A stretch of DNA of 42,284 bases from Candidatus Stahliibacteriota bacterium CG08_land_8_20_14_0_20_40_26 (GTDB lineage Bacteria > Hydrothermota > UBA3073): assembly GCA_002774315.1 (NCBI GenBank), contig PEYP01000026.1:1-42284 (forward strand), written 5' to 3'. The translations under genes and the position numbers were made by a program. This document shows, one piece after another, positions 1 to 42,284 of this stretch; position 1 is the first letter of the stretch, and every line of letters starts with the position of its first letter. Below the pieces are notes generated by a model. The model saw nothing but the letters and a program-made list of their open reading frames with translations. It ran no database searches and was not told the origin of the DNA.

Positions 1-892
1 CGGAAAGCATTCTCTCCAGAGCCACCCTCGCCCTTTCCATAATATCCTCTTGAATTGTTACTTCATATACCTCGTCTTCGATGGAGTGGAGAACATCTTC
101 TACCCTTGTCTTCTTCATATCCCTGCACATTCTTGGAGGACCAAGGGAATAAAACCTCTTTTCGGGATTTTCCCTTTTGAGTCTTGCTATTAACCCCTCT
201 TCGGTTCCAACGACTATAACCCTCTTATCGGTCTTTTTCGCAAAATATACCATTCCATTTGTAGAGAGCACCTCATCTGCCAGATCAATCACCTCTTTCC
301 TGCATTCTGGATGGACTATCACAGCTGCATCTGGATACTTCTCCTTCGCCCTGATTACATCCTCCTTCTTGAACCTTTCATGCACATAACAGAAACCATT
401 GTAGGGTATTACCTCTTTATCAGTAAATCTTGACACCCAGTTTGCAAGATTCCTGTCAGGAACAAATATTATTCTCTTTGCATCAATGCTATTTACAACC
501 TTTGCTGCGTTTGCAGATGTGCAGCATATATAACTTTCTGCCTTTATTTCAGCAGTTGTGTTTACATAGGAGACAACCTTTGCATCGGGGTACTTCCTCT
601 TCATATACGCCAGTTCGGAGGGCGTTATCATCTCTGCCATTGGACATCCGGCAGACTTCCTTGTGAGAAGGACTTTCTTTTTTGGAGAGAGTATCTTTGC
701 TGTCTCTGCCATAAACCTCACACCTGCAAACACGATAATTCTGGCGTCTGTCTTCTGTGCCCTTCTTGAAAGGTCTAATGAATCACCTAGAAAATCGGCA
801 ACCTCCTGCACTTCTGGAATTTGATAGTTGTGCACAAGTATAACTGCATCCTTCTCTCTTTTTAGCTTCTCTATCTTCTCTTTTATGTTCAT
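1..892 (-). CDS. nadA: quinolinate synthase NadA (3' end runs off the window)
   Basis: My own reverse-strand translation from the ATG at 892-890 gives MNIKEKIEKLKREKDAVILVHNYQIPEVQEVADFLGDSLDLSR... with later SAGCPMAEM and VHPEC motifs typical of NadA. It is absent from the ORF track because it is open at the window edge. Confidence 0.85.
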   Translation of the reverse strand, partial: MNIKEKIEKLKREKDAVILVHNYQIPEVQEVADFLGDSLDLSRRAQKTDARIIVFAGVRFMAETAKILSPKKKVLLTRKSAGCPMAEMITPSELAYMKRKYPDAKVVSYVNTTAEIKAESYICCTSANAAKVVNSIDAKRIIFVPDRNLANWVSRFTDKEVIPYNGFCYVHERFKKEDVIRAKEKYPDAAVIVHPECRKEVIDLADEVLSTNGMVYFAKKTDKRVIVVGTEEGLIARLKRENPEKRFYSLGPPRMCRDMKKTRVEDVLHSIEDEVYEVTIQEDIMERARVALERMLS

Positions 893-1066
893 CTCATCTC
901 CAGGCTTACCAAGATTTCAGATTGTAGATTGCAGATTTTAGATTACGAACCACTGATTACTATTTACCGATTACGGTTCGGCTGAGTTCACCGAAGACTG
1001 ATTACCGGTAACCGATAACCAATACTTTGTGGTCGTCTTTCAATTCACCACCGAGACACAAAGACT

Positions 1067-2068
1067 TTATATTTCTTTTTCTTTATGTTCTTCGTGTCCT
1101 TCGTGCCTTAGTGGTGGAACCGTGCCTTTGCGGTGCGATCCCAACAGTATCGCCAATCTTATTGCTTCTTCCATACTACCGGGGTCTGCAATACCCTTAC
1201 CTGCAATATCATAGGCAGTACCATGTGATGGAGAGGTGCGCAGGAAAGGAAGCCCAAGCGTTATATTCACCGCTCTCTCAAATTCAAGCAATTTCAGGGG
1301 AATGAGCCCCTGGTCATGGTACATTGCAATAAAGGCATCAAAGCCACACCTGGCTTGCTTGACAGCAGTCAGGTAGGCTGTATCTGGTACAAGGGGGCCC
1401 TCTACATCTATCCCATCCTTTTTTGCCAATCTAATCGCAGGCAGTATAATTTTCCCCTCTTCATCTCCTATATTTCCACCCTCCCCAGCGTGTGGATTTA
1501 GCGCCAAAACACCAATAACTGCTCTTTCCCTTACTTGCAATACCTTCCAGTATCTTAAGAGAAACTCGTACGTCAATGTTATCGTATCGTATACCCTCTG
1601 GATTGATAACTTCTTACTCACCATAGACAGGGGGATGTGACGAGTTACAAGGGCTATATTTATCTTCTTGCTGTAAAAGAACATAGCATATCTTTGAACC
1701 TTAAATGCATCTGCAAGCATTTCTGTATGTCCTATAAAATTATAGCCAGCCATAGAGATCGCCTCTTTACTTACAGGGGCAGTCACAAGTGCGGTGATTC
1801 TATTCTCTTTAAGCAGTTTAATCGCTTTAATGATTGTTTTGTAGGCAATCTCTCCGCTCTCCTTTGATGGTTTGCCAAAAGGTATCTCCACACTATCACC
1901 AAGATCCACTACCTCTGGTATACGGGAAATACCAAGGCTCCTTCTCTCTTTATTAATAATAGATAATGGCCCGATAAGCAGAATATTATTGTGTTCAATT
2001 GCATCTATTGCCTTCAATGCAACCTCAGGACCAATACCTGATGGATCTCCTGTGGTTATACCAATCAT
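1067..2068 (-). CDS. pdxA: 4-hydroxythreonine-4-phosphate dehydrogenase PdxA
   Basis: 333-aa ORF. It has the N-terminal GITTGDPSGIGPEV motif, NPHAGEGG, and the C-terminal SPSHGTAYDIAGKG motif, all characteristic of PdxA. The last ~20 aa are encoded by a repeat arm (see findings). Confidence 0.85.
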   Translation of the reverse strand: MIGITTGDPSGIGPEVALKAIDAIEHNNILLIGPLSIINKERRSLGISRIPEVVDLGDSVEIPFGKPSKESGEIAYKTIIKAIKLLKENRITALVTAPVSKEAISMAGYNFIGHTEMLADAFKVQRYAMFFYSKKINIALVTRHIPLSMVSKKLSIQRVYDTITLTYEFLLRYWKVLQVRERAVIGVLALNPHAGEGGNIGDEEGKIILPAIRLAKKDGIDVEGPLVPDTAYLTAVKQARCGFDAFIAMYHDQGLIPLKLLEFERAVNITLGLPFLRTSPSHGTAYDIAGKGIADPGSMEEAIRLAILLGSHRKGTVPPLRHEGHEEHKEKEI

Positions 2069-2322
2069 ATCGAGAAAAGAATTGGACGCAGATACACGCA
2101 GATTGACACAGATAAAGATATAGTAATTAAGTTATTAAGTAATTGAGTTATTGACTATCTGCATCATTGGACAATTGACCGTTTAATAACTTATTAACCT
2201 AATAACTCAATAATTTTAACATATCAGCGTTAATCTGCGTCAGAAAATAATTAACACAGATTTTGCAGATTAAAATATTTTTCTTATCTGTGAAATCCGT
2301 GGCTTATTTTTGAACTTTGATT

Positions 2323-2340
2323 CCTGACTGCCGTCAGGCA
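2323..2340. repeat. REP-like palindrome (CCTGAC-TGCC-GTCAGG variant)
   Basis: CCTGACTGCCGTCAGGCA. Confidence 0.7.
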
Positions 2341-2345
2341 AGTTG

Positions 2346-4388
<2,043 letters not shown>

Positions 4389-4473
4389 TTACTGTCAAAG
4401 GATTGCCCTACTCTTTTTCTTCTATATTATTTTTCACAGTATCTGAATTGTGGTTTGTCCTATGGCTTTTTAT

Positions 4474-4502
4474 AGTATATCATAAAAAAGACGCTTTGTC
4501 AA
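4474..4502 (-). promoter_or_regulatory. sigma70-type promoter for ligA
   Basis: On the reverse strand: TTGACA, 17-nt spacer, TGaTATACT (extended -10). Confidence 0.6.
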
Positions 4503-4514
4503 GAAATTTTGCAC

Positions 4515-4543
4515 TTGACATGCTACAGAAGATGTGATATAAT
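4515..4543 (+). promoter_or_regulatory. sigma70-type promoter directed toward pcm
   Basis: TTGACA (4515-4520), 17-nt spacer, TGaTATAAT (-10 at 4538-4543). It sits back-to-back with the ligA promoter. Confidence 0.6.
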
Positions 4544-4756
4544 GTATTATGTGGAATGTGAAATGTGTGATGTTGTAGCTGTAGGGGTTTAATGCATTAA
4601 ACCCCTACAAACGAATAGAAGACGCTGTTCTGGATTCAATTTGCGCAACTTAAAAGTTGCGACTACCAGGTTGAAATCTGACTTTTTGCACAGCCTGTCC
4701 CGGTCGCGACAGGGGTTAGGTGGCAGGATCGTGTGTTATGTGGCAGGTGTTAGGTG

Positions 4757-4847
4757 ATAGGTAGGGGCGAACTGCAGTTCGCCCGTACAATTGTCAGTTG
4801 ATAGGTAGTAGGGGCGAACTGCAGTTCGCCCGTACAATTGTCAATTG
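4757..4847 (+). repeat. direct repeat of about 45 bp, two copies, each with a GGCGAACTGCAGTTCGCC palindrome
   Basis: ATAGGTA(GTA)GGGGCGAACTGCAGTTCGCCCGTACAATTGTCA(G/A)TTG occurs twice in tandem. Confidence 0.85.
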
Positions 4848-4861
4848 ACCAGGGGGGAAGT

Positions 4862-5545
4862 ATGGCGAATATACTCGCCCTTATTATTTTCATGCTTGGA
4901 GGGACAAATAATTATGCCCTGAGTAGGGAGAGGATGGTTGAGGAACAGATTGTAAAAAGGGGAATAACCGATGAGAAAGTGATAGACGCAATGGGAAAGG
5001 TCCCGAGAGAGGAGTTTGTGCCTGACAACTATAAACCCTATGCATACATAGATTCTCCCCTCCCGATAGGATATGAACAGACAATATCACAGCCATTTAT
5101 CGTTGCCCTGATGACCTACCTTATTGACCTTGAAGGAGGGAAAAAAGTGCTGGAGATTGGGACTGGAAGTGGTTATGGCGCAGCAGTACTCGCAGAGATA
5201 GCGGAAGAGGTCTATACAATAGAGATACTTAAGCCACTCGCAGAGACTGCAGAGGAAAGACTTACGAGACTTGGATACGATAATATAAAGGTGAGGTGCG
5301 GAGATGGCTTCTTCGGTTGGGAGGACTATGCTCCTTATGACGCCATTGTTGTGACCTGTGCTCCGGGCTATATTCCCCGACCTCTCGTGGACCAATTAAA
5401 GATCGGGGGTAAGATGATTATCCCTGTAGGAGAATCCTTTCAGGAGCTTCTTCTGGTTACGAAAACCGAAGAAGGAATTAAGGAGGAGAGTATTATACCT
5501 GTCAGGTTTGTGCCTATGAAGGGGGAGGCGGAGAAGAGAAAGTAG
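4862..5545 (+). CDS. pcm: protein-L-isoaspartate O-methyltransferase
   Basis: Same frame as ORF-track entry 4838..5545. The ATG at 4862 is preceded by AGGGGGGAAG, whereas the TTG at 4838 lies inside a repeat. Motifs TISQPFIVALM and VLEIGTGSGY are present. The N-terminus is hydrophobic (MANILALIIFMLGG). Confidence 0.85.
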   Translation: MANILALIIFMLGGTNNYALSRERMVEEQIVKRGITDEKVIDAMGKVPREEFVPDNYKPYAYIDSPLPIGYEQTISQPFIVALMTYLIDLEGGKKVLEIGTGSGYGAAVLAEIAEEVYTIEILKPLAETAEERLTRLGYDNIKVRCGDGFFGWEDYAPYDAIVVTCAPGYIPRPLVDQLKIGGKMIIPVGESFQELLLVTKTEEGIKEESIIPVRFVPMKGEAEKRK

Positions 5546-5582
5546 GCAGTAAGCAGTAAGCAGTAAGTAGTAGGTAGTAGAG
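5544..5582 (+). repeat. heptamer word repeat (GCAGTAA/GTAGTAG)
   Basis: GGCAGTAAGCAGTAAGCAGTAAGTAGTAGGTAGTAG lies between pcm and ddl. Confidence 0.8.
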
Positions 5583-5595
5583 AATAGGAGAGTGT

Positions 5596-6555
5596 ATGAG
5601 AGAGGATATATGTATAGCAGTTGTGTGTGGTGGTAAGTCGAGAGAGTGTGAGGTATCAAGAGTATCTGGAAGATGCGTCGCAGGGGCGCTTGAGAAGAAC
5701 TACAGGAACGTGATTATTGTGGAACTCGACGAATCTATAGGCAAAAGTTTGACAGAAAACAGAGTGGATGTTGTTTTTCCTGTCTTGCATGGTGTTCCCG
5801 GAGAGGATGGAACATTTCAGGGGTTCCTCGATGTGCTCGGTATTCCATACGTTGGCAGTGGTGTGCTCGCGAGTGCTTATGCAATAGACAAAGTTGTGGC
5901 AAAGGCTATATTTACAAAATACGGACTCCCTGTTGCTCCTGATATGGTGATTGAAAAGACAAAGTGCCCATCAGTTAAGGATATTATAGATAAGGTTGGA
6001 TATGATGTTGTGGTCAAACCTGCAGGAGAAGGGTCAGCCATCGGGGTTACATTCTGCAGGAACGAAAGAGAGATTGATAAGGCAGTGAGAAAGGCATTCA
6101 ATTACGGAGATAAGGTTCTCGTGGAGAAGAGGATAGAGGGAAAAGAGATTACAGTTGGTATACTTGAAAGAAACAATATAGAGGCATTACCGGTTGTAGA
6201 GGTCCGCACGCCAGAGGGAAGCTGGTATGATTTTGAGCACCGCTACACACCCGGACTCTCTGAGCATATCATTCCTGCTCTTCTGCAGAAGGATATATAT
6301 AAAAGGGTCCAGAAACTCGCTATAATGGCACATAAGGTGCTCTCCTGTCGCGACCTTTCGAGGGTTGACTTTGTTGTTCCTGATGGGGGAGAGCCTATTA
6401 TTCTGGAGGTAAATACAATCCCTGGCATGACACCTACAAGTCTATACCCCGATGCCGCTCGTGCCTTTGGAATCTCCTTTCAAGAACTCGTCGCATATCT
6501 TGTGGAAAGGGCGATAGGAAGAGCGCAAGGTATAGTAAAAAAAAACAATTCATGA
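5596..6555 (+). CDS. ddl: D-alanine--D-alanine ligase
   Basis: 319 aa with LHGVPGEDGTFQGFLDVLGIPYVGSGVLASA and the ATP-grasp C-terminus (RVDF...EVNTIPGMT). Confidence 0.9.
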   Translation: MREDICIAVVCGGKSRECEVSRVSGRCVAGALEKNYRNVIIVELDESIGKSLTENRVDVVFPVLHGVPGEDGTFQGFLDVLGIPYVGSGVLASAYAIDKVVAKAIFTKYGLPVAPDMVIEKTKCPSVKDIIDKVGYDVVVKPAGEGSAIGVTFCRNEREIDKAVRKAFNYGDKVLVEKRIEGKEITVGILERNNIEALPVVEVRTPEGSWYDFEHRYTPGLSEHIIPALLQKDIYKRVQKLAIMAHKVLSCRDLSRVDFVVPDGGEPIILEVNTIPGMTPTSLYPDAARAFGISFQELVAYLVERAIGRAQGIVKKNNS

Positions 6556-7650
6556 AAGTGCTGCTTTTTCGTATTCTTTTAACAGAGTTTCAATGAGTTC
6601 TTTAACAGAAATAATTCTGTCTGTTTTGTAAGCATTGGTTCCCGCAAATGCAAATCCATTTTCAAAGTTCCCCTTCTTGGCATTAGTCAGCGCAAGTGCA
6701 ATACAGTAAGGCGAATTTTTAAAATCACAGGCCCTTATACACCTCCAGGGGCATTTAAAGGGCATTTTAATTCCTGCTTCCACATCCTCAAGAAATTTGT
6801 TCCTTATTGCTCTCCCGGGTAATCCAACGGGGCTGTCAATTATGATAAGGTCATCTTCTTTACATTTCAGATATGCTTCCTTGAATTCTATGGAGGCATC
6901 GCACTCGTGGGTCGCAACAAACCTGGTTGCCATCTGCACCCCCTGAGCTCCTAATTGGATGAATTTATAAATATCCGCACCCGTATATATGCCTCCTGCC
7001 GCAATTACCGGAATACCTTTATTAAAATGCCGCTCATAGGGCTCTATCGCAGAAATTACCTCCGGCAGTATCTTCTCTACTGCATAATCGGGATCATCAA
7101 TTTGCTCCTTTTTAAATCCGAGGTGTCCACCGGCCAATGGACCCTCAACAACGACGGCATCGGGTACATAATCGTACTTTCTTGCCCAGTATTGAAATAT
7201 AAGCTTTGCTGCCCTTGCAGAGGAAACTATAGGGACAACCCTGGTAATGACTTCTTTTGCCTCATCCGGCAACAAGTTCTTGGGAACCCTCAATGGAAGT
7301 CCTGCACCAAGAAAAACCAAATCTGCGCCCTCCTCTACTGAAATCTGTACAAGGTCATAATAATCCGAAAGGGCCACCATTATGTTTACACCTATAATAC
7401 CATCTGTCATCTCCTTCGCCTTTCTTATTTCTTTCCGTAGTGCTCTTCTGTTTGCTTCCTCAAAATTCGTGTGAAAATCGGGTTCAAGCATGCCAATTCC
7501 CGCCGTGGCAATAACTCCAACACAACCCTTGTTTGCAACTGCCGAGGCTAAACCCGACAGAGAAATACCAACACCCATTCCACCTTGAATGATAGGTATG
7601 CTGACTTCTAAATCACCTATTCGTAATTTTGGTATTTTCTTGAAACTCAT
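6550..7650 (-). CDS. NAD(P)H-dependent flavin oxidoreductase, nitronate monooxygenase/FabK-like family
   Basis: PIIQGGMGVGIS near the N-terminus and the IPVIAAGGI pattern of a TIM-barrel FMN enzyme. I place the start at the ATG at 7650 (MSFKKIPKL...), because the longer ORF-track start would read through a repeat. The 3' end overlaps ddl convergently by 6 nt. Confidence 0.7.
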   Translation of the reverse strand: MSFKKIPKLRIGDLEVSIPIIQGGMGVGISLSGLASAVANKGCVGVIATAGIGMLEPDFHTNFEEANRRALRKEIRKAKEMTDGIIGVNIMVALSDYYDLVQISVEEGADLVFLGAGLPLRVPKNLLPDEAKEVITRVVPIVSSARAAKLIFQYWARKYDYVPDAVVVEGPLAGGHLGFKKEQIDDPDYAVEKILPEVISAIEPYERHFNKGIPVIAAGGIYTGADIYKFIQLGAQGVQMATRFVATHECDASIEFKEAYLKCKEDDLIIIDSPVGLPGRAIRNKFLEDVEAGIKMPFKCPWRCIRACDFKNSPYCIALALTNAKKGNFENGFAFAGTNAYKTDRIISVKELIETLLKEYEKAALS

Positions 7651-7730
7651 AACTTGCCTGATGCCTGCCTCTCCATACGGACCCATTGGGACCAATAGGC
7701 AAGGCAGTCAGGATATCCTCCTCACTCTAA

Positions 7731-8351
7731 CTATGGCTTTTGCCTGACTACTTTCTCTTTCTCATCTATTTCAAAATCAAAGAATACGGTTGGCACATAT
7801 TCTTTCAGTACCTTGAGTATCCGAACCGCCATCTCTCTAATCTCCCACTGTGCAGCAGGACTACCCCTTAGTTTCAATATATGGCGCCACTCTCTGAAGT
7901 TTGCCGTAATCACTATCTCGCTACAAACTGCATTTGGTAGGACGAACCTTGCATCCTCTTTTTTGATCCCAAATTCTTTCAGTTTGGAGTAAGTATCCAT
8001 CGCACTATCCATAAACTCCTTAAAAATGTGGTGTGCTTCCTTGTTGTTTTTTATGGTTTTTGGCTCAACATAATTGAAGTTTAATTCACTCACATATCTC
8101 TGGGATTGCTGTGTATAAGAACATAATCTATGCCTTACCAATTGGTGGGTAAGAGCTCTTGATACGCCACTTATCCTGAATGTCGCGCAAGCATGCTCAA
8201 GAACCGAGTGATGCCCCAATCGTATGAGCATTTTAATAAATTTCTTCTCGGAATCTTTTCCCTCTCTTGCAAAAGAGAGATGTGATGTTCTACCTGCCCG
8301 CTCTATCAACTTCTCAGCATCTGGTGTTATGGATAAGAGTTCAATCTCCAT
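7731..8351 (-). CDS. thyX: FAD-dependent thymidylate synthase ThyX
   Basis: The ThyX signature RHRLCSYTQQSQRY (RHRxxSxxxxSxR) is present. The ATG at 8351 is preceded by a GGGGG Shine-Dalgarno sequence. Confidence 0.9.
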   Translation of the reverse strand: MEIELLSITPDAEKLIERAGRTSHLSFAREGKDSEKKFIKMLIRLGHHSVLEHACATFRISGVSRALTHQLVRHRLCSYTQQSQRYVSELNFNYVEPKTIKNNKEAHHIFKEFMDSAMDTYSKLKEFGIKKEDARFVLPNAVCSEIVITANFREWRHILKLRGSPAAQWEIREMAVRILKVLKEYVPTVFFDFEIDEKEKVVRQKP

Positions 8352-8411
8352 CTTTACCCCCAAGGACAATATTATACCTGATTATATATTAAGAAACTAC
8401 AAAGGTGGAAA

Positions 8412-8490
8412 GTTTGTTAGTTGGTTAGTTTGTTAGTTGGTTAGTTTGTTAGTTGGTTAGTTTGTTAATTGGTTAGTTTGTTAGTTGATT
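8412..8490 (+). repeat. tandem repeat, 16-bp unit GTTTGTTAGTTGGTTA, about 4.9 copies
   Basis: I counted the units directly at 8412, 8428, 8444, 8460 (one mismatch) and 8476 (partial). Confidence 0.9.
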
Positions 8491-8547
8491 ATATAATCTG
8501 ACTGTGTTTTGCGTGCTCTATGGTTTCTTTTTTTACTGTGTTGAAAT

Positions 8548-8576
8548 ATTATACTCCATTTTCTTAAAATTGTCAA
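8548..8576 (-). promoter_or_regulatory. sigma70-type promoter for thyX
   Basis: On the reverse strand: TTGACA, 17 nt, TATAAT. It is preceded by an A/T-rich tract. Confidence 0.6.
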
Positions 8577-8798
8577 GAAAAAAGTATCTGGCCACAGTGA
8601 CTACCCATGTGGGGACAGGGCTCGTCCCTGTGCGAGATGGCGCAATTTACCACAAAGGACACAAAGTTTAAAAAATAAATAGCTTCTCTTTGTGTGCTTT
8701 GTGGTTTAAATAAAAAGAAATTCGTGCAATTTGTTAACCTGCCCTATTAGATATGGAGTTATCTAACAGGGTAAATGATATTCGTGTTTTATACTTTC
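8571..8798 (+). repeat. dispersed structured element, copy A
   Basis: Positions 8571-8737 match 40360-40535 except for one substitution and a 9-bp indel. The element contains three hairpins, including an 18-bp stem (ACCACAAAGGACACAAAG / CTTTGTGTGCTTTGTGGT). The distal part carries a CCCTATTAGAT...ATCTAACAGGG hairpin module. Confidence 0.8.
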
Positions 8799-8853
8799 TA
8801 TACAATCAAGAAACTTTTTGATTCTGTATCCTTTCTGGATTAAATCTTTTTTC

Positions 8854-8882
8854 TTGACTTTTATGGGAAAATATGGTATACT
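8854..8882 (+). promoter_or_regulatory. sigma70-type promoter firing into an ORF-free region upstream of tRNA-Ser
   Basis: TTGACT, 17 nt, TGgTATACT. Confidence 0.6.
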
Positions 8883-9035
8883 CTATGCATGAGATTTCAA
8901 ATCCAACTTGCAAATCAGGTTCTTCTCCAATTTAGTGGGTAGAATACCTGTCTGCCGATAGGTAGATAGGGACAAACTCCCTTGAATTCTTACTCTTTGA
9001 ATATTTGTATATAAAACCGTCCACTTAGAGCATTT

Positions 9036-9080
9036 GCCTGTCTACCCTGCCTACCGGCAGGCAGGCGACAGGTAGATAGG
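9036..9080. repeat. compound REP-like palindrome
   Basis: GCCTGTCTACC-CTGCCTACCGGCAGGCAGG-CGACAGGTAGATAGG. The core CCTGCCTACCGGCAGGCAGG is at 9046-9065. Confidence 0.75.
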
Positions 9081-9114
9081 CACAGATTCAATCTGTGCTG
9101 GCACGATTTGAAAT

Positions 9115-9134
9115 CCTGACTGCCGTCAGGCAGG
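9115..9134. repeat. REP-like palindrome
   Basis: CCTGACTGCCGTCAGGCAGG. Confidence 0.75.
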
Positions 9135-9252
9135 CGTGCCTACATTTTTGAAAGCCATTTCCGAAAAAGCCGCGCTTATGAAATGAAAAATGAGTTATTT
9201 CTTAAATACAAAAAGCCATGTTGTTAAGCCTGTACAACTTTTGGTCAGTATT

Positions 9253-9273
9253 CCTTGCCTACCGGCAGGCAGG
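9253..9273. repeat. REP-like palindrome
   Basis: CCTTGCCTACCGGCAGGCAGG. Confidence 0.75.
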
Positions 9274-9396
9274 TGAACCCACTAAATTGAAGAAGAACCA
9301 CAAATCATAAACAAATTCCAATATTTAAGTTCAAAAAAATCAAGGCTTATAAATTTGGTCACTGGGATTCGGATATTGCTTATTATTTGGAGTTTG

Positions 9397-9412
9397 CCTG
9401 CCGGTAGGCAGG
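9397..9412. repeat. REP-like palindrome (opposite orientation)
   Basis: CCTGCCGGTAGGCAGG. Confidence 0.75.
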
Positions 9413-9466
9413 GTGCTTGGGATTTGTTTGATTTTTGGTGCTTGATATTTGGAATTTATATAATTA

Positions 9467-9556
9467 GGAGAGGTGTCCGAGTTGGCCGAAGGAGCACGAC
9501 TGGAAATCGTGTCCTCGCCGAAACGCGGGGCGCGGGTTCGAATCCCGCCCTCTCCG
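9467..9556 (+). tRNA. tRNA-Ser (anticodon GGA), long variable arm, no encoded CCA
   Basis: The acceptor stem GGAGAGG pairs with CCTCTCC. The anticodon stem-loop is CACGA-CTGGAAA-TCGTG. There is a long variable arm, and the T arm is CGGGTTCGAATCCCG. Confidence 0.9.
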
Positions 9557-9847
9557 GAATAAAATCGGGTGATCAGTTATCGGTGTAGAGCGGAAGGATA
9601 AAGGATAAAGGAAAAAGGATAAATGACTAATGACCAATGACTAATGACGATCACTGATTACCGATCACTGATTATCCGCAGGATCCGTATGGATAAACAA
9701 GGAGAAATGGCGAAATTTTGTAAGTCAACATGTAGGGCACGGTTTTAACCGTGCTGGCACAAATTGAATTTGTGCCTACAATTTGAAATAAATCCGTGTT
9801 AATCAGTGTAAATCTGCGTCCCCAGTGTCGCCAACATAATTCAGACT

Positions 9848-10405
9848 ATGTTCAAGGCGGTCATATTTGACCTTGATGGTACGATACTTGATTCAAGGTA
9901 TGATTGGAAAAAGATAAGAGAGAATTTAAACCTGAACCAATACTCTATCCTTGACCAGCTCTATTCCCTACTTGATGAAGAAAGAGAAAAAAAAGAATCG
10001 CTCTTAAAAAGATACGAAAGGAAAGCCACGTCCAATGCATCGCTCTTCCCGGATGTAAAGGAAGTTTTACATACACTGAAGAAGATGGGGATAAAGACAG
10101 GCCTTTCTACAAACAATTCAATAGACAATACAAGATTTATAATAGAGAAATATGGTCTCGTATTTGACGGTATTGTCACGAGGGATGACGGTATATGGAA
10201 GCCTAATAAGGAACCTATTCTCATGCTTATGCAGAGGCTTGGCTCTACGCCTGATACTACGGTCATCATTGGAGATAGCGATTATGACATTCTCTCGGCA
10301 AGGGATGCCGGTATATCCTGTGCAATCCTCTGGAGAGGGAAGTCCTTAAAACACAAGCCGGATTTTATAATATACAGCATTCGAGATGTATTGGATCTAC
10401 TGTAG
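9848..10405 (+). CDS. HAD-superfamily hydrolase (phosphoglycolate phosphatase-like)
   Basis: HAD motif I is present as VIFDLDGTILDS. Later motifs STNN and IGDSDYDI are also present. Confidence 0.8.
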   Translation: MFKAVIFDLDGTILDSRYDWKKIRENLNLNQYSILDQLYSLLDEEREKKESLLKRYERKATSNASLFPDVKEVLHTLKKMGIKTGLSTNNSIDNTRFIIEKYGLVFDGIVTRDDGIWKPNKEPILMLMQRLGSTPDTTVIIGDSDYDILSARDAGISCAILWRGKSLKHKPDFIIYSIRDVLDLL

Positions 10406-10470
10406 GGCAAGGCTTTAGCCTTGCTACGAATCTTGGAAGTCGTCTAATAAATTAGATAAGTTGGTGATAT

Positions 10471-10935
10471 ATGTTATGTAATATATGCCATATCAAGGAG
10501 GCAACGCTTCACTATACGGTCGTGATGGGAGATACATCCACCACAATGTATATCTGTGAAGACTGTGCAAAGAATAAGGGGCTTCTACCCGCTTCAGGAC
10601 TTCCAATATTTAGACTCCTGCTAAACGATGCAAATATGGATCTCGTATGCAATCGTTGTGGACTTACCTTTAAAGAATTTGCGAAAACACTCAAGTTCGG
10701 ATGCAGCGGTTGCTATGATGTGTTTGGAAAAGATATCAAATCATTTCTTGAAAAACTTCAGGGAAGTCCGGTGCATAAAGGCAAATCTCTCGAAAAGGTA
10801 AATATAGAAACCCTTGAAAAGAGAAAGAAGATAATTGAATTAAAGAAGGCGCTTAAAAAAGCTATCGCAAAAGAGGCGTATGAGACGGCGTCAAAAATAA
10901 GAGATGAACTCGCAAAACTCGAAAATGCAGTTTGA
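10471..10935 (+). CDS. mcsA: protein arginine kinase activator McsA (zinc fingers plus UVR domain)
   Basis: It has CxxC pairs (CNIC, CEDC, CNRC, CSGC) and a C-terminal UVR-like helix (EAYETASKIRDELAKLE). It lies directly upstream of mcsB and overlaps it. Confidence 0.75.
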   Translation: MLCNICHIKEATLHYTVVMGDTSTTMYICEDCAKNKGLLPASGLPIFRLLLNDANMDLVCNRCGLTFKEFAKTLKFGCSGCYDVFGKDIKSFLEKLQGSPVHKGKSLEKVNIETLEKRKKIIELKKALKKAIAKEAYETASKIRDELAKLENAV

Positions 10936-11965
10936 AGATTTAATAGATACTCAACCGCTGTGGTTAAATGAGGAGGGGCTATCCAATGAGATAGTGCTTT
11001 CGTCACGGATAAGGCTTGCAAGGAATCTCGAGGGATACCGGTTCCCTACAAGGGCAAGAGAGAAGGAACTTGAGGATGTATCTGAACTCGTGAAGGATGC
11101 TGTAACTAAGTCTCCCTATTTTGCTAATGGACTTTCGTTCAAGACAAAACACCTATCTCAGTTGGATATTGAGTTTGTCAGGGAACGGCATCTTCTCTCC
11201 ACCAAGAAGAGAATCGTAGACTGCGTGGTAGGAAAGGGTGAGATAGTGAGCGTTCTGATCAATGAGGAAGATCACATAAGGATTCAATGTCTTGCATCAG
11301 GACTTAATATAAAGGCTGTATATCCCGTTATCTTTAAAATTGACGAGATACTCTCTTCCAACCTGACATACGCATTCAGGAACGACTTCGGATATTTGAC
11401 ATCCTGTCCTACCAACGTTGGTACAGGTATGAGGGTATCATGCCTCCTGCATCTACCCGGGCTTGTCCTGACAAAAGAGATAAATAAACTTTTGGATGAT
11501 GTAATGAGCCGTGGATTTTCGGTGAGGGGATTATACGGAGAGGGAAGCGAAATCGAAGGAAACTTTTTCCAATTATCCAATCAGATTACACTGGGTATAG
11601 ATGAGGAAGAGATTGCTACAAAGACAGAAAAGGAGATTAGGAATGTAATCGACCTTGAGAGAGAGACAAGAGATAAACTTATGAGAGAGGCCGGGGAAAG
11701 GGTAGAAGATAAGATATGGAGGTCATACGGCATATTGAAAAATGCGAGAATGCTATCTCAAGAGGAATTTGTAAATCTCTCATCCGCCGTGAGACTTGGG
11801 ATTGGAATTGGTCTAATTGACAACACCTATTTAAAGTTGTTAAATTATCTCCTGTTGTATACAGCCCCCGCTCACCTCCAAAAGATGAAGGGCAAAATTA
11901 TGGATGCGGATACAAGGGATATAGAGAGAGCAAACTATGTGAGAGAAGTGCTGAAGCGTACCTGA
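10925..11965 (+). CDS. mcsB: protein arginine kinase McsB (ATP:guanido phosphotransferase)
   Basis: The guanido-kinase active-site motif CPTNVGTGMRVS is present. The ATG at 10925 overlaps the mcsA stop; the ORF track's alternative start is 10904. Confidence 0.85.
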   Translation: MQFEDLIDTQPLWLNEEGLSNEIVLSSRIRLARNLEGYRFPTRAREKELEDVSELVKDAVTKSPYFANGLSFKTKHLSQLDIEFVRERHLLSTKKRIVDCVVGKGEIVSVLINEEDHIRIQCLASGLNIKAVYPVIFKIDEILSSNLTYAFRNDFGYLTSCPTNVGTGMRVSCLLHLPGLVLTKEINKLLDDVMSRGFSVRGLYGEGSEIEGNFFQLSNQITLGIDEEEIATKTEKEIRNVIDLERETRDKLMREAGERVEDKIWRSYGILKNARMLSQEEFVNLSSAVRLGIGIGLIDNTYLKLLNYLLLYTAPAHLQKMKGKIMDADTRDIERANYVREVLKRT

Positions 11966-12008
11966 GTACGAAGATATACATTTGCTCTTCAAATACTCAT
12001 CTATTTGT

Positions 12009-14528
12009 ATGAATAAGTTCACAATTACACCCCTTATAAGACAGTATAAGAGACTGAAACAGAAGGAGCCTGATGCTATACTATTCTTCAGGGTTGGTGA
12101 CTTCTATGAAACTTTCTATGAGGATGCCGTGCTCACATCAAAAACTCTGGGAATAGCACTTACCCAAAGACAGGAGGGTGTTCCGCTCGCAGGTGTTCCA
12201 CATCACAGTGCAAAAACATACATACAGAGGCTCGTATCCGGTGGATACAAAGTAGCTATATGTGAACAGCTTGAAGAGCCAAAGCCGGGTAAACTTGTAG
12301 AGAGAGACATCATGGAGGTAATAACACAAGGAACAGTGCTTGATGATATGCTTCTTAATGAGAAAAAGACAAACTTCCTCGCCTCTGTATATCCCGGGGA
12401 TAACAAATACGGTCTCGCTCTCCTTGACATCTCAACAGGTGATTTCAGGGTTACTGAACTTACAAGAGACGAACTTCTGGATGAAATAAGAAGGTTTGAG
12501 CCGAAAGAGATTATAATCCCCTCTGGTATAGATGAAATAGAGGTCAATAATATAGCAGTAAGCAGAATGGATGATTTTGAGTTTGACTACGAATATACCC
12601 TTAAAAACCTTCTCTCGCATTTTGGCATCCAGACACTGGATGGATTTGGATGCGGTGGGATGAGAGAAGGTATACAGGCAGCAGGTGCTGCCCTTTTCTA
12701 CGCCAAAAGGAATAAGAGAAAGGACCTGTCTTATGTAGAGAGGGTAAGTCCGTACTCAAGGAATGACTCGCTCGTTCTGGACGAACCCACAAGAAGAAAT
12801 CTTGAACTCGTGAGAAAACCCAACGGAGAGACAGACGGCACACTTCTCTCTATCCTGGATAACACTACTACACCAATGGGAGGAAGACTTTTGCGAGATT
12901 TTCTTATCTCTCCCCTCCTTAACCCTGAAGAAATAAGAGAGAGACAGGATAAAGTAAGTGTATTCTATAACAACCCATCATTCACAGCACAATTACGGGG
13001 TTTCCTCTCCCAAATGCCTGATCTGGACAGGCTTATAACAAGGTTATCATTGGAGAGAGTGAATGCGAGAGATGTTCTCTTTCTGGGTAGGGCGCTTAAG
13101 AAATTCCCCGAAATAAACAGATTCCTACCAGATTCCCTTTCTTCTTATAAGCTGGGTAATTTTGATGGCGTTGTAGAAGAGATAGAAAAAACAATTGTAG
13201 AATCCCCGCCTCAGACCATAAAAGAAGGTGGTATAATAAGAAGTGATGTAAACAAGGAACTTGATGAACTGAGAAATATCTCCAAAAATGTAAAATTATG
13301 GATAGCGGATTTCGAGAATACGGAGAGGCAGAGAACAGGTATAGGTTCACTAAAAGTTGGTTTCAATTCTGTATTTGGATACTACATAGAGGTTACAAGA
13401 CCAAATCTCCCAAAGGTGCCCGAGGAGTATGTAAGAAAGCAGACCCTTGCAAATGCAGAGAGATTTATCACACCTCAGTTGAAGGAATATGAGGCAAAAG
13501 TGCTGCAGGCGGATGAGAGAAGCAGGCTCTTAGAGTATGAGATATTCAAGGAACTGCGCGACAGACTGAAGAATTTTGTCCCTTCTATGAAGGAGGCATC
13601 TACGAAGATAGCGTATATTGATGTATTCTCTACACTCGCAAGCATTGCAAGGAGATATGGATATACAAGACCTGTGGTGGATGACGAAGACAGGATTGTT
13701 ATGAAGGATGCAAGACATCCGGTTGTTGAGAGACTTCTTAAAGAGGGTGAATTTATCCCGAATGATGTAAAACTTGATCTGGATGAGAGGGTGCTTGTAA
13801 TCACTGGTCCAAATATGGCAGGCAAGTCTACATATCTCCGTCAGGTTGCGCTCTGTGCCATACTCGCCCAGATGGGTTCCTATATACCTGCGATGGAGGC
13901 AAAGATAGGGATAGTTGACAGGATATTCACGAGGATTGGTGCCTCGGATGACCTCACCAAGGGGGTCTCAACATTTCTGGCAGAGATGACAGAGACCGCC
14001 AACATCCTGAACAATGCAACCAGAAGGAGTTTGCTTATATTAGATGAAATTGGACGGGGAACATCAACATACGATGGACTCTCTATAGCATGGGCGTCGG
14101 TGGAATATATTGTGAAGAATACAAAGGCAAAGACACTCTTTGCAACTCATTACCATGAGCTCACGGAGCTTGAGCGCCTTTCGGATGAGATAAAGAACTA
14201 TAATCTTGAATGCAAAAAGTGGAAAGACAAAATTATATTTTTGAGAAAGGTGGTAAGAGGAGGTTGCCCTCAGAGTTATGGTATAGAAGTGGCAAAACTC
14301 GCCGGATTGCCGAAAGATGTGATAGAAAGGGCAAAAAGGATTCTTGTATCGCTCGAGAGAGAGGAGAGGAGGGGAAGTTCTGAACGGCTTATGCAACCAC
14401 TCCAACTCGGTATTTTTGACGAAGTAAAGGAATCGGAAGTAGAGAGAGAATTGAAAAATATAGATATTGAGAAACTTACTCCCATAGATGCCCTGCTAAT
14501 TTTGAAGAAATTAAAAGATAAATTATAA
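12009..14528 (+). CDS. mutS: DNA mismatch repair protein MutS
   Basis: The N-terminus reads TPLIRQYKRLKQKEPDAILFFRVGDFYE. The Walker A motif is GPNMAGKST, and DEIGRGTSTYDG is present. I place the start at the ATG at 12009 (MNKFTITP...). Confidence 0.95.
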   Translation: MNKFTITPLIRQYKRLKQKEPDAILFFRVGDFYETFYEDAVLTSKTLGIALTQRQEGVPLAGVPHHSAKTYIQRLVSGGYKVAICEQLEEPKPGKLVERDIMEVITQGTVLDDMLLNEKKTNFLASVYPGDNKYGLALLDISTGDFRVTELTRDELLDEIRRFEPKEIIIPSGIDEIEVNNIAVSRMDDFEFDYEYTLKNLLSHFGIQTLDGFGCGGMREGIQAAGAALFYAKRNKRKDLSYVERVSPYSRNDSLVLDEPTRRNLELVRKPNGETDGTLLSILDNTTTPMGGRLLRDFLISPLLNPEEIRERQDKVSVFYNNPSFTAQLRGFLSQMPDLDRLITRLSLERVNARDVLFLGRALKKFPEINRFLPDSLSSYKLGNFDGVVEEIEKTIVESPPQTIKEGGIIRSDVNKELDELRNISKNVKLWIADFENTERQRTGIGSLKVGFNSVFGYYIEVTRPNLPKVPEEYVRKQTLANAERFITPQLKEYEAKVLQADERSRLLEYEIFKELRDRLKNFVPSMKEASTKIAYIDVFSTLASIARRYGYTRPVVDDEDRIVMKDARHPVVERLLKEGEFIPNDVKLDLDERVLVITGPNMAGKSTYLRQVALCAILAQMGSYIPAMEAKIGIVDRIFTRIGASDDLTKGVSTFLAEMTETANILNNATRRSLLILDEIGRGTSTYDGLSIAWASVEYIVKNTKAKTLFATHYHELTELERLSDEIKNYNLECKKWKDKIIFLRKVVRGGCPQSYGIEVAKLAGLPKDVIERAKRILVSLEREERRGSSERLMQPLQLGIFDEVKESEVERELKNIDIEKLTPIDALLILKKLKDKL

Positions 14529-14703
14529 TCATCAAGCACCAAATATAGTTAAGCACCAAACTACAAGCACCAAATTATTCACCCTGTTAGATGTTTACTA
14601 TCTAACAGGGCAGGCAATATTCAAATTCTAATGACCAAAATTCCAAACTGTTTCGAATTTATGATTTTGATATTGAAATTTGTTTGGGATTTATTCATTC
14701 ATC

Positions 14704-15459
14704 GTGATTATCGTAAAATCTGATAGAGAGATAGAAATAATGAAAGAGGGAGGAAAGATGGTAAAAGAACTCTTTCTACTGCTTAAAGAGAATGTAAAAG
14801 AAGGAGTTACTACAAAGGAACTGGATAGGCTTGCGGAGAGATTTATTAAAAAGAGCGGTGGTAGACCTGCATTCAAGGGATACGGCGGTTTCCCCGCAAG
14901 TATATGCACATCTGTAAATGAGGTCGTCATACATGGCATTCCCAGAAACTATGAACTAAAAGATGGAGATATAATAGGCATTGATGTTGGCATTTTGTAT
15001 AAGGGATATTTTACGGATACTGCGTATACATTTTCTGTGGGCAAGATAGATGGGCTAAAGGAGAAATTGATTGAAGCCACAAAAAAATCACTCTATGCTG
15101 CTCTGGATAAGGCAAGGGCGGGGAACAGGTTATCCGATATATCAAACGCGGTGCAGACATGTGTTGAATCCTGCGGTTTTTCAGTGGTGAGGGAGTTCTG
15201 CGGTCACGGAGTTGGCAAGGAACTGCACGAAGATCCCCAAATTGTAAATTATGGCCCACCGAATCGCGGTCCCATCTTGAAGGCTGGAATGACCCTTGCC
15301 ATAGAACCTATGATAAATGCAGGGGCTCCTGATGTGGCAATTTTAAAGGATGGATGGACAGTTGTAACGAAGGATAATAGTCCCTCTGCCCACTTTGAAC
15401 ACACGATTGCAATTGCTTCAGATGGAAAAGAGCCAATAATCATAACAGAATGGGAATAA
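14704..15459 (+). CDS. map: type I methionine aminopeptidase
   Basis: FCGHGVG and other MetAP metal-ligand motifs are present. The conserved N-terminus (M)IIVKSDREIEIM fits a GTG start at 14704. The ORF-track TTG at 14680 is also possible. Confidence 0.85.
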   Translation: MIIVKSDREIEIMKEGGKMVKELFLLLKENVKEGVTTKELDRLAERFIKKSGGRPAFKGYGGFPASICTSVNEVVIHGIPRNYELKDGDIIGIDVGILYKGYFTDTAYTFSVGKIDGLKEKLIEATKKSLYAALDKARAGNRLSDISNAVQTCVESCGFSVVREFCGHGVGKELHEDPQIVNYGPPNRGPILKAGMTLAIEPMINAGAPDVAILKDGWTVVTKDNSPSAHFEHTIAIASDGKEPIIITEWE

Positions 15460-15660
15460 GTTATTAAGTTATATCCGAAGTGGACAACCACACCAGACTG
15501 TACAGAAACTACGATTTGAGCTGGTAGCCGCAACTTTTAAGTTGCGTAAGTCTTGTAAAATTGTATCTTATGGACGCAAGCTAAAGCTTGCGACTAACAT
15601 TTTTTGCTTTTTGCACAGCCTGACAAGGGTTGTTCCTACAGGTAAATATAAGGAGGATAT

Positions 15661-16779
15661 ATGGCAAGATACAGAATAGCGTGGATGCCGGGAGATGGAG
15701 TTGGAAGAGATGTGATGGACGCAGCGAGGATAGTGCTGGACAAGATAAACCTTGATGCAGAATATATACCCTGTGATATTGGTTGGGAATTCTGGATGAA
15801 GGAAGGCAATCCCCTCCCTCAGAGAACCATTGATATCCTTAAAACGGTTGACTGTGCCCTCTTCGGTGCAATCACATCCAAACCAAAGGAGGAGGCAGAC
15901 AAGGAGCTCTCCACGGATTTGAAAGGAAAAGGTCTCACATATTATAGCCCAATAGTTGCCTTAAGGCAACTATTCGACCTCTATACGAATATGAGACCCT
16001 GTAAGGCATACCCTAACAATCCCTTAAATTATAGGGATGAGATAGACATAGTTGTGTTCAGAGAAAATACAGAGGGATTATACTGTGGGGTTGAATTCTA
16101 TCCAACTCCAATAGAACTAAAAAGTTATCTCCTGCAGAATCACAAAAAGATGGAGAGATTCAAGGATGTGCCCGGAGATGAACTTGCAATATCTATGAGG
16201 ATATTTTCAAAGAAAGGGTGCAGGAGAATCATCCGTAAGGCATTTGAATATGCAAAAAAGACAGGCAGGAGAAAGGTAACGGTTGTGGAAAAGCCAAATG
16301 TACTAAGGGAAACATCAGGAATGATGATAAGGGAGGCGAGAGATATTAAGAGAGAGTATCCGGATATTGAACTTGAGGAGACAAATGTGGATGCAATGTG
16401 TATGTGGCTTATAAAGAATCCGCAGAACTATTCGGTACTTGTTACATCAAATATGTTTGGAGACATAATTTCCGACCTGTGCAGTCAATTGGTGGGTGGA
16501 CTGGGATTTGCATCGGCAGGCAACATTGGTGACAGCCTTGCCATATTTGAAGCAACACATGGCTCTGCTCCAAAGTATGCAGGACAGTATAAAGTAAATC
16601 CAATAGCGACAATACTTGCAACGAAACTCATGCTCGAATGGCTCAGGGAAGGCGAGAATGCTACAAGACTGGAGAATGCCGTTGCAGAAACAATAAAGGA
16701 AGGCAAGATAAAGACATACGATATGGGAGGGAATGCATCGACCCTTGATATGGCAAAAACAATAGCGGGAAAAATATAA
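15661..16779 (+). CDS. isocitrate/isopropylmalate dehydrogenase family protein
   Basis: 372 aa with PGDGVGRDV, FRENTEGLY and NMFGDIISD motifs of the beta-decarboxylating dehydrogenase family. I cannot assign the exact substrate by eye. Confidence 0.8.
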   Translation: MARYRIAWMPGDGVGRDVMDAARIVLDKINLDAEYIPCDIGWEFWMKEGNPLPQRTIDILKTVDCALFGAITSKPKEEADKELSTDLKGKGLTYYSPIVALRQLFDLYTNMRPCKAYPNNPLNYRDEIDIVVFRENTEGLYCGVEFYPTPIELKSYLLQNHKKMERFKDVPGDELAISMRIFSKKGCRRIIRKAFEYAKKTGRRKVTVVEKPNVLRETSGMMIREARDIKREYPDIELEETNVDAMCMWLIKNPQNYSVLVTSNMFGDIISDLCSQLVGGLGFASAGNIGDSLAIFEATHGSAPKYAGQYKVNPIATILATKLMLEWLREGENATRLENAVAETIKEGKIKTYDMGGNASTLDMAKTIAGKI

Positions 16780-16783
16780 TTTT

Positions 16784-17710
16784 CTACCTTCCGCCTGCTT
16801 TGTGTGAATACACAGGAAGCCTCCGCTCCCATTCAACGACCAATCCTGCCACTATAACTATGGAGGAATAAGTTCCTATTATAACACCAATAAGTAAGGC
16901 GAGTGCAAAATCTCTTATCATCCTTCCGCCCAGGAGATAGAGCGCAAGGAGGACAAAAAGTGTTGTAAGGGATGTATTTACAGTTCTTGCAAGGTTTTGG
17001 TTCACACTCGCGTTGATTATTTCAGAAAAACTACGCTTGCCTCTCTCCTTCTTCAGATTGTCTTTCACTCTATCCGACAGAACTATTGAGTCATTTATTG
17101 AATACCCTATTATGGTGAGAAGTGCCGCAATTGTGGCTGATGAAAACTCTGCCCTTGCAAGTGAGAGTATGCCTATGGTTATCAGAACATCATGGAAGAG
17201 TGCAATGACTGAGGCAATACCAAACCTGTATGTAAATCTTACACTCACATATATAAGAATAATAACCATACCAAGTAGGACCACCCATATTGCCTTTGCC
17301 TGCAATGCCCTTGATATGACAGGTCCCACCATCTCTTCCCTCTCAATTCTCACACCATTGTCAGAAAATTTTTCATTTAAAACCTTGTTCAAAACAGTTC
17401 CCATACTCTTCCCTTCATACTCGGTCAGTCGCGTTCTTATCATATAATTATAATCCGCCTCCTTGACTCTTTGAATAACAGCATCCCCAAGTCCTACATC
17501 TGATATTACTGAACGTATACTCCCAATGTCAACATCCTCGTTAAAATGAACCTCAACGAATGAACCACCTGTAAAATCCAATCCGTAATTAAGCCCACTT
17601 TGAGTAGCAACTGAGATAATACCCACAACGAGCAACGCAAGTGATATTATAAATCCTTTGCGTCTGAAATCTATAAAGTTAATGTTAGTTTTTCCAAACA
17701 AACTCACCAT
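16784..17710 (-). CDS. secF: protein translocase subunit SecF
   Basis: 308-aa polytopic membrane protein with the GLDFTGG motif, located immediately downstream of secD. Confidence 0.9.
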   Translation of the reverse strand: MVSLFGKTNINFIDFRRKGFIISLALLVVGIISVATQSGLNYGLDFTGGSFVEVHFNEDVDIGSIRSVISDVGLGDAVIQRVKEADYNYMIRTRLTEYEGKSMGTVLNKVLNEKFSDNGVRIEREEMVGPVISRALQAKAIWVVLLGMVIILIYVSVRFTYRFGIASVIALFHDVLITIGILSLARAEFSSATIAALLTIIGYSINDSIVLSDRVKDNLKKERGKRSFSEIINASVNQNLARTVNTSLTTLFVLLALYLLGGRMIRDFALALLIGVIIGTYSSIVIVAGLVVEWERRLPVYSHKAGGR

Positions 17711-17720
17711 AGTTTCCCCC

Positions 17721-19277
17721 TTATATAGCTATCCTCTTCACTCCCGGTCTTGATGTAATATAATCAAGCAAGAGCCTCGTTATGAATATTGCAGTGAAAA
17801 AGTTACATAGTATGCCAATGGACAAGACAACTGCAAACCCTCTTATAGGTCCTGTGCCAAAATAATAGAGTACTATTGCCATAAGTAGTGTTGTGACATT
17901 CGCATCCAGAATAGTTCTGAATGCCCTCCCATATCCTGCACCTATCGCCGCTCTTGTGGTCTTGCCTGCAAGCAGTTCTTCTCTTATCCTCTCATATATC
18001 AAGACATTTGCGTCCACACTCGTCCCGATGATGAGGACTATACCCGCAATACCCGGCAGGGTAAGGGTAGCACCAAGACCTGATAGAAGAGCGAGCAGAA
18101 AGAATATATTCAATATAACTGCAAAGTTTGCAATCAATCCGCAGCCTCTGTAGTATATCGCCATAAATATGAGCACGAGGATTGTGCCCAGAATCATCGC
18201 CTTCCCTGCCTTTCTCACTGAATCTGACCCGAGTGTCGGCCCAACCGTGCGCTCTTCAATGGTTTCAAGAGGTGCAGGGAGTGCACCAGCCCTCAATATA
18301 AGCGCAAGGTCTTGTGCATCCTTGGTATCAGCGCCAGGCATCTCTATCATAGAGTTGCCTGTTGCTATACGTTCCACAACCCTCGGCGCAGACTGCGCAA
18401 TTCCATCCAGCACTATAGCAATCTGTCTATCTATATTTGCCCCTGTTATCATCGCCCATTTTCTTCTTGCCTCAGGCTTCATTGTTAAATCAACCCTCGG
18501 TGCAGTGGGATTCTTGGGTGTGCCAATTTGCATTCTCGCATCAACGAGCGCCTCACCCGTAAGCACAGATTGTCTCTTGACGATATATATCAATTTGTAT
18601 TTCATCCCGTCCTCTTCCTTTAACTTGGAAAAGAGAATTTCTACATCCCTTGGGATTACGCTTTTCACCTCTTCCAGCGATAGATATTTTTCAAGGATTG
18701 GTAGATCGTATTCTGCAATCCTTCCCCTGTAAACGAGCGAGAGAAACGGGTTTTGGGGGATAAGCGTGGTATCATAATCTGCCTGTTTCAACTCATACTC
18801 ATATACAATTCTATCAATATCCTTGACTATACGTTCAAGATTATCGGGAGATTCCACAAGTTTGAATTCCAAAAGGGCAGTCTTTCCTATAATCTCTTTG
18901 GCACGTTCTCTATCCACCACCCCGGGAAGCTGAATTACAATCCCATCCTCCCCTTGTCTTGCAATCTCTGGTTCTGCTACACCAAACTGGTCTATTCTAT
19001 TTCTTATTATCTCCAACGCCCTATCTCGCGCATCCCTTGCACTGATACCCTCGGGAAGCTTGTCTCTGTCTACTGAGATGACTATATGCATACCCCCTCT
19101 TAGGTCAAGTCCCAATTTGAGTGCCTTCTTCTCTATCTTCTTCACATAACTCTCCGAGAGTGTTTTTCTCATCTCGGGGGTGATAGAGAAGTTCCTTATT
19201 GTATACGAAAGTTGCCACAGAGAAATTCCAAGGGCAACTAAAACTATCATAAATTTCCATCCAAGGTTGGTTCGCAT
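17721..19277 (-). CDS. secD: protein translocase subunit SecD
   Basis: It has LGLDLRGG, a large periplasmic domain and C-terminal transmembrane bundles. The ATG at 19277 is preceded by GGAGGA. Confidence 0.9.
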   Translation of the reverse strand: MRTNLGWKFMIVLVALGISLWQLSYTIRNFSITPEMRKTLSESYVKKIEKKALKLGLDLRGGMHIVISVDRDKLPEGISARDARDRALEIIRNRIDQFGVAEPEIARQGEDGIVIQLPGVVDRERAKEIIGKTALLEFKLVESPDNLERIVKDIDRIVYEYELKQADYDTTLIPQNPFLSLVYRGRIAEYDLPILEKYLSLEEVKSVIPRDVEILFSKLKEEDGMKYKLIYIVKRQSVLTGEALVDARMQIGTPKNPTAPRVDLTMKPEARRKWAMITGANIDRQIAIVLDGIAQSAPRVVERIATGNSMIEMPGADTKDAQDLALILRAGALPAPLETIEERTVGPTLGSDSVRKAGKAMILGTILVLIFMAIYYRGCGLIANFAVILNIFFLLALLSGLGATLTLPGIAGIVLIIGTSVDANVLIYERIREELLAGKTTRAAIGAGYGRAFRTILDANVTTLLMAIVLYYFGTGPIRGFAVVLSIGILCNFFTAIFITRLLLDYITSRPGVKRIAI

Positions 19278-19324
19278 CGTTCCTCCAGAGTTAATAAGGA
19301 AGAGATGTGTCAAAAATCTGGCAA

Positions 19325-19353
19325 ATTATAACATAAATATTTCCCTATGTCAA
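19325..19353 (-). promoter_or_regulatory. sigma70-type promoter for secDF
   Basis: On the reverse strand: TTGACA, 17 nt, TATAAT. It lies about 45 nt upstream of the secD ATG. Confidence 0.65.
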
Positions 19354-19380
19354 GAAAAAACTTTGTTGCCGCAGTCTTAT

Positions 19381-20100
19381 TCACTCCCGTCTGCTTCCTC
19401 TTACATTTCCCTTTGCCCGCAGTTCTATTATCTCTCCTTCATTTATCATCATCTCTATATAATCACCACTCAGGCTGTCCTTATCTGTTACAACAACTGG
19501 CCTACCGAAGAACATCAACAAGTCTTTATCCATATAATAGCGGAGAGTATCTGAATAGACTTTAAATCTTCCCTTTGTGAGTGTGTTTCCCCTTGCTACA
19601 ACGAGTGTATCACCATACACTCTCAGCGTATCACAGGCAAGCTCAATGGTATCTTTCTCTGATTTGAAAAGCACATTACTCCAGACAACACCCTCTCTCT
19701 TTTCAAAATTATAAAATCCTTTGTCTCCTTCTATGCACTTGCCCCCACCCCAGATAATAAGTGAATCTTGTGCATACACCTCATTTCTCTCTTCGTATAG
19801 TGTCCCCTTTCCTGCGGTGAGCGTGTCTTCCCTCCTTTCTGCCCTCATCCTGTCCTCTATATAATATATCCTATCAAAGAAATATCTACCAAGACCGCCG
19901 TATATTACGAGGTCTTCCTTTTCTATCCTGAGGTTGCTCCATACCCTTACACTATCCTCTGTCACAAGTGCTCTATCTGATGTTACCGTTACAGTATCAA
20001 TTATGAGTTCCACATTATCGTACAGGTATGTATATGGCTCTATGTAAATAGAACTATCAGCCCTTGCCGTGTATGAAAGGAGGAAGAATAAGAATATCAT
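19381..20100 (-). CDS. OstA/LptA-like periplasmic beta-jellyroll protein (putative)
   Basis: It has a signal-peptide-like N-terminus and a repetitive beta-strand pattern. It overlaps the upstream LptC-like gene by 4 nt. The call rests mainly on context and pattern. Confidence 0.5.
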   Translation of the reverse strand: MIFLFFLLSYTARADSSIYIEPYTYLYDNVELIIDTVTVTSDRALVTEDSVRVWSNLRIEKEDLVIYGGLGRYFFDRIYYIEDRMRAERREDTLTAGKGTLYEERNEVYAQDSLIIWGGGKCIEGDKGFYNFEKREGVVWSNVLFKSEKDTIELACDTLRVYGDTLVVARGNTLTKGRFKVYSDTLRYYMDKDLLMFFGRPVVVTDKDSLSGDYIEMMINEGEIIELRAKGNVRGSRRE

Positions 20101-20606
20101 CTCTTTTCTCCTGTAGCTCTTACTTCTCTTATTTTGATCTCTGTAAGATTGGGGCTCGACTCAAAACCACTTCCCTTTATTACACCATCCTTTGTTATTA
20201 TTATCACACTATCCTTTGACACTATTTTTTCCCTCTCTTGCTCCCAGGAGAGTATTTCTGTCTTGAGTATCCTGCCCGATTCCATAGAGGTGACCACTAC
20301 ATTGCCCTTTGCCAACATATCACCAGAGGGGAATACATACCCCGAATCTGATGTAAGAACAGATGAAGTTTCTTCCTTGGTATCATAAAAAAAGAGATGG
20401 ACATCACATATAAGTGTAGTATCTCCATAAACATAAGCCCTTTCTGCACAAAGCCTCCACAACATCTTGCCTTTTATTGTCTCGACCACCTCAAACTTTC
20501 CTATTGTCTTATCCACCGGCCGTGTGTCCATCTTCTCAGACTCTCTCTCTCTCTTGCAGGAGAGAAGAAAGAGAAAAATTAACAGGACGATTCTTATCTT
20601 ACTCAT
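20097..20606 (-). CDS. LptC-like lipoprotein (putative)
   Basis: The start at ATG 20606 gives MSKIRIVLLIFLFLLSC, which contains a lipobox. This start avoids overlapping accA. It has a single beta-jellyroll-like domain and is paired with the OstA-like gene. Confidence 0.5.
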   Translation of the reverse strand: MSKIRIVLLIFLFLLSCKRERESEKMDTRPVDKTIGKFEVVETIKGKMLWRLCAERAYVYGDTTLICDVHLFFYDTKEETSSVLTSDSGYVFPSGDMLAKGNVVVTSMESGRILKTEILSWEQEREKIVSKDSVIIITKDGVIKGSGFESSPNLTEIKIREVRATGEKR

Positions 20607-20679
20607 ATATATAAAAAATACTGGCAGATACAGCGAATCTAAGATTTGCATGTGTGAAGATTTCCTTTGAAGAGGTTTA

Positions 20680-21642
20680 TTATAGGTCCTGTTTAACGAC
20701 ACCCATCCCCTGAAATTTCTCAATGCGCCTTTTTATGAGTTCCTCAACAGGTATCTCTGACAACCTATTAATCTCATCTAAAATGAAATCTTTAAGAATA
20801 GATGCCGCCTTCTTAGGGTCCCTGTGTGCTCCACCAGATGGCTCAGGTATCACCATATCAACCACACCCAGTTCAAAGAGGTCCTGGGCAGTAATCTTCA
20901 GCGCCTCTGCCGCATCAGGGGCTTTCGACGCATCCCTCCACAGTATTGATGCACATCCTTCGGGTGATATTACGGAATAATAAGCATACTGCATTATGGC
21001 AACGACATCACCAATACCTATTCCCAGTGCTCCACCACTTCCACCCTCGCCTGTGATGATGACAACTATGGGTGTAGGCAGATGTGCAAACTCTCTTATA
21101 TTTATCGCAATTGCCTGTGCTTGTCCCCTTTCCTCCGCACCTATTCCGGGATATGCTCCTGGTGTATCAACAAGCGATACTATGGGCTTTCCAAATTTTG
21201 CTGCAAATCTCGCCGCTTTTAACGCCTTTCTGTATCCCTCTGGATGTGCCATTCCAAAATTCCTCTTTATCTTCTCCTTCGTAGTCCTCCCCTTCTCTTG
21301 CCCAATAAGGAGAGTGGATTTGCCTTTTATTCTGGCAAGTCCACAGATAATTGCAGGGTCGTCTTTAAAGCATCCATCACCATGGATTTCAAAAAAATCG
21401 TCAGTAATGTACTTCACATAGTCCAGAAAATATGGTCTTGCAGGATGTCTCGCAAGTTGAACCCTCTGCCATCGTGTGAGGTTTCCGTATATCTCATCTC
21501 GCAGTTTCTTGAGTTTTTCCTCGAGACTGGCTATCTCATCTCTCAAATCTGCGACACCTTCTTGCTGAAACAGTTTCAGGTCTTCTATCTTCCGCTCCAA
21601 TTCTGCTATGGGCTTCTCAAATTCAAGAAATGTTCTATTCAT
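20680..21642 (-). CDS. accA: acetyl-CoA carboxylase carboxyltransferase subunit alpha
   Basis: 320 aa with the characteristic LDFEKPI-like N-terminus (FLEFEKPIAELE), VSLVDTPGAYPG and ITGEGGSGGALG. Confidence 0.92.
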   Translation of the reverse strand: MNRTFLEFEKPIAELERKIEDLKLFQQEGVADLRDEIASLEEKLKKLRDEIYGNLTRWQRVQLARHPARPYFLDYVKYITDDFFEIHGDGCFKDDPAIICGLARIKGKSTLLIGQEKGRTTKEKIKRNFGMAHPEGYRKALKAARFAAKFGKPIVSLVDTPGAYPGIGAEERGQAQAIAINIREFAHLPTPIVVIITGEGGSGGALGIGIGDVVAIMQYAYYSVISPEGCASILWRDASKAPDAAEALKITAQDLFELGVVDMVIPEPSGGAHRDPKKAASILKDFILDEINRLSEIPVEELIKRRIEKFQGMGVVKQDL

Positions 21643-21648
21643 CGCTCA

Positions 21649-21677
21649 AGTATACCACAAAATCCCAAAAAAGTCAA
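21649..21677 (-). promoter_or_regulatory. sigma70-type promoter for accA (predicts a leaderless mRNA)
   Basis: On the reverse strand: TTGACT, 17 nt, TGgTATACT. The -10 ends 6 nt before the accA ATG. Confidence 0.55.
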
Positions 21678-21698
21678 GTTTTTTGAATTATTTTTTCC

Positions 21699-21727
21699 TT
21701 GACTTTTGCTATAGTTAATGGTATAAT
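21699..21727 (+). promoter_or_regulatory. sigma70-type promoter for the LolA-like gene (and possibly the downstream co-oriented block)
   Basis: TTGACT, 17 nt, TGgTATAAT. Confidence 0.6.
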
Positions 21728-21873
21728 GTTTTAGGGCTTCGTAAAACTCAGCCCTTGATTATACCGATTAACATTGAGATTACGCGGATTAAAAAACCTC
21801 GTCGGGAATATCTATGTAATCTTTCCAAAACCTGTGTAATCAGGTATAATGAATATTATACCAGGAGGAACAA

Positions 21874-22776
21874 ATGAGAATCAATATATTTTGTTGGGTT
21901 ATGATCGCACCCTTTGTCCTTTCTGCTTCTTCAACAGTAGAGAAAATGACAGCCGAGAAAGTTATCCAGCATTCTGTGGCTAGCTATGAGAAGCAGATGA
22001 AGGGCGTGAAGGACATTACTATAGCCACTGATAGGGCTATAACTTATCAGAAATGGACAACTATCGAGGGAAAAACAATATGCAAAACTCGGCATGAAAT
22101 GGAGATAATGGGTAAAAAGTTTGTCACTATCTATGATGGTGTATACCAATGGGAACAAAATCCTGTGTTGGGTAAAGTGACAAAAGAAAAAATTGGCTAT
22201 AATCCCTATCAGACGATAGAAAATTTAAAGACTACTCCGGCCCAATATGGAGGAACCGAGCAGATTGATGGGCATAAAACCTATATCCTGGACATCAAAG
22301 ATATTACTAAACTAATAGGTTCTGCTAAACCGGAAGGGATGGAGAAAGTTAGGATCAGCGGTAAGCTTTGGGTGGATGCCAAAGATTGGGTTATCAGGAA
22401 GATGGAAATGGATATAGAAGGTGTGGATGAGAAAGGTCAAAAAATAACCGTAAAAACTACTACTGAAATGAAAGATTTCCGTAAGGTCAACGGCCTACTC
22501 ATTCCCTACCGTACTGTCATGACTATGGGTGGAGGGGTTCCAAAACTATCCCCAGAACAAGAACAAGAAATGCACGAAGGGTTAGCAGAAATGCAGAAAC
22601 AGTTGGAAGAAATGCCTCCTGAGCAGCGAAAGATGGCTGAGAAAATGATGAAACCGCAGATGGAAATGATGCAAAAAGCTCTTGGTGGAGGTGGAGAAAC
22701 CACCGAGGTTAAGAAGGTAACAATCAACACAGGGCTTTCAGATAACCTATTCGACGGGAGCAAGCTAAAACAATAA
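21874..22776 (+). CDS. LolA-fold outer-membrane lipoprotein-sorting-like protein with a Met/Gln/Glu-rich tail
   Basis: It has a signal peptide and a beta-rich body resembling the outer membrane lipoprotein-sorting protein family. The C-terminus is low complexity (EQEQEMHEGLAEMQKQLEEMPPEQRKMAEKMMKPQMEMMQK). Confidence 0.5.
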   Translation: MRINIFCWVMIAPFVLSASSTVEKMTAEKVIQHSVASYEKQMKGVKDITIATDRAITYQKWTTIEGKTICKTRHEMEIMGKKFVTIYDGVYQWEQNPVLGKVTKEKIGYNPYQTIENLKTTPAQYGGTEQIDGHKTYILDIKDITKLIGSAKPEGMEKVRISGKLWVDAKDWVIRKMEMDIEGVDEKGQKITVKTTTEMKDFRKVNGLLIPYRTVMTMGGGVPKLSPEQEQEMHEGLAEMQKQLEEMPPEQRKMAEKMMKPQMEMMQKALGGGGETTEVKKVTINTGLSDNLFDGSKLKQ

Positions 22777-22810
22777 TTCCACCTAGTAGGTATGTAATAG
22801 GCTCAATTTC

Positions 22811-22885
22811 AGCTAACAACATGTTTGCGACGCTTCGCTAAATCCCTTTGGCAACTTCTTTTATCCTCGATACGTTAGCAGAAAT
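22811..22885 (+). repeat. attC-like imperfect palindrome
   Basis: AGCTAAC (22811) and GTTAGCA (22874) are complementary ends about 70 bp apart. The 3' box reads CGATACGTTAGCAGAAAT. Confidence 0.45.
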
Positions 22886-22969
22886 ATTACTCGGGACACT
22901 CCTAATTATGAAAGAAAGGCAAAAAATTTATAAAGTTCCATAATTTATAGCTAAAAGGAGGGTGTAAAA

Positions 22970-24679
22970 ATGGAATATCGCAGCGTCGATGAATTGGTTA
23001 GAAAGCTATCGCTTCTAAACAAGGTTGAGTCAACCAAAAAATTAACAGAGTTTTATGCAAAAGCAAGGTTTCAAATAAGACCAGAAGAATTCGATAGAAA
23101 GTACGTTGATGGAAGAGATGATGGTGGTATAGATTTCTATTATAATGAGGATACTAATTTCTTTATCTTTCAGACGAAGTTTACTGAGAGCCCGAAAAGA
23201 ACAAGTACATCTGAGATATTTAATGAAATCAGAAAACTAAAAAATACTCTGACTAATGAAAACCCGAATAGAAGAGCTAATGATTTCGTAAATTCATTAA
23301 GAAGAGAAACCGGAAATAAAGACGCTATTCTTGAAATATTATGGCTAACCACGAATATAGTAAAACCGTCCGTAAGGGAAGAGATACAAAAAGATTTAGA
23401 CGAATGGAGAAAAGAGAATGGTTGGTCGCTTGTTATTGACTTTGTCGCTATCGACAAATATGCTATAGAGAGTACAATTTATGATGTGAAACATGGCTAT
23501 ATTCCTTATACTGGCAAGAAAATATTAAAATTGCAAGAAGGAGAGTGGATAGAGAGCGAATGGGAAGAAACTCGTGTGTATTCTATTATTTGCTCAGTAG
23601 ATATTAATGATATTCTAGAATGGTTCCGTAATTCTGATGAAATAGATAGATTTCTACAGAAAAATGTTAGAGAATTTCTTGGTGAAGCTACCAAGATAAA
23701 TAAGGCAATCGCAAGATCCTATTCAGATGCCCCAACTTGGTTTTGGTATAAGCATAATGGCATCATCATTTTTGCAGATAATGTATATCTCGACAAAACA
23801 AGAAGTGAACTTGTTTTAAGAAATCCACAAGTAGTAAATGGTGGTCAAACATTAAAAGCCTTATTTTCTGCCTACGATAAAAATAATCGAAGAGGTAGTC
23901 CAGCAAAGATTATGCTTAGGATATACAGATTACCTTACGAGGATACTAAAACCTACAAAAGAAGTATCGAGATAATAGCTGCGCTAAATTCTCAGCATCA
24001 AATTAGAGCTTCAGATCTAAAATCGACCGATCCAAGACAAGTTAGATTAGAACAATTATTTGAGAATCTCGGTGCTGGTTATAAATACCTGCGAAAGAGA
24101 TCTAAAGAAGCAAAAAGCACCAGATATTCCATTACAATGAGGAATCTCGCTCTAAGATATTATGTTTGTGAGAAAACCGTACCCCATGAAGGTGTAAGAG
24201 GAAATGTTGAAGAGCTATTCGAGGAAGATAGCAAGTATGATTACGTCTTTAATGAAAAAGCGATTAATAGAGATATGGCTAATAATCACATAATAATCAA
24301 TTATGTTACTACGTGGGCCATCGATCAAATACTGAAAAAAGTAGATATGCCAAAAAGAGATGAAGAATTTTTCCCATACACAAAGTGGTTTGTTCTTGTA
24401 GATATGTATAATAAACTAATGGAATGGAAGCAGAAGAAATTTGAACTAGGTTGGCAAAGTTGGATTAACTTTATAGAAAAACCTCAATTTGAGAAGGGGA
24501 TCTCAGATTACGCCCACAAAGCTTTTAGAATAGGTAGAGAAATTATACCTGCATACGAAGAAGCGAAAGGTTTCTTTAGATCGAAAGATGCGGTGAGGAA
24601 ATTTTCTTCTAAGACAGGTAAACGAAATTTTGAATCTTCAATTAATAAAGCATATACTATATCTAAGGATGATCTATAA
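22970..24679 (+). CDS. AIPR-family abortive-infection protein with an N-terminal PD-(D/E)xK-like module
   Basis: The N-terminus reads DGRDDGGIDFYY...FFIFQTKF, an Mrr-like D...QxK pattern. The central part reads KHNGIIIF...VVNGGQTL, which matches the NNGITI/IVNGxQT hallmark of AIPR proteins. The RBS is AAGGAGGG. Confidence 0.75.
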   Translation: MEYRSVDELVRKLSLLNKVESTKKLTEFYAKARFQIRPEEFDRKYVDGRDDGGIDFYYNEDTNFFIFQTKFTESPKRTSTSEIFNEIRKLKNTLTNENPNRRANDFVNSLRRETGNKDAILEILWLTTNIVKPSVREEIQKDLDEWRKENGWSLVIDFVAIDKYAIESTIYDVKHGYIPYTGKKILKLQEGEWIESEWEETRVYSIICSVDINDILEWFRNSDEIDRFLQKNVREFLGEATKINKAIARSYSDAPTWFWYKHNGIIIFADNVYLDKTRSELVLRNPQVVNGGQTLKALFSAYDKNNRRGSPAKIMLRIYRLPYEDTKTYKRSIEIIAALNSQHQIRASDLKSTDPRQVRLEQLFENLGAGYKYLRKRSKEAKSTRYSITMRNLALRYYVCEKTVPHEGVRGNVEELFEEDSKYDYVFNEKAINRDMANNHIIINYVTTWAIDQILKKVDMPKRDEEFFPYTKWFVLVDMYNKLMEWKQKKFELGWQSWINFIEKPQFEKGISDYAHKAFRIGREIIPAYEEAKGFFRSKDAVRKFSSKTGKRNFESSINKAYTISKDDL

Positions 24680-24717
24680 GAGATAAACATTAGGCGACAT
24701 TTTAGGGAGGTGAACAC

Positions 24718-25158
24718 ATGAGAATATATCAAACCATTAGATTCCAAGGAGCAAGAAACACAACTCAGGAAAACGCCTTGATAGATACTGGAGCAGATAT
24801 ATCCATAATACCATTAAAGTTAGCTGTGATGATTGGTGCATGGCGCACGGATCAAACGATAAATATCAGTGGTGTCCATGGGCAAAGCAGAACATTACCA
24901 CTTGGGGTTGCACACATTTACTTTCCATCCTTAAGTGAAATGGGTGGGCGATTCGTTATTGCTATAAGTGACATAGAACAAAAGCCTATAATTGGTATGG
25001 ATATACTAAGACCTCTTGGAATTAACATTGATACTAGAACCCATCAGCTATCAGTAAGAAATGAACTTTGGGAAGCTTTCAAAACTTTGTCTGGCGTGGG
25101 TGTTTTAACCTTTGTGGGGATAAAGATATTGGAGTCAGTTTTCGAGGAGAAACGATGA
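24718..25158 (+). CDS. retropepsin-like (clan AA) aspartic protease, single domain
   Basis: It has the catalytic ALIDTGADISIIP (D-T-G-A) motif and the IIGMDILRPLG motif. It has a hydrophobic C-terminal helix (GVGVLTFVGIKIL). The RBS is AGGGAGG. It starts 38 nt after the AIPR stop. Confidence 0.75.
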   Translation: MRIYQTIRFQGARNTTQENALIDTGADISIIPLKLAVMIGAWRTDQTINISGVHGQSRTLPLGVAHIYFPSLSEMGGRFVIAISDIEQKPIIGMDILRPLGINIDTRTHQLSVRNELWEAFKTLSGVGVLTFVGIKILESVFEEKR

Positions 25159-25167
25159 ATGCCAAAA

Positions 25168-25280
25168 CGTCGCCTAACACATATTAAAGGCGATTTGTCC
25201 CACCTATCTACCTGTCGCTTGCCTACCGTCAGGCAGGATAGACAGGAAAAATGGTGGGCAGGCAAGAAAAAAGGTTAGTG
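25168..25280 (+). repeat. attC-like element carrying a nested palindrome insertion
   Basis: It starts with TCGCCTAACACATATTAAAGGCGATTTGTCCC (GCCTAAC at 25172). A CCTGCC-type palindrome block is inserted at 25201-25246. GTTAGTG is at 25274. Confidence 0.4.
25201..25246. repeat. compound REP-like palindrome nested in an attC-like element
   Basis: CACCTATCTACCTGTCGCTTGCCTACCGTCAGGCAGGATAGACAGG. Confidence 0.75.
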
Positions 25281-25424
25281 AATAGTAAATGGTGAATAGT
25301 GAATAGTCGTGGGAAAGGATTTGCGGTTTTTTATAAGGGAATACTGCTTATACTTTCGCAGCAGTAAGTGCAAACAACAGACAGGGTTTCTACAACATAA
25401 ATTGATTTTACGCCGAAGGCGTAC

Positions 25425-25544
25425 CTCGAGACACGCAAGAAATTATCTTGACGCCTTTTAATTATTATCACGGACTTTGCAGCTCACTACGTTCGCCCAA
25501 ATGCTTCGCACTTCGCAAAGCCCGATGACATTATCTGAAATTTT
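25425..25544 (+). repeat. degenerate 3' box followed by a family-1 attC-like element
   Basis: CTCGAGACACGCAAGAAATT is at 25425-25444. It is followed by TCTTGAC...CTTTGC(25475)/GCAAAG(25515) stem...CGATGACATTATCTGAAATT. Confidence 0.4.
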
Positions 25545-25548
25545 GCCG

Positions 25549-26280
25549 ATGAAATATAATATGGATAATCAGGAAAAATATAAAAGGTATGTCGCACATT
25601 TTGATATGTTGGGTTTTAAGAATGCAACCTTGAGAAACCCTGATGAAGCTTGGAAAGCATTAAGCAGTTTACGAGCTTGTATGGATAGAGTGTTAGAATT
25701 ACATATTAAAGTTCTATCTACAAATGAGATTATATCAAATAGAATAAAGGCTTATATCTTTTCTGATAGTATCTTAATCTTCACTTTAAGAGACGAACCC
25801 AAAGACCTCATCTCGATGTTAGTTCTAACTTCTCAGATTTTTGCAGATTCATTACATGCTTGTATTCCACTTAGAGGAGGCATTTCCTATGGTGATTTTT
25901 TCTTTAATCTAGACTTACATCTTTTTTGTGGTACTCCTTTTGTTAAAGCCTATGAGATTGGAGAAATGGTCCAATGGTCTGGAATTGTTGTAGATAAGGC
26001 TGTTGCTGAACACTATCAAAAAAATCCATTTCCCAAGTCTCGTGGTAGTCCAATCATCATACAATGGGATGTTCCAGTTAAGCCTTATGGCAAAAAGAAG
26101 TTTTGGGTCGTTAATTGGTCCGTTATTTTTAGGCGTAATTTTAAGAAAGAGCTACCAATTTCTGTTCAAGATTATTACGAAGCTTTTAAAAGCCTTTTTG
26201 GCCCTTATGAAAATTTGCCTGCCGATGTCAAAGCTAAATATGAGAATACCGTTAATTTTATAAATTCCAATTTAGGTTGA
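25549..26280 (+). CDS. hypothetical protein with a class III nucleotidyl-cyclase-like (palm) motif pattern
   Basis: The motifs occur in the order and spacing of class III cyclase domains: VAHFDMLGF (F-x-D-x-x-GF), then about 45 aa, then KAYIFSDSILIF, then about 25 aa, then PLRGGISYGDFFF, then GTPFVKAYEIGEMVQWSGIVV. The start is uncertain (ATG 25549 or 25561, no clear RBS). The ORF-track TTG at 25477 lies inside a repeat. Confidence 0.45.
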   Translation: MKYNMDNQEKYKRYVAHFDMLGFKNATLRNPDEAWKALSSLRACMDRVLELHIKVLSTNEIISNRIKAYIFSDSILIFTLRDEPKDLISMLVLTSQIFADSLHACIPLRGGISYGDFFFNLDLHLFCGTPFVKAYEIGEMVQWSGIVVDKAVAEHYQKNPFPKSRGSPIIIQWDVPVKPYGKKKFWVVNWSVIFRRNFKKELPISVQDYYEAFKSLFGPYENLPADVKAKYENTVNFINSNLG

Positions 26281-26311
26281 AAATCAAATTTATAGCAATC
26301 GGCAAAACTTC

Positions 26312-26390
26312 GTTTGACACACTGTTTGTGGCTCACTTTGTTCGCCCAAACCCTTTGGGTTTCACAAACAGCGATACCGTTATATGAAAT
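26312..26390 (+). repeat. family-1 attC-like element
   Basis: GTTTGAC starts the element. The outer stem is CTGTTTGTG (26322) / CACAAACAG (26363). The inner stem is CCCAAA/TTTGGG. The 3' box is CGATACCGTTATATGAAAT. Confidence 0.45.
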
Positions 26391-26418
26391 GCTAACAAAA
26401 TAGAAAAGGAGGAAATTT

Positions 26419-27084
26419 ATGAATCAAGTAAATCGGCCACAAAAGGCTCTACGGCGTTCGATCAGCGAGCACTACCTCGACTCGGAGGGAAATAAACAGA
26501 TTCGGGGAAGTAGTACTGACTTTGAGACGTTACCCATCCGTGTCTCTGGAGCAATACTGGATATCCCTGGCGTTGAGCAGAACAAGGAATTAAGAGAGTG
26601 GATAGGATATGCGGCTGTTTACTATGACACAGGTGAGTACGAGAAGGCACTTCACTATCTTACTCAGTCGCTAATGATAGAGCCTGCTCTTGAGCCATAT
26701 TTCTTTTACTATATGAGAGTGTGTAAGGGTGTTCTCGCGGTTCCACTAAGAAGAGATGAAGTGCTATACGAGGCGAAGCTTGTTCGATATTACGCTCTTC
26801 CAAAGTGGCTCAAATGGACAATGCTCGGTTTCGAATTCCGCTTACGGTGTAAGTGGTGTGGTCGGTATACTCCATACATCGATCCAAACGTACCAACATT
26901 CGGGTTCAGTACTTCCGCTAACTCCTGTATGTCTTGCGGTCGAATGTATCCTATGCCGTCTTGGATGTGGGATAGCCCCGACGGACGTGCCTACAGCTAC
27001 TACCGCATGTCCTTCAGTGATGAGAAATTCTACAAGGAATTTGAGCGAGACTACGACCCAAAGCCACTGTGCCAACATAAATGA
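26419..27084 (+). CDS. hypothetical TPR-like plus Cys4 zinc-ribbon protein
   Basis: It has a TPR-like helix pair (YYDTGEYEKALHYLTQSLMIEP) and a CKWCGRY...CMSCGRMY ribbon. The RBS is AAGGAGG. It looks more GC-rich than its neighbours. Confidence 0.6.
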   Translation: MNQVNRPQKALRRSISEHYLDSEGNKQIRGSSTDFETLPIRVSGAILDIPGVEQNKELREWIGYAAVYYDTGEYEKALHYLTQSLMIEPALEPYFFYYMRVCKGVLAVPLRRDEVLYEAKLVRYYALPKWLKWTMLGFEFRLRCKWCGRYTPYIDPNVPTFGFSTSANSCMSCGRMYPMPSWMWDSPDGRAYSYYRMSFSDEKFYKEFERDYDPKPLCQHK

Positions 27085-27112
27085 AAATAGTGAAAAAATG
27101 GTGAAAAAAAAT

Positions 27113-27320
27113 GGGGTCAGGCTGAAAAATAGAAATAACTTTTGAGGAAATTAAAGATAAAACTGAATAATACCTGCCTACCCTGCCTACCGGCAGGCAG
27201 GCGGCAGGCAGGTTTGTAGATTGGGAGAAAACCGAAGATAGAATATCTTGAAGAGCAAAAACTACAACCTATATAATCAAAGTTAGGATTTTAGTTATTT
27301 CTATTTTTCAGCCTGACCCC
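27113..27320. mobile_element. 208-bp MITE-like element with perfect 28-bp terminal inverted repeats
   Basis: GGGGTCAGGCTGAAAAATAGAAATAACT (27113-27140) is the exact reverse complement of 27293-27320. The interior carries a CCTGCCTACCGGCAGGCAGG block (27172-27213). Confidence 0.6.
27172..27213. repeat. compound REP-like palindrome nested in the MITE-like element
   Basis: ACCTGCCTACCCTGCCTACCGGCAGGCAGGCGGCAGGCAGGT. Confidence 0.75.
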
Positions 27321-27344
27321 AATAAAAGAGGGAGGTGGACAAAA

Positions 27345-28373
27345 ATGAGAGCAATGGTATTGAATAAGATATGCAATCTCAAGGAAAATAAGAGACCGCT
27401 CGAGTTGGTAAATCTTCCCAAACCTGTTCCGAAAGAGAGAGAAATTTTAGTAAAAGTTTCGGCATGTGGTGTCTGTCACACAGAATTGGATGAAATTGAA
27501 GGAAGAACGCCACCGCCCCGGCTTCCAGTTGTTTTGGGTCACCAGGTCGTTGGAAGGGTGGAGAAATGCGGCGGTAAAGCAGGCAAGTTTAAAATTGGAG
27601 ATAGGGTTGGGATAGCTTGGATTTATTCAGCATGCGGAAGATGCAAATTCTGTCTTGAAGGCAATGAAAATTTATGTGAAAATTTTAAAGCAACCGGTAG
27701 GGATGCCAACGGAGGGTATGCGGAGTATATTACCGTTTTAGAAGATTTTGCCTTTAAGATTCCCGATGAATTCTCCGATTCAGAAGCAGCTCCCCTTCTA
27801 TGCGCCGGAGCCATTGGCTACCGGTCACTGCGATTAACCGAGATCAAAGATGGGCAAAATCTGGGACTTACCGGATTTGGGGCTTCTGCCCACCTTGTAA
27901 TTAAGATGGTAAGACACAAATATCCAAACTCTAAAGTCTTCGTATTTGCAAGGAGTGAACAAGAAAGAAATTTTGCTAAAGAACTTGGAGCTATTTGGGT
28001 GGGAGACACTCAAGATAAACCGCCCGAAAAACTGGATTGCGTGATTGACACCACACCGGTCTGGAAGCCAGTAATAGAAGCTTTGAAGAATTTAGAAAGC
28101 GGGGGAAGACTTGTTATTAATGCAATTCGCAAAGAAGAGATAGACAAGGAATATCTTTTAAAGTTAGATTATCCAACTCATCTCTGGCATGAAAAAGAGA
28201 TAAAGAGTGTAGCCAATGTGGGTAGAAGAGATGTCAGCGAATTTTTGAAACTGGCTGCTGAAATTCCCATTAAACCCGAAGTTCAGGAATTTTCACTAAA
28301 AGAGGCAAATAAGGCATTGCTCGAGCTCAAAGAGAGAAAAATTCGGGGAGCGAAGGTATTAAGAATTGATTGA
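27345..28373 (+). CDS. zinc-dependent alcohol dehydrogenase family oxidoreductase
   Basis: It has GVCHTELDEIEG (catalytic zinc site), the structural-zinc cysteine cluster CGRCKFCLEGNENLC, and a Rossmann GLTGFGASAH motif. Confidence 0.85.
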   Translation: MRAMVLNKICNLKENKRPLELVNLPKPVPKEREILVKVSACGVCHTELDEIEGRTPPPRLPVVLGHQVVGRVEKCGGKAGKFKIGDRVGIAWIYSACGRCKFCLEGNENLCENFKATGRDANGGYAEYITVLEDFAFKIPDEFSDSEAAPLLCAGAIGYRSLRLTEIKDGQNLGLTGFGASAHLVIKMVRHKYPNSKVFVFARSEQERNFAKELGAIWVGDTQDKPPEKLDCVIDTTPVWKPVIEALKNLESGGRLVINAIRKEEIDKEYLLKLDYPTHLWHEKEIKSVANVGRRDVSEFLKLAAEIPIKPEVQEFSLKEANKALLELKERKIRGAKVLRID

Positions 28374-28385
28374 GTTAAAAGAAGG

Positions 28386-28517
28386 TCTTGACGCCTTTCC
28401 TGTCTGTCGGCAGATAGGTAATTATTATCAGCGTGGTTGCGGTTCGCCCCTTCGGGGCTCACCAAAATGCTCGCTATTGCTCGCACTTCGCAAACACGCG
28501 AGACGTTAGGAGAAATT
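28386..28517 (+). repeat. family-1 attC-like element with a nested palindrome insertion
   Basis: It starts with TCTTGACGCCTTT, followed by an insertion at 28399-28418 and then TAATTATTATCA. The stem is GCGTGGTTGCG / CGCAAACACGC with one mismatch. The inner hairpin is GCCCCTTCGGGGC. The 3' box is CGAGACGTTAGGAGAAATT. Confidence 0.45.
28399..28418. repeat. REP-like palindrome (CCTGTC...GATAGG variant)
   Basis: CCTGTCTGTCGGCAGATAGG interrupts a sequence that is contiguous in the homologous copy at 25446-25470. Confidence 0.7.
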
Positions 28518-28547
28518 GGCTGGTATGTTGAGGAGGTAGATGTCTAA

Positions 28548-29342
28548 ATGGTAGAAGATAGATCTAATGATATTGAAAGTATAAGAAAGAGGTGGGACGA
28601 GCATGTTAATAGATACGATGAGTGGTATAAGACTTTTGAAGGTGCCGTTGAACACCATGTGGAGTGGGAGCTGCTAAAAGGATATCTCCCAAAAAACAGA
28701 GATGCAAAGATCTTAGATGCTGCTGGCGGTACTGGTAGGATAACACTCCCTTTGGCGAAGATGGGATACTCAGTTACTCTATGTGATATCTCTCCCGGGA
28801 TGCTAAATGTGGCAAGGCAAAAATTGCTTAGAGAGGGGGTCTTAGATAAAGTAGAGATCTTGGAGTGCGATGTTTGCAAACTTCATTTTGCCGACGAGAG
28901 TTTCGATTTTGTTCTCTGCTGGGATGGGATGATCGAAGCCGCAAAAGAGCTCATACGAGTGACAAAGAAGGGAAGAAGGCTTTCAATATTTCTAATGAAT
29001 AAATGCAGTGATGCCATTAGTAAGTTTCGCGACGACCCCGATTCTGCTCTTGCTCTACTTAGATCAAAATCGAATTATGTCTACCATGATGAAGGGAAAC
29101 ACATGGCTGTTAGCGTGGAAGAGGCAAGGGAGCTCTTTGAGAAGGAAGGAATCAAGGTTATCGAGATCTACGCCGTTTGCGGTATGCTGGAATTGCTCTC
29201 TATCCCAGAAAAAACTCGAGAATCTTGCAATTGGGATGAAAAATCCTTCAGGCAGGTGACTGAGATGCTATTAAGATTGAGTAAAGAGCCTTCGGTTAAA
29301 GGATTGCCAAGACACCTGGTTTTATATGGAGAGAGAATTTAG
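28548..29342 (+). CDS. class I SAM-dependent methyltransferase
   Basis: SAM motif I is present as ILDAAGGTGRITLPLA. The RBS is GAGGAGG. Confidence 0.8.
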   Translation: MVEDRSNDIESIRKRWDEHVNRYDEWYKTFEGAVEHHVEWELLKGYLPKNRDAKILDAAGGTGRITLPLAKMGYSVTLCDISPGMLNVARQKLLREGVLDKVEILECDVCKLHFADESFDFVLCWDGMIEAAKELIRVTKKGRRLSIFLMNKCSDAISKFRDDPDSALALLRSKSNYVYHDEGKHMAVSVEEARELFEKEGIKVIEIYAVCGMLELLSIPEKTRESCNWDEKSFRQVTEMLLRLSKEPSVKGLPRHLVLYGERI

Positions 29343-29401
29343 GAGGAGAAATGTTGGGCGACAAGAACAGAAAATATTGATGCCCAGAGTTAATCAGCCA
29401 T

Positions 29402-29480
29402 CTTCGCCTAACACATAGGTCAGGCGATTGTCCCCGCCAGAGGCGGAGCTTCGTAAACCCGCGTACCGTTACACGCTATT
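29402..29480 (+). repeat. attC-like element
   Basis: It starts with TTCGCCTAACACATAGGTCAGGCGATTGTCCCC and has a central CCGCC-AGA-GGCGG hairpin. The 3' box is GCGTACCGTTACAC. GCCTAAC is at 29406 and GTTACAC at 29468, 69 bp overall. Confidence 0.45.
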
Positions 29481-29518
29481 GCAAAATTTAGTAGGGACAA
29501 TAAAGGTGGTGGATAGAC

Positions 29519-30349
29519 ATGAAAATTAAGAACCTCAACGACAAGAATCTAAAAGATATAGTAGAACCCTGTGTTTGCGAAGAATGGGTTAAAAAGTTTG
29601 CAAAGAACAACGATGTAAATCTTGAAAGAGTTAAAGGAGGTTTCTCTAAGGGCGCAGAATTAAGAATCGATTGGATAAAGAAAAGGTTACCTTTAGGTTA
29701 TAGAGCAAAGATTGCGTATGAGGAAGAGAAGCCGGTTGGATTTATTGATTACTTACCCATAGAAATAGCACAAGACCCTATCTTGGGATATGATATTACT
29801 GTGATTAATTGCATACTTATTATTCCAGGTGATAGTTATAGAAGCAAAGGCTATGGAAGGATTTTACTTGAATTGGCCGAGGCTGATGCAGAAAAGATGA
29901 GCAGAGGAATTGCGGTTGTAGCTCATAACCATCCAAGATGGATGCCCGCTTCATTCTTTACAAAGATGGGTTACAACATAGTTGATGAGCAAAACGGTAA
30001 GATTAAAGAAATACTTATGCTAAAGACATTTCAGTCGGTTGAATCGCCTATGTTTGTAGAATCAGCAAATACACATAACCAAAAGTCGGTATCTGATAAA
30101 GTAATAGTAGAAATATTTTGTAGTGGAGCCTGTCCACATAATCTAATGAGTGTTGAATTGTTAAAAGAATCGCTAATTGAATTCGGAGATAAGGTAATTA
30201 TAAAAGAAGTGATAACCAACGATTTGGCATCGGATGTGCGCAGGAAATATGGACACAGTTACGGTGTCTATATAAACGGCAAGCCTAACTTCTGGTTATT
30301 AGGGGCTTCAAAAGATGAAATTCGTCAAGAAATAGAGAACAATTTATGA
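29519..30349 (+). CDS. GNAT N-acetyltransferase fused to a thioredoxin-like (CxxC) domain
   Basis: The GNAT motif A region reads YRSKGYGRILLELAE. The C-terminal ~80 aa (VEIFCSGACPHN...YGVYINGKP) resemble small Thioredoxin_3-type proteins. Confidence 0.6.
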   Translation: MKIKNLNDKNLKDIVEPCVCEEWVKKFAKNNDVNLERVKGGFSKGAELRIDWIKKRLPLGYRAKIAYEEEKPVGFIDYLPIEIAQDPILGYDITVINCILIIPGDSYRSKGYGRILLELAEADAEKMSRGIAVVAHNHPRWMPASFFTKMGYNIVDEQNGKIKEILMLKTFQSVESPMFVESANTHNQKSVSDKVIVEIFCSGACPHNLMSVELLKESLIEFGDKVIIKEVITNDLASDVRRKYGHSYGVYINGKPNFWLLGASKDEIRQEIENNL

Positions 30350-30376
30350 AGAAAGGCGGGAATTGAGGGGTATGCT

Positions 30377-31102
30377 ATGGCAAAGAGAAGAGAATTTCGT
30401 AAAGAAGGACCTGCGAAGGTGAAAACTTTAGATTTGAAGCTGATAGATTCTTTAGAGAAGAAATACGGTCCTCTTTGGGAGACTATATGGCCAGAGGAAT
30501 ATTCTTTCAAAGAGCCATTCAAAAAGTTGATAATTACAGTTCTTTCTCAAAACACAAGTGAAGCCAATTGCATTCGAGCCTATAATGGTTTACGAGCGAG
30601 ATTCAATATCACACCACAGGTTCTTGCAGAGGCAAAGCAAGATGAGATTAAAGAAGCTATTAGAAGTGGCGGGCTCTATAATGTGAAGGCAAAGAGGATT
30701 AAGGAACTGTCTAAAGCCGTTTTAGAAAAATTCAGGGGTGACTTATCAACCGTCCTTAATTTTCCCAAGGAAGAAGCGAAAAAGAGGTTAATGGAGCTAC
30801 CGGGGATAGGAGATAAAACAGCTGATGTGCTTCTAACCAGCCGCTACTCCTATCAGAGGGTGATACCCATTGATACACATTTTGAAAGAGTTACAAAGCG
30901 AATAGGTTTAGTTGCACGAGATGCTGATTACAATGCGGTGCAGAAAGCTTTGATGCATTTTTTACCTGAGGAGAGGCGAGCTAGACTCTCTGGTTTAATG
31001 TGGCTACTTGCCAAAAACACATGTCGAGCAAAGAATCCAAAATGTTACGAATGTCCACTCGCTTCTCTATGTGAATATAAAATCAAGAAGGAGGTATCAT
31101 AA
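30377..31102 (+). CDS. endonuclease III-like HhH-GPD DNA glycosylase with a 4Fe-4S cluster loop
   Basis: The HhH motif is LPGIGDKTADVLL. The C-terminal cysteine cluster is CRAKNPKCYECPLASLC. Confidence 0.8.
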   Translation: MAKRREFRKEGPAKVKTLDLKLIDSLEKKYGPLWETIWPEEYSFKEPFKKLIITVLSQNTSEANCIRAYNGLRARFNITPQVLAEAKQDEIKEAIRSGGLYNVKAKRIKELSKAVLEKFRGDLSTVLNFPKEEAKKRLMELPGIGDKTADVLLTSRYSYQRVIPIDTHFERVTKRIGLVARDADYNAVQKALMHFLPEERRARLSGLMWLLAKNTCRAKNPKCYECPLASLCEYKIKKEVS

Positions 31103-31335
31103 TGGCAAATCCGTTTAATTGGGTAGAAATAAGGACGAGGGATTTAGAGAGAGCAAAGAAGTTCTATGAGGCTCTGTTTGGCTGGAAGATAAGCGGGAAG
31201 GAGAATAAGGATTTCGCCTACTGGCTTATTGATACGGGCGCCAAACCAGGTGGTGGTATGTGGCGAATGCCCGAGGGTAAGCCGCTCGGTGTTTTTTTAC
31301 TTGACAGACACCATTTTTTGTATTATAATGTATAG
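31102..31335 (+). pseudogene. VOC/glyoxalase-family gene truncated after about 63 codons
   Basis: The N-terminus FNWVEIRTRDLERAKKFYEALFGWK...GGGMWRMPEGKPLGV is typical of ~120-aa VOC proteins. From about 31290 the sequence switches to a T-run plus a consensus promoter, and the reading frame ends in junk (FLLDRHHFLYYNV). Confidence 0.65.
31301..31329 (+). promoter_or_regulatory. sigma70-type promoter of the hicBA module
   Basis: TTGACA, 17 nt, TATAAT. It lies inside the junk 3' end of the truncated VOC ORF. Confidence 0.6.
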
Positions 31336-31475
31336 CAGATTTGGAGAAAGCATAGCTCTTTGTAAAATTCAATCATAACTTACTTGTTTGAAAAATCTTA
31401 CCACAGTCAAGTGAGCTATTCCTATGGTGAAGTTTTAAAAAGAATAGAGACCAATAATTTATACAAGGGAGGGGT

Positions 31476-31691
31476 ATGTTAAGCAACTATACAGCCATTA
31501 TTGTAAAAAGCGAAGACTGGTATGCAGGATTTATCAAGGAATTACCTGGAGCTCATTCACAAGGCAGAACGATAGAAGAGGTCAGGGAAAACTTAAAAGA
31601 GGCAATAAAGATGGTTATTGAGTCGAACTACAGACACTCTATTGAGGGATATGAAAAAGTTATTGAGGAAAAAATGACTGTGAATATATGA
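31476..31691 (+). CDS. hicB: HicB-family antitoxin
   Basis: YTAIIVKSEDWYAGFIKELPGAHSQGRTIEEVRENLKEAI matches the HicB N-terminal fold pattern. It overlaps hicA by 4 nt (ATGA). Confidence 0.8.
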   Translation: MLSNYTAIIVKSEDWYAGFIKELPGAHSQGRTIEEVRENLKEAIKMVIESNYRHSIEGYEKVIEEKMTVNI

Positions 31692-31882
31692 AGAGAAAGG
31701 ACTTTTTAAGGCATCTAATAAGCAATGGATGTGAGCTTGAACGCAAAGGGAAAAAGCACACATTATTTTACAATCCTGTGACCAGCAAATCTGCGACTGT
31801 TCCCAGACATAAAGAACTCAATACTTTCACTGCAAAAGCAATATGTAAGGATTTAGGTATCCCAATTATAAAAACCCGATAG
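31688..31882 (+). CDS. hicA: HicA-family mRNA interferase toxin
   Basis: KRKDFLRHLISNGCELERKGKKHTLFYNP...VPRHKELNTFTAKAICKDLGIP is a typical HicA sequence. Confidence 0.8.
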   Translation: MKRKDFLRHLISNGCELERKGKKHTLFYNPVTSKSATVPRHKELNTFTAKAICKDLGIPIIKTR

Positions 31883-31891
31883 TAAATTTTT

Positions 31892-32063
31892 TAACTGTAA
31901 TTCAGACAGTAATAATGATAGAGTAAGGTTTTATAAGTCGAAGAATTATTAATGAGGCAAATCTACCTGTCGGTAGACAGGTATCAGCAAGTTAGTAAGA
32001 CAAATTTTTTGATTATAAGGTAATTAAGAGACTAACATTGAAGATGGTCTAAAATTACAGTTA
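31892..32063. repeat. about 170-bp element bounded by 11-16-bp inverted repeats
   Basis: TAACTGTAATT (31892-31902) pairs with AATTACAGTTA (32053-32063), and the pairing extends with one bulge. A TACCTGTCGGTAGACAGGTA palindrome lies inside it (31964-31983). Confidence 0.4.
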
Positions 32064-32070
32064 GTTTCTC

Positions 32071-32099
32071 TTGACTTATTATTGTTTCGATTCTAAAAC
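32071..32099 (+). promoter_or_regulatory. weaker promoter-like element
   Basis: TTGACT, 17 nt, TAAAAC. The -10 is imperfect. Confidence 0.3.
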
Positions 32100-32124
32100 T
32101 AAATAATCAAAAGGGAGTAAGAAT

Positions 32125-32250
32125 ATGTTTTCTTCTTTCTCTATATTTTGGTGGTTTCCGGATTTCAAGCAAAATGGATATCTAAATAACATTCTTAACA
32201 ACTTATTATCCCTCGAGTGTGGCCCACATTTTGAGGGATTTTTTATTTAA
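32125..32250 (+). CDS. possible 41-aa small ORF (speculative)
   Basis: The ATG is preceded by AAGGGAG at good spacing. The ORF ends inside a hairpin (CCCTC...GAGGG) followed by a T-run. A TTGACT-N17-TAAAAC element lies upstream. There is no recognisable similarity. Confidence 0.2.
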   Translation: MFSSFSIFWWFPDFKQNGYLNNILNNLLSLECGPHFEGFFI

Positions 32251-32504
32251 AATTCAGCCTCTCTACTGATAGGTAGAAAGGTATGTAATGAAGTGAAAAG
32301 GCAACCAAGTTCCAGGCCTTTACACCTATCTGCCGACAGGTAGATAACACATAAGGTAGAGAAAGGGTAAAGATTCTTTACCACACAACCCATGCAAAAA
32401 TCCTGGGCAAGATGCCAAAAATTGAGCACTGAAGCCAAAACCGATAGGAAGACCAAAGAAGAATAAATAAATGATCGCTGTCCCTATTTTTAATGGAGGG
32501 AAAT

Positions 32505-34229
32505 ATGAAGAAATTTGTAGTTATTGGAGCGATAGCTGCTCTGGCTGGCCTATGTTACGGAGCAACCTGGGAAAGAACTTATCCTCAGTTGGGTCATACC
32601 CAGGATTGGTCTGATCGAGCAAGTATAATTAGTATGAAATATTGGGGGCTAGCGGTTAGCGATCCCTACTTTTACAAAGATTTAGTTATTGACCCTTACA
32701 AAGAGGTAAAGGAAGGCGAAGAACAATATTTTTCAGTCTGGGTAGCGGATTCAGATCCAGAAGGAGAAATAGAAACAGTAACAGTATCGATTGAAACAGA
32801 TAAAGGTAGGATTGTATTCGACCTTGAATTAGTAGAGGGAACAAAAAAGGACGGCCGGTGGATGGGTTCTTGGACAGTGAAAAATATTTCAAGTCAAGCT
32901 TACTATTTTACCCAGGTTTGTTATAGAACTAACAGAGGTCAAATGCAAGCAAGGAATCTTTTTTTGTGTCCTTCCTTACAAATGCTACCCTTAAATCCTG
33001 AGTGGATGTACTTCGGCCAAGAGAATTCTTCTCTACCCTCTCCTACAATCTCATCTCTTATTGTTGACCCGGAACAAAATATATGGATCGGAACCTGGGA
33101 GAGTGGTTTAGCAAAATTCGATGGAGTCAATTTTATAGTGTATAACACAGATAACTCTGAACTACCAAATAATGCAGTTAGGGCTCTGGCTGTTGATACG
33201 AAAGGCAACATCTGGATCGCGACCCCAGAGGGATTAGCAAAGTTTGACGGAGAAAATTGGACAATCTATACTCCAGAAAATTCCGGAGTTCCCCTCGCTA
33301 TCAATGCCATTGCTATTGATGCTCAAGATAATTTGTGGCTTGGAATACCAAGATGTGGGATTGATGACAGGGAATTTTTAAAGTTTAACGGAGTTAACTG
33401 TGAGATAATAGAAAATCGTGTGCTGGTAAGCAATATTGTCAGAAGTATTGTTATTGATAGCAGTGGAAACAAATGGATCGGGCAAAATAATGGTATGAGT
33501 GGAGGCTTATCAGTCTATCGCCAAGGAGGAGTGATTCTTCCTGTTATGGTCACATTACTCTCACCTTCTGATAATAGTTATTTAAACGATGACATAGTCA
33601 ACTTCATCTGGAACGCTAATAAGCCGGGTAGCGTTGACCATTATATTCTCCACTATGCTCTGAACAGTGGCTTTTCACAGGGACTGGTTGAAACTACTTC
33701 AGTTGATACTACATTTACGACTACACTCGCTGATACAACTTATTACTGGAGAGTGAAGGCAGTGGATAGGGCAGAAAATCAAAGTGATTGGTCATCAGTA
33801 TGGTACTTTGAGATAGACACACACTCACCTGGTACTCCTGCCCTTATTTCACCACCAGATAGTAGTTGGCTCAACGATAATGCGATTGCTTTTGAGTGGA
33901 GTGAGGTAGCAAAGGGAACAGTAGGCAGTAAGCAGTGTGGAGTAGGCAGTAATGTAGGGCAAGGCTTAAGCCTTGCGTCAAGTGAGCATAATACAGGCTC
34001 AAAGTCTTCTCCCATTCATTATATCCTTCAGGTGGATACGACCTTAAACTTCAATACACCAATTACTGATACAACGAATGTAACTTACGATACACTCACT
34101 CTGGATGAATATCTCTATTACTGGAGAGTTAGAGCCTATGACGAGGCAGGAAACGAGGGCGAGTTCTCTCAAGTTTCCTGTTTTGTGGTTGACACTACCA
34201 CAAGATATAATAGGAGGAGAAATGGATAA
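32505..34229 (+). CDS. secreted protein with two-component-regulator-propeller-like repeats and Ig/Fn3-like repeats; C-terminus appears disrupted
   Basis: It has a signal peptide (MKKFVVIGAIAALAGLCYG). It has Reg_prop-like repeats (NIWIGTWESGLAKFDG, NIWIATPEGLAKFDGENW). It has two YYWRV(K/R)A...D-containing beta-sandwich repeats. The ATG at 32505 follows GGAGGGA. Confidence 0.7.
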   Translation: MKKFVVIGAIAALAGLCYGATWERTYPQLGHTQDWSDRASIISMKYWGLAVSDPYFYKDLVIDPYKEVKEGEEQYFSVWVADSDPEGEIETVTVSIETDKGRIVFDLELVEGTKKDGRWMGSWTVKNISSQAYYFTQVCYRTNRGQMQARNLFLCPSLQMLPLNPEWMYFGQENSSLPSPTISSLIVDPEQNIWIGTWESGLAKFDGVNFIVYNTDNSELPNNAVRALAVDTKGNIWIATPEGLAKFDGENWTIYTPENSGVPLAINAIAIDAQDNLWLGIPRCGIDDREFLKFNGVNCEIIENRVLVSNIVRSIVIDSSGNKWIGQNNGMSGGLSVYRQGGVILPVMVTLLSPSDNSYLNDDIVNFIWNANKPGSVDHYILHYALNSGFSQGLVETTSVDTTFTTTLADTTYYWRVKAVDRAENQSDWSSVWYFEIDTHSPGTPALISPPDSSWLNDNAIAFEWSEVAKGTVGSKQCGVGSNVGQGLSLASSEHNTGSKSSPIHYILQVDTTLNFNTPITDTTNVTYDTLTLDEYLYYWRVRAYDEAGNEGEFSQVSCFVVDTTTRYNRRRNG

Positions 34230-34413
34230 ATTAAAATGTGATAAGTGCGGTAGAGAGTTCCTTTTTGGCGAAAAGATGCGAATCTGCGACAAATGTGGTG
34301 CCAGATTATGCATATCTTGCTCAGGTGGTGGGGGCTATGGAGACTACAAGACTGTATGCCCGATATGTCACCAGTCTGCGACTATGAGAGAGCAAGAGTA
34401 TAAAGGTTGGTAA
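34222..34413 (+). CDS. 63-aa double zinc-ribbon protein
   Basis: MDKLKCDKCG...CDKCGARLCISC...CPICH. The ATG at 34222 is preceded by AGGAGG and overlaps the upstream stop (ATGGATAA). The longer ORF-track form starting at 34105 is an out-of-frame overlap. Confidence 0.6.
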   Translation: MDKLKCDKCGREFLFGEKMRICDKCGARLCISCSGGGGYGDYKTVCPICHQSATMREQEYKGW

Positions 34414-34553
34414 AATCAATCTGCAAAGCTACCAAAGCTACGGGTTACCACAAAATCAGGATAAACTCGGGAAGTCTCTCGTCTGGCATCTATTTTTTGA
34501 GATTTGAGGTTGAAGGATACAATGCAACCAGGAAACCATTGATAATTAGATAG
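34404..34553 (+). pseudogene. orphan remnant of a T9SS/FlgD-Ig-type C-terminal sorting domain
   Basis: My own translation of this frame gives ...GYHKIRINSGSLSSGIYFLRFEVEGYNATRKPLIIR*. This is the characteristic SGIYF(L/V)R...K..(L/I) tail of T9SS cargo. It has no start codon and no upstream body. Confidence 0.55.
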
Positions 34554-34851
34554 TGTTCTAACATCCCTTTTATAATACCTTGAAATCACTGAAGGAACAA
34601 CGAGACCAAACGATAATAGTTCTATCCATAGGAATAACTATAGGTCAGTTAAAGATCGCTTTGAGAAGAGGCTTAAAATTGGTGAAGGTGTCAAATTTAT
34701 TCTGTGCCAGGGATGTATATCCAACATTATCAGATATAAACGAGTTAGCCGAAGCCGATCATATCTGGGGTTTTATTGTGGGTGGGATAAGATCGCTGGA
34801 TATGTTCGGGAAAAAAACCTGCAATCACCACCCGCAAAAAAGGAGGAAAGC

Positions 34852-35568
34852 GTGAAGGGTAAAGTTGCAGTGACTATTGTGGCTTTGGTAGTTTTGGCGT
34901 TTATCGCTCCTACATTAGCTTACAGTAACGAAGGAGCGGTAAAAGGCGGTGGTGGAGGCGGTTTCATGTTCGGGATGAACAGGCTTAATTTGGCAGAACT
35001 CAGCACGAAGTTGGAAGCCAAAGGGTTTGAAGCTCTGGAGAAGAACAACATTTCTTTCGGTGGTGGAGGCTATGGAATAATCGGTGAGAAGATTCTACTC
35101 GGTGGTGAAGGACATGGTTCTCAACAAGCCATTTTTAGCGATACCTTGAAAGCCTCGGTTAGTGCTGGCTATGGATTTTTCGATGTAGGCTATGTGCTTT
35201 TGTCGAAGAAGAGTTTTAGGCTCTTTCCGATAGTTGGATTAGGAGGTGGTGGCATTGACTTGAGAATCTTAGAAAGGGGTGTTACACCTACCTTTGATGA
35301 GATATTAGACAATCCTGGTAGGGAAGCGAACATCTCGACAGGTAGTATCTTACTTCAATTTGGAGCAGGCCTGGATTATTTTTTGAAACTTGGTGAAGAT
35401 GAAAAAGGGGAAGGTGGATTACTTTTTGGCATTCGAGCAGGATACACTTATGCCCCCACCCAGGCGGACTGGAAAATGGGAGATATGGATGTTTTGGGCG
35501 GTCCTGATATTGGAGTTACGGGTCCTTATATCCATTTAATCTTTGGCGGTGCAGGGTTTGGAAAGTAA
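34852..35568 (+). CDS. secreted Gly-rich, beta-barrel-like hypothetical protein
   Basis: The GTG start follows AAGGAGG. It has a signal peptide (VALVVLAFIAPTLAYS) and alternating beta-strand-like segments with GGGG turns. Confidence 0.55.
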   Translation: MKGKVAVTIVALVVLAFIAPTLAYSNEGAVKGGGGGGFMFGMNRLNLAELSTKLEAKGFEALEKNNISFGGGGYGIIGEKILLGGEGHGSQQAIFSDTLKASVSAGYGFFDVGYVLLSKKSFRLFPIVGLGGGGIDLRILERGVTPTFDEILDNPGREANISTGSILLQFGAGLDYFLKLGEDEKGEGGLLFGIRAGYTYAPTQADWKMGDMDVLGGPDIGVTGPYIHLIFGGAGFGK

Positions 35569-35607
35569 AGAATGCTTTAGCTTGAGATAGCGGGGGAAAG
35601 TCCGCCG

Positions 35608-35779
35608 CTTCGCCTAACACATATCTACCTATCGGTAGACAGGTTAAAAGCGATTTGTCCCTCTCTACCTGTCGCCTGCCTACCGTCAGGCAGGGTAGAC
35701 AGGCAGAGAAAATAAATGTTCTATCTGTGACCTCTGTGGTTGATGTCTTACATAACAAAAGAAGCAGAGGGGGTTAAGT
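35608..35779 (+). repeat. attC-like element with two nested palindrome insertions
   Basis: It starts with TTCGCCTAACACAT, interrupted by an insertion at 35625-35644. This is followed by TAAAAGCGATTTGTCCC and a second insertion at 35665-35703. GTTAAGT at 35773 lies directly before the next start codon. Confidence 0.35.
35665..35703. repeat. compound REP-like palindrome
   Basis: CTACCTGTCGCCTGCCTACCGTCAGGCAGGGTAGACAGG. Confidence 0.75.
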
Positions 35780-36130
35780 ATGGCCAAAGGGAACCAGATG
35801 ATTGCAGTTTGTGGATTGGACTGCAATGGATGTGATATCCTTCAGGCACCAAACAATCCTGAAATAGCACAGCAAATTGTAGACTGGTTTAAAAAAGAAA
35901 GAGATACCGAGGTAAAGATCAAGGACATCCGTTGCTCTGGTTGTAAGGGTGACAGAACAAAACACTGGTCTCCAGACTGTTGGATATTCAAATGTTGTGT
36001 TGATAAGAAGAGGTTAGAATTTTGCTGTGAATGTGTTGATTTTCCATGCGAGAAATTTAACGAGTGGGCTAAAGGAAGCAAGAAATATGGGGAAGCTCTA
36101 AACCGACTCAAGGGGATGAGGAAGAAATAA
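35780..36130 (+). CDS. DUF3795-like cysteine-rich protein
   Basis: CGLDCNGCD at the N-terminus and further cysteine clusters (CSGCKG, CWIFKCC, CCECVDFPC) match the DUF3795 pattern. The RBS is GAGGGGG. Confidence 0.65.
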   Translation: MAKGNQMIAVCGLDCNGCDILQAPNNPEIAQQIVDWFKKERDTEVKIKDIRCSGCKGDRTKHWSPDCWIFKCCVDKKRLEFCCECVDFPCEKFNEWAKGSKKYGEALNRLKGMRKK

Positions 36131-36163
36131 GGCAGGCGACGCACCTAAAGAAAGGGAGCAATT

Positions 36164-36892
36164 ATGTCAGATTTTGATGATGCATTCGGACATGGGTTGT
36201 ATGATTATTTAAAAGGCAAGGGTCAGTCTATCATCATAGAAAGAGATGACGGCCTCATAGAGGCGGGAAGAATCGCAGGATATTTTGCAGAATATCTTGA
36301 CTGGCCTGAACATGAAAAAAAAGCATTGAAATATACCAAGGGGAGGGTTCTTGACATAGGATGCGGTGTAGGAAGACATTCAATATATCTTCAAGAAAGA
36401 GGATTGGATGTATTAGGAACGGATATATCCCCACTGGCAATCAAGGCTTGTAAACTCAGAGGGTTGAAAAAGGCAAAAGTATTGCCAATCACACAAATCG
36501 GAAGAGATCTAGGTAAATTTGATACGATACTTATGCTTGGTAATAATTTTGGACTCTTTGCAAATAAGAAAAGAATAAAATGGCTCCTACAAAGGTTCTA
36601 TAACATCACCACAGAAAACGCACTCATAATAGCAGAAACAAGAGACCCATACAAAACAGACGAGTCTATACATCTGAAATACCACGAATCTAACTGAAAA
36701 AGAGGAAGAATGGCGGGTCAAATAAGGCTCAGAATACGATATAAAATCTACGCAGATCCATGGATTGACTATTTGATGGTATCTCAAGAAGAAATGAAGG
36801 CGATGCTTAACGATACCAGATGGTCAGTCAAGAAATTTATAGAATCAGATACGGCAATGTATATATCTGTTATTCAGAAGAAAGGCTACTAA
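36164..36892 (+). pseudogene. class I SAM-dependent methyltransferase interrupted by one in-frame TGA (36695-36697)
   Basis: ORFs 36164..36697 (VLDIGCGVGRHSIYL motif) and 36710..36892 are in the same frame. Only TGA separates them: ...KYHESN*KRGRMAGQIRLRIRYK.... Confidence 0.6.
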
Positions 36893-39800
36893 GCAGTATC
36901 TCCACCGCTCTCTTCAGTTGCTCGTCAGCGGGTTGTGTGTCCTCGTATGGTGGATTATATATACAGTAATCTGGAACAGCACCTCCTCCCTCCAGGTTCA
37001 CATCGTCATTTATCCTATACCATCCCCTTCCTGGAACCGTAAACACCGTCCCGTCCTTGAGAGTTTTCGTGCCAGTACTGATTACGCCTCCTTGCGTCCT
37101 GTTGCCAACGAGTTTACCTATGCCAAGCGTCTTATATGCATGGGCAAATATCTCGCCGTTACTTACTGTCTTCTCATTTATAAGTACTATAGAGGGCTTT
37201 GTCCATACATAGTAAGGCAATCTCTCGGATATGGGATAACCTGGTTTGTCTTCCCTTCTAACTGTATAAGAATGAACCCTTGTATCAAGCATCATCAGGA
37301 GATAGTCGGCGATCCACCCACCCGAATTGTCCCTCACATCGATAACGAGCCCGTCTTTTCCAAGTCCCTGTCTGTACACTTCCTGCTGGAATTTATCTAC
37401 AGATGCCCATCCCATATGTGGTATGTGGATATACCCCAATCTTCCGCTAGAGAATTCTTTCACCATATTCTTTTGCTCATCCACCCATTCCTCGTAAAGA
37501 CATTTGCCGATTTCGTCTATACCTGAAGGTCTTATCCGCACTTCTCTCTTTTTGCCTTTCCTATCCAGCACCCGCAATCTTACAAGTTCATCCGACTTGC
37601 CCTCCATAATTCTGTATATGTTATCCCTTCCAATATCTACATCATCTATACTTAATATGACATCTCCCTCATAGAGTCTACTCTCCTCCCTATCTGCTGG
37701 CGAGTTCTTTATCACCCTCTTAACTTTAACACCTCCTCCCTTGTAGTTATAGTCCCATACCACTCCAAGCATTCCTGTAGAAATGGGTAGCAATTCTGGA
37801 ACCTTGTATATACTGAGATGAGATGAGTTGAGTTCACCCAGCATAAGTCTTGTCACATTTCTGAACTCATATGGATGTTTCATTCTGAGCACCTGCTCCC
37901 TGTATTTATCATACATACTGTTCCAGTCAACCCCATGAAAATCCTCATCATAGAACTCGTTTCTAAGCGTCCTCCACACCTCACCGAACATCTGTTCTCT
38001 TTCGGCTTTTATATCTATCTTCTCTCTTATATCAAAATCTATCCCCTCTCCTTCCTTACCCCCCATATCTGTTCTTCTTATCTTCCCTTTAGAGAGGTAG
38101 TAGACCTTATTATCTTCTACCACCACCTGTTCAGGTTCCACACCTCCTGTAGTCAAAGGCTTCAGGTCACCGTTCTTCTTTCCTATAGTATAAAGGTCTG
38201 CCTTACCTGTGTGATTGCTCCTGAATATGAATCTCTCATTATCAGGGGATATGGAGAATATAATGGCATCTCCTGGCAGTTTTGTTCCTCTCCTTACCCT
38301 TTTGTCTATATCCTCAAAATCTATCTTTACACAAGGAATACTGTCTTTCTTTGTAATCAACTTTTCTCTCTTCCAGTCCTCTTCTGTCTTCTCATCATCC
38401 TCCTTTCGCAGGTATACCCACCATATATCGTATTCATCACCCTCCCTCTCCGATGAGAACGCAAGCATCCTCCCATCGCCCGACCATACAGGGCAGATAT
38501 CTGGATCGGGATGTTTCGATATGTTCCAGACCTCTTCTGTCTCAACATTCACTACATAGATATCATCTATATAATTCTCCCCCCTGTATGCTATCCATCT
38601 GCTATCAGGAGACCACTCATATTCGCCTACTCTCCATTCCTCAGACAGCAGTCTCTCTTTCTTTCTTTTAAGATCGTACACTATTAGTTTTCCCCGATTC
38701 CTTATAAATGCTATTTTCTTTCCGTCAGGTGAAACCTTAGGCGTATGTTCATCAAAGAATGTTGATATTATCTTCTCTTCCTTTAAAGATAAAGAAATAT
38801 CAAGCCTTTTCATGTCCTTGTCTGAACTTTTTATTCTGTATATATCATAATTCCCGTCTCTATCGGATGCGAAATACAGTACTTCTCCTTCTTCTACAAA
38901 CTCAAGGTCCATTGCCCTGGCAGAGCAATCAGTAATCCTTCTTGCCTTACCCCCTGAGGTATCTCCCACATATACATCCCCTCGTAGGATGAACGCCACC
39001 ACGCCATTTGATGTAGCAAATTCACTTATATCCTTACATTCTGTAAGCCACTCATCTTTCCATTCCTCCTCTATTACTTCTATCTCTATGTCCCTTACCT
39101 TAAGTGTACGGGTATCAAGCATGTAGAGGCCAAAACCTCTCTCAAATACAATTCTTTCACCTCTACCGTCTATTGCAGGGTATCTCACTCCATCGTCCTC
39201 AAAATATGTAAGTTGCTGAAGTTCACCCGTTGCAAAGGAATACCTATAAATATTGGAAGTGCCGTTTCTGTCAGAGAGAAAATACAGAATGCCCGAATCA
39301 CCCCACATTGGATAACCATCGTTGTGCTCCGTATGTTCTCCAAACAGAAGATAGACGCTGTCCCCCTCGGATATCCATATATCGCTTGAAGCAGAACCCC
39401 TATATCCCTTTCTCCACCAGGAGTAATATCCTCTTGTAAAGGCTATCATTTCATCCTTTGAAACACTGATATCAGACACAATAAACTCCAGAACAGGTCT
39501 TGGGTTACCCCCTGTAAGCCCTATCGTATATGGTACGGTGCCACGATGGGAGAGTTCTCTCTTTGAAGTAAAGAGTATATTGCCTGTTCTGGGATCCCAT
39601 CCCTGTAACATATCATCTCCCGTATAATAAGTAACCTGCTTAAGAAAACCGTTGTCAAGAGATATAGCATATACATCAAAATTTTTATTTCTGTCGCAGT
39701 TGAAGGCAATATATTTCCCGTCAGGCGACCACATAGGTCTGCAATTATACCCCTTGCTTGTAAATCTTACTGCTCTACCGCCGCTGTCTGGTACAACCCA

Positions 39801-39932
39801 TATATCACCCTCATATGAAAATGCAATTCTTTCCCCGTCTGGTGAGAGTGCTGGTGTTCTGGGAAATGAAACCTCACCAGAGAAAAGATATGTGGAAATA
39901 GATATCAAAACTGTAGCGATAATCCTTTTCAT
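36870..39932 (-). CDS. tricorn-protease-like S41 peptidase (beta-propellers, PDZ, S41 domain)
   Basis: 1020 aa with a signal peptide and TolB-like propeller repeats (SPDGERIAFSYEGDIWVV, SPDGKYIAF, SPDGKKIAF). It has a PDZ-like segment and a C-terminal S41 region (VIDVRDNSGG, NEKTVSNGEIFA). Confidence 0.85.
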   Translation of the reverse strand: MKRIIATVLISISTYLFSGEVSFPRTPALSPDGERIAFSYEGDIWVVPDSGGRAVRFTSKGYNCRPMWSPDGKYIAFNCDRNKNFDVYAISLDNGFLKQVTYYTGDDMLQGWDPRTGNILFTSKRELSHRGTVPYTIGLTGGNPRPVLEFIVSDISVSKDEMIAFTRGYYSWWRKGYRGSASSDIWISEGDSVYLLFGEHTEHNDGYPMWGDSGILYFLSDRNGTSNIYRYSFATGELQQLTYFEDDGVRYPAIDGRGERIVFERGFGLYMLDTRTLKVRDIEIEVIEEEWKDEWLTECKDISEFATSNGVVAFILRGDVYVGDTSGGKARRITDCSARAMDLEFVEEGEVLYFASDRDGNYDIYRIKSSDKDMKRLDISLSLKEEKIISTFFDEHTPKVSPDGKKIAFIRNRGKLIVYDLKRKKERLLSEEWRVGEYEWSPDSRWIAYRGENYIDDIYVVNVETEEVWNISKHPDPDICPVWSGDGRMLAFSSEREGDEYDIWWVYLRKEDDEKTEEDWKREKLITKKDSIPCVKIDFEDIDKRVRRGTKLPGDAIIFSISPDNERFIFRSNHTGKADLYTIGKKNGDLKPLTTGGVEPEQVVVEDNKVYYLSKGKIRRTDMGGKEGEGIDFDIREKIDIKAEREQMFGEVWRTLRNEFYDEDFHGVDWNSMYDKYREQVLRMKHPYEFRNVTRLMLGELNSSHLSIYKVPELLPISTGMLGVVWDYNYKGGGVKVKRVIKNSPADREESRLYEGDVILSIDDVDIGRDNIYRIMEGKSDELVRLRVLDRKGKKREVRIRPSGIDEIGKCLYEEWVDEQKNMVKEFSSGRLGYIHIPHMGWASVDKFQQEVYRQGLGKDGLVIDVRDNSGGWIADYLLMMLDTRVHSYTVRREDKPGYPISERLPYYVWTKPSIVLINEKTVSNGEIFAHAYKTLGIGKLVGNRTQGGVISTGTKTLKDGTVFTVPGRGWYRINDDVNLEGGGAVPDYCIYNPPYEDTQPADEQLKRAVEILLSSLSSE

Positions 39933-40053
39933 AAATCCCCCCGTAAAGCCAAATCAAAAATAGTAACACGGATTACAGTGATTTTTTTAACACGAATTAC
40001 ACGAAAAATGCGAACTACACAAATAAATTTTATTCGTGACAATTTGTATAATT

Positions 40054-40072
40054 CCTGCCTACCGCAGGCAGG
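40054..40072. repeat. REP-like palindrome
   Basis: CCTGCCTACCGCAGGCAGG. Confidence 0.75.
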
Positions 40073-40195
40073 CGTGGTATTTGTGTTCTTATAATCTTGT
40101 GTAATCTGTGTAATCCGTGGCTAAAGTTTTACATTTCAACCATCTGTGGCCTCTGCGTTCTCTGCGGTTAAGATACTACCATCTCTGTGGTTACA

Positions 40196-40224
40196 ATTTT
40201 ACCACACATTGCACTGTTTGTCAA
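40196..40224 (-). promoter_or_regulatory. sigma70-type promoter directed toward the tricorn-like gene
   Basis: On the reverse strand: TTGACA, 17 nt, TGgTAAAAT. Confidence 0.5.
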
Positions 40225-40250
40225 GAAAAAAGAGAAATCTAATAGGGATT

Positions 40251-40267
40251 GCCTGCCGGCAGGCAGG
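40251..40267. repeat. REP-like palindrome
   Basis: GCCTGCCGGCAGGCAGG. Confidence 0.75.
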
Positions 40268-40359
40268 AAAGAGAACTTATGAGACAAAAAATAAGAAACA
40301 AAAAAGAAGAATCTCTTCCAATGGATTCACTTCGTTCACCACAGGTCTCTTAAAATCCC

Positions 40360-40581
40360 TGTCAAGGAAAAAGTATCTGGCCACAGTGACTACCCATGTG
40401 GGGACAGGGCTCGTCCCTGTGCGAGATGGCGCAATTTACCACAAAGTTCACAAAGGACACAAAGTTTAAAAAATAAATAGCTTCTCTTTGTGTGCTTTGT
40501 GGTTTAAATAAAAAGAAATTCGTGCAATTTGTTAATTCCTGCCTACCGCAGGCAGGCGTGATATTCGTGTTTTATACTTTC
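40360..40581 (+). repeat. dispersed structured element, copy B
   Basis: See copy A. Here the distal hairpin module is replaced by CCTGCCTACCGCAGGCAGG (40538-40556). A third, partial copy of the distal part lies at about 40021-40100. Confidence 0.8.
40538..40556. repeat. REP-like palindrome
   Basis: CCTGCCTACCGCAGGCAGG. Confidence 0.75.
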
Positions 40582-40775
40582 ATAGTAGTATCAAGAAGAA
40601 AAAGAAGATTTTCGAAAGTCTCTTTCGATCTCTTTAAATCCATGTCAATGTATAGTTTCCTATACGATCAAGGAAATTTTATCGGCACTGTAAACAGTGC
40701 CCAACCAGCACGTTCGGGCACTCTGGTCGGTTACCCCCCGTCATAGGCGGGGGGTAACGAATATCAGTCTATTTC

Positions 40776-41138
40776 TCATTCCTCTTCTTTTCTGGCTGCA
40801 ATACGATACCAGATGACTAGCGCCACACCAACGAATGCGACAATTAATCCCCCACCCATAAACCACTCGGAGACATTGGCAACCAGCGTGAAGATAATCA
40901 GTGCCACTCCAATCCCAAGGCATACACACCCTCTTCGCAGACTATCCAGAGGCGTAGCTGGTTTAACGGCGGGTACGGGCTCTGGAGGGAGCTCAACCCC
41001 CTTTTCAATCGCCAACATCCTTTCCTTGCTCTTCTGCATTCGGACACGATACCAGAAATAGAGCGCCATTATCGGAATGAGCAGGCTCATAACAATGGCT
41101 ATTATGGGTATGAACAACCCAATAATAGCAACATCCAT
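40776..41138 (-). CDS. small multi-pass membrane protein of unknown function
   Basis: 120 aa with two or three hydrophobic helices separated by a Lys/Glu-rich linker. Confidence 0.5.
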   Translation of the reverse strand: MDVAIIGLFIPIIAIVMSLLIPIMALYFWYRVRMQKSKERMLAIEKGVELPPEPVPAVKPATPLDSLRRGCVCLGIGVALIIFTLVANVSEWFMGGGLIVAFVGVALVIWYRIAARKEEE

Positions 41139-41628
41139 CTTTCCTCCTTTGTTTTGTTAAGGTAATGTAAAAAATTAATCACAGAGATCAATAAATTAGT
41201 GAATTAGGTTAATTCAGTTAATTTAGTTAATTTGAATAGTCTACGCCTTAATCACTCAATTAACTTAATCTCTTAATCACTTTTCATCTGTGAACTCTTA
41301 CAAAATTAATCTCTTTATTCCATCTTTTAGCCTTTCTACATTGAAGTCTAGCGGTTAAAAACAGGGATTGGAAGAGAATTTAAGAGAAAAATAAAATCAC
41401 TGTGAAATTATCAAAGTCTTTATTTGGATTCAACCTGTTAAATAGTTACAAAATTAAATGCAAGTAATCACTCTTGGTAGTTTATTTAACAGGGGAACCA
41501 CAGAGTTCTATATCCTTTTTCTCTCAGCGTTTTCTGCGGCCTCTGCGGTTGCAACTCTATACTCTCTGTGGTTTCTTTCATCTCATTATACTTTGACTGA
41601 ATATTTTGGTAATTGTTTCAAAAAATTC

Positions 41629-41657
41629 TTGACTTTTAAAAAAATTTTTGTTATACT
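41629..41657 (+). promoter_or_regulatory. sigma70-type promoter for the ECF sigma operon
   Basis: TTGACT, 17 nt, TGtTATACT. Confidence 0.6.
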
Positions 41658-41702
41658 TGAAACAAAGGAGGAATTTGCTCGTCTTATAATTATGAATAAA
41701 GA

Positions 41703-42251
41703 ATAGATAAAGACTTCGTAATAAGACTGAAGAGTGGTGATAAACGGGCATTTGAGAAACTTCTCACCGAGTACAAGAATATGATTTATACAATAGTGAA
41801 CAGGATGGTATACAACAAAAATAAAGTTGATGATCTATTGGCGGATATATTTGTCAAGGTTTACCAGAATATTCAGCGGTTTGATGAGAGGTCCAAGCTC
41901 TCGACCTGGATGTACAGGATTGCCTACAATCACTGTCTGGATCACATCAGAAAGGCAAAAAGGGATTCACTCGAAGCCTACGAGCCGTTGGATAGTATGT
42001 TTGACCTCTCCAGCAACGGTCTTGATGCTGAGAAAATGGTATTGAAGGAAGAGAGAGAACAAGTTTTGTATGCCCTGGTTGATTCGATGCCCGAGAGATA
42101 TCGGATGGTGTTAAACTTTTATTATTTTGAGGGGATTTCGTACAACGATATAAGCGAAATTATGGGAATCCCAATGGGGACAGTGAAGACTTATCTTTTC
42201 AGGGCAAAGGCATGTTTGAGAGGAAAAATGAAAAAGATGGAGGTTTTATGA
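41703..42251 (+). CDS. ECF-type RNA polymerase sigma-70 factor (5' end unresolved)
   Basis: Region 2 (LSTWMYRIAYNHCLDHIRK) and region 4 (ISYNDISEIMGIPMGTVKTYLFRA) are present. The frame is open from 41700 and encodes conserved LKSGDKRAFEKLL upstream of the ORF-track ATG at 41781. There is no in-frame ATG upstream (see findings). Confidence 0.8.
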   Translation: MDKDFVIRLKSGDKRAFEKLLTEYKNMIYTIVNRMVYNKNKVDDLLADIFVKVYQNIQRFDERSKLSTWMYRIAYNHCLDHIRKAKRDSLEAYEPLDSMFDLSSNGLDAEKMVLKEEREQVLYALVDSMPERYRMVLNFYYFEGISYNDISEIMGIPMGTVKTYLFRAKACLRGKMKKMEVL

Positions 42252-42284
42252 ATAAATGTAGAGAATACAGGCGAATGATCGTTC
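42248..42284 (+). CDS. probable anti-sigma factor, N-terminal fragment (runs off the window)
   Basis: The ATG overlaps the sigma-factor stop (ATGA). MNKCREYRRMIV resembles the start of zf-HC2 anti-sigma factors. Only 12 codons are visible. Confidence 0.4.
   Translation, partial: MNKCREYRRMIV

Follow-up and report, generated by a model that had tools for sequence, protein, structure and literature searches.

This locus raises the question of whether a 14-kb, one-directional block of unrelated genes, interspersed with palindromes that have attC-like ends, is an integron-type cassette array of the CALIN or sedentary type, as a first-pass annotation had proposed. The window, i.e. the whole stretch of 42,284 nt that was analysed, derives from a groundwater Candidatus Stahlbacteria genome and contains the array at 22.8-36.9 kb.

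Gene content and variability of the array

The array of ~14 kb comprises ~18 co-oriented, functionally unrelated accessory genes between LolA-like and tricorn anchors, and its one-directional character was confirmed, since every called gene from 22970 to 36892 is on the + strand. LolA and accA adjoin its upstream end and tricorn its downstream end, and the 10 kb past either window end is housekeeping DNA. The following features were assigned:

21874..22776, + strand: LolA-like gene, left conserved anchor (weak Pfam LolA_like match)
22970-24679, + strand: AIPR (Abi-like) gene (Pfam PF10592, 1e-33)
24718-25158, + strand: aspartic protease-like gene (Pfam PF13975 and PF13650)
25561..26280, + strand: 239-aa protein of unknown function, the sole gene with copies of the repeat e on both sides
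26419..27084, + strand: TPR protein gene (Pfam TPR_2)
27104..27321, no strand assigned: MITE-like element of 218 bp; perfect terminal inverted repeats of 29 nt flank a REP-like core
27345..28373, + strand: Zn-dependent alcohol dehydrogenase gene (Pfam ADH_N)
28548..29342, + strand: class I SAM methyltransferase gene (Pfam)
29519..35568, + strand: second part of the array, encoding GNAT, Nth-like glycosylase, truncated VOC, hicBA, Reg_prop/Ig, Zn-ribbon, 91-aa and 238-aa proteins
35780..36892, + strand: DUF3795 gene, small methyltransferase gene (36164-36697) and 60-aa ORF
36870..39932, - strand: tricorn-like protease gene, right conserved anchor (Pfam)

The claim of unrelated functions was upheld by Pfam (AIPR/Abi, aspartic protease, TPR, Zn-ADH, two to three methyltransferases, GNAT, Nth-like, VOC truncated to 77 aa, HicB/HicA, Reg_prop/Ig, Zn ribbon, DUF3795), but the labels "cyclase-like" and "thioredoxin fusion" found no Pfam support. 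Abi/AIPR, HicBA, methyltransferases, one truncated gene and an ORF-less spacer are content typical of cassette arrays. A box CGAnAC(C)GTTAnnnGAAAT was located, as reported before, upstream of the starts at 22970, ~25550, 26419 and 28548. The proposed single strong promoter is not unique, as a perfect TTGACA-17-TATAAT also occurs at 31301-31329, ahead of hicBA; because internal promoter-like sites exist, a Pc-like promoter is unnecessary.

In sister genomes the LolA-like/tricorn interval holds one gene (L029, L041) or three genes (L031) versus ~18 here, and array content is wholly different, with flank identities of ~94% on the LolA side and 88-89% at tricorn in all three. The order in L029 is LolA, ADH, tricorn, the ADH gene being the only one between the anchors (L029 2177-3233 matches window 27321-28377 at 92%). 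L041 has LolA, MITE, MTase, tricorn; L031 has LolA, MITE, two genes, MITE, MTase, tricorn; and L035 has LolA, e1, part of the MITE, ADH. The small methyltransferase gene (36164-36697) adjoins tricorn in L031 and L041 too. The MITE-like copies in L031 (two) and L041, 86-91% identical, lie directly at haplotype junctions. In some strains an IS insertion is found at 23182, in the AIPR gene region.

Haplotype breakpoints mapped to the ends of the 218-bp MITE-like element, to the left end of e1 after CTAACAA and to the e1 loop at AACTTC. Relatives displayed presence/absence variation of array genes, but no breakpoint fell at G|TT among the haplotypes compared, and homology between L035 and L031 continues uninterrupted across R'. 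LolA plus e is the only segment common to distant loci. These comparisons, in which the variability is seen directly, support the view that the interval is a hypervariable, co-oriented, cassette-like array.

The e repeat family and its hairpin

A family search with R1, a covariance model of the e repeat, detected five copies in the window (at 22804, 25459, 26305, 28419 and 29399) and 20 matches in 255 kb, every one on the + strand and within a LolA-linked array; one further distinct match in L069 gives 21 distinct copies over all DNA searched. With filters off, R1 gave no significant match in the other ~28 kb of the window; the flanks, and 43 kb of DNA from other phyla surrounding homologues of a cassette gene, likewise yielded none, and no copy lies inside the 6.3-kb stretch from GNAT through the 238-aa gene. 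All copies are on the gene strand, and their order relative to the genes (ORF stop, R'', R', next ORF) is the polarity of integron cassettes. None lies in the housekeeping DNA searched. The reported absence of the motifs from housekeeping regions of the window stands for the family, but GCCTAAC alone occurs at chance frequency (4 found vs 3.4 expected).

An e element lies 3' of the LolA-like gene (homologues 35-93% identical) in 14 loci, and e1 keeps this position over a range of 57-93% in protein identity and shows compensatory changes. It persists even in L069, where there is no array and convergent feoB follows. In L054 and L044 an e element or remnant also precedes LolA; LolA with e on both sides fits an ORF-plus-site unit. 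Homologues of the 239-aa protein occur in many phyla without adjoining e elements.

Measured from R'' to R', e is 58-110 nt long and forms one imperfect hairpin with consensus ends GYCTAAC...GTTAGAT, i.e. RYYYAAC...GTTRRRY. A basal stem of 7-12 bp with the ends (A)nTTCnGYCTAAC and GTTAGnnGAAAT is followed by an asymmetric unpaired spacer (1-2 nt left, 5-6 nt right), a second stem of 9-17 bp and a variable loop. Pairing held in 77.7-79.8% of cells, compared to 32-41% with the partners slid. Compensatory changes in 10-11 pairs support both the R stem and the L stem, for example GCTAAC/GTTAGC vs TATAAC/GTTATA and GGTGTTTGTGG/CCACAAACACC vs AGCATAAAAGG/CTTTTATGCT. At the GTT triplet, 5 of the 20 copies aligned read ATT and one reads GAT; the ATT copies of L051 and L052 are otherwise well conserved (R1 57-61 bits), and in them only the outer L-stem pairs can form. 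Family, structure, orientation and restriction to the array are thus matters of direct observation. The copies and fragments in the window are:

22804..22887, + strand: e1 (R1 65.7 bits, E=7e-13; fold z=-0.95)
25165..25285, + strand: e left-end fragment CGTCGCCTAACACATA..AGGCGATTTGTCCC (R1 only 12.6 bits)
25459..25543, + strand: e2 (R1 38.4 bits, E=1e-6)
26305..26392, + strand: e3 (R1 80.1 bits), best-preserved hairpin in the window
28386..28518, core 28419-28518, + strand: e4 (R1 36.7 bits)
29399..29481, + strand: e5 (R1 40.2 bits)
35608..35779, + strand: e left-end fragment CTTCGCCTAACAC, right end uncertain

e1 has kept its R stem (ATTTCaGCTAAC/GTTAGCaGAAAT), but it is a chimera of a type-A left arm and a type-B right arm, joined at AACTTC, and for this reason its L stem is broken (compared to L035, L044, L037 and L045b). 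e2, which was absent from the R1 training alignment, retains its L stem, with TAATTATTATCA in place of the R'' end and ATTATCT as R'. e3 combines R'' GTTTGAC, the L stem CTGTTTGTG/CACAAACAG and R' GTTATAT. e4 has an intact L stem, a replaced R'', R' GTTAGGA and a REP palindrome inserted at 28399-28418, and e5 has R'' GCCTAAC and R' GTTACAC and has lost most of its L stem.

Among the four palindromes initially ranked best, 22811-22874 and 29406-29468 proved to be true family members with broken inner stems, but 25172-25274 and 35612-35773 each combine a fragment of the e left end with REP-like palindromes of a kind spread through the genome. The latter two consist mostly of REP-like GC palindromes; their xCTAAC/GTTAGx ends are unpaired, GCCTAAC is part of a local hairpin TCGCCT..AGGCGA, and no hairpin emerges from either spacer when the REP-like palindromes are removed. 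The fragment at 25165..25285 is followed by a nested REP-like palindrome (25203-25250) and is not an end-to-end hairpin, and that at 35608..35779 is interrupted by two (35620-35643 and 35662-35703). Conversely, the pair 26312-26379, previously considered weaker, is the best copy (80 bits), and the mutual homology of the three elements 25446-25544, 26312-26390 and 28386-28517 is real.

The genome carries GTAG-type REPs and GC-rich nested palindromes, and REP-like GC palindromes also occur outside the array (2322, 8947-9412, 40049-40571). As they occur at either side of the array and are inserted in e copies, they form a family separate from e. A RAYT-like remnant was noticed in the L029 spacer.

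Competing explanations for the array

A structure-only attC screen, which recovers 16 of 17 real class-1 attC occurrences and two of three held-out real attC sites, passed none of the e copies in the window. Intact copies in relatives passed (L035 1512-1580, L044 1340-1408, L045 2995-3053, L046 1746-1803, L069 1777-1845), with -0.21 to -0.30 kcal/mol/nt and symmetric pairing of at least 0.67. A proxy covariance model built from 12 real attC sites, which misses two of three held-out real sites, gave nothing significant (best 8.2 bits, L046 1746-1803), nor did the e model match real attC sites in the reverse test. Extrahelical bases, suggested earlier as a check on the folded candidates, are lacking in intact e copies. 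As had been stated for the window, no tyrosine recombinase was found there; the wider search recovered no IntI or full tyrosine recombinase in the window, its 10-kb flanks (~62 kb) or any related locus. The only recombinase match came from L045, an 85-aa Xer-like fragment whose family consists of proteins of 58-149 aa.

The explanation that we favour, tentatively and with slightly less than even confidence, is a decayed CALIN-like cassette array of strain-variable ORF+hairpin modules with non-canonical attC-like sites, a candidate member of the integrons. We infer that e functions, or once functioned, as a recombination site and that a recombinase acts, or acted, on it. The e hairpins would be present or past folded-DNA sites of a site-specific tyrosine recombinase that may be encoded elsewhere in the genome and would act as on integron attC, excising and inserting ORF+e units. 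Most sites here would since have decayed, R'' being lost in two and the inner stem in two or three, with small palindromes inserted in several copies. Present changes of the array would stem chiefly from homologous recombination, with e loops and the 218-bp MITE-like element as the recombining repeats, and from insertion of MITE, REP and IS elements. The original assignment is accordingly retained as to the cassette-like, hypervariable, co-oriented array and its covarying hairpins with RYYYAAC/GTTRRRY ends, but attC identity is not: no window copy passes the screen, extrahelical bases are lacking and ATT replaces GTT in 5/20.

It is also possible, if somewhat less probable, that the 14-kb stretch represents a flexible genomic islet of the ordinary kind, a recombination hotspot flanked by two core genes and occupied by genes for defence, toxin-antitoxin and accessory functions. 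In that case e would be no recombination site but a structured gene-end or intergenic element (3'UTR or intercistronic RNA hairpin, protein-binding palindrome or REP-like repeat) that arose at the LolA-like gene and was duplicated locally, with turnover through homologous recombination (in flanks and between repeats) and MITE, REP and IS activity. Retention of e1 behind LolA, also at the non-array locus L069, points this way, as do the loss of GTT from otherwise well-conserved copies, the missing extrahelical bases, the breakpoints at MITE ends and inside the e loop, and a genome rich in other small palindromic repeats, with its RAYT-like remnant in L029. The strict co-orientation of e with transcription fits a role at the RNA level, and the internal promoter-like sites and the lack of a recombinase in the window, 10-kb flanks and related loci suit an islet as well. 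However, e has no U-tract and is therefore not an intrinsic terminator, no Rfam family matches it, and a LolA-specific regulatory element leaves unexplained why several lineages have e behind unrelated genes (L045 7787, L031 7169, L054 2264). Moreover, the RYYYAAC/GTTRRRY match at both ends, at the right hairpin positions and with cassette polarity, would have to be coincidence.

A module system like Acinetobacter pdif, in which direct-repeat sites let XerC/D-like enzymes excise and insert modules, is very unlikely. As a duplex, the right half of e reads as two arms, of 11 bp and 11-12 bp, separated by a 6-bp spacer (e.g. CCACAAACACC GAGAAC GTTAGCAGAAAT); this geometry, readable from the alignment, is that of a simple core site for a tyrosine recombinase. 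All sites are direct repeats, and the Xer-like fragment lies near the L045 array. Yet the arms are not mutual inverted repeats, a duplex site needs no conserved hairpin with compensatory changes, no breakpoints were seen in the 6-bp spacer, and that fragment's family is one of short proteins. Least probable is a canonical active integron with intI just beyond the examined sequence. Co-oriented genes with attC-like sites and the fragmentary nature of MAG contigs would fit it, but the array ends abut LolA and accA upstream and tricorn downstream, housekeeping DNA extends for 10 kb past each window end, the window sites are mostly non-foldable, and several canonical attC hallmarks are missing from e.

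Comparison with known systems

CALINs are defined by IntegronFinder as clusters of attC sites lacking an integron integrase (PMC4889954, PMC9024848), and in 95% of them not even an intI pseudogene can be recognised within 10 kb (PMC4889954). The array resembles them in its co-oriented, unrelated accessory genes, which are mostly small and include one toxin-antitoxin pair and one defence gene, in its truncated gene and ORF-less spacer, in its hypervariability between close relatives, and in the lack of an integrase nearby. Its hairpins are likewise lineage-specific and imperfect, of 58-110 nt, with RYYYAAC...GTTRRRY ends and the same polarity to the ORFs. In attC sites the GTT triplet is nearly invariant and the central spacer is ~5 vs 5. 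In contrast, e has ATT in a quarter of copies, a spacer of 1-2 vs 5-6 nt, a basal stem of up to 12 bp and no extrahelical bases, and it escapes the proxy model of real attC sites, which itself misses two of three held-out ones. Breakpoints away from G|TT, one site stably attached to a conserved LolA-like gene over deep divergence, and the lack of any site inside the 6.3 kb that span GNAT through the 238-aa gene are further differences.

As in VCRs and other lineage-specific attC families, the whole e repeat is conserved within its lineage, including the loop motifs GTTCGCC, CAAAT and CTTCGCAAA, not only the R/L boxes. Vibrio cholerae VCR arrays hold tens to hundreds of near-identical sites beside intIA; here there are five decayed copies and two fragments, and no integrase was found. 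REP/BIME elements are mobilised by RAYT (Y1/HUH) transposases. Like REPs, BIMEs and MITEs, e is a short intergenic palindromic repeat, and the genome carries GTAG-type REPs, nested GC-rich palindromes, the 218-bp MITE-like element and a RAYT-like remnant (L029); unlike them, e is confined to the array, strictly co-oriented with genes, and has conserved, asymmetric ends. On Acinetobacter plasmids, pdif sites (XerC/D) are short tyrosine-recombinase-type sites bounding small accessory modules, often toxin-antitoxin or resistance. Small accessory-gene modules and the 11-6-11 geometry of the right half of e recall them, but pdif sites alternate in orientation and are duplexes without a conserved hairpin, whereas e forms direct repeats with a hairpin backed by covariation.

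A structured repeat family in the array spacers

The spacers of the one-directional block at 22.8-36.9 kb, between a LolA-like gene (21874-22776, + strand) and a convergent gene identified with Pfam as a tricorn-type protease (36870-39932, - strand), harbor a family of hairpin repeats designated e. As seen downstream of LolA in relatives, the element starts with a left end (containing R''), CTTCG(G/C)CTAACA, and continues through a stem, a loop carrying GTTCGCC, CAAAT and CTTCGCAAA, and the complementary stem to the right end (containing R'), GAnAACGTTAnnnGAAAT. The basal R stem, formed by the two ends, and the inner L stem are supported by alignment A4 of 11 copies, in which 79.8% of cells are paired compared to 34-41% with the partners slid, and double changes occur at 10 pairs; the corresponding values for a 20-copy alignment are 77.7% and 32-41%. 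Complementarity is maintained in both main stem types (GGTGTTTGTGG/CCACAAACACC and AGCATAAAAGG/CTTTTATGCT), although most of their positions differ from one type to the other, and R-box positions 2-3 show a compensatory switch from GC/GC to TA/TA.

A search of 255 kb with a covariance model of e (R1) returned 20 matches, all on the + strand and all in LolA-linked arrays, and one further distinct match in L069, a contig of a relative, brings the total to 21 distinct copies. With filters off, R1 detected exactly five significant copies in the window and none in its remainder; the window flanks contained no copy. The e pattern had 0 matches in viral contigs, and no known RNA family was found in the spacers by an Rfam search at the gathering threshold and at E<=5.

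Copies of e in the window, with R1 scores
22804-22887, + strand: e1, 65.7 bits
25459-25543, + strand: e2, 38.4 bits, outside the training set
26305-26392, + strand: e3, 80.1 bits
28419-28518, + strand: e4, 36.7 bits, outside the training set
29399-29481, + strand: e5, 40.2 bits

These copies (22804-29481) are spaced by 0.8-2.6 kb and are located 25-57 nt past the preceding stop codon (approximately 300 nt for e2) and 18-83 nt ahead of the next start. Comparable arrays, with e copies between co-oriented ORFs, were found in relatives: L045 (2988 and 7787), L054 (881 and 2264), L037 (3214 and 5737) and L031 (7169). A promoter function of the right end was rejected because the putative -35/-10 positions are not conserved across copies, and a function as intrinsic terminator because a T-run is missing.

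Only e3 has kept both stems. The R stem is kept in e1, whose L arms belong to two subtypes joined at the common AACTTC, and this copy looks like a chimera generated by recombination inside the loop. In e2 and e4 the L stem is kept and the left end is replaced by CTTGACGCCTTT..TAATTATTATCA, which in e4 is split by insertion of a REP palindrome, while e5 has kept only its ends. The box CGAnAC(C)GTTAnnnGAAAT and the three mutually homologous elements described in the first-pass annotation are real, but the four palindromes ranked highest there are not the best elements of the window. In bottom-strand folds of 25172-25274, 29406-29468 and 35612-35773, GCCTAAC does not pair with the distal GTTAG and is instead part of a small local hairpin, TCGCCT...AGGCGA. 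Taken alone, this heptamer occurs at chance frequency (4 found versus 3.4 expected), and its count was discarded as evidence. The elements at 25165 and 35608 have only their first ~35 nt in common with e5 and then continue into REP-like palindromes. Deleting these palindromes restored no hairpin, and 25172-25280 and 35612-35776 were rejected as REP-invaded attC hairpins since, with the palindromes cut out, they still reached only -0.06 to -0.10 kcal/mol/nt.

The spacers 25172-25274 and 35612-35773 consist mostly of a nested GC-rich palindrome, CTACCTGTCGCCTGCCTACCGTCAGGCAGGGTAGACAGG, which is also present beside the tRNA gene at 9035-9087, with related palindromes at 2322, 8947-9412 and 40049-40571. 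This palindrome and its relatives represent a genome-wide REP-like family and no property of the block; much of the palindromic material that had been regarded as filling the array spacers is an unrelated repeat. REP-like palindromes were located at 2322, 8947-9412, 25203-25250, 27173-27211, 28399-28422, 31961-31984, 32258-32348, 35620-35703, 40049-40087, 40249-40267 and 40533-40571, and also at 4761-4835, 9728, 10398 and 33950. The short GC-rich families (CCTGCCTACCGGCAGGCAGG, CCTGTCTGCCGATAGGTAGATAGG and the GTAG-headed GTAGGGGCGAACTGCAGTTCGCCC) are intergenic, occur in both orientations and are in some cases inserted within e elements. The L029 copy of e1 has a 20-nt palindrome insertion. 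These dispersed palindromes look like REP elements: REP/RAYT elements are genome-wide, occur in both orientations and often have a GTAG head, which fits the GC palindromes at 2322, 4761, 8947-9412 and 40049-40571, among others. In contrast, e is unlike REP, with 21 of 21 distinct copies on one strand and in arrays only.

Further repeats were noted. The remains of a Y1/RAYT-like transposase (MSHVFYQLYYHFIWG...) lie in a spacer of L029 (1716-1856). An intergenic segment of ~165 nt beginning with TGTCAAGAAAAAAG and including a GC-rich hairpin is duplicated with 97-100% identity at 8571-8737 and 40360-40535, 32 kb apart, and a tandem 8-nt unit (GTTAGTTG/GTTAGTTT, ~14 copies) at 8387-8499 lies upstream of a REP cluster and the tRNA gene 9467-9556.

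Gene content and haplotypes of the LolA-tricorn interval

As proposed in the first-pass annotation, the block is one-directional, all called genes from 22970 to 36892 being on the + strand, and the array functions assigned with Pfam are unrelated. G+C content is ~40% in the window without a compositional break at the block boundaries, and the 10 kb past each window end are housekeeping DNA.

Genes of the array (families from Pfam)
22970-24679, + strand: AIPR/Abi gene
24718-25158, + strand: retropepsin-like aspartic protease gene
25561-26280, + strand: gene of a 239-aa protein without Pfam family
following, + strand: TPR protein gene, then Zn-ADH gene, then methyltransferase gene
following, + strand: GNAT gene; Nth-like HhH-GPD glycosylase gene
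following, + strand: VOC gene truncated to 77 aa, then HicB and HicA genes
following, + strand: Reg_prop/Ig protein gene; Zn-ribbon protein gene; genes of two proteins without family
up to 36892, + strand: DUF3795 gene; second small methyltransferase gene; 60-aa ORF

The promoter at 21699 had been taken as the only strong one. However, a perfect TTGACA-17-TATAAT consensus is also present at 31301-31329 before hicBA, and the upstream promoter is therefore not the sole strong one. This sigma-70 consensus falls within the final part (3' end) of the truncated VOC ORF and precedes hicB by ~150 nt; by this position the hicBA pair (31476-31882) appears to be transcribed from its own predicted promoter. 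Homologues of the 239-aa protein with 40-80% identity were found in Omnitrophota, Desulfobacca, Melioribacteraceae and Azotobacter (L061, L063, L064), usually amid genes of toxin-antitoxin or defence type (HEPN/NTase, PIN/VapB, SLFN/AlbA_2); in the neighbourhoods scanned in other phyla, neither an e element nor an integrase was found beside these homologues.

Near-identical contigs were recovered from ~12 groundwater metagenomes (at least 99.6% identity, with 98.8% over a short segment in L009). Many of these assemblies break at 23182 because part of the strains in this population have an IS interrupting the AIPR gene (L016 11310-11586, L017, L020-L022), and these breaks were accordingly rejected as a cassette boundary. 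This IS includes the N-terminus of a transposase, MFLRVVRIKKGSQVYKYLKLV, and a promoter-like TTGACA...TAAAAT that points outward.

Relatives were identified through homologues of the LolA-like protein, and their contigs were compared with the window. At the nucleotide level, four sister genomes are ~94% identical to the window in LolA and 88-89% identical in tricorn (the L035 contig stops before tricorn), yet the interval between these anchors is wholly different among the sister genomes and the window.

Content of the interval in the sister genomes
L029, between anchors: one gene, ADH, corresponding to window 27321-28377
L041, between anchors: 218-bp inverted-repeat element and small methyltransferase gene, from window 36155 on
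L031, between anchors: 218-bp element, two unrelated genes, 218-bp element again, then methyltransferase gene
L035, after LolA: e1, part of the 218-bp element, then ADH; contig ends before tricorn

The first-pass annotation had placed the expected polymorphism at the GTT boundaries. Among the few haplotypes compared (n=5), no presence/absence breakpoint falls at G|TT of R'; the breakpoints are located elsewhere, at window 22822 (after CTAACAA), 27321 (the MITE end), 28377, ~36155 and in the e1 loop, and the homology between L035 and L031 runs on through R'. The 218-bp element (window 27104-27321) is MITE-like: its terminal inverted repeats are perfect over 29 nt and its core is REP-like. Further copies are present in L031 (6547-6755 and 8900-9099) and L041 (2288-2485). 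The element is found at haplotype junctions and, in three genomes, 20-50 nt before a start codon (ADH, methyltransferase, 108-aa ORF). No clear target-site duplication was seen at this element, and the promoter-like site of the window copy (27248-27277) lacks a conserved counterpart in those of L031.

LolA plus e is the only segment common to distant loci, and many relatives, including some whose LolA-like protein is only 57% identical, have an e element after this gene. In L054 e copies are present on both sides of LolA, in L044 an e remnant precedes it, in L069 LolA and e are followed by convergent feoB without an array, and no e whatsoever accompanies LolA in L068. This pattern is as compatible with a module of ORF and site as with a structured element linked to the end (3') of LolA. 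Before the LolA-like start (21700-21873), the window departs from its closest relatives. A segment upstream of LolA (AGGAGGTGATGACAATGACAAGAAATTAGAAATA...) is common to L029 (330-499), L031 (5428-5597) and the much more distant L037 (4700-4793), which hints at replacement of the LolA leader/promoter region in the window lineage.

Comparison of e with integron attC sites

Integron attC sites form a single imperfect hairpin of 55-140 nt in which an unpaired central spacer separates the R box from the L box and the terminal structure varies. The e consensus gYCTAAC...GTTAGAT fits the attC ends RYYYAAC/GTTRRRY, which pair at the base of the hairpin, and the polarity of e relative to the ORFs is that of integron cassettes. 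AAC is present in 16/20 copies and most show TAAC/GTTA pairing; the R' triplet is GTT in 14/20, ATT in 5/20 and GAT in 1/20, the non-GTT copies including the otherwise well-conserved ones of L051 and L052.

As a reference, 12 distinct attC sites from class-1 cassette arrays on plasmids were used. The bottom strand of each folds into one hairpin that shows the two known bulged bases (T, G), with energies from -0.19 to -0.32 kcal/mol/nt. A structure-only screen (AAC paired to GTT, at least 5 of 8 R/Y positions, <=-0.18 kcal/mol/nt, at least 50% symmetric pairing) recovered 16/17 real attC occurrences and 2/3 held-out sites with few false positives. None of 490 candidates in the window passed this screen, and no window e copy was among those passing. 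Intact e copies of relatives, which fold into a single attC-type hairpin, passed at -0.21 to -0.30 kcal/mol/nt (L035 1512-1580, L044 1340-1408, L045 2995-3053, L046 1746-1803 and L069 1777-1845).

Since MAFFT alignment of full-length attC sites gave only 4 spurious pairs in RNAalifold, the 12 class-1 sites were trimmed to their R and L boxes ("mini-attC") to build a proxy covariance model (R2). R2 found 19 real attC sites and missed two of the three held-out ones (the qnrVC1 and cupin cassette sites). At E<=10 the model had no match in either the window or its relatives, its top non-significant match being L046 1746-1803 with 8.2 bits; as it is insensitive to divergent real sites, this negative result is not decisive. 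Conversely, R1 run on real integrons matched no attC site.

The geometry of e differs from that of attC. The spacers between the stems measure ~5 and 5 nt in attC versus 1-2 and 5-6 nt in e, and the basal stem of e can reach 12 bp (ATTTCnGCTAAC/GTTAGCnGAAAT). Two or three bottom-strand extrahelical bases, which the first-pass annotation had named as typical of attC, characterize the attC L-box region, and the bulged T and G were seen in the real sites, whereas the intact e copies have none; the L stems of the L046, L045, L044 and L035 copies are uninterrupted over their first 9-11 bp.

The first-pass annotation had seen no tyrosine recombinase in the window, and tblastn with IntI1 agrees: no IntI was found in the window, all flanks and related loci, apart from a single weak match in L045. 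This match is an 85-aa Xer-like C-terminal fragment at a contig edge, for which NCBIfam Xer models give better scores than the integron-integrase model TIGR02249. It was rejected as IntI, and its relatives are all proteins of 58-149 aa. These short proteins (L045 3-260, P0088-P0113) correspond to just the catalytic C-terminal portion of tyrosine recombinases (PF00589) and occur on many metagenome contigs with 45-100% identity to the query, one being recorded with a HicA domain. An intI gene with attI beside the first cassette, as in a complete integron, was not found at the window, its flanks or related loci, and we found no paper linking integrons to Stahlbacteria or WOR-3.

Possible origins of the array

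The proposal of a cassette array stands as far as the one-directional, hypervariable block with attC-like spacers is concerned, but strict integron membership is unproven because both the extrahelical bases and a neighbouring IntI are lacking. Among the readings of the block we tentatively favour, though with less than even confidence, a CALIN-like array that has decayed and whose attC-like sites are non-canonical. The absence of IntI and of extrahelical bases leaves considerable room for the main rival, an ordinary flexible islet in which the hairpins have another role; against this serious competitor stand the attC-like ends, fold and polarity of e. Rather unlikely is a third reading, in which e elements would be the sites of an undescribed gene-cassette system in a Stahlbacteria/WOR-3-related lineage. 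Such a system would follow an integron-like logic, with modules of ORF and hairpin in one-directional arrays, and would have its own site geometry (12-bp basal stem, one-sided 6-nt spacer, no extrahelical bases). It would rely on a recombinase other than a canonical IntI, for example a Xer-like enzyme encoded elsewhere, and its mobile modules would include even the LolA-like gene.

If e is only an RNA or gene-end element, the block is a useful warning that co-oriented islands with RYYYAAC...GTTRRRY palindromes can be mistaken for CALINs; the CALIN definition (at least two co-oriented sites spaced by cassettes) applies to the block only if e is accepted as attC-like. In any case, the 21 diverged copies with compensatory changes provide a ready covariance model for metagenome scans and the search for a partner recombinase. 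Integrons are the best-understood natural gene-capture platforms and, to our knowledge, attC sites are known almost entirely from Proteobacteria. In this candidate-phylum array, e combines the attC terminal consensus and overall fold with the lack of features thought essential for strand choice by IntI. This allows two readings: either the accepted structural range of attC widens, and with it what IntegronFinder-type searches should accept, or a parallel cassette system operates with another recombinase.

Follow-up and report, generated by a model that had tools for sequence, protein, structure and literature searches.

A lone class III cyclase-fold protein related to the prophage toxin PanT, in a region that resembles a cassette array

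Several groups of proteins share the palm-like fold of the nucleotide cyclases. The best known is the class III cyclase domain (PF00211), represented by the structures 3et6, Rv1900c (1ybt), Rv1625c (7yzi) and CyaC (1wc1). The Pycsar cyclases, PycC (7r65, 8jsz, 8jsf), are stand-alone-sized cyclase-fold proteins of defence islands, and the palm domains of mCpol/Panoptes, Cas10 and GGDEF proteins have a related fold with two acidic metal ligands. A less familiar case is PanT (gp8, YP_293707.1) of the Burkholderia prophage phi52237 (from NC_007145), described as the “putative nucleotide cyclase” toxin of the PanA/PanT type II toxin-antitoxin pair (Kurata et al. 2022, PMC8832971). No CDD domain is found in gp8, and HHpred matches it to adenylate/guanylate cyclases at 97% (PMC8832971). 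In E. coli it acts as a toxin, and it is neutralised by the DUF4065/Panacea antitoxin PanA, with which it associates in a complex (PMC8832971). Transcription is inhibited most and translation next; ATP is unchanged, GTP is slightly lower, and ppGpp accumulates in a RelA-dependent manner that is not the cause of toxicity (PMC8832971). Our literature searches found no description of a stand-alone cyclase-fold defence gene.

Here we describe a gene, P0001, whose product has this fold. It lies in a window of 42,284 nucleotides, the whole stretch of DNA that was analysed (contig PEYP01000026.1 of a Candidatus Stahliibacteriota genome). An earlier, sequence-only reading of the window had delimited the open reading frame correctly (Table 1; 243 amino acids), and was also right that it has no clear ribosome-binding site and that no sensor or effector domain is fused to it. 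The public gene call starts eight codons earlier, at ATG 25525 (251 amino acids), and the N-termini of homologues, together with an ESM Atlas record, suggest that the true start may be ATG 25561 (the M5 position). None of the three candidate starts (25525, 25549, 25561) is preceded by a Shine-Dalgarno sequence, whereas the gene downstream does have one (AAAGGAGG). A sigma-70 promoter before P0001 was considered and rejected, as promoter-like sites in the region are no commoner than in shuffled sequence.

The AlphaFold2 model of P0001, built from an alignment of 85 sequences, is a confident one (mean pLDDT 95, pTM 0.91). Its main domain has the topology beta1-alpha1-alpha2-beta2-beta3-alpha3-beta4-beta5-alpha4-beta6-alpha5-beta7-beta8. 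In a Foldseek search of the PDB, all of the matches listed (to rank 49) are class III adenylyl/guanylyl cyclases, the best being 5o5l (E 1.2e-6). VIA-align, a Foldseek-independent search of 48,161 chains, also puts these cyclases on top: its best 25 matches are all class III cyclases (Z 10.7-15.3), led by 3et6_B (Z 15.3, 169 residues aligned, rmsd 3.8), and Rv1900c has Z 14.5. The palm fold and the conserved metal aspartates described below support the earlier suggestion of a class III cyclase-like protein.

The structural alignments span model residues from about 5 to about 190-196, so the Lys/Trp-rich stretch (IIIQWDVPVKPYGKKKFWVVNW) is the beta7-beta8 hairpin of the cyclase fold. This revises the earlier impression that the last 100 or so residues resemble nothing recognisable: it holds for the last 50 or so, which form two helices (206-217 and 225-242) with no known counterpart in the structural matches, and it fails for the Lys/Trp-rich part. 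The C-terminal extension is well conserved (Table 1), which would fit a catalytic or structural role better than that of a fast-evolving sensor.

All four of the class III cyclase-like motifs that had been picked out by eye are present, each on the expected element of the model: FDMLGF at the end of beta1, SD in the beta2-beta3 turn, PLRGGISYG on beta4, and GTPFVKAYEIGE at beta5/alpha4. We aligned the family profile with that of 17 genuine PF00211 domains, taken from genomes that also bear a family member. The score (E 0.042) is weak on its own and in line with Pfam finding no match; the register agrees with the order of secondary-structure elements. In this alignment the FxD and GD aspartates pair with D19 and D73, respectively, the RxGIxxG arginine pairs with R109, and the G..VN.A.R segment takes in G128 and A134. 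The alignment bears out the reading of VAHFDMLGF as the site of the first metal Asp, of SDS as the replacement for the GD metal-Asp strand, and of the R-x-G-I-x-x-G strand. The fourth correspondence, to G-x-x-V-N-x-A-x-R, survives in part: G128 and A134 match, but V132 and E136 occupy the places of the canonical transition-state Asn and Arg of the VNxAxR helix, where the family consensus shows neither N nor R, as far as so weak an alignment (E 0.042) places them. Other residues could offset the missing pair.

Conservation follows the same motifs. The two putative metal aspartates, whose loss among homologues would have spoken against a cyclase-like site, are present in 96-98% of the 85 divergent relatives, in which G128 is found in 85/85, W190 in 83/85, N233 in 77/85 and T234 in 76/85. 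In a 39-sequence alignment D19, L21, G22, S72, D73, R109, G110, G115, G128, G145, N189 and W190 are invariant. Judged from these alignments, the motif residues are conserved well beyond chance. In mammalian cyclase structures, the beta4 Arg and the beta7 VKG lysine help to hold the triphosphate. The cyclase-domain consensus reads ...VKG....V, and K178 (VPxK) is the likely counterpart of that lysine; the structural alignments reach about residue 190, and global hhalign could not map K178 onto the VKG lysine. The family is predicted to retain the residues that hold the metal-triphosphate, and to be without recognisable base-specifying and transition-state residues.

The family to which P0001 belongs is very large, with 111 clusters at 90% identity and 1,945 representatives at 50% identity (E<=0.001). 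Its members are unnamed except for one distant JGI label, “class 3 adenylate cyclase”. By taking one genome per species we confirmed 210 loci, kept 80 and compared neighbours in 77. The family is spread patchily over more than 10 phyla; the 80 loci come from Omnitrophota, Planctomycetota, Desulfobacterota, Nitrospirota, Chloroflexota, Verrucomicrobiota, Bacteroidota, Acidobacteriota and Bacillota; the Proteobacteria among them are Azotobacter, Legionella and Lysobacterales. A phage collection gave one weak match and a plasmid collection two. The genome that carries P0001 has a single family copy and no canonical PF00211 cyclase.

Does any gene travel with the family? Open reading frame calling and all-against-all BLAST over the 77 loci reveal no protein cluster that recurs near the gene, besides the family itself. 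No Pfam family is common to more than two of the 140 immediate neighbours, and the 30 most tightly spaced small neighbours are equally heterogeneous. The TPR/Zn-ribbon protein, aspartic protease, ADH and methyltransferase encoded in the window have no homologue in any of the 80 loci, and an AbiU homologue occurs in one, 5.5 kb from the family gene. The downstream TPR/Zn-ribbon protein, which had been put forward as a possible partner of P0001, is never found beside a homologue; we rejected it, AbiU and the aspartic protease as partners on this lack of recurrence.

Defence genes do occur near homologues occasionally: AlbA_2/Schlafen-like genes on both sides in locus L001, and OLD/AAA_15, PIN, T5orf172 and HEC-01 elsewhere. 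In three loci of distant family members a type IIG Eco57I/MmeI-like restriction-modification enzyme lies immediately upstream (L065:4969-7971, L075:3005-6808, L036:3117-7424), with gaps of -7, -4 and 87 nt to the family gene, respectively; a recurring link with restriction genes is possible. Ordinary genes make up most of the neighbours, and the defence association of the family is anecdotal.

A few members depart from the simple form. In the C-terminal half of a 438 amino acid DUF262-annotated protein on the Bacillus wiedmannii plasmid p536 (L102:4242-5558), tblastn detects the cyclase-like core (E 1e-9); the protein is a fusion to a ParB/GmrSD-type domain. A search for longer fused members gave one fusion to TrmE, set aside as a probable annotation artefact, and its other long forms have unrelated tails without Pfam domains. 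A Phycisphaerae subgroup (P0024 and P0030, L003:5354-6361) has an N-terminal extension of about 92 residues with predicted membrane helices before the cyclase-like domain, and Christensenella hongkongensis carries two tandem paralogues (L074:7980-8867 and 9167-9889). In three loci (L007, L029, L031) tblastn matches are near full length and the open frames end after 172, 178 and 88 codons. The three copies seem to be disrupted, as expected of an accessory gene that is dispensable or costly.

How does P0001 compare with the described systems? Pfam, NCBIfam and PADLOC return nothing for it, PDB sequence and profile searches return nothing meaningful, and in PHROGs it matches just one family of unknown function (phrog_23933, E 2.4e-8). 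Profiles that the sequence-only reading had named as relevant, PF00211, mCpol and PycC, do not match P0001. For PF00211 this is so at E<=1, with 5 of the 85 relatives matching weakly (best E 0.029), and a PF00211 search of the whole genome finds no match, P0001 included. By its sequence the family is not a canonical cyclase. It has a fold in common with class III cyclases over about 150-175 residues (Z 13.6-15.3), with the two metal Asp and the beta4 Arg at equivalent positions. It differs from them in the missing PF00211 match, the replaced transition-state Asn/Arg, base-specifying residues that are not identifiable, an extra C-terminal helix pair and the lack of a regulatory domain. The Pycsar cyclases score Z 12.6-13.3 in the VIA search; unlike them, P0001 has no PADLOC PycC match and no TM/TIR effector adjoining it, either here or in the 77 loci. 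The mCpol, Cas10 and GGDEF palm domains rank clearly lower structurally (GGDEF Z <=10.4, Cmr2 Z 9.0), and for these there is neither a Pfam/PADLOC match nor a partner effector.

The closest characterised relative is PanT. Against gp8, the 85-sequence family profile scores a probability of 97.8% in hhalign (E 7e-13, 141 columns), about ten orders of magnitude better than against genuine cyclase domains, and the motifs FDxLGF, FSD, RGGIxxG and GPxxVxAY are common to gp8 and the family. Conversely, phmmer with gp8 matches 24 family members in the 80 loci (E 1.6e-8 to 8e-4). A BFVD fold search with the P0001 model did not return gp8; viral cyclase domains were returned. The two proteins are homologous over the cyclase-fold core, neither matches a domain library, and both are on mobile DNA. 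However, gp8 is 314 amino acids long, with a 48-residue N-terminal lead, a divergent C-terminus and about 23-26% identity to P0001. It is paired with PanA (DUF4065/Panacea), whereas P0001 has no PanA alongside, in its own genome or in the 80 loci: phmmer with PanA (gp9) finds no match among the open reading frames of the homologous loci, and a search for PF13274 in the genome (81% complete) was likewise negative. On these comparisons we place P0001 in a PanT-related superfamily of cyclase-fold proteins. Its subfamily is without PanA and has a conserved beta7-beta8 hairpin and a conserved pair of C-terminal helices of its own. Neither the fold assignment nor the toxin relative is new; what has no description in the libraries and literature searched is the form that has no antitoxin, appears to be carried on a cassette and bears a C-terminal module of its own.

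The surroundings of P0001 in the window are of two kinds. The left part holds housekeeping genes (accA, lptC/A, secDF, icd, map, mutS). From 21874 to about 36700 every gene is on the + strand and the genes are functionally unrelated: LolA-like, AbiU/AIPR, clan AA aspartic protease, P0001, TPR/Zn-ribbon, Zn-ADH, methyltransferase, GNAT, HhH-GPD glycosylase and others. At 22970-25158 the AbiU/AIPR protein (PADLOC AbiU, E 4e-29) is followed after 38 nt by the aspartic protease, itself a weak match to the PADLOC candidate PDC-M08B (E 2e-7). P0001 is separated from the TPR gene, on the same strand, by 138 nt, and the AbiU-like gene is 870 nt upstream.

Two copies of a hairpin repeat of about 66 nt bracket P0001 (Table 1), and a third lies ahead of the methyltransferase gene. 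The stems (CTTTGC/GCAAAG versus GTTTGTG/CACAAAC) show compensatory changes, and the ends are of the GTTAGGA/GTTATAT type. The conserved box of the upstream element (TTGACGCCTTT..TAATTATTATCA, also given as CAAGAAATTATCTTGACGCCTTT..TAATTATTATCA) has five copies in the genome; after each of them come a variable hairpin and an end similar to CGTTAGGCGAAAT. Two are in the window (25448-25541 and 28388-28516) and three on other contigs of the genome (C74, C110, C162), each just upstream of an unrelated gene; in two of the five, a 20-nt REP-like palindrome is inserted within the box. The box-hairpin element may be an attC-type site or another cassette-junction element. P0001 has a lower G+C content (33-36%) than the TPR and ADH genes (42-45%). 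With repeat copies on both sides and a G+C content that differs from that of the next genes, the earlier view of P0001 as a cassette of its own gains support, and from its sequence the region looks like a cassette array. No integron integrase scores above the cut-off in the assembly (1.31 Mb, 81% complete); the sole TIGR02249 match is below the cut-off and XerC/D-like. In an Omnitrophota genome (L005), a 53%-identical homologue lies between clearer attC-like sites (1130-1300 and 2001-2150), GTCTAAC...GTTATGC on the upstream side and, on the downstream side, GCATAAC...GTTAGCC with its long imperfect hairpin. Elsewhere, then, the family probably takes the form of an integron-type cassette.

Table 1. 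Positions of P0001, its predicted parts and the flanking repeats in the window
Feature	Position	Strand	Evidence or remark
Cyclase-fold protein CDS (P0001, 243 aa)	25549..26280	+	alternative starts ATG 25525, ATG 25561
Cyclase homology domain, residues ~10-190	25576..26118	+	AlphaFold2 model; VIA Z up to 15.3 over model 5..191; Foldseek
D19 codon (FDMLGF), putative first metal-binding Asp	25603..25605	+	aligns to FxD Asp; in 82/85 relatives
D73 codon (FSD), putative second metal-binding Asp, beta2-beta3 turn	25765..25767	+	aligns to GD Asp; in 83/85 relatives
R109 codon (PLRGG)	25873..25875	+	aligns to Arg of RxGIxxG; R/K in 82/85; putative phosphate-binding role
K178 codon (VPxK, beta7)	26080..26082	+	K/R in 71/85; likely counterpart of cyclase VKG lysine
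C-terminal two-helix extension, residues ~205-243, conserved K230, N233, T234, F237	26161..26277	+	AlphaFold2 model, structural alignments, conservation
Upstream structured intergenic repeat, conserved 23-nt box + variable hairpin	25448..25541	+	ends 7 nt before ATG 25549
Downstream copy of hairpin repeat, between P0001 and TPR/Zn-ribbon gene	26325..26390	+	stem with compensatory changes versus upstream copy

What might such a protein do? The members of the family are lone mobile genes and the tested relative is a phage-borne toxin, so a self-contained, growth-arresting enzyme seems likelier than a maker of an alarm signal. A gene that passes from phylum to phylum by itself has to function by itself, and this favors a self-contained activity over a dedicated pair of signal and receptor. 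We tentatively favor, with a confidence that stops a little short of even, the reading that P0001 is an antitoxin-less, cassette-borne, NTP-using enzyme of toxin type on the class III cyclase fold, drawn from a very large mobile family and possibly abortive-infection-like. Taken together, the toxic relative and the conserved metal-NTP site point most readily to an NTP-using enzyme that arrests growth and is normally silent or self-inhibited. Such an enzyme would bind an NTP with two metal ions and yield a product other than a standard alarm signal. Once active it would stop growth as PanT does, at transcription and then translation, with ATP not lost. Because the gene travels alone, either the protein would have to be restrained in cis, perhaps through its oligomeric state or the two conserved C-terminal helices, or its expression would have to be low; a trigger such as phage infection might then release the protein, making it a single-gene module of abortive-infection type. 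Against the toxin reading, toxicity is known for one distant relative (about 23-26% identity, different C-terminus), and that relative needs an antitoxin. With no antitoxin, promoter or ribosome-binding site evident at P0001, the gene could be silent or harmless. The anecdotal nature of the defence association and the good conservation of the C-terminal extension also weigh on this side. It is tempting to go further and hypothesize that P0001-type proteins are widespread single-gene, antitoxin-free abortive-infection enzymes, spread as integron-like cassettes, whose core is held off by the C-terminal helices until a phage trigger sets free a novel nucleotide product, or a nucleotide transfer onto a macromolecule, that shuts down transcription. 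We regard this fuller version as fairly unlikely.

The sequence-only reading had cast P0001 as a signalling nucleotide synthase. A genuine second-messenger synthase, e.g., a cNMP cyclase with a receptor or effector that lies at another locus or is one of the universal host proteins, would explain why the fold is that of class III cyclases, why Pycsar cyclases turn up in the structural search and why metal and phosphate residues are conserved; an automatic Atlas label and the one JGI name also call relatives cyclases. However, no effector gene recurs in the 77 loci, no PycC, CBASS or mCpol profile matches, the genome is without a PF00211 cyclase, a signal maker moving alone across phyla would find no matching receptor, and the nearest tested relative is a toxin, so that we consider a messenger synthase unlikely. 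A catalytically dead NTP binder (a sensor, regulator or sponge) would have a precedent in the class III cyclase-like ATP-binding protein of P. aeruginosa, whose structure (6yii) is among the matches (Z 11.9), and would account for V132 and E136 at the transition-state positions and for the unmatched PF00211. The metal Asp are nevertheless near-invariant (96-98%) over a very divergent family, which points to catalysis, and the homologue PanT is strongly toxic; we find a dead binder quite improbable. That P0001 is one half of a two-gene system with a neighbor in the window, be it the TPR/Zn-ribbon protein, acting as effector or antitoxin, or the AbiU and aspartic protease pair upstream, is suggested by the common strand and close spacing. 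Yet those neighbors do not recur in the 80 loci, apart from the one distant AbiU homologue, and on the downstream side a structured repeat lies between the genes and the G+C content steps from 33-36% to 45%. Such a pairing is very improbable.

The fuller hypothesis of widespread single-gene abortive-infection enzymes, if true, would give the class III cyclase fold a catalytic role not seen before. The family comprises about 2,000 clusters (at 50% identity), its enzyme fold can be recognised, its active-site core is conserved and one of its members has been proven toxic, and yet it has neither a name nor a Pfam, NCBIfam or PADLOC profile. The chemistry of the family, once known, would explain how PanT poisons transcription, and would show what the cyclase fold is capable of after loss of the canonical transition-state residues. 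The family could also add a single-gene system to the anti-phage repertoire. For annotation, our results count against the label “adenylate/guanylate cyclase”, and against Pycsar- or CBASS-like signalling deduced from fold alone.

The window is also rich in other repeats. REP-like palindromes (CCTGCCTACCGGCAGGCAGG and variants) occur in intergenic gaps at 9047-9412, 25219, 27183, 31963, 35676 and 40249, several of them beside a tRNA gene (9467-9556). An 8-nt tandem repeat (GTTAGTTG/GTTAGTTT) of about 14 units lies within an intergenic gap at 8387-8499. Two adjoining direct repeats (96 nt with 97% identity; 87 nt with 100%) are present at 8571-8737 and again at 40360-40535; these sites, with 31.8 kb between them, enclose most of the window and with it the block of accessory genes.
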